A DNA stretch of 32,000 nucleotides, from the NCBI RefSeq assembly GCF_000025505.1, contig NC_013849.1, positions 1,650,001-1,682,000 of the forward strand, in the 5' to 3' direction. The notes under the pieces were generated by a model that was given only the letters and a program-made list of their open reading frames with translations, was not told the DNA's origin and did not search any database. Below, one piece after another: positions 1 through 32,000 of this stretch (position 1 is its first letter; each line of letters opens with the position of its first letter). Both the position numbers and the translations under genes were made by a program. The stretch comes from Ferroglobus placidus DSM 10642 (GTDB lineage: Archaea; Halobacteriota; Archaeoglobi; Archaeoglobales; Archaeoglobaceae).

Positions 1-1774
1 TCATCAGTACGTGGTTTATATACCACTGGTGGTTGAGTTTGTCCTGCCCTTTATACAGATCTACCGTTATCCATTGTTCATGCCAAGCTACTCCGCCAGA
101 TCTGAGACCTTTATTGTTCGGTTCACCTCCAGTCGGGTCTGAATGCCACACTGGCTGATCGAAAATCCCTCTTGCCAAGTCGTTGATCAAATCGTCTCCG
201 AATAGCTTATGATATGTCATCACTCCTATAGCAAGCGTTTTCGCATACTGTCCTCTGTACTGTCCTTGATAGGTAAATCCTCCCGGCAAATGGGTGATCA
301 TTGCAGCCGGATAAGGAGCTCCAGTTATGGATTCGAAGAAGAGATTTTTCATAGCATCTCTGATAGATAGATACGGGTTGAGGTAGTCCAAATACTCTCC
401 GTTATACCCGAGCAGAGAGGACATTACAACAACAAGTATAGGGTTCTCAACAAGCATGTGGTTATTGGGGTCTGCTAAATTACCTTCTCTTGGCAAAGAT
501 TCTTTCGAGTTGTAAACGTGGTAAATGTATACTTTCCACCTAATTTCCTTTGCAATTTCAGCAAGTTTGCTTTCTATCGTGTGATACTGGGTTTTGTTCG
601 TTTTGTAGAGGTACTCTCTCAGGAAATCGAAAGCAAGTGCGTAGTACAAAGCGTTCTTTTCAGCTCTGAGGTATATGTGCTCCTTACCACCGTAAATAGT
701 CTTGTCCTCCACTTCCTTTCCAGCTGTTAAAAGAGCTTCAGCTGCTTTTTCAGCGTATTTTTCATCTCCAGTCAATAAGTAAGCAAAAGCGAGTGCCAGT
801 ATCTTTCTACCTTTGTAGGAAGCGTAGGTCAAATCGTCATCAAGGTAAGAGTTTGCTCTTCCTATGAGCAACTTCCTCCAGCTCTTGTAAGGCTCCACGT
901 CTTTGTACTTGACTATTGGAATTTCCGAAACATCGCTGAAGAGCATATACGGATAGGCTGGAACCAAAAACCTCACAGCTCTGTTGTTCTCCTCAAGTAC
1001 ATCTTCGGAAGAAACAACTCTGACCTCCACTTTAACAACTCCATCTCTGTAATCGTACACTCCGAGGGTTTTGACTACCTCCCCTCCGGAAGGGACAGAA
1101 AAGCTTTCAGTTTCACCAACCTTTTTGTCGTTTATCCACAGCTCAAGCTTTACGTTCTCAGCTTCCAAGCTTCCAACGTTTCTGACTTTAGCCGAGACGC
1201 TCACTGATGTTGGCGAGTCGTAAGGTGTTTCAGGATTGAATGTTATGAAAGAAGGCTTTATCTCAAGTTCTGGCGCATCGGTTATGGGCTGAGAAATAAA
1301 CTCCGCGTAACTTCCACTTTTTCTTTTACTGTCGACCTCTATGAATACAAGCCTTTTTTCCCTTCCAAATATCTTCTTCGCTTCAATTCCGCTGTTCGGA
1401 GGGTTTGTGTTTATCGTCCAAGGTGCAACTTTAAGTTGAGAGCCATTTTTGGTCACTGTAACGTTATCAAGCAAAATCCACCCACCACCAGCAAGGCTGA
1501 CGTATCTTATCTTCACCCTTTTTCCGTAAGCATCCCCCAAATCAACTACAACATGCATTGGGTCTATCGGTGGAGCTCTTCCTCCACTTCTTGGAAAATC
1601 CGTTGCTCTAAATGTTTTTATTAGCTGATCTTCAACATAAATTTCCAGCTTTGCGGTCGTCGGATACCAGTATCCTTTAATATCGAAAGATAATTCATAG
1701 TTCTGAGCTGTAACTGGTTGGAATAACAGTCCTATTAAGAATATTAAACCCAACAAGTATAAGTCCCATCTCAT
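1..1774 (-). CDS. Secreted polysaccharide-lyase-like protein: signal peptide, CARDB-like Ig domain, and a heparinase II/III or alginate-lyase-type helical domain. The C-terminus runs off the window.
   Basis: Absent from the ORF track because it has no stop inside the window. The reverse frame opens with ATG at 1774-1772 (MRWDLYLLGLIFLIGLLFQPVTAQ, signal-peptide-like). The stretches I checked codon by codon (1561-1774 and 1-60) have no stop, the frame reaches position 2 (...KLNHQWYINHVLM), and a by-eye translation of the rest showed no stop. It contains a CARDB-like stretch (VSVSAKVRNVGSLEAENVKLELWINDKKVGE). It also has a helical region resembling heparinase II/III or alginate lyase N-domains (LALAFAYLLTGDEKYAEKAAEALL; DPNNHML). 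Confidence 0.55.
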   Translation of the reverse strand, partial: MRWDLYLLGLIFLIGLLFQPVTAQNYELSFDIKGYWYPTTAKLEIYVEDQLIKTFRATDFPRSGGRAPPIDPMHVVVDLGDAYGKRVKIRYVSLAGGGWILLDNVTVTKNGSQLKVAPWTINTNPPNSGIEAKKIFGREKRLVFIEVDSKRKSGSYAEFISQPITDAPELEIKPSFITFNPETPYDSPTSVSVSAKVRNVGSLEAENVKLELWINDKKVGETESFSVPSGGEVVKTLGVYDYRDGVVKVEVRVVSSEDVLEENNRAVRFLVPAYPYMLFSDVSEIPIVKYKDVEPYKSWRKLLIGRANSYLDDDLTYASYKGRKILALAFAYLLTGDEKYAEKAAEALLTAGKEVEDKTIYGGKEHIYLRAEKNALYYALAFDFLREYLYKTNKTQYHTIESKLAEIAKEIRWKVYIYHVYNSKESLPREGNLADPNNHMLVENPILVVVMSSLLGYNGEYLDYLNPYLSIRDAMKNLFFESITGAPYPAAMITHLPGGFTYQGQYRGQYAKTLAIGVMTYHKLFGDDLINDLARGIFDQPVWHSDPTGGEPNNKGLRSGGVAWHEQWITVDLYKGQDKLNHQWYINHVLM

Positions 1775-1845
1775 GATAATAGTTGTAATGGTGAGTAGAA
1801 AAGCTTTTCTATTACTTTTGTGAGATACAAAATTTCCGTTAAACA

Positions 1846-1851
1846 TTTATA
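1846..1851 (+). promoter_or_regulatory. Candidate TATA box (TTTATA) for the 1893 gene
   Basis: TTTATA lies 42 nt upstream of the ATG in a 118-bp AT-rich divergent intergenic region. GAGGT at 1880-1884 sits 8 nt before the ATG as a Shine-Dalgarno-like element. Confidence 0.3.
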
Positions 1852-1892
1852 CCACTTACTTTATCTATTAAGGTTAACTGAGGTCAGTATGC

Positions 1893-4800
1893 ATGAAAAT
1901 CAATGATATAAAAAGATTATTAAACTTAAAAAGTTTAAATATAGACTCATTCATCGCCATTTTAGCACTCCTATTCTTCGTAGGCTTCGCAGCTCCAACG
2001 ATATTTTTCTACATACCCCACGGAACGGACTCCTACACACATCTTTTTTACACGAGAATTTTTTATGAAACTAACTCTATCGAAGAATTCTACAACAAGC
2101 TTCAGAACGATTACTTCACAAAAACAAGTTATCCTTTTGGATTCAGGCTTTTCAGCTCATTAGTTATGAAAATTTCTTCAATCGACGCTTTTTCCCTCTC
2201 AATTTTACAGCCGTTGATTCTTCTTATGCTCTCCTCCCTCCTTTACTACATATACTCGAAAGAGCTGATCCCGGAAAAAGACTCGAAGGTTCACGCTTTT
2301 TCAGTACTCTTCATGCTCAGCATGCCAGTAATAACTATTGGAATCTTGAACTTCGAAACAGATTCTTTCATGTTTCCGTTTGTGATCTTAATTTTCACGC
2401 TGCTTTTGGTAGAAAAACCAAAACAGCTGTTCATTTTGACGGTTCTTTTATGCTTAACACCGATTTTCCACGCTGGTACGTACCTATTCTTATTTTCTTT
2501 CTTCCTGGTATACATAATCGTTTATTCAGTAATCTACAACAGAATTCCGAAAGCAGTATTTTCATTTTCAGCAATGCTCCTTTCCTACGTTTCACTTGTA
2601 AACATCTTTCCTGAAATTCACCCACAGTTCGGTACCAAAGCGCTGTTTATTCTCAGAATTTCGGATAAAATTGCCGGAATAACAGGATTAAATATTTTCA
2701 GATCGATAGGTGATTCAATTTACGGGGGTTTGTTCAGCGAACCTTCACTTATTAACGTATTCTATGCGGTAATCGCTCTTTACTTCCTTTCAATCCTCGC
2801 AACGAAGGTTTCGACTTTCGTTAAAAACAAAGGAACGTTTTCTTTTGCAATAGCATTTGCAACGGTACCAAAAAGTCCAATATTTTTACCCTTCTGGATT
2901 GGACCGCTCCAAACACTCCTATCCCTTCTGAGTTTAAAGAGAGTTGATAAAAAAATAACAAGCATACTGATACCGCTGTTAATAATCGTTCTTCCTTCAG
3001 CAATGATAACCGGGGAGAGGGGGTTAAGAGAAATTCAGTATCTCTTCCTCATTATCCCTATCCTCTCGACGCTCGGTTTCTTACAAGTCGTAAGAACGAT
3101 TAAAGAAAAAATTTCAAGTGAGAGGATTAGAGGTGCCGCTTTATTCTTTGCATTTTTTTCAATTTTTCTAAGCTTCGGCATAATTTCCGTTTTTGGAAAC
3201 GCATACTACCATCCAAAGATAAGCATACCTCAGGAAGACAAGTTCGGACTTGAATGGTTGAGAAATGTTGGTTCAGAAAAAGAAGGTGTAGGAGAAATCG
3301 GCTACGGACATAGAGTAAGCGTTTACGCCAGTAAAATTCCCCCTTCAGCTGTGTGGATTCCAGCTGGAAAGGAGATGAGAAGGTATCTAATAGATTATTC
3401 AAAAGCAGTTGTTGAAGGAGATATTGATGCTGCCAAAGACCTATCAAGCTCTTTCGGTGCGAAATATCTGATAGTCTCCAGCAAAACTCTAAAAGGATTA
3501 AAAACGAGCTGGAAGGAGATAAATCTGTTCGATAGCGTGAGTTACGACAAGATTCTCTCAAGCAAGGAGTTTGCAATAGCTCGGTTTATAGAAGAAAAAC
3601 TCGTTCTTTCCGATATTCATCCAGAAGTCCAACTCGAAGAACATCCGACGGTAAAAGATGCAGGAAACTTCTTGCTCGTGGAAACCAAGTCTTACAAAAT
3701 CAGGGTAGGAAAAACATCTCCAAAAATAGATTACCTCGGAACTAAAACTGAGAACTATCTTGAAGAAGGGAGCGCACTTGACTACGTTATTTTCGGGAAG
3801 ATTAAAGGGGAGATAATTCAAGGAGTTGAGTTTTCGAAAGTGCTTCTTGGAGAGAACATCGTCGAATACAGAGGAGAGATTACAAAAGATTACATTCCAG
3901 TGGCAACCCTAATTGTAAGATACACTTTCTATCCCGAAGCAGTAAAGAAGGAAGTGACGGTGTTTAACGATTACAACAACATAAGGGTGCCGGTCAAAAT
4001 TACAACGAGATTTTACGCACCCTACACTCACTTTACTACGTTAAGCGAAAGTGGAGAAAAGTTTAACAGAACAATCTACCCTAACGAGGATTACGTTTTG
4101 CTGAGAGACCTTGAGTTTAGAGAAATTTTCGTTTACAACGAGCAGAGGAAAGGAATTTACCTGTCTTTCGAGAAAACATCTCCGCTACCAGATAGAATTT
4201 CCTACTCCGGTTCCACAAAGCATAAGGGGTACAGCAGAATAGACTTCTCAGTTAAAAAGGATTTGACAAGGGTTTATCCGGGAGAGAGGGTTACTGTAAC
4301 ACAGTGGATATCAGTAGGGGAAGAAAATAAGGCAAAAATGCGAATAGAGAATTCGAGTTTCGTAAATTTACACCCTTACGTGAAAAAACCAGCGATCTTA
4401 ATCGTAAAATTTAAAGAAGACGTAAACGACAGCATTCTGCAAAGGATAGAAAGTCTAAACTTCCCGGTCGTTCTCTCAATTCCCCTCCACAAGCAGATAA
4501 ACATTCAAAAGCTGAAAAACTACTCTTCGGATAACTTTCAGCTGGCTGCGTATTTGAAAATCAGAAACGACACAATCAGGGAAGAGTACTATAAAAACAT
4601 ACCAAATATATCTAAATTTTATCCAGTAAAAGCTATCGTCGACCCTTACGCTAATTTAAGATCTATAATGTTGTTTGAAGAGTACGGAATAAGGTACGTT
4701 TTCAACAGATACGTGTCTCCGCCGTATCTAACGCTATTCGACGAGGGAGAGAGGTTTCCGACGATTGCGGTGGTGAGAGGAAAAGAGACGAATGTTACGC

Positions 4801-5261
4801 TCTTACCCATCTCTTCCCCAACTCTTTCAGCAGAGAGCTCAGAGAGGGGATGGAGAGAAGTAGAAAACATCGTTCGTGCAATAGCAGACAGCAATGAAAT
4901 AATCATCTTGGAAGTTGAAGACTCAGTTTTTTACGACAATAGCAGTTTCAAAAGGTTGCAGAGGACAATAGATTTCTTAACTAAAAACGAATTTGAAATT
5001 GTTAAACTCGAAGAAGTCAGAGAAGAGTTGGTAGCAATAGAGAAAATGAGCGTTAATATCTCCGGAAAATATCCAGAGAACTTCACAGTTAACATCTATT
5101 CCAAAGAAAATTTACCAGAAGCTGAGATTTTAATAAAGCTATCAATAGGAGATTTCAAAATCTCAGCAGAAAATGCCAAAATTGAAAAGCGGGGGAGTGT
5201 AATAAAAGCGTATTTAAACATTAGCAGCAAAACAGCAAGAATTCAAGTCAAATTTTCTTAA
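1893..5261 (+). CDS. Large polytopic membrane protein with GT-C-like architecture (~13 TM helices plus a ~670-aa extracytoplasmic domain). Function uncertain; possible glycan polymerase or transferase.
   Basis: 1122-aa ORF starting at ATG. The first ~450 aa contain about 13 hydrophobic helices (FIAILALLFFVGFAAPTIFFYI, LFILTVLLCLTPIFHAGTYLFLFSFFLVYIIVY, GAALFFAFFSIFLSFGIISVFG and others). The first loop, HGTDSYTHLFYTR, resembles the acidic first-loop motif of GT-C enzymes. The long C-terminal part is non-hydrophobic. There is no WWDYG motif, so it is not a canonical AglB/STT3. Confidence 0.55.
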   Translation: MKINDIKRLLNLKSLNIDSFIAILALLFFVGFAAPTIFFYIPHGTDSYTHLFYTRIFYETNSIEEFYNKLQNDYFTKTSYPFGFRLFSSLVMKISSIDAFSLSILQPLILLMLSSLLYYIYSKELIPEKDSKVHAFSVLFMLSMPVITIGILNFETDSFMFPFVILIFTLLLVEKPKQLFILTVLLCLTPIFHAGTYLFLFSFFLVYIIVYSVIYNRIPKAVFSFSAMLLSYVSLVNIFPEIHPQFGTKALFILRISDKIAGITGLNIFRSIGDSIYGGLFSEPSLINVFYAVIALYFLSILATKVSTFVKNKGTFSFAIAFATVPKSPIFLPFWIGPLQTLLSLLSLKRVDKKITSILIPLLIIVLPSAMITGERGLREIQYLFLIIPILSTLGFLQVVRTIKEKISSERIRGAALFFAFFSIFLSFGIISVFGNAYYHPKISIPQEDKFGLEWLRNVGSEKEGVGEIGYGHRVSVYASKIPPSAVWIPAGKEMRRYLIDYSKAVVEGDIDAAKDLSSSFGAKYLIVSSKTLKGLKTSWKEINLFDSVSYDKILSSKEFAIARFIEEKLVLSDIHPEVQLEEHPTVKDAGNFLLVETKSYKIRVGKTSPKIDYLGTKTENYLEEGSALDYVIFGKIKGEIIQGVEFSKVLLGENIVEYRGEITKDYIPVATLIVRYTFYPEAVKKEVTVFNDYNNIRVPVKITTRFYAPYTHFTTLSESGEKFNRTIYPNEDYVLLRDLEFREIFVYNEQRKGIYLSFEKTSPLPDRISYSGSTKHKGYSRIDFSVKKDLTRVYPGERVTVTQWISVGEENKAKMRIENSSFVNLHPYVKKPAILIVKFKEDVNDSILQRIESLNFPVVLSIPLHKQINIQKLKNYSSDNFQLAAYLKIRNDTIREEYYKNIPNISKFYPVKAIVDPYANLRSIMLFEEYGIRYVFNRYVSPPYLTLFDEGERFPTIAVVRGKETNVTLLPISSPTLSAESSERGWREVENIVRAIADSNEIIILEVEDSVFYDNSSFKRLQRTIDFLTKNEFEIVKLEEVREELVAIEKMSVNISGKYPENFTVNIYSKENLPEAEILIKLSIGDFKISAENAKIEKRGSVIKAYLNISSKTARIQVKFS

Positions 5262-6741
5262 GCTTGGATATCGCTTTTCTTATTTTTTCACTTTCTTTAT
5301 TTGAAGTGTGCTTGACATCTTTTTTCTCATCAAATATTTCCACCAGCACACGCCCATCAACATCTTCGGGAATCGGTAAATCGAGAGCGTAAAGAATCGT
5401 CGGAAATAAATCGTAAATTTTTGCATTAACTTCACCTCTCTTTATATTTTTCCCGTAAGCAGCGAAAATACCTTGAAGAGAGTGATAGCCTCCCTGTGAA
5501 AAGCGTTCAAAAGTTTCACCCACAATGCCGGAATCGAGGATAAAGCCGTTCGTTACAACTATGAAATCGGGAGCGTCATTCAAACAAGCTCCACTGTAAA
5601 CGTCATTTTTTGTAAAAACTTTTTTAACGACCTTTTTCCCTTGGTATTCGAGAATGCTCAAGAGCCTTAAGACCTCATGGAACGTCCTATCGTAATCTCC
5701 ACTGTCTTTTAGGTAAATAGTTGAGGAAAGTGGTGTAAGAACATAAGCTTTGGATTTCTCATAATCGACCCTTACCAAATAGCTAACTTCCCTTCCCTTA
5801 AACACAAGCCTGTAGATCTTTTTAGCAATCGTAGACGTCTTCGAATATAGAAGTATCTTGTAAAATATTTTTGGAATTCTTAACCTTCTTTTTTCCGTAC
5901 CAAACGCAGATTTAACATGAGTTTCAAGAATGGAAGTTTCTTCTTTCTTTACAATTTTAGGCTCCAGAAGGTTTTTATCGTGGAAAATTTTGTTAATTCT
6001 CACAAGGTAGTCGTAATCTGAAAAACCGTGATCTGAAACGACAAAAACAGTCGTATCGTCTTCGATTCTTTCAATTACCCATGCTAAAAATTCATCAACG
6101 AGCTTGAACACCTCCAAAAGTCTGCTGTTACCATTCTTAATTTCCCCCCAAAAGTTGTGAAGGATCGTGTCCGTTTCCCTAAAAAGGATGAAGAAGAATT
6201 GCCAATCTTCCTCAGAGAATACTTTTTTCCCAAGTTCCACTTGGCTTCTGGTTGTTTCAATTACGTCCTTTATTAGCTCCTCGCCACTCTTGTTGGGGTC
6301 TGAATAAACTGAGTAGTTGGATAGATCAATGCTTCCTTTCGGATAAACTTCTTTTTGAGGGTAAAGAAAATCTGAAATCATTATTCCGTTAAAATCAATT
6401 TTTGGTGGAAAAGACAAAGGTAATGCAATTATCACACTTCTAATTCCGTAATTCGACAGAACTTCGTAGATTGCTTTACCTTTAACATCTTTCGATCGAT
6501 TTAGCTTCATTTTTCCATTTTCCAGCTTAACGAAATCGAAAATACCATGCTTCCCGGGATTCTTACCTGTGTAAAAGGATACCCAAGCAGGAGCTGTTAA
6601 GGGGGGAAGAGTTGACTCCAAAAATCCCCAAGAACCGTTTTCTATAATCTTCTTTAATCCCTTCAGTTCGTTTCGATCGCACATCGGCTTTAAGATATTC
6701 CAGCTACCTCCATCAATTCCCACAACCACAATCCTCTTCAT
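5248..6741 (-). CDS. Alkaline-phosphatase-superfamily enzyme (type I phosphodiesterase / nucleotide pyrophosphatase family), apparently soluble
   Basis: Motifs: VVVGIDGGSW (metal-binding Asp), LPPLTAPAWVSFYTGKNPGKHGI (nucleophile Thr region) and VVSDHGF. No TM segments. The ORF track starts at GTG 6750 (GTGA overlap with the flippase stop). I prefer ATG 6741, which has GGAG 8 nt upstream. The 3' end overlaps the convergent 1893-5261 gene by 14 nt. Confidence 0.8.
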   Translation of the reverse strand: MKRIVVVGIDGGSWNILKPMCDRNELKGLKKIIENGSWGFLESTLPPLTAPAWVSFYTGKNPGKHGIFDFVKLENGKMKLNRSKDVKGKAIYEVLSNYGIRSVIIALPLSFPPKIDFNGIMISDFLYPQKEVYPKGSIDLSNYSVYSDPNKSGEELIKDVIETTRSQVELGKKVFSEEDWQFFFILFRETDTILHNFWGEIKNGNSRLLEVFKLVDEFLAWVIERIEDDTTVFVVSDHGFSDYDYLVRINKIFHDKNLLEPKIVKKEETSILETHVKSAFGTEKRRLRIPKIFYKILLYSKTSTIAKKIYRLVFKGREVSYLVRVDYEKSKAYVLTPLSSTIYLKDSGDYDRTFHEVLRLLSILEYQGKKVVKKVFTKNDVYSGACLNDAPDFIVVTNGFILDSGIVGETFERFSQGGYHSLQGIFAAYGKNIKRGEVNAKIYDLFPTILYALDLPIPEDVDGRVLVEIFDEKKDVKHTSNKESEKIRKAISKLKKI

Positions 6742-6746
6742 TTGGG

Positions 6747-8171
6747 TCACTCCATTTTAATCAGCTTTATCAGAATTCTCCTGTCACTTTCATCGAAAAT
6801 CTTGGCGTAGAGAAAAGCTAAAATCGCTATTAAACCTACGACAAGAATTAACGAGTTTTTACTCAAGATAGAAGCGTAAACGAAGGATGCCGAGAGTAAA
6901 ACAACTATCGTCGATTGGATAAAAAGGGGTTTGGAAAAGTCGAAGTGTCTTATGGCTACAAAACCTAAGAAAGCAAATGAAAAAGATCTCGCTATAAGTG
7001 TTGCAAAGCTCGCTCCAACAAAACTCCAGATCGGAATTAAAAGGAAATTGAGAAAAACGTTCAAAATCGCCGCAGCTGCCACCTGGTATGTTTTAATTAT
7101 CTGCATGTCTGCAGATCTAAAAAGGTTTCCCAACACAACATTGAAATACAAAAAAAGCTGGGACCAAGCTAAAATTTTTAAAGGCTCAGCAGAGCTGGAA
7201 AATTCTTCCCCAAAAATCGTAAGAATAAGAGTTTCGGAAAAACCACTCAAAGTCACTACAATAAACAATCCAACAACCAAAACGAACTTGAAAGAAATTT
7301 CACTCGTTTTAACAAGAGATGCTGTGGATTTTGTAAAAAGTCTCGATGTAACCGGGTAGAGGGCTGCTATAAACATTAGAGGAAGAAAGTTTAACGCAAA
7401 AACCATTCGGTAGGCTGCGCTGTAAAACCCTACTGCCCTTTCTCCAACCATAGCATACAGCATAATTTTGTCGGTATCGTTTAGAATTACAACAAAAGCC
7501 GTCGCAGCCCAGAAAGGGATACCTTCTCTGAAAACCATTTTCCAGAAACTTTTATCGAATTCGAAGGAAATTCTTTCGAGCATGATCTTTTTTACGAGTG
7601 CTGATATGAGAAACGTGAAGGAGATTGCGTTTGCGATTAGATACAACACTCCAAATTCCACCAAGCCAAAATTAAAAAGAACTAAAACGACAGTTCCGCT
7701 AAGTAAGGTGGCGCTTCTCAAAATTTTACCTAAAGAGATGTAGATCATTTCTTCAAGTCCTTGAAAGATCGATCGGAATATCGAAGCTAATGAGTCTATA
7801 GCGACTGCTAAACCAAGCAGATATGCTAAAAGCTTAGCTTCTTGCGGGTAATTTGCAAAAAATAGATAGAGGAAAAATGCCCCAAAAACTACAACCACTA
7901 TTATCGATTTTAACAGGAGCAGATTTGAAAAGAACTTTTTCGCAACTGCTTTATTTCTCGCAACCTCTCTTATCGTCAATTCAAAAAAGCCAACGTCCGT
8001 GAACAATCTGAGCACTCCTGTTAAAGCAAGGAAAAAAGAAAGAACTCCGAAACCTTCAACTAATAAATGTCTCGCGAGGAGTATGGTATAACTGACCGTG
8101 AAAACTTTCGCACCAATTTCCCCAAAAACCATAACAAGGGTGTTTTTAGCAACTCTTCTGGCGGTACTCAT
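6747..8171 (-). CDS. Polysaccharide/oligosaccharide flippase (Wzx-like, MOP superfamily)
   Basis: 474 aa and highly hydrophobic throughout (about 12-14 TM). The N-terminus, ARRVAKNTLVMVFGEIGAKVFTVSYTILLARHL, is typical of the Polysacc_synt family. ATGA overlap with the upstream GNAT gene. Confidence 0.8.
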   Translation of the reverse strand: MSTARRVAKNTLVMVFGEIGAKVFTVSYTILLARHLLVEGFGVLSFFLALTGVLRLFTDVGFFELTIREVARNKAVAKKFFSNLLLLKSIIVVVVFGAFFLYLFFANYPQEAKLLAYLLGLAVAIDSLASIFRSIFQGLEEMIYISLGKILRSATLLSGTVVLVLFNFGLVEFGVLYLIANAISFTFLISALVKKIMLERISFEFDKSFWKMVFREGIPFWAATAFVVILNDTDKIMLYAMVGERAVGFYSAAYRMVFALNFLPLMFIAALYPVTSRLFTKSTASLVKTSEISFKFVLVVGLFIVVTLSGFSETLILTIFGEEFSSSAEPLKILAWSQLFLYFNVVLGNLFRSADMQIIKTYQVAAAAILNVFLNFLLIPIWSFVGASFATLIARSFSFAFLGFVAIRHFDFSKPLFIQSTIVVLLSASFVYASILSKNSLILVVGLIAILAFLYAKIFDESDRRILIKLIKME

Positions 8172-8665
8172 TTATTCCCTCCAAAAATTCGTAAACGGTA
8201 TTTAACGAAAAAACTGAATCTGCAAATAAGCCTAAACAAAAGAACGACGATTGGCTGGAAAAATTTGTATCTCGTCATTCTGATCATGTAGTAAAATTCA
8301 TCGTCTTCTTTAACGATTCTGTAATCTACATCTCCGTATAGTGACAAAGCTCTTTTATTGTTCTTCCGAACTATAACCTTCACAATGAAATAATTTTCTT
8401 CGACGCATTCTTTCAGTCTTAAGTGCAGTTTTTTCCCTACCCCTTTGCCTTGGTGTTCTCCCCTAACAACCAAGTACAAACGGGGAAAAACTCTGCCTTT
8501 AATGGTGCCGCAAATCCCCGCTATTTCACCATTCACTCTTTCAGCAAGAATAACGTCCGACTTCATTAAATCTTCTAAGGGAGTTCTAAACGCCTCTTTT
8601 TCCTCCTTCAAAGAAGAAACGAAATCTGCAAGCTCCTCTCGTGTCAGTTCCCATTTTTCAGACAT
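8168..8665 (-). CDS. GNAT-family N-acetyltransferase
   Basis: Acetyl-CoA-binding signature VVRGEHQGKGVGKKLHLRL (R/Q-x-x-G-x-G/A). The core is followed by an unusual ~35-aa basic and hydrophobic tail (FFQPIVVLLFRLICRFSFFVKYRLRIF). Confidence 0.75.
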   Translation of the reverse strand: MSEKWELTREELADFVSSLKEEKEAFRTPLEDLMKSDVILAERVNGEIAGICGTIKGRVFPRLYLVVRGEHQGKGVGKKLHLRLKECVEENYFIVKVIVRKNNKRALSLYGDVDYRIVKEDDEFYYMIRMTRYKFFQPIVVLLFRLICRFSFFVKYRLRIFGGNK

Positions 8666-8666
8666 C

Positions 8667-9695
8667 TCACAATCCGCCTCTTAACTTTTTAAGAGAGGAG
8701 TAGACAGTATTTCCAACCTTTCCTAATATAGATAGGTTTTTTGAAGTAGAATACCAAGGAACGAGCTCTGGATTAAACTTTGCCTTGTAATGTCTCAGTC
8801 TTTGATCATCTCCAGCGTCAATCTCTTCGTAAAACTTAAATCCGCTTTTCCAGCTCCACTTAATAGCTTCCCATTGAAGAACGTCGTTCGGATAGACTCC
8901 TTTTATTGACGTTTTACTCATCCCAAACCAATAGGAAACTCTGTCCTTGTGACAGAGTAAAACGATCCCGCCAACAACATCTCCTGAATATTCAGCGACG
9001 AATATCCTCAGCTTCTCGGGATAGTACTTTTCGAAAATTTCTTTGAAATAGCTTTCGTAGTAGTCTTCTGGGAGTTTAACTCCCATTTCCTCAAATCTCC
9101 TTTTCATATTCAATCTCACAAACTCCAGATCCTCGAAATCTCCGTCTCTAATACTTACTCCCCTCTGCTTTGACTTTTCTACGCTTCTCCTTAGAGATCT
9201 GTCCAAATCATCCCAAATTTTTGTAAGGTCTCTTTTCAAACTCAAAACGTAGGTGTACTGAGGAGTAACGGAGTATCCACACCAGTTAAAGGGGCGTGAA
9301 TCCAGTAAAAATGGTGGAGTTCTTATTCTCACATAGTCAGCTCCAAGCCCTTTGAGAAAAGTATCTACTGCTTTAACAGATTCGATGAGAATCGTTTCCT
9401 TTTTGCTTTGCTTCAACTTTTCATAAGAGATCAAAGCCGGTCCGAGGTAAACCATGATGACTTTGGGCGGAGGTGAGAAAGCGAGTGTTAATCCAAACCT
9501 TCTTGTTAAGAAGATCGGGAAAATTGCTACCGGAGTTGAGTTCTTTTTTACGACTAACGGATAGAGCTTCGCTTTGGAGTAATTCTCCGCTGCTTTCAAC
9601 CACCCCCATTCGTGAAATATCGTCGTATAATCGGCTTTATTTACCAACTCATCCCATTCCTCTTCGTTTACAATTTCAGCTAAGTACTCCGACAT
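8667..9695 (-). CDS. FemAB-like (Acetyltransf_6 / BioF2-like GNAT-fold) aminoacyl/peptidyl-transferase family protein, paralog 1
   Basis: 342 aa. The N-terminal motif TTIFHEWGWLKAAENY and the later YPNDVLQWEAIKW resemble the FemAB-related proteins of exopolysaccharide loci. It is colinear with the paralog at 11944-12948. Confidence 0.65.
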   Translation of the reverse strand: MSEYLAEIVNEEEWDELVNKADYTTIFHEWGWLKAAENYSKAKLYPLVVKKNSTPVAIFPIFLTRRFGLTLAFSPPPKVIMVYLGPALISYEKLKQSKKETILIESVKAVDTFLKGLGADYVRIRTPPFLLDSRPFNWCGYSVTPQYTYVLSLKRDLTKIWDDLDRSLRRSVEKSKQRGVSIRDGDFEDLEFVRLNMKRRFEEMGVKLPEDYYESYFKEIFEKYYPEKLRIFVAEYSGDVVGGIVLLCHKDRVSYWFGMSKTSIKGVYPNDVLQWEAIKWSWKSGFKFYEEIDAGDDQRLRHYKAKFNPELVPWYSTSKNLSILGKVGNTVYSSLKKLRGGL

Positions 9696-9704
9696 ACGTC
9701 TCCC

Positions 9705-10823
9705 TCAAAACCTCCTCCCCAGGATTTCGAAAATTTCATAGAGATTTGGTGTTAAATCCGAAAAGTCGAACATAAATTCCCTATACTTAAGAAAATTCAG
9801 GAAATCCAACAGATTTCTTATTTTTTCTTTTTTCGTTTCTTTTTTAGAAAAAAGAACATCTGCTATCGACTTGAAGTCCTCTAAAAAACTTCTCAAATGA
9901 ATGCCTTCAGCGTGTTTCGTTTCGATTTCGTCAATTATGCCGAAATAAAATCTATAAAGCAACCAAGGGAAGTCAACTCCACAAATTGCAGCAGCATTAA
10001 CGCTGCCCCAGAACCTCGGATTTACATCGATGAGCTTTGGTTTACCATCGGTTTCGTCGATAATAAAATCAAAATTAATTATCCCGGAATACTCGACCTC
10101 CTCCGCAAGCTTTTCAGAATATTTCAAACAATCGTCGTTTCTGGAGCTTTTGAGGTAAGTGGCTGGTCCGAAGGGATACGGATAAAATCTCAACCTTTCG
10201 TAAACGAAAGCAGCTACAAAGTTCGATTTATCGCAGATTCCAGAAATGCTCAGCTGCTTTCCTTCTACCACTCTCTGAAGGAGAACGTCCTTCTCATTAA
10301 ATCTGAGTTCATCTTTAAGTGAAAGGTACTCGGATTCGTTCCTTATTACGTAAACTTCCCTCCCTCCACTACCAATTCTGAATTTTAAAATGAACTCACC
10401 AGATTTTGCAAATTCAAGAGCATCAGATTCGGATTTCGGGAAAACTGTCTCTGGCACAGGGATTCCTATTTTTTGAGAGATTTCAGTAATTCTTCCCTTA
10501 TCTACCAATGTCTTGACAGCCTCATAATCCCCACAAGCTATCCTAATTCCGTTTTCAATTTTCGATTTAACTTTAGCAAGATCGACAAGCTCTTTTTCTG
10601 GAAGAAGCGGAATAAACAGTTCGCAATTCTCATTCAAAGCCACTTCCAAGGCTTCCCGGTAACTTCTCACGAGGTGATTTTTCGAAGAATATTTTGAGTA
10701 GAACGCCGGAACTCTTTCTTTACTTGAAGCTAAATGAACTCTAACTCCTCTCCTACCCAGAGACCTCGCTATTGGTAAAGCAGGAGAGTCTGCTGCGTCG
10801 TAAACCATTATATTTTTTCTCAT
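9705..10823 (-). CDS. ATP-grasp enzyme (predicted carboxylate-amine ligase, COG3919-like)
   Basis: 372 aa. N-terminal Rossmann-like region (DSPALPIARSLGRRGVRVHL). Central ATP-grasp region (FILKFRIGSGGREVYVI, LLQRVVEG). C-terminal metal-binding region INFDFIIDETDGKPKLIDVNPRFWGS. Confidence 0.75.
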   Translation of the reverse strand: MRKNIMVYDAADSPALPIARSLGRRGVRVHLASSKERVPAFYSKYSSKNHLVRSYREALEVALNENCELFIPLLPEKELVDLAKVKSKIENGIRIACGDYEAVKTLVDKGRITEISQKIGIPVPETVFPKSESDALEFAKSGEFILKFRIGSGGREVYVIRNESEYLSLKDELRFNEKDVLLQRVVEGKQLSISGICDKSNFVAAFVYERLRFYPYPFGPATYLKSSRNDDCLKYSEKLAEEVEYSGIINFDFIIDETDGKPKLIDVNPRFWGSVNAAAICGVDFPWLLYRFYFGIIDEIETKHAEGIHLRSFLEDFKSIADVLFSKKETKKEKIRNLLDFLNFLKYREFMFDFSDLTPNLYEIFEILGRRF

Positions 10824-11947
10824 TACAATTCCCCAAATACAACCCTCTGATACAGTTCGAAATACCTCCTGCCGATATTGGGAAATGAAAACTTATTCTT
10901 CACGTATTTTCTGATAAAACTGCTTGGAAACTTTCTGTGATTATCTATCATCCACTCTATCGCTTGCTCGAAAGCTTTTTCATCGGTCACATCCACAACA
11001 ATCCCCGTTTTTCTCACAACGATTTCCTTCTGTCCTTTGTCACTCACTATTACCGGCTTTCCGCAAGCCATAGCTTCTATAACTACGACTCCAAACACTT
11101 CCCACAGACTCGGGAGAATTAGAAAGTCCGTTTCCGGTAAAATCTTCGAAACTTCCTCTCTCTTTTTCGATCCGAGAAATTCAACAACATCAGATAATCC
11201 GTAGTCTTCACTCAATTTTTTGTAGTAACTGAAACGAGAACCCCCGCCAACCAGAAGTAAATGAAAATCGTTTAAATCCGGACGTAAATTCTTAACAGCT
11301 TTTAGTAATTTATCCACACCCTTTATCGGATCGAGCCAACCTACGAAAATTCCTCTGGTTTTATGTCCAGCGTTATTTCCTCTTCTGAACGACTCCGTGT
11401 TTACGGCATTTGGTATTACGAATATCTTATTCGAAACTCCCAAGTTCAAAAGGTACCTCTTAAAAAAATTTGAAGGGACAACAACAGCATCGGCACTGCT
11501 TAAAACTACTTTGCCTAAAAACACTCTCAACTTATCCGATAGCCTTTTCTCAAACCTTTTTTGGAACTTCATGTGCTCCGTCAGCATTACTGGCTTTTTC
11601 CTCAATTTTCCGAGGATTATCGAGAGTATTCCGGCTGTAAAGACGTGAGCGTGAATAATATCCGGTTTAACTTCCCTTTCAATTTTAAGGAGTTCGAAAA
11701 CTACGAGAGGATAAAGAAAGAAATGGAGCTTAGCTGGAAGTTCCCTCACACTAATTCTGTACACAATGATGCTGTCATCCTGAAATTTTTCCACCTTAAC
11801 AGCTTTTCCCAAATTTTTTTCTAAATATATGTGTACGAGAAAAGATTTTACGTATTTTGAAGTTGCAACCGCTAAGTCCCTAACGAAGATGCCAGATGCG
11901 GAATTCTTCTTATGAGGATACCAAGGAGTGATAGATAACACCTTCAC
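10823..11947 (-). CDS. GT-B glycosyltransferase, family GT4 (Glycos_transf_1)
   Basis: Canonical C-terminal motif SLWEVFGVVVIEAMACGKPVIVSD. GTG start in a GTGA overlap with the upstream FemAB-like stop. Its stop overlaps the next ATG by 1 nt (TAATG). Confidence 0.85.
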   Translation of the reverse strand: MKVLSITPWYPHKKNSASGIFVRDLAVATSKYVKSFLVHIYLEKNLGKAVKVEKFQDDSIIVYRISVRELPAKLHFFLYPLVVFELLKIEREVKPDIIHAHVFTAGILSIILGKLRKKPVMLTEHMKFQKRFEKRLSDKLRVFLGKVVLSSADAVVVPSNFFKRYLLNLGVSNKIFVIPNAVNTESFRRGNNAGHKTRGIFVGWLDPIKGVDKLLKAVKNLRPDLNDFHLLLVGGGSRFSYYKKLSEDYGLSDVVEFLGSKKREEVSKILPETDFLILPSLWEVFGVVVIEAMACGKPVIVSDKGQKEIVVRKTGIVVDVTDEKAFEQAIEWMIDNHRKFPSSFIRKYVKNKFSFPNIGRRYFELYQRVVFGEL

Positions 11948-12948
11948 TTACTCTTCCCTCCGAACATGGTATAGAAAGTGCTGGCAATACTCGCTTTTGC
12001 GTTTTTCTTTACTACAACAAAGTAAAGCCACAAATCCGGGTTATATCTCACCTTGAACTCAGAAAGCCTCTCGGTATTTGCACCGATTATTTCGTACTTT
12101 TTGTAACCGCTCGTTTGCGCTTTCTCTATAACATGCCAGTTGAGCAGGTCGTTTGGGTAGGTTCCAGAAACCGTAACCTTGGGATTGCCAATCCAACTCG
12201 ATACTTTATCTCTATAAGCCAAATCGATTATTCCAGTAACCACCTCTCCTTCAAACTCGACAACGACGACCTTAACTTTCTCTGAAAGTGCATTGTAAAT
12301 TTCAAGGAGGTATTCCACGTTAACGTCAGAGCTTTTGTTTTGCTCTGAATACCTCAAGTTTACGAGTTCAATAACCTTCTTTAACTCCCTTACGCCTCCC
12401 TCGTAGATATCAAATCCAACCTTCTTAGCTTTTTTGATGTTTTGTCTGAGCTTCTTTTCGATTGACATCCAAAGTTCCTCGGAACTCCTATTCAGGTCGA
12501 TAACGTAGCTGTAAAACGGATCAGCTTTGTAGTTATTCCATTTAAACGGTCTAACATCAACAAGTCCTGGAGGGGTAAAAATCCTCACGAAATCAGCGTT
12601 CAATTCCCTAAAAAATTCGTCTAAGGCTTTAATTGAGCGACGGTAGTTGTACTCCACTATGCTACTCCTTAAATTGCGATCGTTCAAAATTAAAGGTCCT
12701 AAATACGGAATAGCCAATTTGGGTGGCGGAGAGAAGACCAAGTTTATTGATTTTAACCTTTTGTAGAATACTGGAAACAGACTTACGGGCTCCATTCCCT
12801 TGTAGCAAACGACTGGATAAAACTTCCACCCGGAATGTTTCTCTGCTGCTTTCAACCACTTCCACTCGTGAAATATCGTTGCGAAGGACGAAGAGTTAAC
12901 GAGTTCATCCCACAAAGTTCCATCTTCAACAGTTTTAAGCTCGACCAT
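11944..12948 (-). CDS. FemAB-like (Acetyltransf_6) family protein, paralog 2
   Basis: 334 aa, colinear with 8667-9695 (ATIFHEWKWLKAAEKH, FSPPPK, YPNDLLNWHVIEKA). The ATG directly abuts the upstream stop (TAAATG). Confidence 0.65.
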   Translation of the reverse strand: MVELKTVEDGTLWDELVNSSSFATIFHEWKWLKAAEKHSGWKFYPVVCYKGMEPVSLFPVFYKRLKSINLVFSPPPKLAIPYLGPLILNDRNLRSSIVEYNYRRSIKALDEFFRELNADFVRIFTPPGLVDVRPFKWNNYKADPFYSYVIDLNRSSEELWMSIEKKLRQNIKKAKKVGFDIYEGGVRELKKVIELVNLRYSEQNKSSDVNVEYLLEIYNALSEKVKVVVVEFEGEVVTGIIDLAYRDKVSSWIGNPKVTVSGTYPNDLLNWHVIEKAQTSGYKKYEIIGANTERLSEFKVRYNPDLWLYFVVVKKNAKASIASTFYTMFGGKSK

Positions 12949-13434
12949 TTAAATCACATCCAAACGATCAACATACGGATACTCACAACTGTAAGCAGCT
13001 TTGTTTTTGCCGTAAATAACTTTTAAAGGACTATTTACCTTCCTCATCCAGAGATCTGCAATTTGTGAAGCTGTCAGAAATTTCGCTCCATTTAACTTTC
13101 CGAGCTCGATCGCGTATAGATAAAGCCCTATCCAATCTGAAAAGTTGTCATAATTGAACAGAACATGATGCCAAAGAATGCAAAAAACTTCCCCGAATTT
13201 TTTCACATCATCAAACAACTCTCTTACAATATTTTTACCACTTTCCGGATTCTCCAGAGAGACGTCCATTACAGTCAGAGGTATCTCAAGAATCTCAATT
13301 CTTTTCCCCTGTTTTGTGTAGGGTTTAAAGGGTTTGCTCGTACCCCACCTAAATCCAACTCCGTCTTTACTCTTGAAGCCAAGCGAAGCATCGTAAATAA
13401 AACCCGCCTTCTCCTGAATTTTCCACGTTTCTGG
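12949..13434 (-). pseudogene. C-terminal fragment of a CE4 / NodB-type polysaccharide deacetylase split by an IS insertion
   Basis: I translated the frame upstream of the track ORF (12949-13269). It stays open to 13467 and reads ...SPETWKIQEKAGFIYDASLGFKSKDGVGFRWGTSKPFKPYTKQGKRIEILEIPLTVMDVSLE.... This continues exactly from the N-terminal fragment, which ends ...NLNLTIPET. The 106-aa track ORF is just an internal Met. Confidence 0.8.
13427..13434. repeat. Left copy of the 8-bp target-site duplication GTTTCTGG
   Basis: Identical octamer at 14122-14129, immediately outside both IS termini. In both copies it encodes P-E-T in the deacetylase frame. Confidence 0.8.
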
Positions 13435-13465
13435 AGACCCGTAAACTTTACCTTCCCAGAATATT
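13435..13465. repeat. Left terminal inverted repeat of the IS
   Basis: See the IS entry. 22 of 31 positions match the reverse complement of 14091-14121. Confidence 0.6.
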
Positions 13466-13480
13466 ATTCAGACAATTTTG

Positions 13481-14114
13481 ATGAAGTTGAAGAAGCTTAT
13501 AGAGGAGCTTGAGTTGTTTGAGAGGGAAAGAGTTCCGAACGACATTAGAATTCTTGGCGTAGCCACTTACGTTCAAACTTCTTCGACGAGGAGAACGGCT
13601 AAAATTCTCTCGGAGTTTCGTCCGGTCTCCCATACGGCTGTGTGGAAATGGATAAAGAAGTTTGAAGAGAAGTTACCAATTTCTACTGAGAAGAAGCGGA
13701 GAAATCTTGTTGCAATAGATGAAACGATTGTCAAAGCTAACAAAAAGAAGTTCTACATTTTTGCCGCGGTAGACGTTGAAAGGAACGAGCTGATTTTAAT
13801 GAGGGTTTACACGACGAGAAACATTCTTACAGCAAGGTCTTTCGTCAAAGAAGTTCTTAATTACTGCGAGAACGAACCCAAGTTTTTGATAGACAAAGCA
13901 CCATGGCTGAGAAAAGCAATAGAAAGTTTAGGCTTGGAATTTAAGCATGAAACCTTTCGGAAAGAGAAGTCTGGTTGAAGCGACGTTCAGCTCATTTAAA
14001 CAGAGAGTTAAGCTGTTCTTCTGTTCGATTTCCACTAAAAATCCAATTAAAAACTGGAATCTATTCTGCAAACTCTTCATGCTCTATTACAATCATCTGA
14101 GGTGGTTAAGTTGA
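13481..14114 (+). pseudogene. IS6-family DDE transposase, interrupted by a +1 frameshift
   Basis: The track ORF 13478-13978 (TTG; the ATG is at 13481) ends ...LGLEFKHETFRKEKSG*. Skipping one base at about 13955-13958 (run TTT then C) gives ...HETFGKRSLVEATFSSFKQRVKLFFCSISTKNPIKNWNLFCKLFMLYYNHLRWLS*, ending at 14114. That is the conserved C-terminal part carrying the catalytic Glu (SLVE). The two Asp candidates lie in VAIDETIV and FAAVDVERN. Confidence 0.7.
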
Positions 14115-14121
14115 CAGGGCT
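14091..14121. repeat. Right terminal inverted repeat of the IS
   Basis: See the IS entry. Confidence 0.6.
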
Positions 14122-14129
14122 GTTTCTGG
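14122..14129. repeat. Right copy of the 8-bp target-site duplication GTTTCTGG
   Basis: Identical to 13427-13434. Confidence 0.8.
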
Positions 14130-15032
14130 GATAGTAAGGTTTAAATTGTGCTGCCTTATTCCCGAAACTTCTTTTCCTATAACATTTTCCAGTCTTTCTT
14201 TTTCCAATTTCATCAATTTTGAATCCTTGAAAGAATTATAAGAGCCATGAAGAGCTATTTCCCACCCGCCTTTGTCAAGTGATCTTATGATTTCAACAAC
14301 CATTTTATCATCAAACTTATACCTTCTTCCGTAATGTTTCCAGCTTTTCGGAGTTAGAGAGGTCTTAGCAGTTTCCTCTAAAAAGAAGAACGTTGATTTA
14401 ACTTCGTAGCTATCCTCCAGCTCCATTAGCTCCTCAAATGTCCAAAATGGATTTTCCTTTTTCAAAAAATCGTGAAAGAATCCATATATCTCTCTAAGAG
14501 CGTCTTTTATTTCCATTCGCTTAAAATGCCTGAGGGCGTTCGTGAAATATTGGTAGGTTTTCGCGATTTCATCAACATCGTGAGTTAAGCATATGGAAAG
14601 GGGTAAATGTTTTCTAAAAAGGGGATAACCATTTTGGCTATACAAATCAGCGATTATGTTCACCAAATTCCTCTCAAGAATGTCCAGATAAGGAATTCTG
14701 CCAATCTTCGCAAAATCGTATCCATTCTTCAAACAATCCTTTTCGAAGTCTCCGGAAATTATGTAGCCAATTATTTCAAAAGGATTAAAGTCCACTCCAG
14801 CATGCGTTTTACTTTGAATTTCAACAAATTTTGAAAAGTTACAGTTATTGATAAAGAAGTCGTAAAGCTGGGAGGTGTCGAAGCTTTCGTTTGAAAACGA
14901 AACTTGAACTTCTGGATTTCTGGAAATTACACCACTCTCTTTGATAACAACATTATCGGCAAGACCGTTTCTTTCTGAAAACAATTTTGCTCCGATCTTA
15001 GAGTAAAAGTTTTCGATACATTTACCCTCCAA
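14122..15032 (-). pseudogene. N-terminal fragment of the CE4 / NodB-type polysaccharide deacetylase (the ORF reads 16 nt into the IS, to a stop at 14106)
   Basis: Motifs LSICLTHDVDE (Asp-Asp metal/catalytic motif), GWEIALHGSYNSF and VSGIRQHNLNL. After ...TIPET the frame continues into the IS inverted repeat (ALST*). The only in-frame start near the 5' end is TTG at 15032. Confidence 0.8.
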
Positions 15033-15041
15033 AGTATAATT

Positions 15042-15052
15042 AAAAATAAAAA
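15042..15052 (-). terminator. Oligo-T tract (T5-A-T5 on the minus strand) just downstream of the PEF-CTERM gene
   Basis: The plus strand reads AAAAATAAAAA, 9 nt beyond the cargo stop codon. Archaeal termination commonly uses oligo-T runs. Confidence 0.35.
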
Positions 15053-15060
15053 TTTTGTTA

Positions 15061-15975
15061 TTATTCTCTTCTGACTATATATACCAAACCAAGCATCAGC
15101 CCGACTGGTATTGCCAGCAACCCGAACTCTGGTATGGGAATGTCGATGTCGTCGTTACCACAGTATTCTGTAAGATGGAAGTTTTTCGGTAATGGTTGCT
15201 GTGGCAGATTCTTGTTTTCCATTCCAACAAAGACCTTAGGAATTGCAAGCTCTATTATGTAATTGGTCCTTCCAAAGTCCATAATCTTCGTGTCTCTCCA
15301 GAAGCCCGGAGCGTAGCCGAGCGGGTCTCCAAGAGCGTTTATCTTCAATCTCGCTGGCGAAGCATCACTGTGTGTTGCATCTTTCCAGCTTCCAGGAGAG
15401 GATGTGTCATAAATCTCGTAGAGAGTCGAATTTCCGACCATCGTGTTTCTCACTGGATGAGTTGACGGGTAATACAATCTGACTCCGAATTCGTAACCGT
15501 AGTCTCCCGTCGATTTATTGCCATCGAGGTCAAGAGCCAGGTCACCTATGTCAGCTGGCTTACCTGAGTAAACTATAGCAATGTAGATGAAGTCCTCATC
15601 TTCAGTCAGGTACATGGCTTCCATGTCGAATTTCTCTCTACCCAGTGGTTGCGGCTCTCCATCGATCAACGGCTCGTAGTAAGTAGAGTAAGAAGAGCCC
15701 ATACCTTTTATGTGTACACCTTCAGCATATGCATCCGCATACCCGAGTTTTGGATCAACATTATCCTCGATGACGAACCTAATCCCCGAGTTTGGTAGCC
15801 ACGCAGACACGTTTCCATTCTCACCGGGAACGCTTGAATCGTTTAAGCCATCTCTCAATTCATCAAGCGTAATTCCCCAGTCGCTCAAATCTCCGTCGAT
15901 AGTTATAGCCATTGCCTTTGGCAACGCCAGTGCAAGCACTACAAGTCCAAACAAAACTTTTAACGTTTTTTTCAT
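15061..15975 (-). CDS. Secreted surface (glyco)protein with a PEF-CTERM sorting signal (predicted archaeosortase substrate)
   Basis: The C-terminus, ...DIDIPIPEFGLLAIPVGLMLGLVYIVRRE, has the Pro-Glu-Phe motif, a TM helix and a basic tail. The N-terminal signal peptide is MKKTLKVLFGLVVLALALPKAMA. There are four N-x-S/T sequons (NDS, NVS, NKS, NST). The mature N-terminus, ITIDGDLSDWG, resembles carbohydrate-binding-type domains. The track start is TTG 15990; I prefer ATG 15975, which has GGTGA 8 nt upstream. Confidence 0.8.
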   Translation of the reverse strand: MKKTLKVLFGLVVLALALPKAMAITIDGDLSDWGITLDELRDGLNDSSVPGENGNVSAWLPNSGIRFVIEDNVDPKLGYADAYAEGVHIKGMGSSYSTYYEPLIDGEPQPLGREKFDMEAMYLTEDEDFIYIAIVYSGKPADIGDLALDLDGNKSTGDYGYEFGVRLYYPSTHPVRNTMVGNSTLYEIYDTSSPGSWKDATHSDASPARLKINALGDPLGYAPGFWRDTKIMDFGRTNYIIELAIPKVFVGMENKNLPQQPLPKNFHLTEYCGNDDIDIPIPEFGLLAIPVGLMLGLVYIVRRE

Positions 15976-16020
15976 TTCATCATTCACCAAATCTCCCTTA
16001 AATTTTCAATTTAATGAACC

Positions 16021-16042
16021 TTTATAGATACAACTATAAAAA
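16021..16042 (-). promoter_or_regulatory. Candidate TATA boxes for the PEF-CTERM cargo gene
   Basis: The 95-bp AT-rich gap (15991-16085) is the largest in the array. On the minus strand, TTTTTATAG (16042-16034) and TCTATAAA (16028-16021) lie about 45-65 nt upstream of the ATG. Confidence 0.3.
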
Positions 16043-16085
16043 CCTTTCTTCCATAAATAGTAAAAACTTGTTATTATGATCATAA

Positions 16086-17114
16086 TTAATGTTCAACTTC
16101 CTCAACGAAGTTCACAAGCCACTCACTTAAATCGACTTTTTCTTTGATAAGAACATCCCTTCTTCTTTTCCAGATTCTTTTAGATCTCTTGTCTTCGAGG
16201 ATTTTAACAGCTCTTTCTAAAGCCTCTTCTTGGTTCGCATAGAACTCAATAAGCTTGTATTTGTTTCTCAACTCAAGCAAGTTACCTGACATTAATCCTG
16301 TAGGTAAACCGCTACTTGTCGATTCGACATGTATGGAGGGCGTTCCGAGTACAGCCGCTTCAACAGCCATTGTAGCTCCTTCTCCAATGTACATGTCAGC
16401 GAAGTAAAGTAAAGAGTGGGCAAGTTCTGGTGGAATTTTCGCATTTTCCCCGTTTTTACTCTCATTAAGTACAACAACGTTTCCGAAATCTTCAAGAGTT
16501 TTTTTGGCTTTCTTATAATCCTCCAATCCTTTCAAACTCCTATCGTGATAGGCATTCCAAGAAATTGTTCTGAAAACTATAAACCTCTCGTTTTTTGGGA
16601 AATCCAAGTAATCGTAAACAGTCCTATCTTCTCTAAAGTTGTTCGGATGCAAGTAAGCTAACTCAAAAAAGCTGTTAAATCGCACATGTTTTTCTCCAAA
16701 ATCTCCAAGAAAGCTCTTTGGTGTAACAACATACTTTGAGAAAGGTACGGTTATCATGTGCAGCTTTTTGGCTATTTCAGTGTCTTCGAGTATCACATAA
16801 TCTCCCCCAACAACCGCATTTGCGTGAACCATGTGAGGGATGGGTCTTCCTATGGTTACATCCGGTCTAAATTTCCTCAATATACTCAGTGAGCTTCTTT
16901 CGTATTTAACAAGTTTGAGCAATTTGGAGTAAATGTTACCACCGCTCTCACCAAGTATTTTGTAGTTTTCATAGTACTTTTCGAGCAAATACATCGTTTC
17001 TCCCTTATTCACAGCTAAAACCAGAATTTCATGTCCTCTTTTCTCCATCTCTTTAACGAAATGTCGAAATATGTGCACGTGTTTTGGATGCACTACTCCA
17101 ATGGCTACCTTCAA
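16086..17114 (-). CDS. DUF354-family protein (archaeal, predicted GT-B-like fold; function unknown)
   Basis: The N-terminus, KVAIGVVHPKHVHIFRHFVKEMEKRGHEILVL, matches my recollection of the DUF354 signature (H-V-H-x-F ... L-x-x-R-G-H-E). TTG start preceded by GAGGTGAGGA. Confidence 0.55.
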   Translation of the reverse strand: MKVAIGVVHPKHVHIFRHFVKEMEKRGHEILVLAVNKGETMYLLEKYYENYKILGESGGNIYSKLLKLVKYERSSLSILRKFRPDVTIGRPIPHMVHANAVVGGDYVILEDTEIAKKLHMITVPFSKYVVTPKSFLGDFGEKHVRFNSFFELAYLHPNNFREDRTVYDYLDFPKNERFIVFRTISWNAYHDRSLKGLEDYKKAKKTLEDFGNVVVLNESKNGENAKIPPELAHSLLYFADMYIGEGATMAVEAAVLGTPSIHVESTSSGLPTGLMSGNLLELRNKYKLIEFYANQEEALERAVKILEDKRSKRIWKRRRDVLIKEKVDLSEWLVNFVEEVEH

Positions 17115-17120
17115 ATTTCC

Positions 17121-17960
17121 TCACCTCTTCAGCAAAATATAAGAAATTGGAAGAAGTACAATCATGAAAAAAATCCATCCGAGATGCGAGTGAACTTTCA
17201 GCATGAAATCAGAACCAAAGTTGTAGGTGAGGTAAACCAATACTGCTACCCTAAGTAAGTTGGCTATGTAAACAGCCACAGCCAAAACGATAAGTGTTTT
17301 CGCTACTCCTCTCCAATCCCTCCAATGGAAAGTGAGGTTGTAGGATAATACCATGCTCGTAACGAGAAGCAACGAATACCATCCGAAGCAAGCTAGGTCT
17401 ATCCTCAAAAATGCGTGATTTTCTCCGAGAACTTCAATAATTCTAAAGTCAGATAGTTTTACACCAATTCCAATTGACTGCAAGAGCATCACAACTGGGA
17501 CAGCAACTGCGTAATGTCCGTAGAGATACGGCAAGTACATGCTAATTTTTGCAGGGATCATGAACAAGAATGCGAAGAGTATTAAAAATATCAGAGAAAA
17601 GTAAGCTCCGAATTTGCCTATTTCCGAATACTTGCTCCCGGATCCGTAGAATATGAGGGAAACACCAAAAAGAATTACCATCGTATCAAAGGTTTGGATT
17701 TTAGAGTCGATGATATTATTCACGAATAAGTCCAGCACTGTTACTGCTACTCCTACAGATATAAAAAACCAAGATCTACGAAGCTCTTCGAAAGTGTCTT
17801 TAGAGTTTTTAGCCAAAAGAACCAGAGCTATCAAGGATAAAAAGAGAAAGAAAATTCCGATATACACTGTTCCGTAAGCAAGTTCTATCGATGCTCCGAC
17901 TATTAAAGCTGCCAAGACGATTATCCCTAATTCACTGGAAAACTTCATCTTATTATCCAT
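17121..17960 (-). CDS. artC: Archaeosortase (exosortase/archaeosortase family; probably the PEF-CTERM-specific ArtC type)
   Basis: 279 aa with about 8 TM helices. Family signature residues appear in order: Cys in RIDLACFGWYSL, Arg in YIANLLRVAVL, His in KVHSHLGWIFF. It lies two genes from a PEF-CTERM protein. An alternative ATG at 17948 forms an ATGA overlap with the PIG-L stop. Confidence 0.75.
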   Translation of the reverse strand: MDNKMKFSSELGIIVLAALIVGASIELAYGTVYIGIFFLFLSLIALVLLAKNSKDTFEELRRSWFFISVGVAVTVLDLFVNNIIDSKIQTFDTMVILFGVSLIFYGSGSKYSEIGKFGAYFSLIFLILFAFLFMIPAKISMYLPYLYGHYAVAVPVVMLLQSIGIGVKLSDFRIIEVLGENHAFLRIDLACFGWYSLLLVTSMVLSYNLTFHWRDWRGVAKTLIVLAVAVYIANLLRVAVLVYLTYNFGSDFMLKVHSHLGWIFFMIVLLPISYILLKR

Positions 17961-18583
17961 CTTATAACCTCGAAAACTTCCGCATACTCTACATTTATCT
18001 GCACTCCTCGCGTTCTTGCTAAACTTTCTATAAAACTTCCATTAAAGTAAGGTCGTTCAGCTTGAGATTTATATTTCGTAAGAGCGAGTATTTTCCGCTC
18101 AATATGTCTTTTGTCCAGTGGAATAAAAGCGGTCGTATCAAAAGTGAGGTTGTTCCACGGCTGTTCATAGCCAAGGATCGTGCAACCTTTAAATGCTCTT
18201 AGTGTTTCCTCCCTTGTAACTTTGTGATCCTGATGGGTGTCGTAAGAAGAGGGTGTGAAAACCACATCTGGAGATATGTTCTTTCGAACGTTTATTAAAG
18301 AATCCAAAATCTCCTGTCTGAATGTCGGAAACTTCCTCACTTCGAAGTCGTAAAGTAGAACGTTCTTTTTATCTATTCCAAGAACTTCCATTGCTTCCAA
18401 AACCTCTTTTCTGAGAATGTTTTTAGGGTAAATTTTAGGAACGGATTTTTCACACGAAGATAAAGCAGCGTAATAGACTTCCCTCTCTTCTTCAACGAAT
18501 TTAGCAATGCTCCCACCACATCCTAGCTCTCCATCATCGGTGTGTGGGCTTAAGATTAAAATCCTCTCAAACATCACTATCAC
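17945..18583 (-). CDS. PIG-L / LmbE-family N-acetylglucosaminyl deacetylase
   Basis: Signature ILILSPHTDDGELGCGGSIAK (P-H-x-D-D) and a later HQDH. GTG start in a GTGA overlap with the upstream stop (alternative ATG at 18574). Confidence 0.85.
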   Translation of the reverse strand: MIVMFERILILSPHTDDGELGCGGSIAKFVEEEREVYYAALSSCEKSVPKIYPKNILRKEVLEAMEVLGIDKKNVLLYDFEVRKFPTFRQEILDSLINVRKNISPDVVFTPSSYDTHQDHKVTREETLRAFKGCTILGYEQPWNNLTFDTTAFIPLDKRHIERKILALTKYKSQAERPYFNGSFIESLARTRGVQINVEYAEVFEVIRWIIR

Positions 18584-20118
18584 TCTAAAATTCCGAGCGG
18601 GTCTATCCTTCTATTTTCTTTCTCCAAATCCCAAAAAACTCTGTAAATGTTCAGAATCTCCGGTGAATCGTAGAAAACCACCGATTCGACTTTGTAAAAT
18701 TCTCCAATCTCATTTTTAGTGATTCTACCATCCTTAACCAGCGAAACTTCCCATGCGGTTTTGAGCTTGTTTAAGCCAACATTTGCTGCAACATCCACGA
18801 TTGAAGGTTTTAGAGTGAAAACACTGCTTGCCGATGAAATTATACTGCTCGTACGCTTATATTGGGACAAGTACTTTTTCCTAACCTTTCTGTCTGACGT
18901 TCCGTTTATTTTTGCGGCAATCTGTCTCCTCCTACTTTCCACTTTATTCAAAATTACGTGTTTTTCCCACAAATCTTTTTCAGATAACCGGAATTCCTTG
19001 GAAATGGAATTAACAGCTGCTTCATGCTCCTTCCCCAAGTAAACATCCATGGATTCCCAGAAAATCGTTTTCGGAATATTAAAGCCGAAGTTCTCAGAAA
19101 TTTCATTTGATATTAGTCCATACTTCAAACTTCCACCAGAGCCAGTAATAAAAACAGACGTACCCATTCCTTCAAAGAACAGGACATTCCTCATAATCGC
19201 TTTTGGACTTAAGTTTTCGAGTTCTTCGTGAAGATCTTCTAACTCAACCTTTTTTCTGCAAAGGTTGCATTCCCCAATAAATCCATTATCTTTCCTTTCA
19301 ATAGATACTTTACCCCCACATTCACAGTGGTACCAGAACGGTAGGGCATTTTTGCTCGCTTTTAGATCTGAAAAGTTTAGGTTTTCTGCAGCAGAATTCT
19401 GGAAGAAATTAAACGCCTCAACGTTCTCTATTATTTCTTTCCAAACTTTACCAAACAGCTTTTTGTTTTGCACGTCAGAACTTCTGAAAAACCTGATGTT
19501 CAAACCGATCAATCTGCATATCCTCGCAAACGATATAGCATTCAAGTCTGCAAAGTTGTCAGAAAGATCGTAACTAATCCACAGTTCCTCTACAATTTCC
19601 TCAACGTCGATATTACTAAGATAGTTCCTTGAAATATCCTTCACTACCTTCTCCCACTTTTCTTCTGACGGTTTATCAAGTTCATTAAATCTCTTCCATA
19701 TCTCGGAGTCGTTAGGTCTTCTGAGACCTATGTTCAGAAATCCGTATTTATTCATTTTTGGAATTCTGTTCTGGAACAAGAGCTTCGATGAGGATATGTC
19801 GTAATCAAGGAATCCAAAGAAAGCAATAGAGCTTTCATCAGAGTTTCTAAGTTCTTTTTCTATAAATTCTGCAAGAAAAGCTTTTTTCCAAATCCCCGAA
19901 TACGGTAGGAAGAGGGGTTGGTGTCCTGTCTCTATCACTAAAATCTTTTTGTCTATTCTATTGTCCTTATAGGGGATTTTCGCATCTCTATGGAACTTTT
20001 CAGATACCTCCAACAATCCTTTTAAATTTCTTCTCTGGTCGTTACCTAAAATTTTTCCACTACCAGCTATATTCTCGCAAAACTCAGAAATATTCATACT
20101 ATTCAGCTCCTTCCTCAT
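18580..20118 (-). CDS. BshC-like putative ligase with a CxC...CxxC zinc-ribbon element (function unproven)
   Basis: 512 aa. Three stretches resemble the B. subtilis BshC blocks as I recall them. VIETGHQPLFLPYSGIWKKAF resembles VVGGQQAGLLTGPLYTIHK. LSPKAIMRNVLFFEGMGTSVFITGSGGSLKYG...FGFNIPKTIFW resembles [30 protein letters not shown]...GFKMPPVMPR. VSIERKDNGFIGE resembles FLIEKDNGRFV. The zinc ribbon is WYHCECGGKVS...GECNLCRKK. An alternative ATG at 20097 has GGAG 9 nt upstream. Confidence 0.5.
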   Translation of the reverse strand: MRKELNSMNISEFCENIAGSGKILGNDQRRNLKGLLEVSEKFHRDAKIPYKDNRIDKKILVIETGHQPLFLPYSGIWKKAFLAEFIEKELRNSDESSIAFFGFLDYDISSSKLLFQNRIPKMNKYGFLNIGLRRPNDSEIWKRFNELDKPSEEKWEKVVKDISRNYLSNIDVEEIVEELWISYDLSDNFADLNAISFARICRLIGLNIRFFRSSDVQNKKLFGKVWKEIIENVEAFNFFQNSAAENLNFSDLKASKNALPFWYHCECGGKVSIERKDNGFIGECNLCRKKVELEDLHEELENLSPKAIMRNVLFFEGMGTSVFITGSGGSLKYGLISNEISENFGFNIPKTIFWESMDVYLGKEHEAAVNSISKEFRLSEKDLWEKHVILNKVESRRRQIAAKINGTSDRKVRKKYLSQYKRTSSIISSASSVFTLKPSIVDVAANVGLNKLKTAWEVSLVKDGRITKNEIGEFYKVESVVFYDSPEILNIYRVFWDLEKENRRIDPLGILE

Positions 20119-20425
20119 TTTTTCTGTTTATAAAGACGAGCTCGACTCTCCAGACAGTAATCATCAAAATCGTAAAAATAAGTAGAGATACGAAAAGATT
20201 TGAAGGAGTCGTTTTTGCACCAAATCCGATATCTATCGAAATAGCTACTAAAACCACTACAACAATACTGATAACACCGGAAAACGCTATTCTTTCAGCA
20301 AAGCTCAACTCATCTTTTTTTGGAAATATAGCCAACATCGTCGCATATCCCGGAATAAAAAACACGAAAATCAATCCGAATAACAACCTCGCCCCGTTAA
20401 TTATAACTTCTACAGCATTAACCAT
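20099..20425 (-). CDS. Small membrane protein resembling the N-terminal TM module of DUF1616 proteins
   Basis: 108 aa with 3 TM helices. The motif FFIPGYATMLAIFPKKDELSFAERIAFSGVISI matches the DUF1616 N-terminal pattern (PGY...FP...ER.A.S). Confidence 0.5.
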   Translation of the reverse strand: MVNAVEVIINGARLLFGLIFVFFIPGYATMLAIFPKKDELSFAERIAFSGVISIVVVVLVAISIDIGFGAKTTPSNLFVSLLIFTILMITVWRVELVFINRKNEEGAE

Positions 20426-20882
20426 CTAAACCTCCCTCCTTAAGCCTCCAAATTTTGTACTTATTGAATCCCATTACAAAAATTTGAGAAAGAATTAGTC
20501 CAAGCATATCGGCAAACAAATCCATCACACTCGAAGATCTTCCGGGAACAAACATCTGATGAATCTCATCGAAGATTCCGTAACTTGTACCAATTAAGAT
20601 CGTCATAACGTAAGGATTGAATTTTATTAGATCTCTCACAGCTGGATTCAACACAAACCCAAATCCCACATAAAGCAGAATGTGTGCAAATTTGTCCGGA
20701 TACTTAAATGCGAAATAAAATGGAACTGCTAAAAATCCCAAACCGTGTTCTTTAAGAAAGTCGTAAATCACTACGATGTTCTCTCTTGAAATCGGATTGG
20801 GAGGATTTGAGGAAGAGGATAGGAGAAATATTGCAGAAGCATAAACTATCGCAAAAATTCCATAAATGTACTTTTTCTGCAT
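20418..20882 (-). CDS. VanZ-like family membrane protein
   Basis: Motifs DKFAHILLYVGFGFVL and DEIHQMFVPGRSSSVMDLFADMLGLILS are typical of VanZ-like proteins. It is the first gene of the minus-strand array. Confidence 0.7.
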   Translation of the reverse strand: MQKKYIYGIFAIVYASAIFLLSSSSNPPNPISRENIVVIYDFLKEHGLGFLAVPFYFAFKYPDKFAHILLYVGFGFVLNPAVRDLIKFNPYVMTILIGTSYGIFDEIHQMFVPGRSSSVMDLFADMLGLILSQIFVMGFNKYKIWRLKEGGLDG

Positions 20883-20903
20883 CTCTGCTCATCTCTTCTC
20901 CAC

Positions 20904-20912
20904 TATATATAA
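20904..20912 (-). promoter_or_regulatory. Candidate TATA box for the 15-gene minus-strand array (leaderless geometry)
   Basis: TATATATAA is centred about 26 nt upstream of the VanZ ATG (20882). Confidence 0.35.
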
Positions 20913-20932
20913 TTTGGTGAAGATAGCAAATG

Positions 20933-20940
20933 TTTATTAA
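20933..20940 (+). promoter_or_regulatory. Candidate TATA box for the 20964 gene (leaderless geometry)
   Basis: TTTATTAA is centred about 27 nt upstream of ATG 20964. Confidence 0.3.
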
Positions 20941-20963
20941 TAACGTGCCAAAAGATCATCGAA

Positions 20964-21395
20964 ATGAACGAAAACGATGATATAATTCCTGAAAAAACGG
21001 GCAAACTCATGCTCAAAGCGCTAATTGCAGCTACAATTTTAAGCGTTGTGTTGATGTCTTACCTTCTGTGGGTAAGCTCGCAGGAGAGGTATACAACCAT
21101 CTATATTTACCCAGATTCGTATACGAACTACGCAAAACCCGGAAGCGTTGTGAAATTTAAGTACGGCATTTACTGTCACGAGGGAAAGGAGACGGAGTAT
21201 CTAATCAAAGTATATCTCGGAGAAAAGCTGGTCAAATCAAAGGAAATAATGTTAAAGAATGGGGAAAGTCGGGAAGAAAACGAAAGCATAGTTTTACCCC
21301 AAAACATCTCTTTGCCAGTTAAAGTTAGAGTTGAGGCAGTGACAGAAAATTCCGTTTACGACGCTTACTTCTGGATAAAAGCTAGTAAGGAATAA
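20964..21395 (+). CDS. Membrane-anchored small protein resembling the C-terminal extracellular module of DUF1616 proteins
   Basis: 143 aa with one N-terminal TM helix (LIAATILSVVLMSYLLWV). It then reads ERYTTIYIYPDSYTNYAKPGSVVKFKYGIYCHEGKETEYLIKVYL, which resembles the DUF1616 C-terminal pattern (F-T-E-x-Y ... Y-P ... N-H-E-G ... Y). Confidence 0.45.
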   Translation: MNENDDIIPEKTGKLMLKALIAATILSVVLMSYLLWVSSQERYTTIYIYPDSYTNYAKPGSVVKFKYGIYCHEGKETEYLIKVYLGEKLVKSKEIMLKNGESREENESIVLPQNISLPVKVRVEAVTENSVYDAYFWIKASKE

Positions 21396-22338
21396 AAAGA
21401 CCGATTATACAAAAGATAGTTGTCAACCCATACATCGATAGAACAACTTGTTTTTCCGTCATTTTAAAGTAATACGGCAAAACCCATTTGAGAGTGTATG
21501 GGTTTGGTGCTTCAATCGTTTTGTCTCTTCTCACTCTTCCAAACTTAACGATCTCGTATCTCCTATCTTGAGGTTTCATCTTTCTCATTATTCTCCAGTA
21601 AACGTAGAGGAGGAAGTTCAGTGTGTGGGGAAAAAGCATTACGAACCCAGAAACGTAAAATCCTCCGAGGATTATAGACAAGCCAACAGTCGAACCCATC
21701 GCAAAAGCTCCGACGTTTCCATCAAATATCTTCGAGGGATACCAGTTGTAGTACAAGAAGCCGAGTACTGCTCCAAGCATCGACGAGGTTATCAAAACGC
21801 TTCCCCTTCCAGTAATCAGAGTTTTAACCAATAGAAAAGCAAGTAAAATTGCCGTCAATCCAGCAGCCATTCCGTTAAAGCCAGAATGCATGTTCACGAG
21901 GTTTGCAACAACCATAACGTAAATAGGTGCGGCAATGAAGAGAAAGTAACCACTTACTTCCCCCACCACTGGAATCCAAGCGGTAGCTGCCACAAAAGCT
22001 ATCGGAGCTGTAAATAGTGGGGGAAAAACGATCTTCGTTGCTCTACCTATATCCACAAAGTCGTCGATTAATCCGAATAGACCGTAGAGCGAAATTATGA
22101 ACAGCGAAACTGCTTCTGGAAGGGATATCTGAAATGGGAAACTCCCAAACATTGCAAGAAAGACTACTGCATAGAATGCAAGAAGTATCGACAGTCCACC
22201 TGAAGTTGGGACGTATTGTGCACTATTCTTGTAGTAGTCTTTTACAACCCTGTTTCTGTCTTTGAATTTTTTAATTTGGAGAGGAATTAACAGCATGGCT
22301 AAACCAAACGCCGCAATCAATGTTCCTAAAAATTCCAT
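21382..22338 (-). CDS. Glycosyltransferase family 4 (MraY/WecA/AglH-type) polyprenyl-phosphate HexNAc-1-phosphate transferase
   Basis: Multi-TM protein with motifs GLIDDFVDIG and VVANLVNMHSGFNGMAAG. The track start is GTG 22350; I prefer ATG 22338 (MEFLGTLIAAF...). The 3' end overlaps the 20964-21395 gene by 14 nt. Confidence 0.85.
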   Translation of the reverse strand: MEFLGTLIAAFGLAMLLIPLQIKKFKDRNRVVKDYYKNSAQYVPTSGGLSILLAFYAVVFLAMFGSFPFQISLPEAVSLFIISLYGLFGLIDDFVDIGRATKIVFPPLFTAPIAFVAATAWIPVVGEVSGYFLFIAAPIYVMVVANLVNMHSGFNGMAAGLTAILLAFLLVKTLITGRGSVLITSSMLGAVLGFLYYNWYPSKIFDGNVGAFAMGSTVGLSIILGGFYVSGFVMLFPHTLNFLLYVYWRIMRKMKPQDRRYEIVKFGRVRRDKTIEAPNPYTLKWVLPYYFKMTEKQVVLSMYGLTTIFCIIGLFIPY

Positions 22339-22429
22339 ACCACCACACACCCGTTTTCAAAATTGAAAGAAAGCACCAGCTGATTCCGGCACCCTCCCAT
22401 CATCGAAATCAGATTAGGTAACCGGAATT

Positions 22430-22783
22430 TTAAAGGAAATTCAATACGATTTCTTCTGAAATGCAGATGTATTTCTTAACTATCTTCGCAAATTCCCACC
22501 TTTGAACCGAAAAGGGTACAGAATATTTATCTGCCAGACCTTTCCTTTCAAACTCCAAAATCACCATCCTAATCTGAGCTTGAGAAACTTTATGACCCTT
22601 CCTGCCTAAAAACTCGCTCAACCTGCTGAGGGAGTTTGCGAAGTAACCGATACCTTTCCCAACATCTGCAGACGAATTTCTAACCACCCCACAATGTTTG
22701 CAGTGGGGATGCAGCTTGATGAGATGGTTCCGGGAGGGTAACCAGTCCCTCTTCTTCGAATCTTCGTGTTTGCAAATGGACAT
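22430..22783 (-). CDS. Hypothetical small basic protein with Cys/His cluster (CxH ... HCxxC)
   Basis: 117-aa ORF flanked by non-coding DNA on both sides. MSICKHED...HPHCKHCGVV could be a zinc knuckle. I recognise no family. Confidence 0.4.
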   Translation of the reverse strand: MSICKHEDSKKRDWLPSRNHLIKLHPHCKHCGVVRNSSADVGKGIGYFANSLSRLSEFLGRKGHKVSQAQIRMVILEFERKGLADKYSVPFSVQRWEFAKIVKKYICISEEIVLNFL

Positions 22784-22910
22784 ATTACTGAAAATCCGCT
22801 AGATTAGTAGATAAATTTTTCGATAAAATTATTAATTAAGCTTATAGTGATAATGAGTAATAATCTTGAAAAGTGATATTTAAATAATCAAAGTAAGAAT
22901 ATCAATTAAA

Positions 22911-23669
22911 ATGAGCAATATCAATAACTTCACCGTGATAATGCTTGCGATAATCCAAGGAGTTGCCGAGTGGCTTCCAGTAAGTAGCGAAGGCTTATCA
23001 ATCCTTCTCATGGTGAACATACTCAAAGTTAATTTTTCAGAAGCTTTCAGCTATGCAATATTCCTCCACCTCGGAACGATGCTTGCGGTTCTTGCAAAAT
23101 TTAGAAGAGACTTCTTAGACCTTTTAAGTATTCGATCTCCTATCTTAAAGCAGGTTTTGCTTGCGACGATTTTCACCGCTTCAAGTGCTGTTCCTCTAAT
23201 GCTCTTAGTGAGGGGTGTCGATGGCACATTAGCAAATATGCTGATAGGATTTCTGCTTATTGCCACTGGAATTCTTTTAAGACTGCCCAAGGAGGGATAC
23301 AAGAAAGCGGAAAGTTTATCGCTTAAAGAAAGTGCTGCTTTAGGATTTGTTCAGGGATTTGCAATTCTTCCGGGAATTTCGAGATCTGGTGCTACAATCA
23401 GCTTTCTTCTTCTGAGAAAGGTGAAAGAAGAGGACGCCCTAAAACTTTCATTTATAATAAGCGTCCCGGCTGTAGCTGGAGCTGTGCTTTTGAGTGGATT
23501 TCCAAAGAATTTTTCCATCGACGTAGCCCTTACCCTCACCTTAACAACATTCCTTGTTGGTTACGGAATGATCGATCTCCTTTTGAAATTTGCAAGTAAG
23601 GTTAGCTTTTCGAGTTTCTGTATGGCCCTCGGAGTTACGGCAGTTGCCCTAACTTTTATCGTTCTGTGA
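22911..23669 (+). CDS. uppP: Undecaprenyl/polyprenyl-diphosphate phosphatase (BacA/UppP family)
   Basis: Canonical motifs IIQGVAEWLPVSSEG and ILPGISRSGATI. About 8 TM helices. Confidence 0.9.
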   Translation: MSNINNFTVIMLAIIQGVAEWLPVSSEGLSILLMVNILKVNFSEAFSYAIFLHLGTMLAVLAKFRRDFLDLLSIRSPILKQVLLATIFTASSAVPLMLLVRGVDGTLANMLIGFLLIATGILLRLPKEGYKKAESLSLKESAALGFVQGFAILPGISRSGATISFLLLRKVKEEDALKLSFIISVPAVAGAVLLSGFPKNFSIDVALTLTLTTFLVGYGMIDLLLKFASKVSFSSFCMALGVTAVALTFIVL

Positions 23670-24473
23670 AGATACGAGAATTGCAGCTAAAAACACTAAA
23701 AACGCTCCCAAGTATTGAAGAGCGGAGAGGGTTTCCCCGAGAACGATCACCGAAAAAACGTGAGAAAATACTCCCTCGAGGGAAAGTATTATCCCGGCAT
23801 CCACGGACTTCGTGTAAGATTGGAGGTAGTTTTGAAGAATCTTGGCGACAAATGTCGCGAGAAGACCCGTTATAAGGAGGGAAAGAAGAACATAGTCGTT
23901 CAAAACAAGTTTCTCTGTAAAAAATAAAGCTGGAAAGGTTGAAAATAAACCTATCGAAAGCACCTGCCACCCAGCCAAGCTCAACGGTTGCAGCTTCTTG
24001 GAGTACTCGGATATCATGGCTATCTCGAAAGCAAAGGCTATCGCACACAGAAGGATGAGAGCATCTCCGGTATTAAATGAAGAAACCCCGGAAAGGAGGT
24101 AAACTCCGATGAAGGCGACAATAACAGAAAGAGCTTCCACCCTCGTGAGCTTTTCTCCGTAAAGTTTCGCTGCTATGATCGGCGTGAAAACTATGTAAGT
24201 AGAAGTTATGAATCCGGCGTTGGTGGCAGTGGTGAGTTCGAGCCCTATCGTTTGGAAAGTATATCCGAGAAAAGATGCTACTCCGATTTTTACACCAGCA
24301 CTCGCTTCTCGTCTTTTTAGGAAAGGCAGAAAGAGAAGTGAAGTAAAAACGAACCTGATTGCGTTAAAAGCGAAAGGAGAGATGAAGTTCAGCGCGAGTT
24401 TAACGACAGGAAAAGTCGCTCCCCAAATCAACGCAACAAGCAATAATCCGGCGTCGGCGTAGAGTCTTTTCAC
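23649..24473 (-). CDS. EamA/DMT-superfamily transporter
   Basis: 274 aa with 10 TM helices and a duplicated EamA-type organisation (LLVALIWGATFPVVKLAL...). GTG start. Its 3' end overlaps uppP by 21 nt. Confidence 0.8.
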   Translation of the reverse strand: MKRLYADAGLLLVALIWGATFPVVKLALNFISPFAFNAIRFVFTSLLFLPFLKRREASAGVKIGVASFLGYTFQTIGLELTTATNAGFITSTYIVFTPIIAAKLYGEKLTRVEALSVIVAFIGVYLLSGVSSFNTGDALILLCAIAFAFEIAMISEYSKKLQPLSLAGWQVLSIGLFSTFPALFFTEKLVLNDYVLLSLLITGLLATFVAKILQNYLQSYTKSVDAGIILSLEGVFSHVFSVIVLGETLSALQYLGAFLVFLAAILVSSQNDKS

Positions 24474-24508
24474 GAAGTTGTGTTCTAAAAAATTTATAAA
24501 AAACTTGT

Positions 24509-25129
24509 TTACCTCTGCATCATCATCGATATCGAGCAGACGTTGCCGTGCGTTTCAAACAAGCTTAGGTCGAGATCGACGAACTTCGCCTCGTACTTTT
24601 CAACAATTTTTCCTTGCTGAGTAACGGTGGTTTTGAAAGCGTCTCCCACCGGCTCGCTTTTCACATCCTCAGCTTCACCCGGAGAAATCTCCTGAGTGGT
24701 TTTAATTTCGACCCAGTCACAGTTTTGAGGAGCGTTTATTCCACCAGCGTTTTTGACGTACATCGTTGTCGTTAAAGTGTTGCCCTCGTACTTGTGTTTG
24801 ATTATAACCACCTCCCCTTCTGAGTTTTGCATTCTCATCTTTTGCTCGTTGTTGTTTGCGTCGTAGTAGAACCAGAACTCCATCGTCTTTTCTGCACCCT
24901 CCTCAGATATCGTGGCTTTCACATAATACATCTTTTTAGCGTTGAAGAGATCTAAGAGGGTGTTTATTTCTCCTTCCTCTACAACAACTTCAGTCTTCTT
25001 TTCTGGAGTTTTTTCCGTGACTGGCGTTTTCTCAGGCTTCGGAGTTTCTGCGGTTTCAACTTTTTCTTCCTTACCACTGCACCCGGATAAAACGACGAGA
25101 AGAACTAAAAGCAAAGCCAACAACCTCAT
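24509..25129 (-). CDS. Putative lipoprotein of unknown function
   Basis: Signal peptide with a lipobox-like LSGC (MRLLALLLVLLVVLSGCSG), then a Pro/Glu/Lys/Thr-rich linker. GGAGGG lies 6 nt upstream of the ATG. Confidence 0.6.
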   Translation of the reverse strand: MRLLALLLVLLVVLSGCSGKEEKVETAETPKPEKTPVTEKTPEKKTEVVVEEGEINTLLDLFNAKKMYYVKATISEEGAEKTMEFWFYYDANNNEQKMRMQNSEGEVVIIKHKYEGNTLTTTMYVKNAGGINAPQNCDWVEIKTTQEISPGEAEDVKSEPVGDAFKTTVTQQGKIVEKYEAKFVDLDLSLFETHGNVCSISMMMQR

Positions 25130-25193
25130 GCTTTCCCTCCGACGTTTCGAAAATTTTGCTTTTTAGAAATATTTATACTTTTTCCCTGAAAAG

Positions 25194-25201
25194 TTTAATA
25201 T
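25194..25201 (+). promoter_or_regulatory. Candidate TATA box for the MFS gene (leaderless geometry)
   Basis: TTTAATAT is centred about 26 nt upstream of ATG 25224. Confidence 0.3.
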
Positions 25202-25223
25202 TCCTCCAAAATACTCAAAAAGC

Positions 25224-26375
25224 ATGAGACAGCTTATCTACCTCGCTTTCATCTGCTTTATTTTAATGTTCAGTGTCACGATGATTTATCCGGTTGTGAA
25301 GCATTACGTGATGGACAAGTACGAAGCTACCGTCTCCCAGGCGAGCATGTTTGTTGCGGTGAATTTAATAGCCTATGCAATTTTCGCCCCAGTTTGGGGT
25401 TCTTTGTCGGACAAACTCGGAAAGAGGAAGGTTTTCATAACAACCGGGTTGCTTGGAAATTCGGCGATGCTTTTCCTTCAAGCTATAGCTCCAAATCTCT
25501 CCTTACTTATGCTTTTCAGGTTTGTCGAGGGAATATTCACTGTTATGGTTTACTCGATAGCGATGACTCTCGTTCTCGATATAGCGAGGAAAGAAGCTTA
25601 CGGCAGAGGGATGGGTGTAATCGGAATGGGAATAGCTACTGGCACGGCATTCGGCGCTCCTTTCGGAGGCTTTCTCGGAAGCTTAAATCCAGTCATGCCG
25701 TTCTACTCAGCTTCTCTACTCATCTTCCTCGCTTTCGTCTTCGCTCTAATTATTCTCGAGGATGTAGAAGTTGAAAGTTCGAAATCGGTTCTTGAGGGGA
25801 TAGCTGTTGCTAAAAAGAGAAAAGAGCTTCTAATTCCCTACCTCTTCTCCTTCGTCGACAGATTCACAGCTGGGTTTTTTATCAGCGTCTTTCCGATAAT
25901 GCTCGGAACGCTCTATCAAATGACTCCGAAGGAGATAGGAATTTACCTCTCTTCATTCTTAATGCCCTTCGCACTCCTTCAGTATCCGGGCGGATTTATC
26001 AGTGACAGATTCGGTAGAATAAAACCGCTAATACTCGGAAGCATCATCTACGGAATCTGCATATCTTCGGTTGGATTTCTCACTCCACCGGCAATAGCAA
26101 TCTCAATGCTCGTTGCCGGAGTTGCTGCAGCGATAATACTTCCGGCTTCATCAGCTTTAAGCGGAGATCTCGCTCCGAAGGATTTGAAAGGAGCAGCTAT
26201 CGGAGGGTTCAACTTCAGCGGATCTTTAGGATTCGCTTTGGGTCCGGCAGTAGCCGGGTTTATTGCTGAAAAGTACGGCTTCTCTCAAACATTTTACATT
26301 GCCGGGATATCAGTGTTTATGGTAACCTTTGCAGCGGTCCTGTTGCTGAGAAAATGGAAGATTAACGCGTTTTAG
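25224..26375 (+). CDS. MFS transporter
   Basis: 383 aa with about 12 TM helices. The loop 2-3 motif is GSLSDKLGKRKV (the G-x-x-x-D-R/K-x-G-R-R/K type). Confidence 0.85.
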   Translation: MRQLIYLAFICFILMFSVTMIYPVVKHYVMDKYEATVSQASMFVAVNLIAYAIFAPVWGSLSDKLGKRKVFITTGLLGNSAMLFLQAIAPNLSLLMLFRFVEGIFTVMVYSIAMTLVLDIARKEAYGRGMGVIGMGIATGTAFGAPFGGFLGSLNPVMPFYSASLLIFLAFVFALIILEDVEVESSKSVLEGIAVAKKRKELLIPYLFSFVDRFTAGFFISVFPIMLGTLYQMTPKEIGIYLSSFLMPFALLQYPGGFISDRFGRIKPLILGSIIYGICISSVGFLTPPAIAISMLVAGVAAAIILPASSALSGDLAPKDLKGAAIGGFNFSGSLGFALGPAVAGFIAEKYGFSQTFYIAGISVFMVTFAAVLLLRKWKINAF

Positions 26376-26383
26376 TTCAAAAG

Positions 26384-27247
26384 TTACGACAGAACTTCGG
26401 CGATCGTAAAAAGTAGCAAAAAGAAGCTTATAAGAGCGTTTGCATGGAAAAAAGAGATTTCTAACTTGCTTTCATCGATCTCTATTATGAGATGCTGAAA
26501 AGCTATTAAAAAAGCTATTGCTGCCAGAGAGAGCTTTACATAAATTCCGAAGTCGAAGTACTTGTAAAAGGCTACGAAGAGGAGGAGAAGGAAAACAACG
26601 TGGTTTAAAGTCGAGATTATCTTGGCAGCTTTCACTCCGAAATGGGCTGGAATGGAATGAAGACCGTATTTTCTATCAAACTCCAAATCTTGGAGAGCGT
26701 AAATTATATCGAAGCCAGCCACCCAGAACATCACAGCCACTCCTATTAAAAACGGGAGAGCAGCTTCCCCAAAGATATTGAAAGAGCCAGTTACGGCTAT
26801 CCAACCACCCATTGGAGCGAAAGAGAGGTTTAAACCGAGGATGTAATGGGATATGCAGGAGAGCCTTTTTAAGTAAGGATAGATGTAAGCGACAATCGCT
26901 GGAATTGGAGAAAGTACGAAAGCGAGCCAGTTCAGAAAGTATGCGGAAATAAAGTATGCTGCGAGAGCAAATGCGGCTATGGCGTAAGCTTCACCAACGC
27001 TTATTATTCCAGCCGGAATGTGCCTGTTCCTCGTTCTCGGGTTTAAAGCGTCGATTTCCCTGTCAATTATTCTGTTAAAAGACATGGCGGCAGTTCTCAA
27101 TCCGGTGAAAGCCGTTGTGATTAAAACGAACTTCTCCAGAGGAATTTTCCCTCCGCTTGCGAGTATCGCACCGAGATAAGCGAAAGGTAAAGCAAATAAG
27201 GTGTGCTCTATTTTAATGAAGTCGAGGTAATCTCTGAGAGTTGCCAT
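26384..27247 (-). CDS. UbiA-family aromatic prenyltransferase (4-hydroxybenzoate polyprenyltransferase-like)
   Basis: Motifs FNRIIDREIDALNPRTRNRHIPAG (N-x-x-x-D-x-x-x-D) and a second Asp-rich motif, YALQDLEFDRKYG. About 8-9 TM helices. Confidence 0.85.
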   Translation of the reverse strand: MATLRDYLDFIKIEHTLFALPFAYLGAILASGGKIPLEKFVLITTAFTGLRTAAMSFNRIIDREIDALNPRTRNRHIPAGIISVGEAYAIAAFALAAYFISAYFLNWLAFVLSPIPAIVAYIYPYLKRLSCISHYILGLNLSFAPMGGWIAVTGSFNIFGEAALPFLIGVAVMFWVAGFDIIYALQDLEFDRKYGLHSIPAHFGVKAAKIISTLNHVVFLLLLFVAFYKYFDFGIYVKLSLAAIAFLIAFQHLIIEIDESKLEISFFHANALISFFLLLFTIAEVLS

Positions 27248-27268
27248 AAAATGGGCTAAGAAGATGAG

Positions 27269-27276
27269 TATAAAAA
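27269..27276 (-). promoter_or_regulatory. Candidate TATA box for the UbiA gene (leaderless geometry)
   Basis: The minus strand reads TTTTTATA, centred about 26 nt upstream of ATG 27247. The whole divergent spacer is only 38 bp. Confidence 0.35.
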
Positions 27277-27285
27277 GGTGATCGA

Positions 27286-28128
27286 ATGGAGACTAAAGCT
27301 GCTCTCTCAGCTTCGATAGCGTTAGCATTGGAAGTCCTCGCAACTCCGAAATCGGGAAACGTGGACAGATTTCACGATTTTGAAGATTTAAAGCTCCACG
27401 ATTTCGTAATCTCCTCCATTTGCTCGCTCCCATCTTTCCTGAAGCTTGCGAGGGGAGAAATAGGAGTGGGAGAAGCTATATACCAAGCAATAAACGAGAG
27501 CGTAAAGTTTCACGGAGAGAAAAACGTTCACTTTGGAGCTTTTCTGCTTTTATGTCCCCTCGTCTCATCCCACGGAGACGTAAAGAAAGCGGTCGAAAAC
27601 GTAAAAAATTCGGACTGGAAGCAGAGCTTGTACGTTTACAAAGCTTTCAAGCTCGTTAACCCGAGGGTTTTATCATCTAAAGAGCTCGACTTGAGGGAAG
27701 ACGAGACAGAGAAGGAGATAGTGGAGAAGAAGCTTTCACTTTACGAGTGGATGAAAAAAGCACCGGAAGAGAACATCGTGGCTAAGGAGCTCACGAACGG
27801 CTATAAGCTTTCTACGGAGTGCAAAAACAGAATACTCTACTGGAGCGAAAAATTCAGCCTCGAAAAGGCTATAGTTTTAGCCTACCACGAAATACTGTCA
27901 AAAGTTCCGGATCCGCTTATAATAGCGAAACACGGGAAATCTTTGGCTGAAAAGATTACGGAGGAGGCGAAACTCCGTCTTAAGGATTTTAAAGAGCTCG
28001 GAAATTTTTCGATTTTCATGGAATTCGATGAAAAGCTGATAGAGAGAAAAATAAATCCGGGAAGCGTAGCAGATATCGTAGCAGCTGGCATATACCTTGC
28101 GTTAATGGAGGGTGTGAGGATTGCTTGA
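27286..28128 (+). CDS. CitG/MdcB-family (triphosphoribosyl-dephospho-CoA synthase-like) protein
   Basis: The N-terminal pattern ALEVLATPKSGNVDRFHDFEDL resembles the CitG motif (E-V-x-x-x-P-K-P-G-L-V-D...H-x-D-M). AGGTGA lies 4 nt upstream of the ATG. Confidence 0.6.
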   Translation: METKAALSASIALALEVLATPKSGNVDRFHDFEDLKLHDFVISSICSLPSFLKLARGEIGVGEAIYQAINESVKFHGEKNVHFGAFLLLCPLVSSHGDVKKAVENVKNSDWKQSLYVYKAFKLVNPRVLSSKELDLREDETEKEIVEKKLSLYEWMKKAPEENIVAKELTNGYKLSTECKNRILYWSEKFSLEKAIVLAYHEILSKVPDPLIIAKHGKSLAEKITEEAKLRLKDFKELGNFSIFMEFDEKLIERKINPGSVADIVAAGIYLALMEGVRIA

Positions 28129-28657
28129 GGAGCTCGGATTGAGGGAAGGAATAAACGAAGTCATAGGGATAACCTTCGGAGATTGGATAAACACCGCTCC
28201 GGTAGGAGTCGTTGTCAGGGACAAGATTTTCGTCAGACTTTACGAGAATCACACGAAAGAGTTTTTGAAAAAGAGCGGAAAACTCTACGTGAACGTCGTA
28301 AACGATCCGATAATTTTTGTGAAAGCCTCGTTTGAAGATTTGAGCGAGGAATACTTCGAAAGCTTGAACCCCCCGATTTTGAAGAACGCTTTAAGCTGGT
28401 TGGAGTTCGATGCCAGGTTTGAAGGAAGCGTAGCTTACTTGGAATTCGTTAGGGGGGGAGTTGTTAGGAGAGAGATAAGGGCGGTGAACAGAGGGTTTAA
28501 CGCCATAATAGAAGCTTTGGTTTACGCGACGAGATACGTTTACTTCAAAAAAGAGGAATTTAAAAGGAAAGCTTTGGAGTATCGGGGACTGGTTGAGAAG
28601 TGCGGCGGAAAAAAAGAAAGAGAAGCTTTTGAACTGATGCTGGGGTATTTGGAATGA
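28121..28657 (+). CDS. DUF447-family protein (split-barrel flavin-binding-like)
   Basis: 178 aa. GINEVIGITFGDWINTAPVGVVV resembles the DUF447 N-terminal pattern. TTG start overlapping the CitG-like stop by 8 nt. Confidence 0.45.
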   Translation: MLEELGLREGINEVIGITFGDWINTAPVGVVVRDKIFVRLYENHTKEFLKKSGKLYVNVVNDPIIFVKASFEDLSEEYFESLNPPILKNALSWLEFDARFEGSVAYLEFVRGGVVRREIRAVNRGFNAIIEALVYATRYVYFKKEEFKRKALEYRGLVEKCGGKKEREAFELMLGYLE

Positions 28658-29550
28658 AGCTCGGAGTTGTCGTTAATCCTTATGCTGGAAAAGGAGTTGA
28701 CGAGCGTCTCGTGAGAAAGGTCGTGGAAAAACTCGGAGAGGTTAAGCTTGTGGCTCAGGAAGAGCTTGGAGAGGTTTATTTTAAGGAGGCTGAGGTCGTA
28801 AGAATAAGGAGGACTTTCACCGGAGAGGACACGAAGGAGATCGTGAAGTTGATGGATGGAAAAGTCGATTTGATAGTAGTTTTCGGAGGAGACGGAACTG
28901 CAAGCGACGCAGCTTCTGCGAAACCCAAAACGCCGCTTTTGTGCATTGGAACGGGAACGACAAACGTGGGAAAGCTCATAACACCTCCGGACTTCGATCC
29001 GGAGAGGCTTAAAGTTGTTGAGCTCGACGCTTTAAGGGTTATCGAAACGGACAGGCTCGCTTTTAACGACGTTGTTGCCGGAAACACAATTTTAGCAACG
29101 ATTAATGGAAAAGTGACTCAGATAGATGCCGAAAGGTTCATGAAGGGTGAGAAAGTTCGTGCGGAGCCGAAGAAGTTCAGGGGAAAGATTAAAGCCGGTG
29201 GGAAGATAATTGAAGGAGTTTTCGGAAACGTATTCGTGAATTTAACTTCAAAAGAGTTTCTCGGAAAAGGTTCAGCCGGCGGATTGGCTATGGCAGCCTT
29301 CGTAGGATTTCCGGCGGTAGTTTCTTCCGTTAACGAGCCTCTCGTTGTTGCTGAATACACAAAGGAAAAGCTCAGAGAAGTTGAGCCGATAGTAACTCAA
29401 ACTGTAAGCTTGGATTACAACGAGAAAGTTACGATAGAAGCTAACACAGTAATCTCAGCAGACGGAAATCCACAAACTTACGGAAAGGCAACTGTGGAGG
29501 TTCTGGAGAAAGCCGTTAGGGTTTTAAAGGAGAAAAGGAAAAAATTTTAA
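28654..29550 (+). CDS. NAD-kinase / diacylglycerol-kinase-like ATP-dependent kinase family protein
   Basis: MKLGVVVNPYAGKG and the LIVVFGGDGT motif. ATGA overlap with the upstream gene. Confidence 0.65.
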   Translation: MKLGVVVNPYAGKGVDERLVRKVVEKLGEVKLVAQEELGEVYFKEAEVVRIRRTFTGEDTKEIVKLMDGKVDLIVVFGGDGTASDAASAKPKTPLLCIGTGTTNVGKLITPPDFDPERLKVVELDALRVIETDRLAFNDVVAGNTILATINGKVTQIDAERFMKGEKVRAEPKKFRGKIKAGGKIIEGVFGNVFVNLTSKEFLGKGSAGGLAMAAFVGFPAVVSSVNEPLVVAEYTKEKLREVEPIVTQTVSLDYNEKVTIEANTVISADGNPQTYGKATVEVLEKAVRVLKEKRKKF

Positions 29551-29960
29551 ATTCTCTTCCCGAACTCCTTAGCGAATTTGACCAAAAATCCGAGGGTTTT
29601 CTGAACGTTCGGATCTCTCAAAGCGCCCAATAAGTCTCTCAACCCTACGGGATCGTAGTTCAAACTTTCGCTCAAAGCTTGAGCCGCAGCCTCAGTTATC
29701 ATCCCCACTTTTCTATCCATGTTCAAAGCGCAGGGTGCTATGGCCTCTATCAAATTCTCGATTCTGCTCTGCAAATTCTCGTCGTACATTTCTGAAAGTA
29801 AAGTTACTCCGTCGATGAGGCTTTCTAAGAGGTCCAAAGCTCTCGTGAGTTTTTCGTCCTCTACCAGTTTTATGAGCGTGTACAAAAGTCTTTCAAGCTT
29901 TTCAACTTCCACTTCTTCCGAAAGCTTTTCCACGAGCAATAAAAGTCTGTCCTCTTCCAT
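29547..29960 (-). CDS. DUF1641-family helical protein
   Basis: The C-terminal pattern GLRDLLGALRDPNVQKTLGFLVKFAKEFG is typical of DUF1641. Confidence 0.6.
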   Translation of the reverse strand: MEEDRLLLLVEKLSEEVEVEKLERLLYTLIKLVEDEKLTRALDLLESLIDGVTLLSEMYDENLQSRIENLIEAIAPCALNMDRKVGMITEAAAQALSESLNYDPVGLRDLLGALRDPNVQKTLGFLVKFAKEFGKRI

Positions 29961-30015
29961 GGGAGTAGTTGAAGCTAAGAGTTTTTGAACTTTTTCAATT
30001 GGCGTTTAAAAAAAG

Positions 30016-30024
30016 TTATATTTA
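30016..30024 (+). promoter_or_regulatory. Candidate TATA box for the MinD-like gene (leaderless geometry)
   Basis: TTATATTTA is centred about 26 nt upstream of ATG 30046. Confidence 0.35.
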
Positions 30025-30045
30025 GGGGGAGCAAATCCTCCTTAA

Positions 30046-30798
30046 ATGATTATAGCGATCGCTTCGGGAAAGGGCGGAGTAGGTAAAACCACTGTATCCG
30101 TAAATGCCGCCGTTCTTCTCTCCTTTCTCGGCAGAACAATTCTGGTTGACGGAGATGTGGCTTTACCTAACGTTCACGTGCATTTGAATTTTAATCCGTC
30201 GGTGGCTCTTCCAGAGGTTTTGAAGGGAGAGGTTTCGCTTGAAGAAGCGATATACGAGATGCGGTTTAAAGTCGGAAAAAAAGAGACTACTCTCCACGTT
30301 CTTCTTTCTTCAGGACCTCTCGAGAAAATTGAGCTCGACGGTTTTCCGGAGATTGTTAAAAAGCTCGAAAGAGATTACGATTTTGTTATAGTTGATGTTG
30401 CCGCCGGATTGAACAAGTACGCTTTACTTCCACTCATGGCGTCCGAGAAAATATATGTTGTGGTGAATCCAGAAAGAGCGTCGATAGAGGACGGAAAGAA
30501 AGTTACAATGGTTGCTTCCTCGATTGGTAAAGAGGTTAGTGGGGTCATCGTGAACAGGTATAGAGGCGAGAGAGATCTTGTCGAACTCGCACAGAAGGAA
30601 ATCAGCGAAAATCTCGCTGGAATCGTAAGGGAGTCGAAACTCGTGAAAAAAGCATGGGAAATCGGTAAGCCGTTTGTGGTTGCTTTTCCATCCTCAGCAG
30701 TTTCGAAGGATGTTGCGAAGCTTGCGAAAAACATAGCTGGAATAAAAACCGAAATTAAAAAGTACGGGAAGTTAAAGTACTTTCTGAGGCTGGCATGA
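30046..30798 (+). CDS. MinD/ParA-family P-loop ATPase
   Basis: Deviant Walker A motif IAIASGKGGVGKTTVSVN. Walker B-like motif DFVIVDVAAG. Confidence 0.85.
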   Translation: MIIAIASGKGGVGKTTVSVNAAVLLSFLGRTILVDGDVALPNVHVHLNFNPSVALPEVLKGEVSLEEAIYEMRFKVGKKETTLHVLLSSGPLEKIELDGFPEIVKKLERDYDFVIVDVAAGLNKYALLPLMASEKIYVVVNPERASIEDGKKVTMVASSIGKEVSGVIVNRYRGERDLVELAQKEISENLAGIVRESKLVKKAWEIGKPFVVAFPSSAVSKDVAKLAKNIAGIKTEIKKYGKLKYFLRLA

Positions 30799-30998
30799 AG
30801 GAAAGTATAGATGTTTTGATGGAAGATGGAGAAGTTCCGGAACTAAAGGGCGGAAAAGTAGATGAGAAGAGAGTAGTTTCTTCAGTTGATCTCGAAGAAA
30901 TAGTGTCTTCCGAGAACTCCTTTGTCGTCAGAGTTATAGACGTCCTTATAGTGCTTGTAGCGATTACCGTATTTTTACTATTGGCTGGAATTTTATAA
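30795..30998 (+). CDS. Small tail-anchored membrane protein, translationally coupled to the MinD-like gene
   Basis: ATGA start/stop overlap at 30795-30798. The 67-aa protein has an acidic N-terminal part and one C-terminal TM helix (VIDVLIVLVAITVFLLLAGIL). Confidence 0.45.
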   Translation: MKESIDVLMEDGEVPELKGGKVDEKRVVSSVDLEEIVSSENSFVVRVIDVLIVLVAITVFLLLAGIL

Positions 30999-31011
30999 AA
31001 ATAAAAATAGT

Positions 31012-31968
31012 TTATCCCTTGATCTTCTGGAGCTTTTCGATCAGAACCGGGACTATCTCGAATAAGTCTCCGACTACTCCGTAGTGAGCAACTCCAAATA
31101 TCGGAGCCTCCGGGTCTTTGTTTATAGCAATTATTAGCTCGCTGTCTTTCATACCCATAACGTGCTGGAATGCACCGCTTATTCCTAAAGCCAAATACAG
31201 CTTTGGCTTTACGGTTTTTCCTGAGATTCCGACCTGCCTGTCCTTCGGCAGCCATCCGTTGTCTATTACCGGACGACTTCCGGCAACGACTCCTCCAAGA
31301 AGCTTAGCGAGCTCTTCAGCAAGCTCTATGTTGGATGCGTCTTCGATTCCCCTTCCCACTGAAACTATTATGTCAGCTTGGGAAATGTCCACTTCCCCAA
31401 CTTCAGGCTCGATAATTCCGACGAACTCTCTTCTTGGCGTTACTTTCGGTTTAATTCCGGCGTCAACGATTTCCCCATTCGTCTCTTCTCCCTCTTTGAA
31501 CACTCCCTGCCTGACGGTGAGGACGTAGCATTCGGCTTTTTTGAGCATTATATCTACCATCAGCTTCCCTTGGAATATGTACCTGCTTACCTTGATTCCG
31601 TCCTTCACATCAACTCCAACGACATCAGTGGCGATTGGAGCGTTTAGCTTCGAAGCCACGAGCGGAGCGAGCTCTGCTCCTCTCGAAGAGTTCGGGAACA
31701 AGATCAAATCCGGTTTTTCTTTCTCGAACAGCTGCAAGAGAACGTCAGCGTATAGCTCTGGATTGTAATTTTCCAAAGAATCGTCTTCTATCTTCCACAC
31801 AACGTCCGCATATTTGGCAAGCTCTTCCGCAAAGCTTCCAACGTCTTTGCCAATCACAACCGCTTCGCTTTTTCCGTCACCCTTCACAGAGTTCGCTAAG
31901 TTCAGCAGCTCGACGCTAACCGGATCGAGTTCTCCAAGTCTAATTTCGGCTACAGCAAAAACCCTCAT
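31012..31968 (-). CDS. etfA: Electron transfer flavoprotein, alpha subunit
   Basis: The C-terminal FAD-binding signature is PKLYLALGISGAFQHVMGMKDSELIIAINKDPEAPIFGVAHYGVVGDLFEIVP. Confidence 0.9.
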   Translation of the reverse strand: MRVFAVAEIRLGELDPVSVELLNLANSVKGDGKSEAVVIGKDVGSFAEELAKYADVVWKIEDDSLENYNPELYADVLLQLFEKEKPDLILFPNSSRGAELAPLVASKLNAPIATDVVGVDVKDGIKVSRYIFQGKLMVDIMLKKAECYVLTVRQGVFKEGEETNGEIVDAGIKPKVTPRREFVGIIEPEVGEVDISQADIIVSVGRGIEDASNIELAEELAKLLGGVVAGSRPVIDNGWLPKDRQVGISGKTVKPKLYLALGISGAFQHVMGMKDSELIIAINKDPEAPIFGVAHYGVVGDLFEIVPVLIEKLQKIKG

Positions 31969-32000
31969 AGCAACCCCCTCTCCTTAAGTATCTGAATAAT
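31965..32000 (-). CDS. etfB: 3' end of a gene overlapping etfA by ATGA, probably electron transfer flavoprotein beta subunit. Only 11 codons are in the window.
   Basis: The reverse frame reads ...IIQILKERGLL* with its TGA overlapping the etfA ATG. etfB-etfA is the usual gene order. The sequence itself is too short to identify. Confidence 0.4.
   Translation of the reverse strand: MIQILKERGLL

Follow-up and report, generated by a model that had tools for sequence, protein, structure and literature searches.

The locus analysed here raises the question of why an archaeosortase and its cargo lie within a cluster of glycan-pathway genes, and whether the glycan itself might be the acceptor to which the cargo is joined. 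The window, a stretch of 32,000 nucleotides from Ferroglobus placidus DSM 10642, extends from Ferp_1909 to about Ferp_1927, and its features are listed in Table 1. A preliminary description of this DNA had reported 15 minus-strand genes running from 20882 down to 5248; the array was borne out, and the count holds when the two deacetylase fragments are taken as one broken gene. The 4-nt overlaps (6747-6750, 8168-8171, 11944-11947 and 18580-18583), the 1-nt overlap at 10823, the abutment at 12948/12949, the 8-nt overlap at 20418-20425 and the gaps on either side of the cargo gene (15033-15060 and 15991-16085) were all present, and the overlap at 17945-17948 stands if the archaeosortase starts at its second ATG. 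The further statement that no larger gaps exist apart from those flanking the cargo gene was wrong, since an 836-nt interruption at 13270-14105 carries an opposite-strand IS6-family transposase ORF. The MraY-like and UppP genes were found directly beyond the array, as described, and a TATA-like AAATTATATATAG occurs about 25 nt upstream of its first gene, VanZ-like. Profile-HMM searches confirmed the archaeosortase and the FemAB family, and all other family assignments were recovered by Pfam or NCBIfam, except for the BshC-like call, which failed by sequence, and the cargo tail, which fell short of the PEF-CTERM model TIGR03024.

Table 1. Features of the window, with coordinates, strand and the main supporting match.
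Feature	Coordinates	Strand	Evidence
Ferp_1909, 1122-aa membrane protein, GT-C-like	1893-5261	+	100% identical to Ferp_1909
AP-superfamily phosphodiesterase / nucleotide pyrophosphatase-type enzyme	5248-6750	-	Pfam Phosphodiest 1.1e-35; no membrane segments
Wzx-type (MOP superfamily) flippase	6747-8171	-	Pfam Polysacc_synt 1.9e-31; NCBIfam Wzx_EPS 4.6e-17, under cutoff
GNAT acetyltransferase	8168-8665	-	Pfam Acetyltransf_1, _7, _10, ~2e-06
FemX-like aminoacyl transferase, paralog 1	8667-9695	-	Pfam Acetyltransf_6 1.6e-12, FemAB 1.1e-10, both above cutoffs
ATP-grasp amide ligase	9705-10823	-	Pfam ATP-grasp_3 6.9e-12
GT4 glycosyltransferase	10823-11947	-	Pfam Glycos_transf_1 1.7e-36
FemX-like aminoacyl transferase, paralog 2	11944-12948	-	Pfam Acetyltransf_6 3.3e-10, FemAB 7.6e-09; TIGR03019 3.2e-11
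VimE-like (CE4-type) deacetylase, C-terminal part	12949-13434	-	tblastn with intact L003 ortholog
IS6-family insertion sequence, 687 bp	13435-14121	+	NCBIfam IS6 transposase, Pfam DDE_Tnp_IS240
VimE-like deacetylase, N-terminal part	14122-15032	-	tblastn, L003 ortholog residues 13-319
Cargo protein, 304 aa from ATG at 15975	15061-15975	-	tail IPEF-GLLAIPVGLMLGLVYIV-RRE
DUF354 protein, presumed GT-B-type glycosyltransferase	16086-17114	-	Pfam DUF354 4.1e-17
Archaeosortase C (ArtC)	17121-17960	-	NCBIfam TIGR03762 125.4 bits, cutoff 100
PIG-L / LmbE-family N-deacetylase (BshB/MshB-like)	17945-18583	-	Pfam PIG-L 1.4e-19
Ferp_1923, BshC-like class-I-aminoacyl-tRNA-synthetase-fold ligase, inserted zinc ribbon	18580-20118	-	AF2 and Foldseek
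108-aa membrane protein, N-terminal part of DUF1616	20099-20425	-	Pfam DUF1616 1.7e-12, profile positions 20-114
VanZ-like small membrane protein	20418-20882	-	Pfam VanZ 1.1e-12; NCBIfam vanZ_1 67 bits, cutoff 20
143-aa protein, middle part of DUF1616, divergent	20964-21395	+	Pfam DUF1616 4.4e-05, profile positions 150-260
MraY/WecA-family polyprenyl-phosphate HexNAc-1-P transferase	21382-22350	-	Pfam Glycos_transf_4 1.1e-23
UppP/BacA polyprenyl-diphosphate phosphatase	22911-23669	+	Pfam BacA 3.6e-45

ArtC also matched the exo/archaeosortase signature TIGR04178 (6.6e-13) and Pfam Exosortase_EpsH (3.8e-13), and its residues C190, R236, H256 and H258 were invariant among the 11 homologs compared; its sequence was 100% identical to the F. 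placidus protein. The cargo begins with a signal peptide and contains a globular domain of uncharacterised type together with the invariant CGN[DE] motif; its tail is made of IPEF, a helix and RRE. It is the sole ORF of the window bearing an IPEF-type tail, and I-P-E-F is invariant in the orthologs adjoining ArtC in Archaeoglobi. The tripartite tail was present in 128 of the 147 representatives of the cargo family, 75 of these being PEF and 42 PEF-like. ArtC, probably dedicated to this one cognate cargo, is embedded together with it in a glycan-pathway cluster.

An ArtC-centred survey gathered 37 loci, and neighbours were counted in those 22, drawn from Archaeoglobi and Methanosarcinales, that were 15 kb or longer. 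The two most conserved neighbours were DUF1616 (21/22) and DUF354 (20/22), accompanied by Fem-like (18/22), PIG-L (13/22) and BshC-like or WbqC genes (13/22), whereas control genes from the window (EamA, MFS, UbiA) occurred in 0/22; the neighbours described for F. placidus are thus found at other ArtC loci. The linkage was kept in three gene arrangements. In Archaeoglobi, ArtC and the cargo are inserted between PIG-L and DUF354; in L042, the cluster has cargo and archaeosortase at its far end; in Methanosarcinales, ArtC is divergent from a series ordered CE4-like, Fem, DegT, Hexapep, DUF354, WbqC, GNAT and PIG-L, and the window proteins share only 25-34% identity with their counterparts there. 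Sampling centred on the cargo covered 14 loci of 10 kb or more, and in 12 of them an exo/archaeosortase lay beside the cargo homolog. The adjacency of ArtC and the enzyme module is not fortuitous. Polysaccharide loci are large and variable, and the module was absent from the fetched flanks of ArtC loci L020, L022, L025, L026 and L036, which would suit a chance placement of ArtC and cargo in F. placidus; this explanation is nevertheless highly improbable and was largely refuted by the Fem-like and DUF354 counts against the empty controls and by a linkage that spans Archaeoglobi, Methanosarcinales and other lineages at such low identity. No archaeosortase was found within 10 kb of the module in Methanoregula (L038) or in L039/L040, L041, L043 and L044, and therefore synthesis of an ArtC acceptor is not the module's only role.

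Turning to the enzymes that expose amines and form amides, the two FemX-like paralogs are 38% identical. The top NCBIfam model for paralog 1 was TIGR03019 (FemAB family, XrtA/PEP-CTERM-associated) at 38 bits, far under the 260 cutoff, and the family profile matched FemX of S. aureus (6SNR, 4.4e-17) and of Weissella (~1e-15). The ATP-grasp ligase matched NCBIfam PRK06849 and an archaeal pseudomurein Ddl-like model at ~1e-17 to 1e-18, all far under cutoffs, and in L045 the GT4, ATP-grasp and Fem genes recur as a repeated unit. In all the loci examined (L001-L003, L005, L009, L010 and L038-L044), PIG-L, with BshB1 as top NCBIfam model (5.4e-16, under cutoff), adjoins the BshC-like gene. Ferp_1923 itself gave no BshC match in Pfam or NCBIfam and only a weak Pfam WbqC hit (1.1e-4); distant homologs carry Pfam BshC PF10079. 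Its BshC-like nature is suggested by the fold, as the AF2 model (pLDDT 93.2, pTM 0.92) retrieved with Foldseek B. subtilis BshC as best match (4WBD, E 3.5e-13, TM 0.60), followed by class I LysRS. The residues H65-Q66-P67, K78 and C264/C266/C283/C286 are invariant. All the amide-forming enzymes are devoid of signal peptides and membrane segments, which fits cytoplasmic assembly ahead of flipping. The GNAT, kept only in the Ferroglobus lineage (L045), is not a core member of the module. In Methanosarcina L029, PIG-L and WbqC are separated by an unrelated GNAT.

The interruption of the array is due to an IS6 element that the preliminary description had missed and that splits the deacetylase gene. 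Residues 314-473 of the intact 511-aa L003 ortholog aligned by tblastn to 13434-12970 (frame -3). The element is flanked by a perfect 8-bp target duplication, GTTTCTGG, at 13427-13434 and 14122-14129, and its terminal inverted repeats are imperfect (14/20 match). The transposase ORF (13478-13978) is frameshifted near 13970 and matched the NCBIfam IS6 transposase model (1.9e-32, 112.6 bits against a cutoff of 125) with truncation at profile position 157/202. The listed ORF 14106-15032 runs a few codons into the element. In-silico excision of the element and one copy of the duplication returned a single 462-aa ORF, whose best model was VimE NF053580 (1.3e-25, 89.9 bits, far under the 440 cutoff), followed by the XrtA-system deacetylase TIGR03006 (5.7e-07). 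Since the VimE-like gene is broken, the aminosugar pathway may be broken or impaired in the sequenced strain.

As for glycan assembly, the top NCBIfam models for the GT4 were XrtA-system stp2 TIGR03088 (1.1e-26), BshA (4.8e-26) and MshA (1e-24), all under cutoffs, and the sole hint for DUF354 among PDB sequences was MurG (1F0K), at a non-significant E of 0.52. The MraY-like protein scored 53 bits with the archaeal MraY model, far under the 450 cutoff, and its gene lies beside the cluster in L042, in L110 and in 9 of the 12 loci of the Archaeoglobi type. Wzx homologs occupy the same cluster end in L002, L003 and several Methanosarcinales loci. UppP lies near the cluster in L006 and L038 only, and its linkage is therefore weak. 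The 108-aa DUF1616 protein keeps its position in Archaeoglobi, the 143-aa part is kept in Archaeoglobi loci and in L039, L042 and L110, and Methanosarcinales carry a full-length 806-aa DUF1616 protein near ArtC. The VanZ-like gene is kept in Archaeoglobi-type loci.

Convergent with the array and outside the coordinates described earlier, Ferp_1909 gave no match in Pfam, NCBIfam or PDB sequence searches. Its AF2 model, only moderate in confidence (pLDDT 66.7), suggests a GT-C-like N-terminal multi-helix domain and a large extracytoplasmic C-terminal part, beta-sandwich or glycoside-hydrolase-like; Foldseek related the former to STT3, PglB, DPY19 and ArnT and the remainder to GH36, GH31 and mutarotase folds. 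The motif G44-T45-D46-x-Y-x-H50 is invariant, and homologs occur in the clusters of L005, L009, L010, L039/L040 (29% identity, E 1e-90), L042 and L110. The AP-superfamily enzyme, with homologs in 0/37 ArtC loci, is accessory and not a core member; it is also encoded in L045, a close Ferroglobus-like contig, and in Hodarchaeota L044 a gene for such an enzyme adjoins PIG-L and the BshC-like gene.

The idea of such a glycan as acceptor for a sorted protein is less unprecedented than the preliminary description suggested. P. gingivalis builds a 2-N-seryl sugar with the CE4 deacetylase VimE and with VimA, and its sortase-like PorU amide-links this sugar to cargo C-termini; that bacterial exosortases might use an amino-acid-modified sugar as acceptor was already proposed by Veith et al. 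2020 (PMC7468200). The Porphyromonas Wbp/Vim system, with its deacetylase, FemAB-like enzyme, seryl-sugar and sortase-like joining to cargo, is the closest precedent. P. gingivalis VimA matches TIGR03019, and in comparison with Vim/XrtA systems the best models here were VimE for the deacetylase, TIGR03019 for Fem and XrtA-system stp2 for the GT4, although scores with the equivalog-level models (VimE, TIGR03019, TIGR03006, TIGR03088, BshB, MraY_archaea) were all far under cutoffs. Wbp-type genes do not occur in the window; sister loci carry a UDP-GlcNAc 3-dehydrogenase (475 bits, cutoff 450), a DegT aminotransferase, an NDP-sugar dehydrogenase and a hexapeptide acetyltransferase. PIG-L and the BshC-like ligase follow the logic of bacillithiol and mycothiol synthesis.

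The gene content, namely PIG-L/BshC-like, VimE-like/FemX-like, MraY-like, Wzx and UppP, supports the lipid-linked, N-deacetylated and aminoacylated glycan of the preliminary description. From these gene identities and folds and the cross-lineage linkage, we infer, with a probability of about 0.4, that this is a conserved cluster for envelope biogenesis in archaea, in which ArtC and its cargo sit within a polyprenyl-linked aminoacyl amino-sugar pathway whose glycan is the acceptor; the specific role of the aminoacylated sugar as ArtC acceptor is put forward tentatively. The MraY/WecA-like enzyme would load HexNAc-1-phosphate on the lipid carrier and GT4 and DUF354 would extend the glycan. PIG-L would strip an N-acetyl group and the BshC-like ligase would place an amino acid on the freed sugar amine, while the VimE-like deacetylase, the FemX-like transferases (probably aminoacyl-tRNA dependent) and the ATP-grasp ligase would add or lengthen further amino acids, in the logic of Wbp/Vim and FemXAB. 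After flipping by Wzx, with the carrier recycled by UppP, ArtC would cut the cargo at IPEF outside the membrane and transfer it, through the C-terminus so formed, onto the aminoacyl sugar at its free alpha-amine, which would leave the cargo tethered to glycolipid or glycan. The same glycan might also be transferred or polymerised by Ferp_1909. Counting against the acceptor reading, the free amine could be capped by the GNAT, the part that MshD plays in mycothiol synthesis, and the conserved enzyme modelled as GT-C-like may be an alternative consumer of the flipped glycan. A one-step transpeptidase mechanism is, besides, still an open question for any exo/archaeosortase (Haft 2023 preprint).

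A plausible, though still doubtful, alternative is that the coupling is non-covalent: the module and Ferp_1909 would make a surface glycan (capsule, S-layer-associated polymer or glycolipid), and ArtC would lipid-anchor the cargo, an assembly, binding or scaffolding factor of that glycan, co-regulated through their common envelope layer. The product of ArtA, the only studied archaeosortase, is indeed lipid-anchored and not glycan-linked (PMC6098224), several lineages have the module without an archaeosortase nearby, Ferp_1909 with its extracytoplasmic part would consume lipid-linked glycan independently, and the cargo family is one conserved globular domain nearly always bearing a sorting tail. 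However, this leaves unexplained why the conserved enzymes are precisely ones that expose and aminoacylate sugar amines (PIG-L with BshC-like/WbqC, and a CE4 deacetylase with FemX-like transferases), when chemistry of this kind provides the nucleophile in each of the two proven sortase-type systems, lipid II/FemXAB and PorU/Vim. Pfam and PDB searches returned no match for the cargo globular domain and detected no carbohydrate-binding domain. Those same enzymes would have no role if Ferp_1909 N- or O-glycosylated cargo side chains and ArtC merely removed the C-terminal helix. The Haft 2023 preprint proposes that substrates of exosortases and archaeosortases are heavily glycosylated, and the membrane part of Ferp_1909 resembles the oligosaccharyltransferases STT3 and PglB, yet that model is of low confidence, no Ser/Thr-rich linker precedes the cargo tail, and only some orthologs have an N-x-S/T sequon at the invariant CGN[DE], which makes side-chain glycosylation improbable.

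If the acceptor reading is true, a lipid-linked aminoacyl sugar would be the long-sought molecule to which such enzymes attach surface proteins.

In the six-frame ORF list the array lies on the minus strand between 20882 and 5248 and shows the small overlaps and spacings given in the preliminary description, and Pfam and NCBIfam searches matched most of the families proposed there, with the exception of the BshC-like call, which found support at the level of fold and not of sequence. The archaeosortase C (ArtC) protein is 100% identical to the one annotated as 'Exosortase EpsH-related protein' in F. placidus DSM 10642, a hyperthermophile within the Archaeoglobales.

Genes and other features of the F. 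placidus locus and its flanks
Feature	Coordinates	Strand	Match or remark
Ferp_1909	1893-5261	+	1122 aa, outside the array
AP-superfamily phosphodiesterase	5248-6750	-	Pfam Phosphodiest
Wzx-type flippase	6747-8171	-	Pfam Polysacc_synt, 110 bits
GNAT	8168-8665	-	Pfam Acetyltransf families
FemAB/Acetyltransf_6 paralog	8667-9695	-	38% identical to the other paralog
ATP-grasp	9705-10823	-	Pfam ATP-grasp_3
GT4	10823-11947	-	Pfam Glycos_transf_1
FemAB/Acetyltransf_6 paralog	11944-12948	-	38% identical to the other paralog
IS6-family element	13435-14121		687 bp
PEF-tailed cargo protein	15061-15975	-	304 aa
DUF354	16086-17114	-	Pfam DUF354
Archaeosortase C	17121-17960	-	TIGR03762, 125 bits (cutoff 100)
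PIG-L	17945-18583	-	Pfam PIG-L; overlaps the BshC-like gene by 4 nt
BshC-like protein	18580-20118	-	512 aa
Short DUF1616-like protein	20099-20425	-	Pfam DUF1616, profile 20-114
VanZ-like protein	20418-20882	-	Pfam VanZ
DUF1616, second part	20964-21395	+	Profile 150-260
MraY/WecA-family transferase	21382-22350	-	Pfam Glycos_transf_4, 84.5 bits
Cys/His-rich protein	22430-22783	-	117 aa, no family match
UppP	22911-23669	+	Pfam BacA, 155 bits

An MraY-family priming transferase, a MOP flippase and UppP were all found in the window by Pfam, and the same scan returned no member of the Mur-ligase family, an ATP-grasp ligase being present instead. The sole match of DUF354 to MurG in the PDB sequence search (E 0.52) was not significant and no claim is based on it. 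A pseudomurein-like pathway was discarded, as the scores against MraY_archaea (53 bits versus 450) and Ddl_archaea (62 versus 500) are not those of orthologs. An analogy with GPI anchoring, with GT4 as PIG-A, PIG-L, and the AP-superfamily enzyme as ethanolamine-phosphate transferase, was also dropped, since the AP enzyme lacks a membrane domain and its homologs occur in none of the 37 ArtC loci.

DUF1616 is present in the window as two small genes on opposite strands, a split kept in all Archaeoglobi-type loci, while the Methanosarcinales carry a single 806-aa DUF1616 protein near ArtC. The 117-aa Cys/His-rich protein has an HPHCKHCG motif, is conserved beside ArtC or the cluster in six related loci (L002, L003, L007, L020, L022 and L025) and may be a small zinc-binding regulator. 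On the right flank, a UbiA prenyltransferase, a CitG-like protein, DUF447 and a DAGK/NAD-kinase-like protein (26384-29550), with EamA and MFS transporters ahead of them, appear to have no connection with the cluster because none of the ArtC loci contains their homologs. By eye, TATA-like boxes were seen in the 95-nt gap upstream of the cargo gene (15976-16085; AAAGGTTTTTATAG and TCTATAAAGG) and upstream of the first gene of the array (20883-20925; AAATTATATATAG), an arrangement that suggests an operon promoter and an internal promoter able to express the cargo independently. The motif GGTGA lies 9 nt ahead of the cargo ATG at 15975.

ArtC exceeded the curated cutoff of TIGR03762 (125.4 bits) and matched TIGR04178 with 48.8 bits (cutoff 23); its residues C190, R236, H256 and H258 were invariant among 11 homologs. 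The cargo has a classical signal peptide and the C-terminus IPEFGLLAIPVGLMLGLVYIVRRE, in which the tail IPEF-GLLAIPVGLMLGLVYIV-RRE places PEF directly against a hydrophobic helix followed by a basic cluster at the extreme C-terminus, and it is the only such ORF in the window. This tail gave no match to the PEF-CTERM model TIGR03024 (cutoff 23 bits) at E <= 0.1 and was recognized only by PEFG-CTERM TIGR04296, at 13 bits versus a cutoff of 25; a Methanosarcina PEF protein reaches TIGR03024 at 42 bits. Alignment of 10 cargo orthologs showed an invariant D-G-D-x-x-D-W-G near the N-terminus and an invariant C-[GA]-N-[DE] shortly before an invariant I-P-E-F, again followed by helix and basic residues. 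In all 10 orthologs, and in 103 of 128 tailed family members, the cysteine of the second motif precedes IPEF by 5-12 residues (window 15061-15160); it could serve in recognition, be modified or take part in a disulfide bond.

Among 1.8 billion representatives searched, 147 relatives of the cargo were found. The tripartite tail is present in 128 of them, with an exact PEF in 75, a PEF-like motif in 42 and the bacterial PEP-CTERM type (IPAPGA...RRRR) in about 9. The latter tails were found on the cargo domain in the family representatives P0176, P0166, P0205 and P0216, the first matching Pfam PEP-CTERM at 7e-12, and a single client domain family thus appears, on sequence grounds, to span archaeosortase and exosortase systems. 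The globular domain itself gave no match in Pfam, NCBIfam or PDB even at E <= 1. An exosortase-family gene lies beside the cargo homolog in 12 of 14 cargo-centred metagenome loci of at least 10 kb, some of these contigs coming from the same assemblies as the earlier loci, so that the samples are not fully independent. Several of the sortases beside cargo homologs fall below the cutoff of the ArtC model: those in L110, L111, L117, L119 and L042 scored 26-43 bits (cutoff 100) and matched the exosortase-family signature, and they look like one or more unnamed archaeosortase subfamilies with PEF-like signals.

The conservation of the linkage was evaluated on 37 ArtC loci, retrieved from one-genome-per-species contigs by alignment of ArtC homologs and comprising 12 loci from Archaeoglobi and allies (including Alkanophaga and a Hydrothermarchaeota MAG) and 25 from Methanosarcinales. 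Neighbours were counted by tblastn and profile searches with the window proteins in the 22 loci of at least 15 kb. The commonest neighbour was DUF1616 (21/22), followed by DUF354 (20/22) and Fem-like proteins (18/22); PIG-L and either BshC-like or WbqC proteins were each present in 13 loci and GT4 in 10, and the unrelated window genes (EamA, MFS, UbiA) in none.

Gene order fell into three arrangements. Archaeoglobi-type loci show MraY-like, the middle part of DUF1616 on the opposite strand, VanZ, the N-terminal part of DUF1616, BshC-like, PIG-L, ArtC, cargo, DUF354, in some cases a CapK-like adenylating enzyme, VimE-like, two or three Fem genes (sometimes with GT4 and ATP-grasp) and Wzx, with a Ferp_1909 homolog convergent at the cluster end. 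The cargo homolog lies immediately beside ArtC in most of them, DUF354 being interposed in the window and in the related locus L001. In Methanosarcinales ArtC is divergent from genes for CE4-like, Fem, DegT, hexapeptide acetyltransferase, DUF354, WbqC, GNAT, PIG-L and GT2 proteins, and on its other side are an M48 peptidase, full-length DUF1616 and small PEF-CTERM proteins that reach TIGR03024. In the third arrangement (L042) the whole set of enzyme genes is followed by Wzx, a VTPEF-tailed cargo homolog and, at the far end, an exosortase-family gene. Tails made of [IV]PEF, helix and basic residues occur near ArtC in most loci. The M48-family metallopeptidase gene lies immediately beside ArtC (for example at 10834-11919 in L029) in 21 of the 25 Methanosarcinales loci and in no Archaeoglobi locus; its product may dispose of the cleaved helix or perform a second processing step.

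The neighbours noticed in the window are therefore kept at other archaeosortase loci; their absence there is what the preliminary description had named as a refutation. Since the linkage persists through three arrangements at 25-34% protein identity, the comparison of sequences rules out chance adjacency. We consider a functional link between ArtC with its cargo and the glycan pathway encoded around them very likely (probability roughly 0.85).

Searches starting from the BshC-like family returned six loci with the BshC-like/PIG-L pair and no archaeosortase within 10 kb: Methanoregula (L038), the metagenomic L039/L040, L041, L043 and a Hodarchaeota contig (L044). DUF354, VimE-like and Fem-like genes accompany the pair in four of these (L038, L039/L040 and L043), and in L041 and L044 it stands in a different polysaccharide-gene context. 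In Methanoregula a small deacetylase, a PHP protein and an ATP-grasp ligase occupy the position held by ArtC and cargo in Archaeoglobi; the 251-aa gene following PIG-L there was considered as an archaeosortase and discarded, as it encodes a deacetylase-like protein. Because the module of BshC-like, PIG-L, DUF354, VimE-like and FemX-like genes is present without an archaeosortase within 10 kb, its distribution indicates that it predates and extends beyond the link with ArtC, and it must serve some function by itself.

Outside the Ferroglobus lineage (L045) neither the AP-superfamily enzyme nor the GNAT is conserved, except for an AP-superfamily homolog in L044. The block formed by GT4, ATP-grasp and Fem-like genes is tandemly duplicated in L045 (13356-23369) and present in one copy in the window, which suggests a modular unit for 'one sugar plus amino acids' that is repeated to a different extent even among close relatives. 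Several Archaeoglobi-type loci (L002, L003, L005 and L011) carry Wbp-type genes beside the MraY-like gene, namely a UDP-GlcNAc 3-dehydrogenase at equivalog level (475 bits versus 450), a DegT aminotransferase, an NDP-sugar dehydrogenase and a hexapeptide acetyltransferase. None of WbpA, WbpB, WbpE and WbpD, which supply the di-N-acetylated uronic acid, was found in the window.

As regards the chemistry of the pathway, the 512-aa BshC-like protein is 100% identical to F. placidus Ferp_1923. It had no BshC match in Pfam-A, which holds PF10079, or in NCBIfam, only a weak match to WbqC (1.1e-4), and the PDB sequence search returned nothing useful beyond a zinc ribbon. Its family consists of about 50 clusters, among them distant ones (E 1e-21 to 1e-22) with Pfam BshC PF10079, and the H-Q-P motif and a Cys4 zinc ribbon are invariant. 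The AlphaFold model, built on a 29-sequence alignment, had a pLDDT of 93.2 and a pTM of 0.92, and its best full-length PDB match was B. subtilis BshC (4WBD; E 3.5e-13, TM 0.60, about 550 columns), in keeping with the BshC fold, a Rossmann core like that of class I aminoacyl-tRNA synthetases. Next in rank came lysyl- and other aminoacyl-tRNA synthetases of class I and, lower down, MshC. PIG-L adjoins the BshC-like gene in every locus, the order in L041 being GT4, PIG-L, ligase. In Methanosarcinales a short 222-aa WbqC protein (Pfam, 230 bits) with the shared motif HQPNYLPY adjoins PIG-L.

The array had been described as having larger gaps only around the cargo gene; this is incorrect, as it is also broken at 13270-14105 by an IS6-family element. 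The opposite-strand ORF at 13478-13978 encodes an IS6-family transposase (1.9e-32), which scored 112.6 bits against a cutoff of 125 for NF033587 and is truncated by a frameshift, its reading continuing in another frame past about position 13970. The element has imperfect terminal inverted repeats (14/20), and a direct repeat of 8 bp, GTTTCTGG, stands in perfect copies on either side of it (site 13427-14129), so that transposase, inverted repeats and 8-bp target duplication, the features of IS6 membership, are all present. An intact 511-aa ortholog from L003 aligned to the window as two pieces in different frames, the former ending in ...NLNLTIPET (about 14112) and the latter restarting with PETWKIQEK (13434), and removal in silico of the element with one repeat copy yielded a single 462-aa ORF. 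The gene previously labelled 'CE4' is a cleanly IS-disrupted gene, and the perfect target duplication suggests a recent insertion. The element may be polar on the eight downstream genes.

The reconstructed deacetylase had VimE (NF053580), the UDP-2,3-diacetamido-2,3-dideoxy-glucuronate deacetylase, as its best family, with 1.3e-25 and 89.9 bits versus a cutoff of 440 and thus below equivalog level, and the XrtA-system polysaccharide deacetylase TIGR03006 as the second. Because the insertion interrupts this VimE-like gene, the type strain may be a natural mutant of the pathway, a point of importance for anyone planning experiments in it. The two Fem paralogs matched Pfam FemAB (41.4 and 35.3 bits, cutoff 24) and Acetyltransf_6 (48.3 and 40.7 bits, cutoff 22), and their best NCBIfam model was the XrtA/PEP-CTERM-associated FemAB TIGR03019, at 38.4 and 42.9 bits and below its cutoff of 260. 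A 16-member Fem profile matched S. aureus FemX (6SNR, a lipid II:glycine glycyltransferase) at 4.4e-17 and Weissella FemX at about 1e-15, as well as aminoacyl-tRNA-dependent peptide synthases at 1e-06 and FemA (1LRZ). Dedicated tRNA genes for the Fem enzymes were absent from the window, which is uninformative on the Fem donor. GT4 had the XrtA-system glycosyltransferase stp2, BshA and MshA as best NCBIfam models. The product of the pathway is probably an amino sugar on a carrier, with amino acids joined to it by amide bonds.

The 1122-aa protein just beyond the array as originally delimited is 100% identical to F. placidus Ferp_1909. Its homologs accompany the cluster across many lineages, also where ArtC is missing (29% identity, E 1e-90), and the L045 homolog is 85% identical. 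The PDB sequence search returned nothing useful. The structural model was of moderate quality (pLDDT 66.7, only 8 homologs); in Foldseek its membrane part resembled GT-C enzymes (STT3, PglB, DPY19, ArnT) and the remainder GH36, GH31 and mutarotase-type proteins. The GT-C reading is a lead and not a result; if correct, the lipid-linked glycan, once flipped, would have in Ferp_1909 a second consumer outside the cytoplasm.

Among proven systems the nearest is the PorU sortase of type IX secretion with the Wbp/Vim pathway in Porphyromonas gingivalis and Tannerella forsythia. In P. gingivalis, a di-N-acetylated uronic acid loses its 2-N-acetyl group through VimE and VimA (TIGR03019) adds serine or glycine, and in the PorU system the cargo C-terminus is amide-linked to the amino acid of the 2-N-seryl or 2-N-glycyl sugar on A-LPS (PMC7468200). 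The F. placidus locus shares with it a VimE-type deacetylase, a FemAB-like transferase, a GT4 and an enzyme acting on a C-terminal signal, which in the window is a predicted transpeptidase, and sister loci, although not the window itself, carry Wbp-type genes. However, the window enzyme belongs to the intramembrane exosortase family whereas PorU is a gingipain-like protease, the signal is a short PEF with helix and basic tail instead of a C-terminal domain of about 80 aa, and the host has neither outer membrane nor LPS. Moreover, nothing in the Vim pathway corresponds to the PIG-L/BshC-like pair, the ATP-grasp ligase or DUF354, and the VimE match reaches 90 bits versus 440.

XrtA/PEP-CTERM exopolysaccharide loci, reportedly described by Haft and colleagues in 2006 and 2012, have in common with the window a homologous family of sorting enzymes, the tripartite signal and co-located FemAB-family, polysaccharide-deacetylase and GT4 genes; their models TIGR03019, TIGR03006 and TIGR03088 are the best or second-best NCBIfam matches of the window proteins, all far below equivalog cutoffs, and the cargo globular domain also occurs with bacterial PEP-CTERM-type tails. 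Differences are the archaeal host, the ArtC subfamily, PEF in place of PEP, one dedicated cargo versus many clients, and the PIG-L/BshC-like pair, DUF354, DUF1616 and MraY-like genes, which are additional to the described XrtA set. Sortase A of Gram-positive bacteria, with lipid II and the peptide bridge made by FemX, FemA and FemB, offers a further parallel in the FemX-homologous transferases, the MraY-family primer, the MOP-family flippase, UppP and a Cys/Arg/His transpeptidase acting on motif, helix and basic tail, transpeptidation by the window enzyme being predicted; by contrast, neither Mur ligases nor a MurNAc pathway were found in the window, the host lacks peptidoglycan, and ArtC has an unrelated fold and lies within the membrane. 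In bacillithiol and mycothiol synthesis (BshA/B/C, MshA/B/C) a GT4 and a PIG-L-family deacetylase act together with a ligase of class I aminoacyl-tRNA synthetase fold, which acylates the freed GlcN amine. For the window GT4, PIG-L and 512-aa protein, BshA/MshA, BshB1 and the structure of BshC (4WBD) rank at or near the top of the matches. The pairing of PIG-L with such a ligase would repeat this logic, although the sequences are far below Bsh equivalog cutoffs, the ligase has an inserted zinc ribbon, the context is a membrane/glycan pathway with a flippase and not a soluble thiol, and Methanosarcinales use the 222-aa WbqC protein instead.

To our knowledge, the acceptor is known for no exosortase, and for no archaeosortase except ArtA, that of XrtA having been unknown since 2006. 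The preliminary description had proposed an aminoacylated lipid-linked glycan as the acceptor of ArtC. This idea corresponds, for archaea, to a hypothesis already published for bacteria: Veith et al. 2020 (PMC7468200) point out that VimA-like, deacetylase, glycosyltransferase and exosortase genes occur together in Nitrosomonas, Nitrosococcus and Desulfovibrio, and speculate on a sugar modified with an amino acid as the exosortase acceptor. That the aminoacyl-sugar product is the ArtC acceptor is plausible, at somewhat less than even odds. The main alternative, which we hold to be nearly as probable, is a functional, non-covalent coupling in which the cargo receives a lipid anchor as with ArtA. 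ArtA of Haloferax volcanii, with its PGF-CTERM signal, is a homologous enzyme with conserved Cys/Arg/His and the same tripartite signal, and its product is lipid-anchored; it serves many clients and is not described within an aminoacyl-sugar pathway, whereas ArtC of the window has a single cognate cargo, encoded close by. According to reviews and a preprint (Haft 2023), ArtA is the only archaeosortase studied so far, and proof of one-step transpeptidation is lacking for the exosortase/archaeosortase family. The covalent reading can be carried further, to a proposal that we regard as somewhat less probable again: ArtC, and by extension the exosortase family, would be a true transpeptidase whose nucleophile is the free alpha-amine of an amino acid on a de-N-acetylated sugar of a polyprenyl-linked glycan, built by the PIG-L/BshC-like and VimE-like/FemX-like pairs.

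The analysis defines a widespread archaeal module of BshC-like, PIG-L, DUF354, VimE-like, two or three FemX-like and one GT-C-like enzymes, for which no curated name or paper was found in the literature and family collections searched; the literature search on Ferp_1918 to Ferp_1923, WbqC and exosortases with FemAB, with Haft et al. 2012 outside its scope, returned nothing relevant. It also defines a cargo domain family common to archaeal PEF-tailed and bacterial PEP-CTERM-tailed proteins. The locus and its relatives provide a chemically specific acceptor candidate, an aminoacyl amino sugar on a lipid-linked glycan, together with a short list of genes for deletion, and since the same linkage occurs in Methanosarcina, for which genetic tools exist, the acceptor question is directly testable. 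If the transpeptidase reading were true, the XrtA acceptor would be identified by the same answer, because the cargo domain also occurs with bacterial PEP-CTERM-type tails, and the principle of sortase with lipid II and of PorU with A-LPS would have evolved independently a third time, in archaea without a cell-wall polymer.

Follow-up and report, generated by a model that had tools for sequence, protein, structure and literature searches.

Bacterial BshC has an LmbE/PIG-L de-N-acetylase as its functional partner, and the question raised by this locus is what a similar pair of genes is doing in an archaeon, Ferroglobus placidus DSM 10642 (Archaeoglobaceae). A first-pass annotation of the window, i.e. 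the whole 32,000-nucleotide stretch analysed here, had described a 512-aa protein sharing three sequence blocks with BshC and translationally coupled to a PIG-L deacetylase, and had proposed either a bacillithiol-like thiol or a deacetylate-then-aminoacylate module recruited to a surface glycan or anchor. Both open reading frames are present as described (Table 1). The longer is 100% identical to NCBI Ferp_1923 and its true start is probably the second ATG (20097), giving a protein of 505 aa that matches the NCBI annotation and the homologues. Its stop codon (TGA, 18582..18580) overlaps the GTG start of the PIG-L gene (18583..18581), confirming the GTGA junction reported earlier (18583..18580).

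Table 1 Features of the window (positions within the 32,000-nucleotide stretch), with the evidence for each assignment.
Feature	Position	Strand	Evidence or remarks
Type I phosphodiesterase	5248..6750	(-)	Pfam, NCBIfam
Wzx-type flippase	6747..8171	(-)	Pfam, NCBIfam
GNAT acetyltransferase	8168..8665	(-)	Pfam, NCBIfam
Second FemAB-like gene	8667..9695	(-)	Pfam; best NCBIfam TIGR03019
ATP-grasp ligase	9705..10823	(-)	Pfam
GT4 glycosyltransferase	10823..11947	(-)	Pfam; best NCBIfam TIGR03088 (PEP-CTERM GT)
FemAB-like gene	11944..12948	(-)	Pfam; best NCBIfam TIGR03019 (PEP-CTERM-associated FemAB)
CE4 deacetylase, same gene as below, C-terminal remnant	12949..13269	(-)	Matches last ~100 residues of L002 and L010 orthologues
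IS fragment (DDE_Tnp_IS240)	13165..13978	(+)	PF13610 E 8.6e-10 for 13478..13978; ORFs
CE4 / VimE-like polysaccharide deacetylase, N-terminal two-thirds	14106..15032	(-)	NF053580 VimE E 3.6e-12
Secreted PEF-CTERM protein, 309 aa	15061..15990	(-)	Signal peptide; PIPEF + TM helix + RRE tail, from translation
DUF354 protein, GT-B-like putative glycosyltransferase	16086..17114	(-)	PF04007 E 4.1e-17
Archaeosortase C (ArtC)	17121..17960	(-)	TIGR03762 125.4 bits, cutoff 100
PIG-L/LmbE-family de-N-acetylase, 212 aa	17945..18583	(-)	PF02585 E 1.4e-19, 71.3 bits (cutoff 28.2)
BshC-like protein Ferp_1923	18580..20118	(-)	Longest ORF, 512 aa
Glycine-rich loop G326-S-G-G-S-L-K-Y-G334, after core strand	19117..19143	(-)	Aligns with BshC GPGEINYW
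Zinc ribbon, residues 258-293: PFWYHCECGGKV...GECNLCRK	19240..19347	(-)	Cys C265, C267, C284, C287
Motif G65-H66-Q67-P68, after strand beta-1	19915..19926	(-)	Class I 'HIGH' signature position
Small 3-TM protein, resembles N-terminal part of DUF1616	20099..20425	(-)	PF07760 E 1.7e-12
VanZ-like membrane protein	20418..20882	(-)	PF04892 E 1.1e-12; NF037970 67 bits
Candidate operon promoter, A/T-rich, TATA-box-like: AAATTATATATAG	20903..20915	(-)	Sequence inspection
Polyprenyl-phosphate HexNAc-1-phosphate transferase, MraY/WecA family	21382..22350	(-)	PF00953 'Glycos_transf_4' E 1.1e-23

Ferp_1923 is a previously unannotated, distant archaeal relative of bacterial BshC. Its AlphaFold (AF2) model (pLDDT 94.7) combines a Rossmann core like that of class I aaRSs with a zinc ribbon and a C-terminal domain made of helices. 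Structure comparison, a check proposed with the first-pass annotation, returned BshC itself as the top PDB match (B. subtilis YllA, 4WBD; Foldseek E 1.1e-13, TM 0.58/0.55, 550 aligned columns), the predicted model sharing the three-dimensional architecture of the crystal structure from end to end, Rossmann-like core and helical C-terminal domain included (BshC family models: PF10079 + PF24850; TIGR03998). The runner-up was class I LysRS (1IRX; Foldseek E 3e-10, TM 0.41), from which Ferp_1923 differs in lacking the anticodon-binding domain and sequence-level membership; 6 of 45 family members weakly matched the corresponding Pfam model, PF01921. It is the match to 4WBD that settles the relationship with BshC. 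The three sequence blocks are real but weak when judged from sequence only: identity is ~13%, BLASTP against B. subtilis BshC (reference sequence 100% identical to 4wbd_A) was not significant (E 0.42), and the blocks were recovered by profile-profile alignment (hhalign of the family and BshC profiles, E 8.8e-5, probability 60%, 309 columns), which spans the GHQP/GGQQ, ribbon and GSGG/GPGE blocks.

Searches with BshC family models, also proposed at the outset, gave a divided answer. Ferp_1923 itself matched neither TIGR03998 (BshC equivalog, cutoff 265.8 bits) at E<=0.1 nor PF10079 (BshC Rossmann-like, cutoff 27 bits), but its relatives did register. PF10079 was matched weakly by 4 of 45 close family members and above cutoff by two distant-branch members (P0053, 39.2 bits; L058, 29.9 bits), while TIGR03998 scored distant members at 26–39 bits (E 4e-10), below its cutoff; the distant bridging members are tied to Ferp_1923 at E 1e-21. 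Profile searching gathered ~526 representatives of the Ferp_1923 family and did not draw in true BshC, the two remaining unmerged even when the search was exhaustive. The family is archaeal and separate from BshC, and by homology and fold it can be placed in the BshC / class I aminoacyl-tRNA-synthetase-like superfamily as an archaeal branch of its own. A marginal match was also seen to Pfam WbqC (PF08889; 22.6 bits, GA 21.3), found in 10 of 45 relatives as well. WbqC-like proteins likewise occur in glycan clusters, but the match is partial, joining residues 117-248 of Ferp_1923 (505-512 aa) to model positions 37-168 (132 of 218) and leaving the ribbon and helical C-terminal domain outside.

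Conservation within the family is concentrated at H66, Q67, D105, G326 and the four ribbon cysteines, all of which are near-invariant. The GHQP motif, whose strand/helix boundary is visible in the AF2 model, aligns with BshC GGQQ (G90-Q91-Q92), and its H66 and Q67 are kept without exception in the family (167/167). The glycine-rich loop is similarly constrained (G326 in 180/181, G328 in 168/177, G329 in 164/179 and Y333 in 171/180), and the GxQ after beta-1, the FxxxD region and the GxGxxxY loop of BshC all align in Ferp_1923. The ribbon distinguishes the two families, as the first-pass annotation had stated in comparing it with Bacillus BshC: the Ferp_1923 family has an intact Cys4 site, its cysteines lying at the turns of two beta-hairpins (four beta-strands in the AF2 model) and all kept in 177 of 178 proteins, whereas the aligned region of BshC is a Cys-free hairpin, FYEYEDERFLIEKDNGRF. 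The Cys4 ribbon would be a family-defining structural metal site, lost in BshC.

The 212-aa partner is a PIG-L/LmbE-like de-N-acetylase, as first read from its sequence. We required a PF02585 score above cutoff together with HxDD and a downstream H at a spacing of 97-148 residues (motif: PMC4101496), and the metal motif is intact (H14-T-D16-D17 and H120, spacer 102 residues) and kept in the partner genes of other loci. Characterised LmbE-like enzymes all act on GlcNAc-containing substrates (PMC4101496). Pairing of the two genes is widespread, a same-strand PIG-L neighbour being present, in either order and in many archaeal phyla, at 46 of the 58 loci with both flanks present. Eight complete loci had no PIG-L within 10 kb, most of them a second Methanoperedens paralogue. 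For comparison, bshC and bshB are not neighbours in B. subtilis (PMC5790435).

The pair lies within a chain of minus-strand genes joined by stop/start overlaps, running VanZ, DUF1616-like, BshC-like, PIG-L and ArtC. The VanZ-like gene is probably the first of the operon; it overlaps the following gene by 8 nt, and a TATA-box-like element ~26 nt 5' of its start may be the promoter. The DUF1616-like frame overlaps the long form of the BshC-like ORF by 20 nt, or is separated from its probable start by 1 nt, and is found directly 5' of the BshC-like gene in 25/38 close-branch loci. Beyond an ORF on the opposite strand, 5' of the operon, is the HexNAc-1-phosphate transferase, recurring 5' of DUF1616 and the BshC-like gene in 17/38 close-branch loci; despite its Pfam name, 'Glycos_transf_4', this gene was rejected as a CAZy GT4 or BshA, being a MraY/WecA-family phosphotransferase. 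Further downstream, the DUF354 gene is conserved in 27/38 close-branch loci, where it follows PIG-L, and alignment to full-length orthologues showed that the CE4 deacetylase gene is split by an IS fragment. Next to the remnant, the block of FemAB-like, GT4, ATP-grasp and FemAB-like genes (8667..12948) is contiguous and in the same order in two related loci (L002, L010). Across related loci the order GPT, DUF1616, BshC-like, PIG-L, DUF354, CE4 deacetylase, FemAB-like is kept, and this neighbourhood is best read as surface-glycan rather than thiol genes.

Further evidence for an envelope function comes from ArtC, a protein-anchoring enzyme whose gene lies directly 3' of PIG-L with its start overlapping the PIG-L stop, and follows PIG-L directly in loci L001, L002 and L010. 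ArtC was found in 16 related loci. It is present in 14/38 close-branch loci compared with ~1% expected, our own estimate for a gene at 0–2 copies per genome (gene counts, PMC5244752, Table 2), and 23/38 have either ArtC or a PEF-CTERM tail. The secreted PEF-CTERM protein of the window, presumed from its translated tail to be the ArtC substrate, has homologues in 9 loci, the majority with PEF tails, and a control search recovered 20 tails with P[ED]F against 0–1 with control tripeptides. The window thus holds an archaeosortase C / PEF-CTERM system, and the pairing recurs in related loci.

We therefore favour, at a probability of roughly 60%, a reading in which the PIG-L and BshC-like pair unmasks and then acylates a HexNAc amine in an envelope glycoconjugate linked to ArtC. 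The two proteins would work as a pair at the cytoplasmic membrane face, where PIG-L would strip the N-acetyl group from a HexNAc residue, probably GlcNAc. Its likely substrate would be a glycan precursor on a lipid carrier, started by the HexNAc-1-phosphate transferase encoded nearby, with a nucleotide-linked precursor less likely. The BshC-like enzyme would then amide-join the freed amine to an activated carboxylate, most likely that of an amino acid, the small DUF1616-like membrane protein probably tethering or partnering this soluble enzyme. The acylated sugar would be one of the units of an envelope glycoconjugate, the genes for which co-occur with those of ArtC and PEF-CTERM proteins.

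Several known systems follow a comparable logic. In the T9SS Wbp/Vim pathway a 2-N-acetyl sugar is deacetylated, an amino acid is added to the amine and a sortase-type enzyme amide-links the cargo C-terminus to this amino acid (PMC7468200), the components in Porphyromonas and Tannerella being the VimE deacetylase, the FemAB-like aminoacyl transferase VimA and the sortase PorU. The proposed sequence of deacetylation, aminoacylation and sortase-type attachment would be the same here, the sorting transpeptidase and its substrate share an operon, and the window carries FemAB-like genes best matching TIGR03019, the family to which VimA gives a match, as well as a CE4 deacetylase of VimE-like type. 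However, the window pair is PIG-L and BshC-like, with folds unrelated to VimE and VimA, and its transpeptidase is archaeosortase C, not PorU. Equivalog scores also fell well short, with the IS-disrupted CE4 gene at 45.6 bits (NF053580 cutoff 440) and the FemAB-like genes at 38–43 bits (TIGR03019 cutoff 260); the cluster resembles Wbp/Vim in logic, not in membership. A second parallel is ArtA/PGF-CTERM of Haloferax and Methanosarcina, in which the archaeosortase gene is syntenic with PssA and PssD making an amine-bearing membrane molecule, the proposed transpeptidation nucleophile (PMC7157517). There also an archaeosortase lies beside enzymes for an amine-bearing molecule, but the sortase here is ArtC, the signal PEF-CTERM and the candidate nucleophile a de-N-acetylated or aminoacylated hexosamine glycoconjugate instead of the archaetidylethanolamine proposed for ArtA. 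Bacterial XrtA/PEP-CTERM EPS loci likewise combine an exosortase-family enzyme with FemAB-like, polysaccharide deacetylase, GT4 and Wzx flippase genes, and the FemAB-like and GT4 genes of the window best match PEP-CTERM-associated NCBIfam models, although the window system is archaeal and has a PEF signal instead of PEP. A BshC-like/PIG-L pair is not known among the accessory genes described for the bacterial loci.

A less probable second reading is that the pair acts on nucleotide sugars, decorating a general N-glycan or exopolysaccharide, and that ArtC is co-located simply through a shared envelope island. The product might then resemble the N-acylated or N-aminoacylated amino sugars of some O-antigens. 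Consistent with this, no ArtC or PEF-CTERM gene lies within 10 kb in 15/38 close-branch and 17/17 distant-branch loci. Distant-branch pairs sit amid GT2, GT4 and UDP-sugar enzymes, with UDP-sugar dehydrogenase, epimerase/dehydratase and GFO/IDH/MocA oxidoreductase genes as neighbours, and the family marginally matched by Ferp_1923, WbqC, takes its name from a gene of an O-antigen cluster. The overlap and recurrent adjacency of ArtC and PIG-L, and the excess of ArtC over its expected frequency in the close branch, argue against mere co-location, however, and that coupling with a 3-TM protein and a polyprenyl-phosphate HexNAc-1-phosphate transferase has been conserved points to a membrane-bound substrate.

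It is very unlikely that the BshC-like protein is no amide ligase at all but a scaffold, regulator or metal/redox (rubredoxin/Dph3-like) helper of PIG-L or ArtC. The ribbon weakly resembles CSL/Dph3-type zinc ribbons (E 0.015), which can bind iron, the sequence shows no obvious canonical HIGH or KMSKS signature, and the BshC reaction has never been reconstituted in vitro (PMC5790435), so that the ligase role in the favoured reading is drawn from the fold and from the genetics of a distant homologue. Nevertheless, the invariant residues occupy classic Rossmann nucleotide-binding positions (GHQP after beta-1 and the later glycine-rich loop) and align with invariant BshC residues, and the genetics do place BshC at the cysteine-adding step, with mutants accumulating GlcN-Mal (PMC5790435).

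Also very unlikely is a bacillithiol-like low-molecular-weight thiol, in which a GT4 would make a GlcNAc-aglycone, PIG-L would serve as BshB and the BshC-like protein would add cysteine: BshC is the nearest structure, BshB1 is the top-scoring NCBIfam model for the PIG-L protein, BshA is among the best models for the GT4 genes, which lie near the pair in 8/17 distant-branch loci, and InterPro BshA and BshC matches in Asgard archaea led a review to raise possible BSH there (PMC7278568), yet archaea have never yielded detectable BSH (PMC7278568), a 2025 survey turned up no BshABC set in archaea (PMC12719100), and every score is far short of its equivalog cutoff, for BshC (none, or 26–39 bits), BshB1 (59 bits in the window, 59–110 overall; cutoff 182.5) and BshA (91.6 bits in the window, 83–103 overall; cutoff 273.7). 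No BshA or BshB equivalog was found at the model cutoffs in the window or the 10-kb flanks of related loci. The earlier statement that a GT4 sits in the same operon holds loosely at best: the PF00953 'Glycos_transf_4' gene is upstream, past the opposite-strand ORF, and the CAZy GT4 lies 6.6 kb downstream behind the IS-disrupted gene. The GT4 genes score equally or higher on PEP-CTERM and EPS glycosyltransferase models than on BshA. Unlike BshC, Ferp_1923 is coupled to membrane proteins and ArtC without BshA, and its operon neighbours (VanZ, DUF1616, ArtC, the PEF-CTERM protein, flippase and HexNAc-1-phosphate transferase) are those of envelope and membrane.

Of the two explanations first offered for this locus, recruitment to a surface glycan or anchor is thus favoured, the strongest clues, overlooked in the first pass, being the coupled ArtC, the PEF-CTERM gene, the VimE-like and FemAB-like genes and the coupled 3-TM DUF1616-like gene. 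As the CE4 deacetylase gene is broken by an IS fragment, function of the pathway may be compromised in the F. placidus strain analysed. Given its pairing with PIG-L in a surface glycan operon beside ArtC, Ferp_1923 probably decorates a cell-envelope amino sugar rather than making an antioxidant thiol, and by analogy with the linking sugar of T9SS Wbp/Vim PEF-CTERM proteins may have the acylated product as their acceptor.

The larger ORF was identified by database comparison as the hypothetical protein Ferp_1923 of Ferroglobus placidus DSM 10642 (100% identity), and the translational coupling noted in the first-pass annotation was confirmed, with the TGA stop of this gene (18582..18580) overlapping the GTG start of the PIG-L gene (18583..18581) to give GTGA. 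The true start of the BshC-like gene is probably the second ATG, at 20097, giving a 505-aa protein (MNISEF...). The DUF1616-like gene upstream ends 1 nt before this start, which follows a purine-rich stretch (GGAGC/AGGAAGGAG) and agrees with the NCBI annotation of Ferp_1923 and with the N-termini of homologues, all of which begin there. The partner is a clear member of the PIG-L/LmbE family (PF02585, E 1.4e-19) in which the HxDD + H motif of LmbE-like enzymes (PMC4101496) is intact as H14-x-D16-D17 and H120, separated by a spacer of 102 residues. Every characterised LmbE enzyme uses GlcNAc substrates (PMC4101496).

Features of the archaeosortase C cluster and its surroundings in the window
Feature	Position	Strand	Remarks
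1122-aa protein	1893..5261	+	N-terminal membrane segments
ATP-grasp ligase	9705..10823
CE4/VimE-like polysaccharide deacetylase, broken	12949..15032
CE4 C-terminal piece	12949..13269		106 aa
IS240-type transposase fragment	13165..13978	+
CE4 N-terminal piece	14106..15032		308 aa
PEF-CTERM protein	15061..15990	minus	secreted; signal peptide; tail PIPEF + TM helix + RRE
Archaeosortase C (ArtC)	17121..17960	minus
PIG-L ORF	17945..18583	minus	212 aa
BshC-like ORF	18580..20118	minus	512 aa
Zinc ribbon of BshC-like protein	19240..19347		residues 258-293; F-W-Y-H-C-x-C-G-G-K ... G-x-C-P-x-C
TATA-like box	20903..20915		AAATTATATATAG
143-aa membrane-anchored protein	20964..21395	+

Homology to bacterial BshC had been proposed from three shared sequence blocks, and direct comparisons did little to recover it. 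BshC models in Pfam and NCBIfam gave no match to Ferp_1923 at E<=0.1, the sole Pfam family above its cutoff being WbqC, which was marginal and partial (22.6 bits vs 21.3) and for which a literature search was uninformative. Sequence searches of the PDB, using the single protein and a family profile, returned only weak zinc-finger similarities and did not find the BshC structure 4WBD. BLASTP against Bacillus subtilis BshC (a sequence checked as 100% identical to 4wbd_A) was not significant (E 0.42), although it placed the second and third blocks in register, and hhalign against this single sequence gave a probability of 9%. A BshC family profile was needed. Aligning a 47-sequence profile of the archaeal family with an 18-sequence BshC profile gave an E value of 8.8e-5 and a probability of 60% over 309 columns. 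In this alignment ESGHQPNFLPYSGxWKK pairs with BshC VGGQQAGLLTGPLYTIHK, SxxAVxRN...FISGSGGSLxYG...GFxxP lies opposite SNNVVTRP...FIAGPGExxYW...KMPP, and PFWYHCxCGGKV in the ribbon block lies opposite NLFYxxDxERFLL.

The predicted fold points the same way. An AlphaFold2 model built from the family alignment was very confident (pLDDT 94.7, pTM 0.93), and a Foldseek search of solved structures with this model placed BshC 4WBD first, over the whole length (E 1.1e-13, TM 0.58/0.55). The next-best match was a class I lysyl-tRNA synthetase; a tRNA synthetase paralogue was nevertheless rejected, as the protein is without an anticodon-binding domain and its best match is BshC. Furthermore, the most distant members of the family (Asgard archaea and Bathyarchaeia), which are tied to Ferp_1923 at E ~1e-21, exceed the gathering score of PF10079 and match TIGR03998 with E values from 4e-10 to 3e-6. 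The profile-profile, fold and distant-member evidence therefore shows that the proposed homology is real, at the superfamily level.

The archaeal proteins form a family of their own. A profile search of 1.84 billion representatives detected 526 proteins at E<=1e-3 and 186 at E<=1e-30, and the family did not merge with BshC, which itself comprises thousands of clusters (2,923 matches among scored candidates), far above 526. Conservation was scored on 194 family proteins retrieved without any motif pattern, since the 77 loci described below were retrieved partly through patterns containing the ribbon motif. H66 and Q67 are invariant (167/167), and D105 (168/170), K79 (165/167) and G326 (180/181) are nearly so. 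The four cysteines C265, C267, C284 and C287 occur together in 177 of 178 proteins, and the AlphaFold2 model places the Cys pairs where two beta-hairpins turn, forming a classical zinc ribbon. The matching BshC segment is a hairpin without Cys, which bears out the earlier observation that CxC...CxxC is opposed by non-Cys residues in BshC. The ribbon weakly resembles CSL/Dph3-type fingers (Dph3/Kti11, PDB 1YOP, E 0.015). The CSL finger of Dph3/Kti11 is capable of iron binding and electron transfer, and the metal of the archaeal ribbon may be either Zn or Fe.

Scanning a single genome for each species gave 77 loci carrying the BshC-like gene (handles beginning with L), in Archaeoglobi, Methanoperedens, Methanomicrobiales, Methanocellales, Altiarchaeota, Syntrophoarchaeum, Alkanophaga, Micrarchaeota, Thermoplasmatales, Bathyarchaeia, Nanohaloarchaeota and Asgard archaea. 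The suggested survey for PIG-L pairing gave a positive answer: among 58 loci with at least 800 bp at both sides, a PIG-L gene adjoins the BshC-like gene on the same strand in 46 (33 downstream, 13 upstream) and is nearby but non-adjacent in four more. It is absent in the remaining eight, most of which represent a second Methanoperedens paralogue. In the close branch, which includes Ferroglobus, the recurrent order is a HexNAc-1-P transferase (PF00953), a small DUF1616-like 3-TM protein, BshC-like, PIG-L, DUF354 (GT-B-like; a literature search gave three passing mentions), a CE4 deacetylase, between two and four FemAB-like genes and, in some loci, an ATP-grasp ligase. In the distant branch PIG-L precedes BshC-like, with GT2, GT4, UDP-sugar dehydrogenase, epimerase and GFO/IDH/MocA genes as neighbours.

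Several loci showed features of their own. Methanoperedens genomes (L013-L018) have two BshC-like paralogues, one with PIG-L downstream (L012, L018) and the other without PIG-L and with a DUF1616-like gene upstream; beside the latter, L015-L017 carry a divergently oriented ArtC, and L016 also a PEF-CTERM gene. In several MAGs (L038, L045, L046, L049, L054, L067) the BshC-like ORF is in two or more pieces and neighbouring genes are sometimes fragmented too, notably in L046, and these look like assembly or frameshift errors and not true pseudogenes. Two contigs labelled as bacterial MAGs (L029 and L050; Deltaproteobacteria and ‘uncultured bacterium’) also contain the family, one with a full archaeal-type cluster, and mis-binning seems more likely here than a bacterial origin.

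In the window, stop/start overlaps run through VanZ, DUF1616-like, BshC-like, PIG-L and archaeosortase C genes, and the DUF354 gene begins 6 nt after the last of these. ArtC scores above its NCBIfam cutoff (125.4 bits vs 100) and is named as the cognate enzyme of the PEF-CTERM signal in a passage of PMC5244752 citing Haft 2012. The window encodes a single PEF-CTERM protein, whose homologues adjoin ArtC in Archaeoglobales, Methanoperedens and Syntrophoarchaeum and whose mature domain of ~280 aa has no Pfam match. A Cys lies a few residues before PEF in most homologues, and the closest share an xEYCGND motif just before it. Across the 38 close-branch loci whose flanks extend for 8 kb or more, ArtC is present in 14 and either ArtC or a PEF-CTERM tail in 23; control tripeptides gave 0-1 tail matches vs 20 for P[ED]F. 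Further downstream are a VimE-like CE4 deacetylase, an ATP-grasp ligase, GNAT, a Wzx flippase, a phosphodiesterase, two FemAB-like genes best matched by the PEP-CTERM-associated model TIGR03019, and a GT4 that scores best with a PEP-CTERM glycosyltransferase model. The CE4 gene is broken in this strain, its two pieces matching both ends of full-length orthologues with ~50 residues missing and the transposase fragment between them.

Better-scoring models for the ATP-grasp ligase include NF053643 (‘putative pseudomurein biosynthesis ATP-grasp protein’, NCBIfam; 62 bits, far below cutoff), and the HexNAc-1-P transferase weakly matches an archaeal pseudomurein MraY model; together these matches hint at peptide-decorated glycan chemistry. 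The TATA-like box precedes the VanZ ATG by ~26 nt, within an 82-bp divergent intergenic region, a position that suggests a leaderless operon transcript from VanZ. The 143-aa protein, between the HexNAc-1-P transferase and VanZ, is without family assignment and occupies the corresponding place in 13 related loci, in 12 of which (all but L047) its gene is on the opposite strand. The 1122-aa protein, with no Pfam/NCBIfam match, has counterparts no more than 10 kb from the BshC-like gene in six to seven other loci and is possibly a large protein of the envelope or of GT-C-like type.

Two roles had been put forward for the pair, synthesis of a bacillithiol-like thiol or decoration of a surface glycan or anchor. 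In the window and the 10-kb flanks of the related loci, all three equivalog cutoffs for the bacillithiol pathway were missed: TIGR03998 (BshC, cutoff 265.8) did not match Ferp_1923 and gave 26-39 bits with the distant members, PIG-L reached 59 bits against 182.5 for BshB1, and the GT4 genes reached 83-103 bits against 273.7 for BshA, no better than with EPS glycosyltransferase models. The operon partners are membrane and envelope proteins. There is no record of bacillithiol from any archaeon (PMC7278568), and no BshABC set turned up among archaea in a 2025 survey (PMC12719100). Bacillithiol was therefore rejected as the leading explanation, and the surface-glycan alternative is favoured. The BshC-like/PIG-L pair represents a new archaeal form of the BshB/BshC-type deacetylase-ligase module with a wide distribution, and here it sits in an archaeosortase C surface-glycoconjugate operon. 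Archaeal ‘BshC’ InterPro matches (PMC7278568) belong to this zinc-ribbon family, in glycan contexts, and should not be taken as evidence of archaeal bacillithiol.

Alongside the fold, motifs, coupling and synteny observed for the pair, family chemistry suggests that PIG-L would unmask the 2-amine of a GlcNAc-type residue. By homology, the BshC-like enzyme would then acylate this amine with an amino acid, using the nucleotide-binding Rossmann core common to class I synthetases. Such a reaction would parallel the BshC step, defined genetically by the build-up of GlcN-Mal in bshC mutants (PMC5790435). Judging from the neighbouring HexNAc-1-P transferase and the 3-TM protein coupled to the pair, the substrate may be lipid-linked and lie at the cytoplasmic membrane face.

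It is possible, at a probability of roughly 0.3, that the pair makes the nucleophile for archaeosortase C. In Porphyromonas and Tannerella, VimE (a CE4 deacetylase) and VimA (FemAB-like) make a 2-N-seryl or 2-N-glycyl sugar, to which a sortase-like enzyme amide-links T9SS cargo, and the authors speculated that PEP-CTERM/exosortase loci act likewise (PMC7468200). Because ArtA is syntenic with pssA and pssD, archaetidylethanolamine was proposed to serve it as amine nucleophile (PMC7157517). The same argument applied to the ArtC-coupled pair makes it a possible builder of the ArtC acceptor: the unmasked 2-amine of a lipid-linked hexosamine would receive an amino-acid cap, FemAB-like enzymes may lengthen it, and ArtC would cut the PEF-CTERM signal and amide-link the new C-terminus to the free alpha-amine. 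ArtC with an aminoacyl hexosamine would be an archaeal equivalent of two pairings, sortase with lipid II pentaglycine and PorU with its 2-N-seryl sugar.

If this is true, the ArtC acceptor would be made by an enzyme family whose chemistry is still unsolved in bacteria, where reconstitution of BshC has been unsuccessful for over a decade (PMC5790435). What non-ArtA archaeosortases, and exosortases generally, attach their substrates to becomes testable, since the conserved operon of ArtC, PEF-CTERM substrate, deacetylase and putative amine-acylating enzyme yields a specific candidate acceptor that could be sought by mass spectrometry. The reaction of the BshC fold becomes testable too, the family offering thermostable homologues with a metal ribbon, conserved partner proteins and invariant residues that are active-site candidates. 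A thermostable ribbon-bearing homologue whose small membrane partner is obligate could also show the missing cofactor or partner of BshC.
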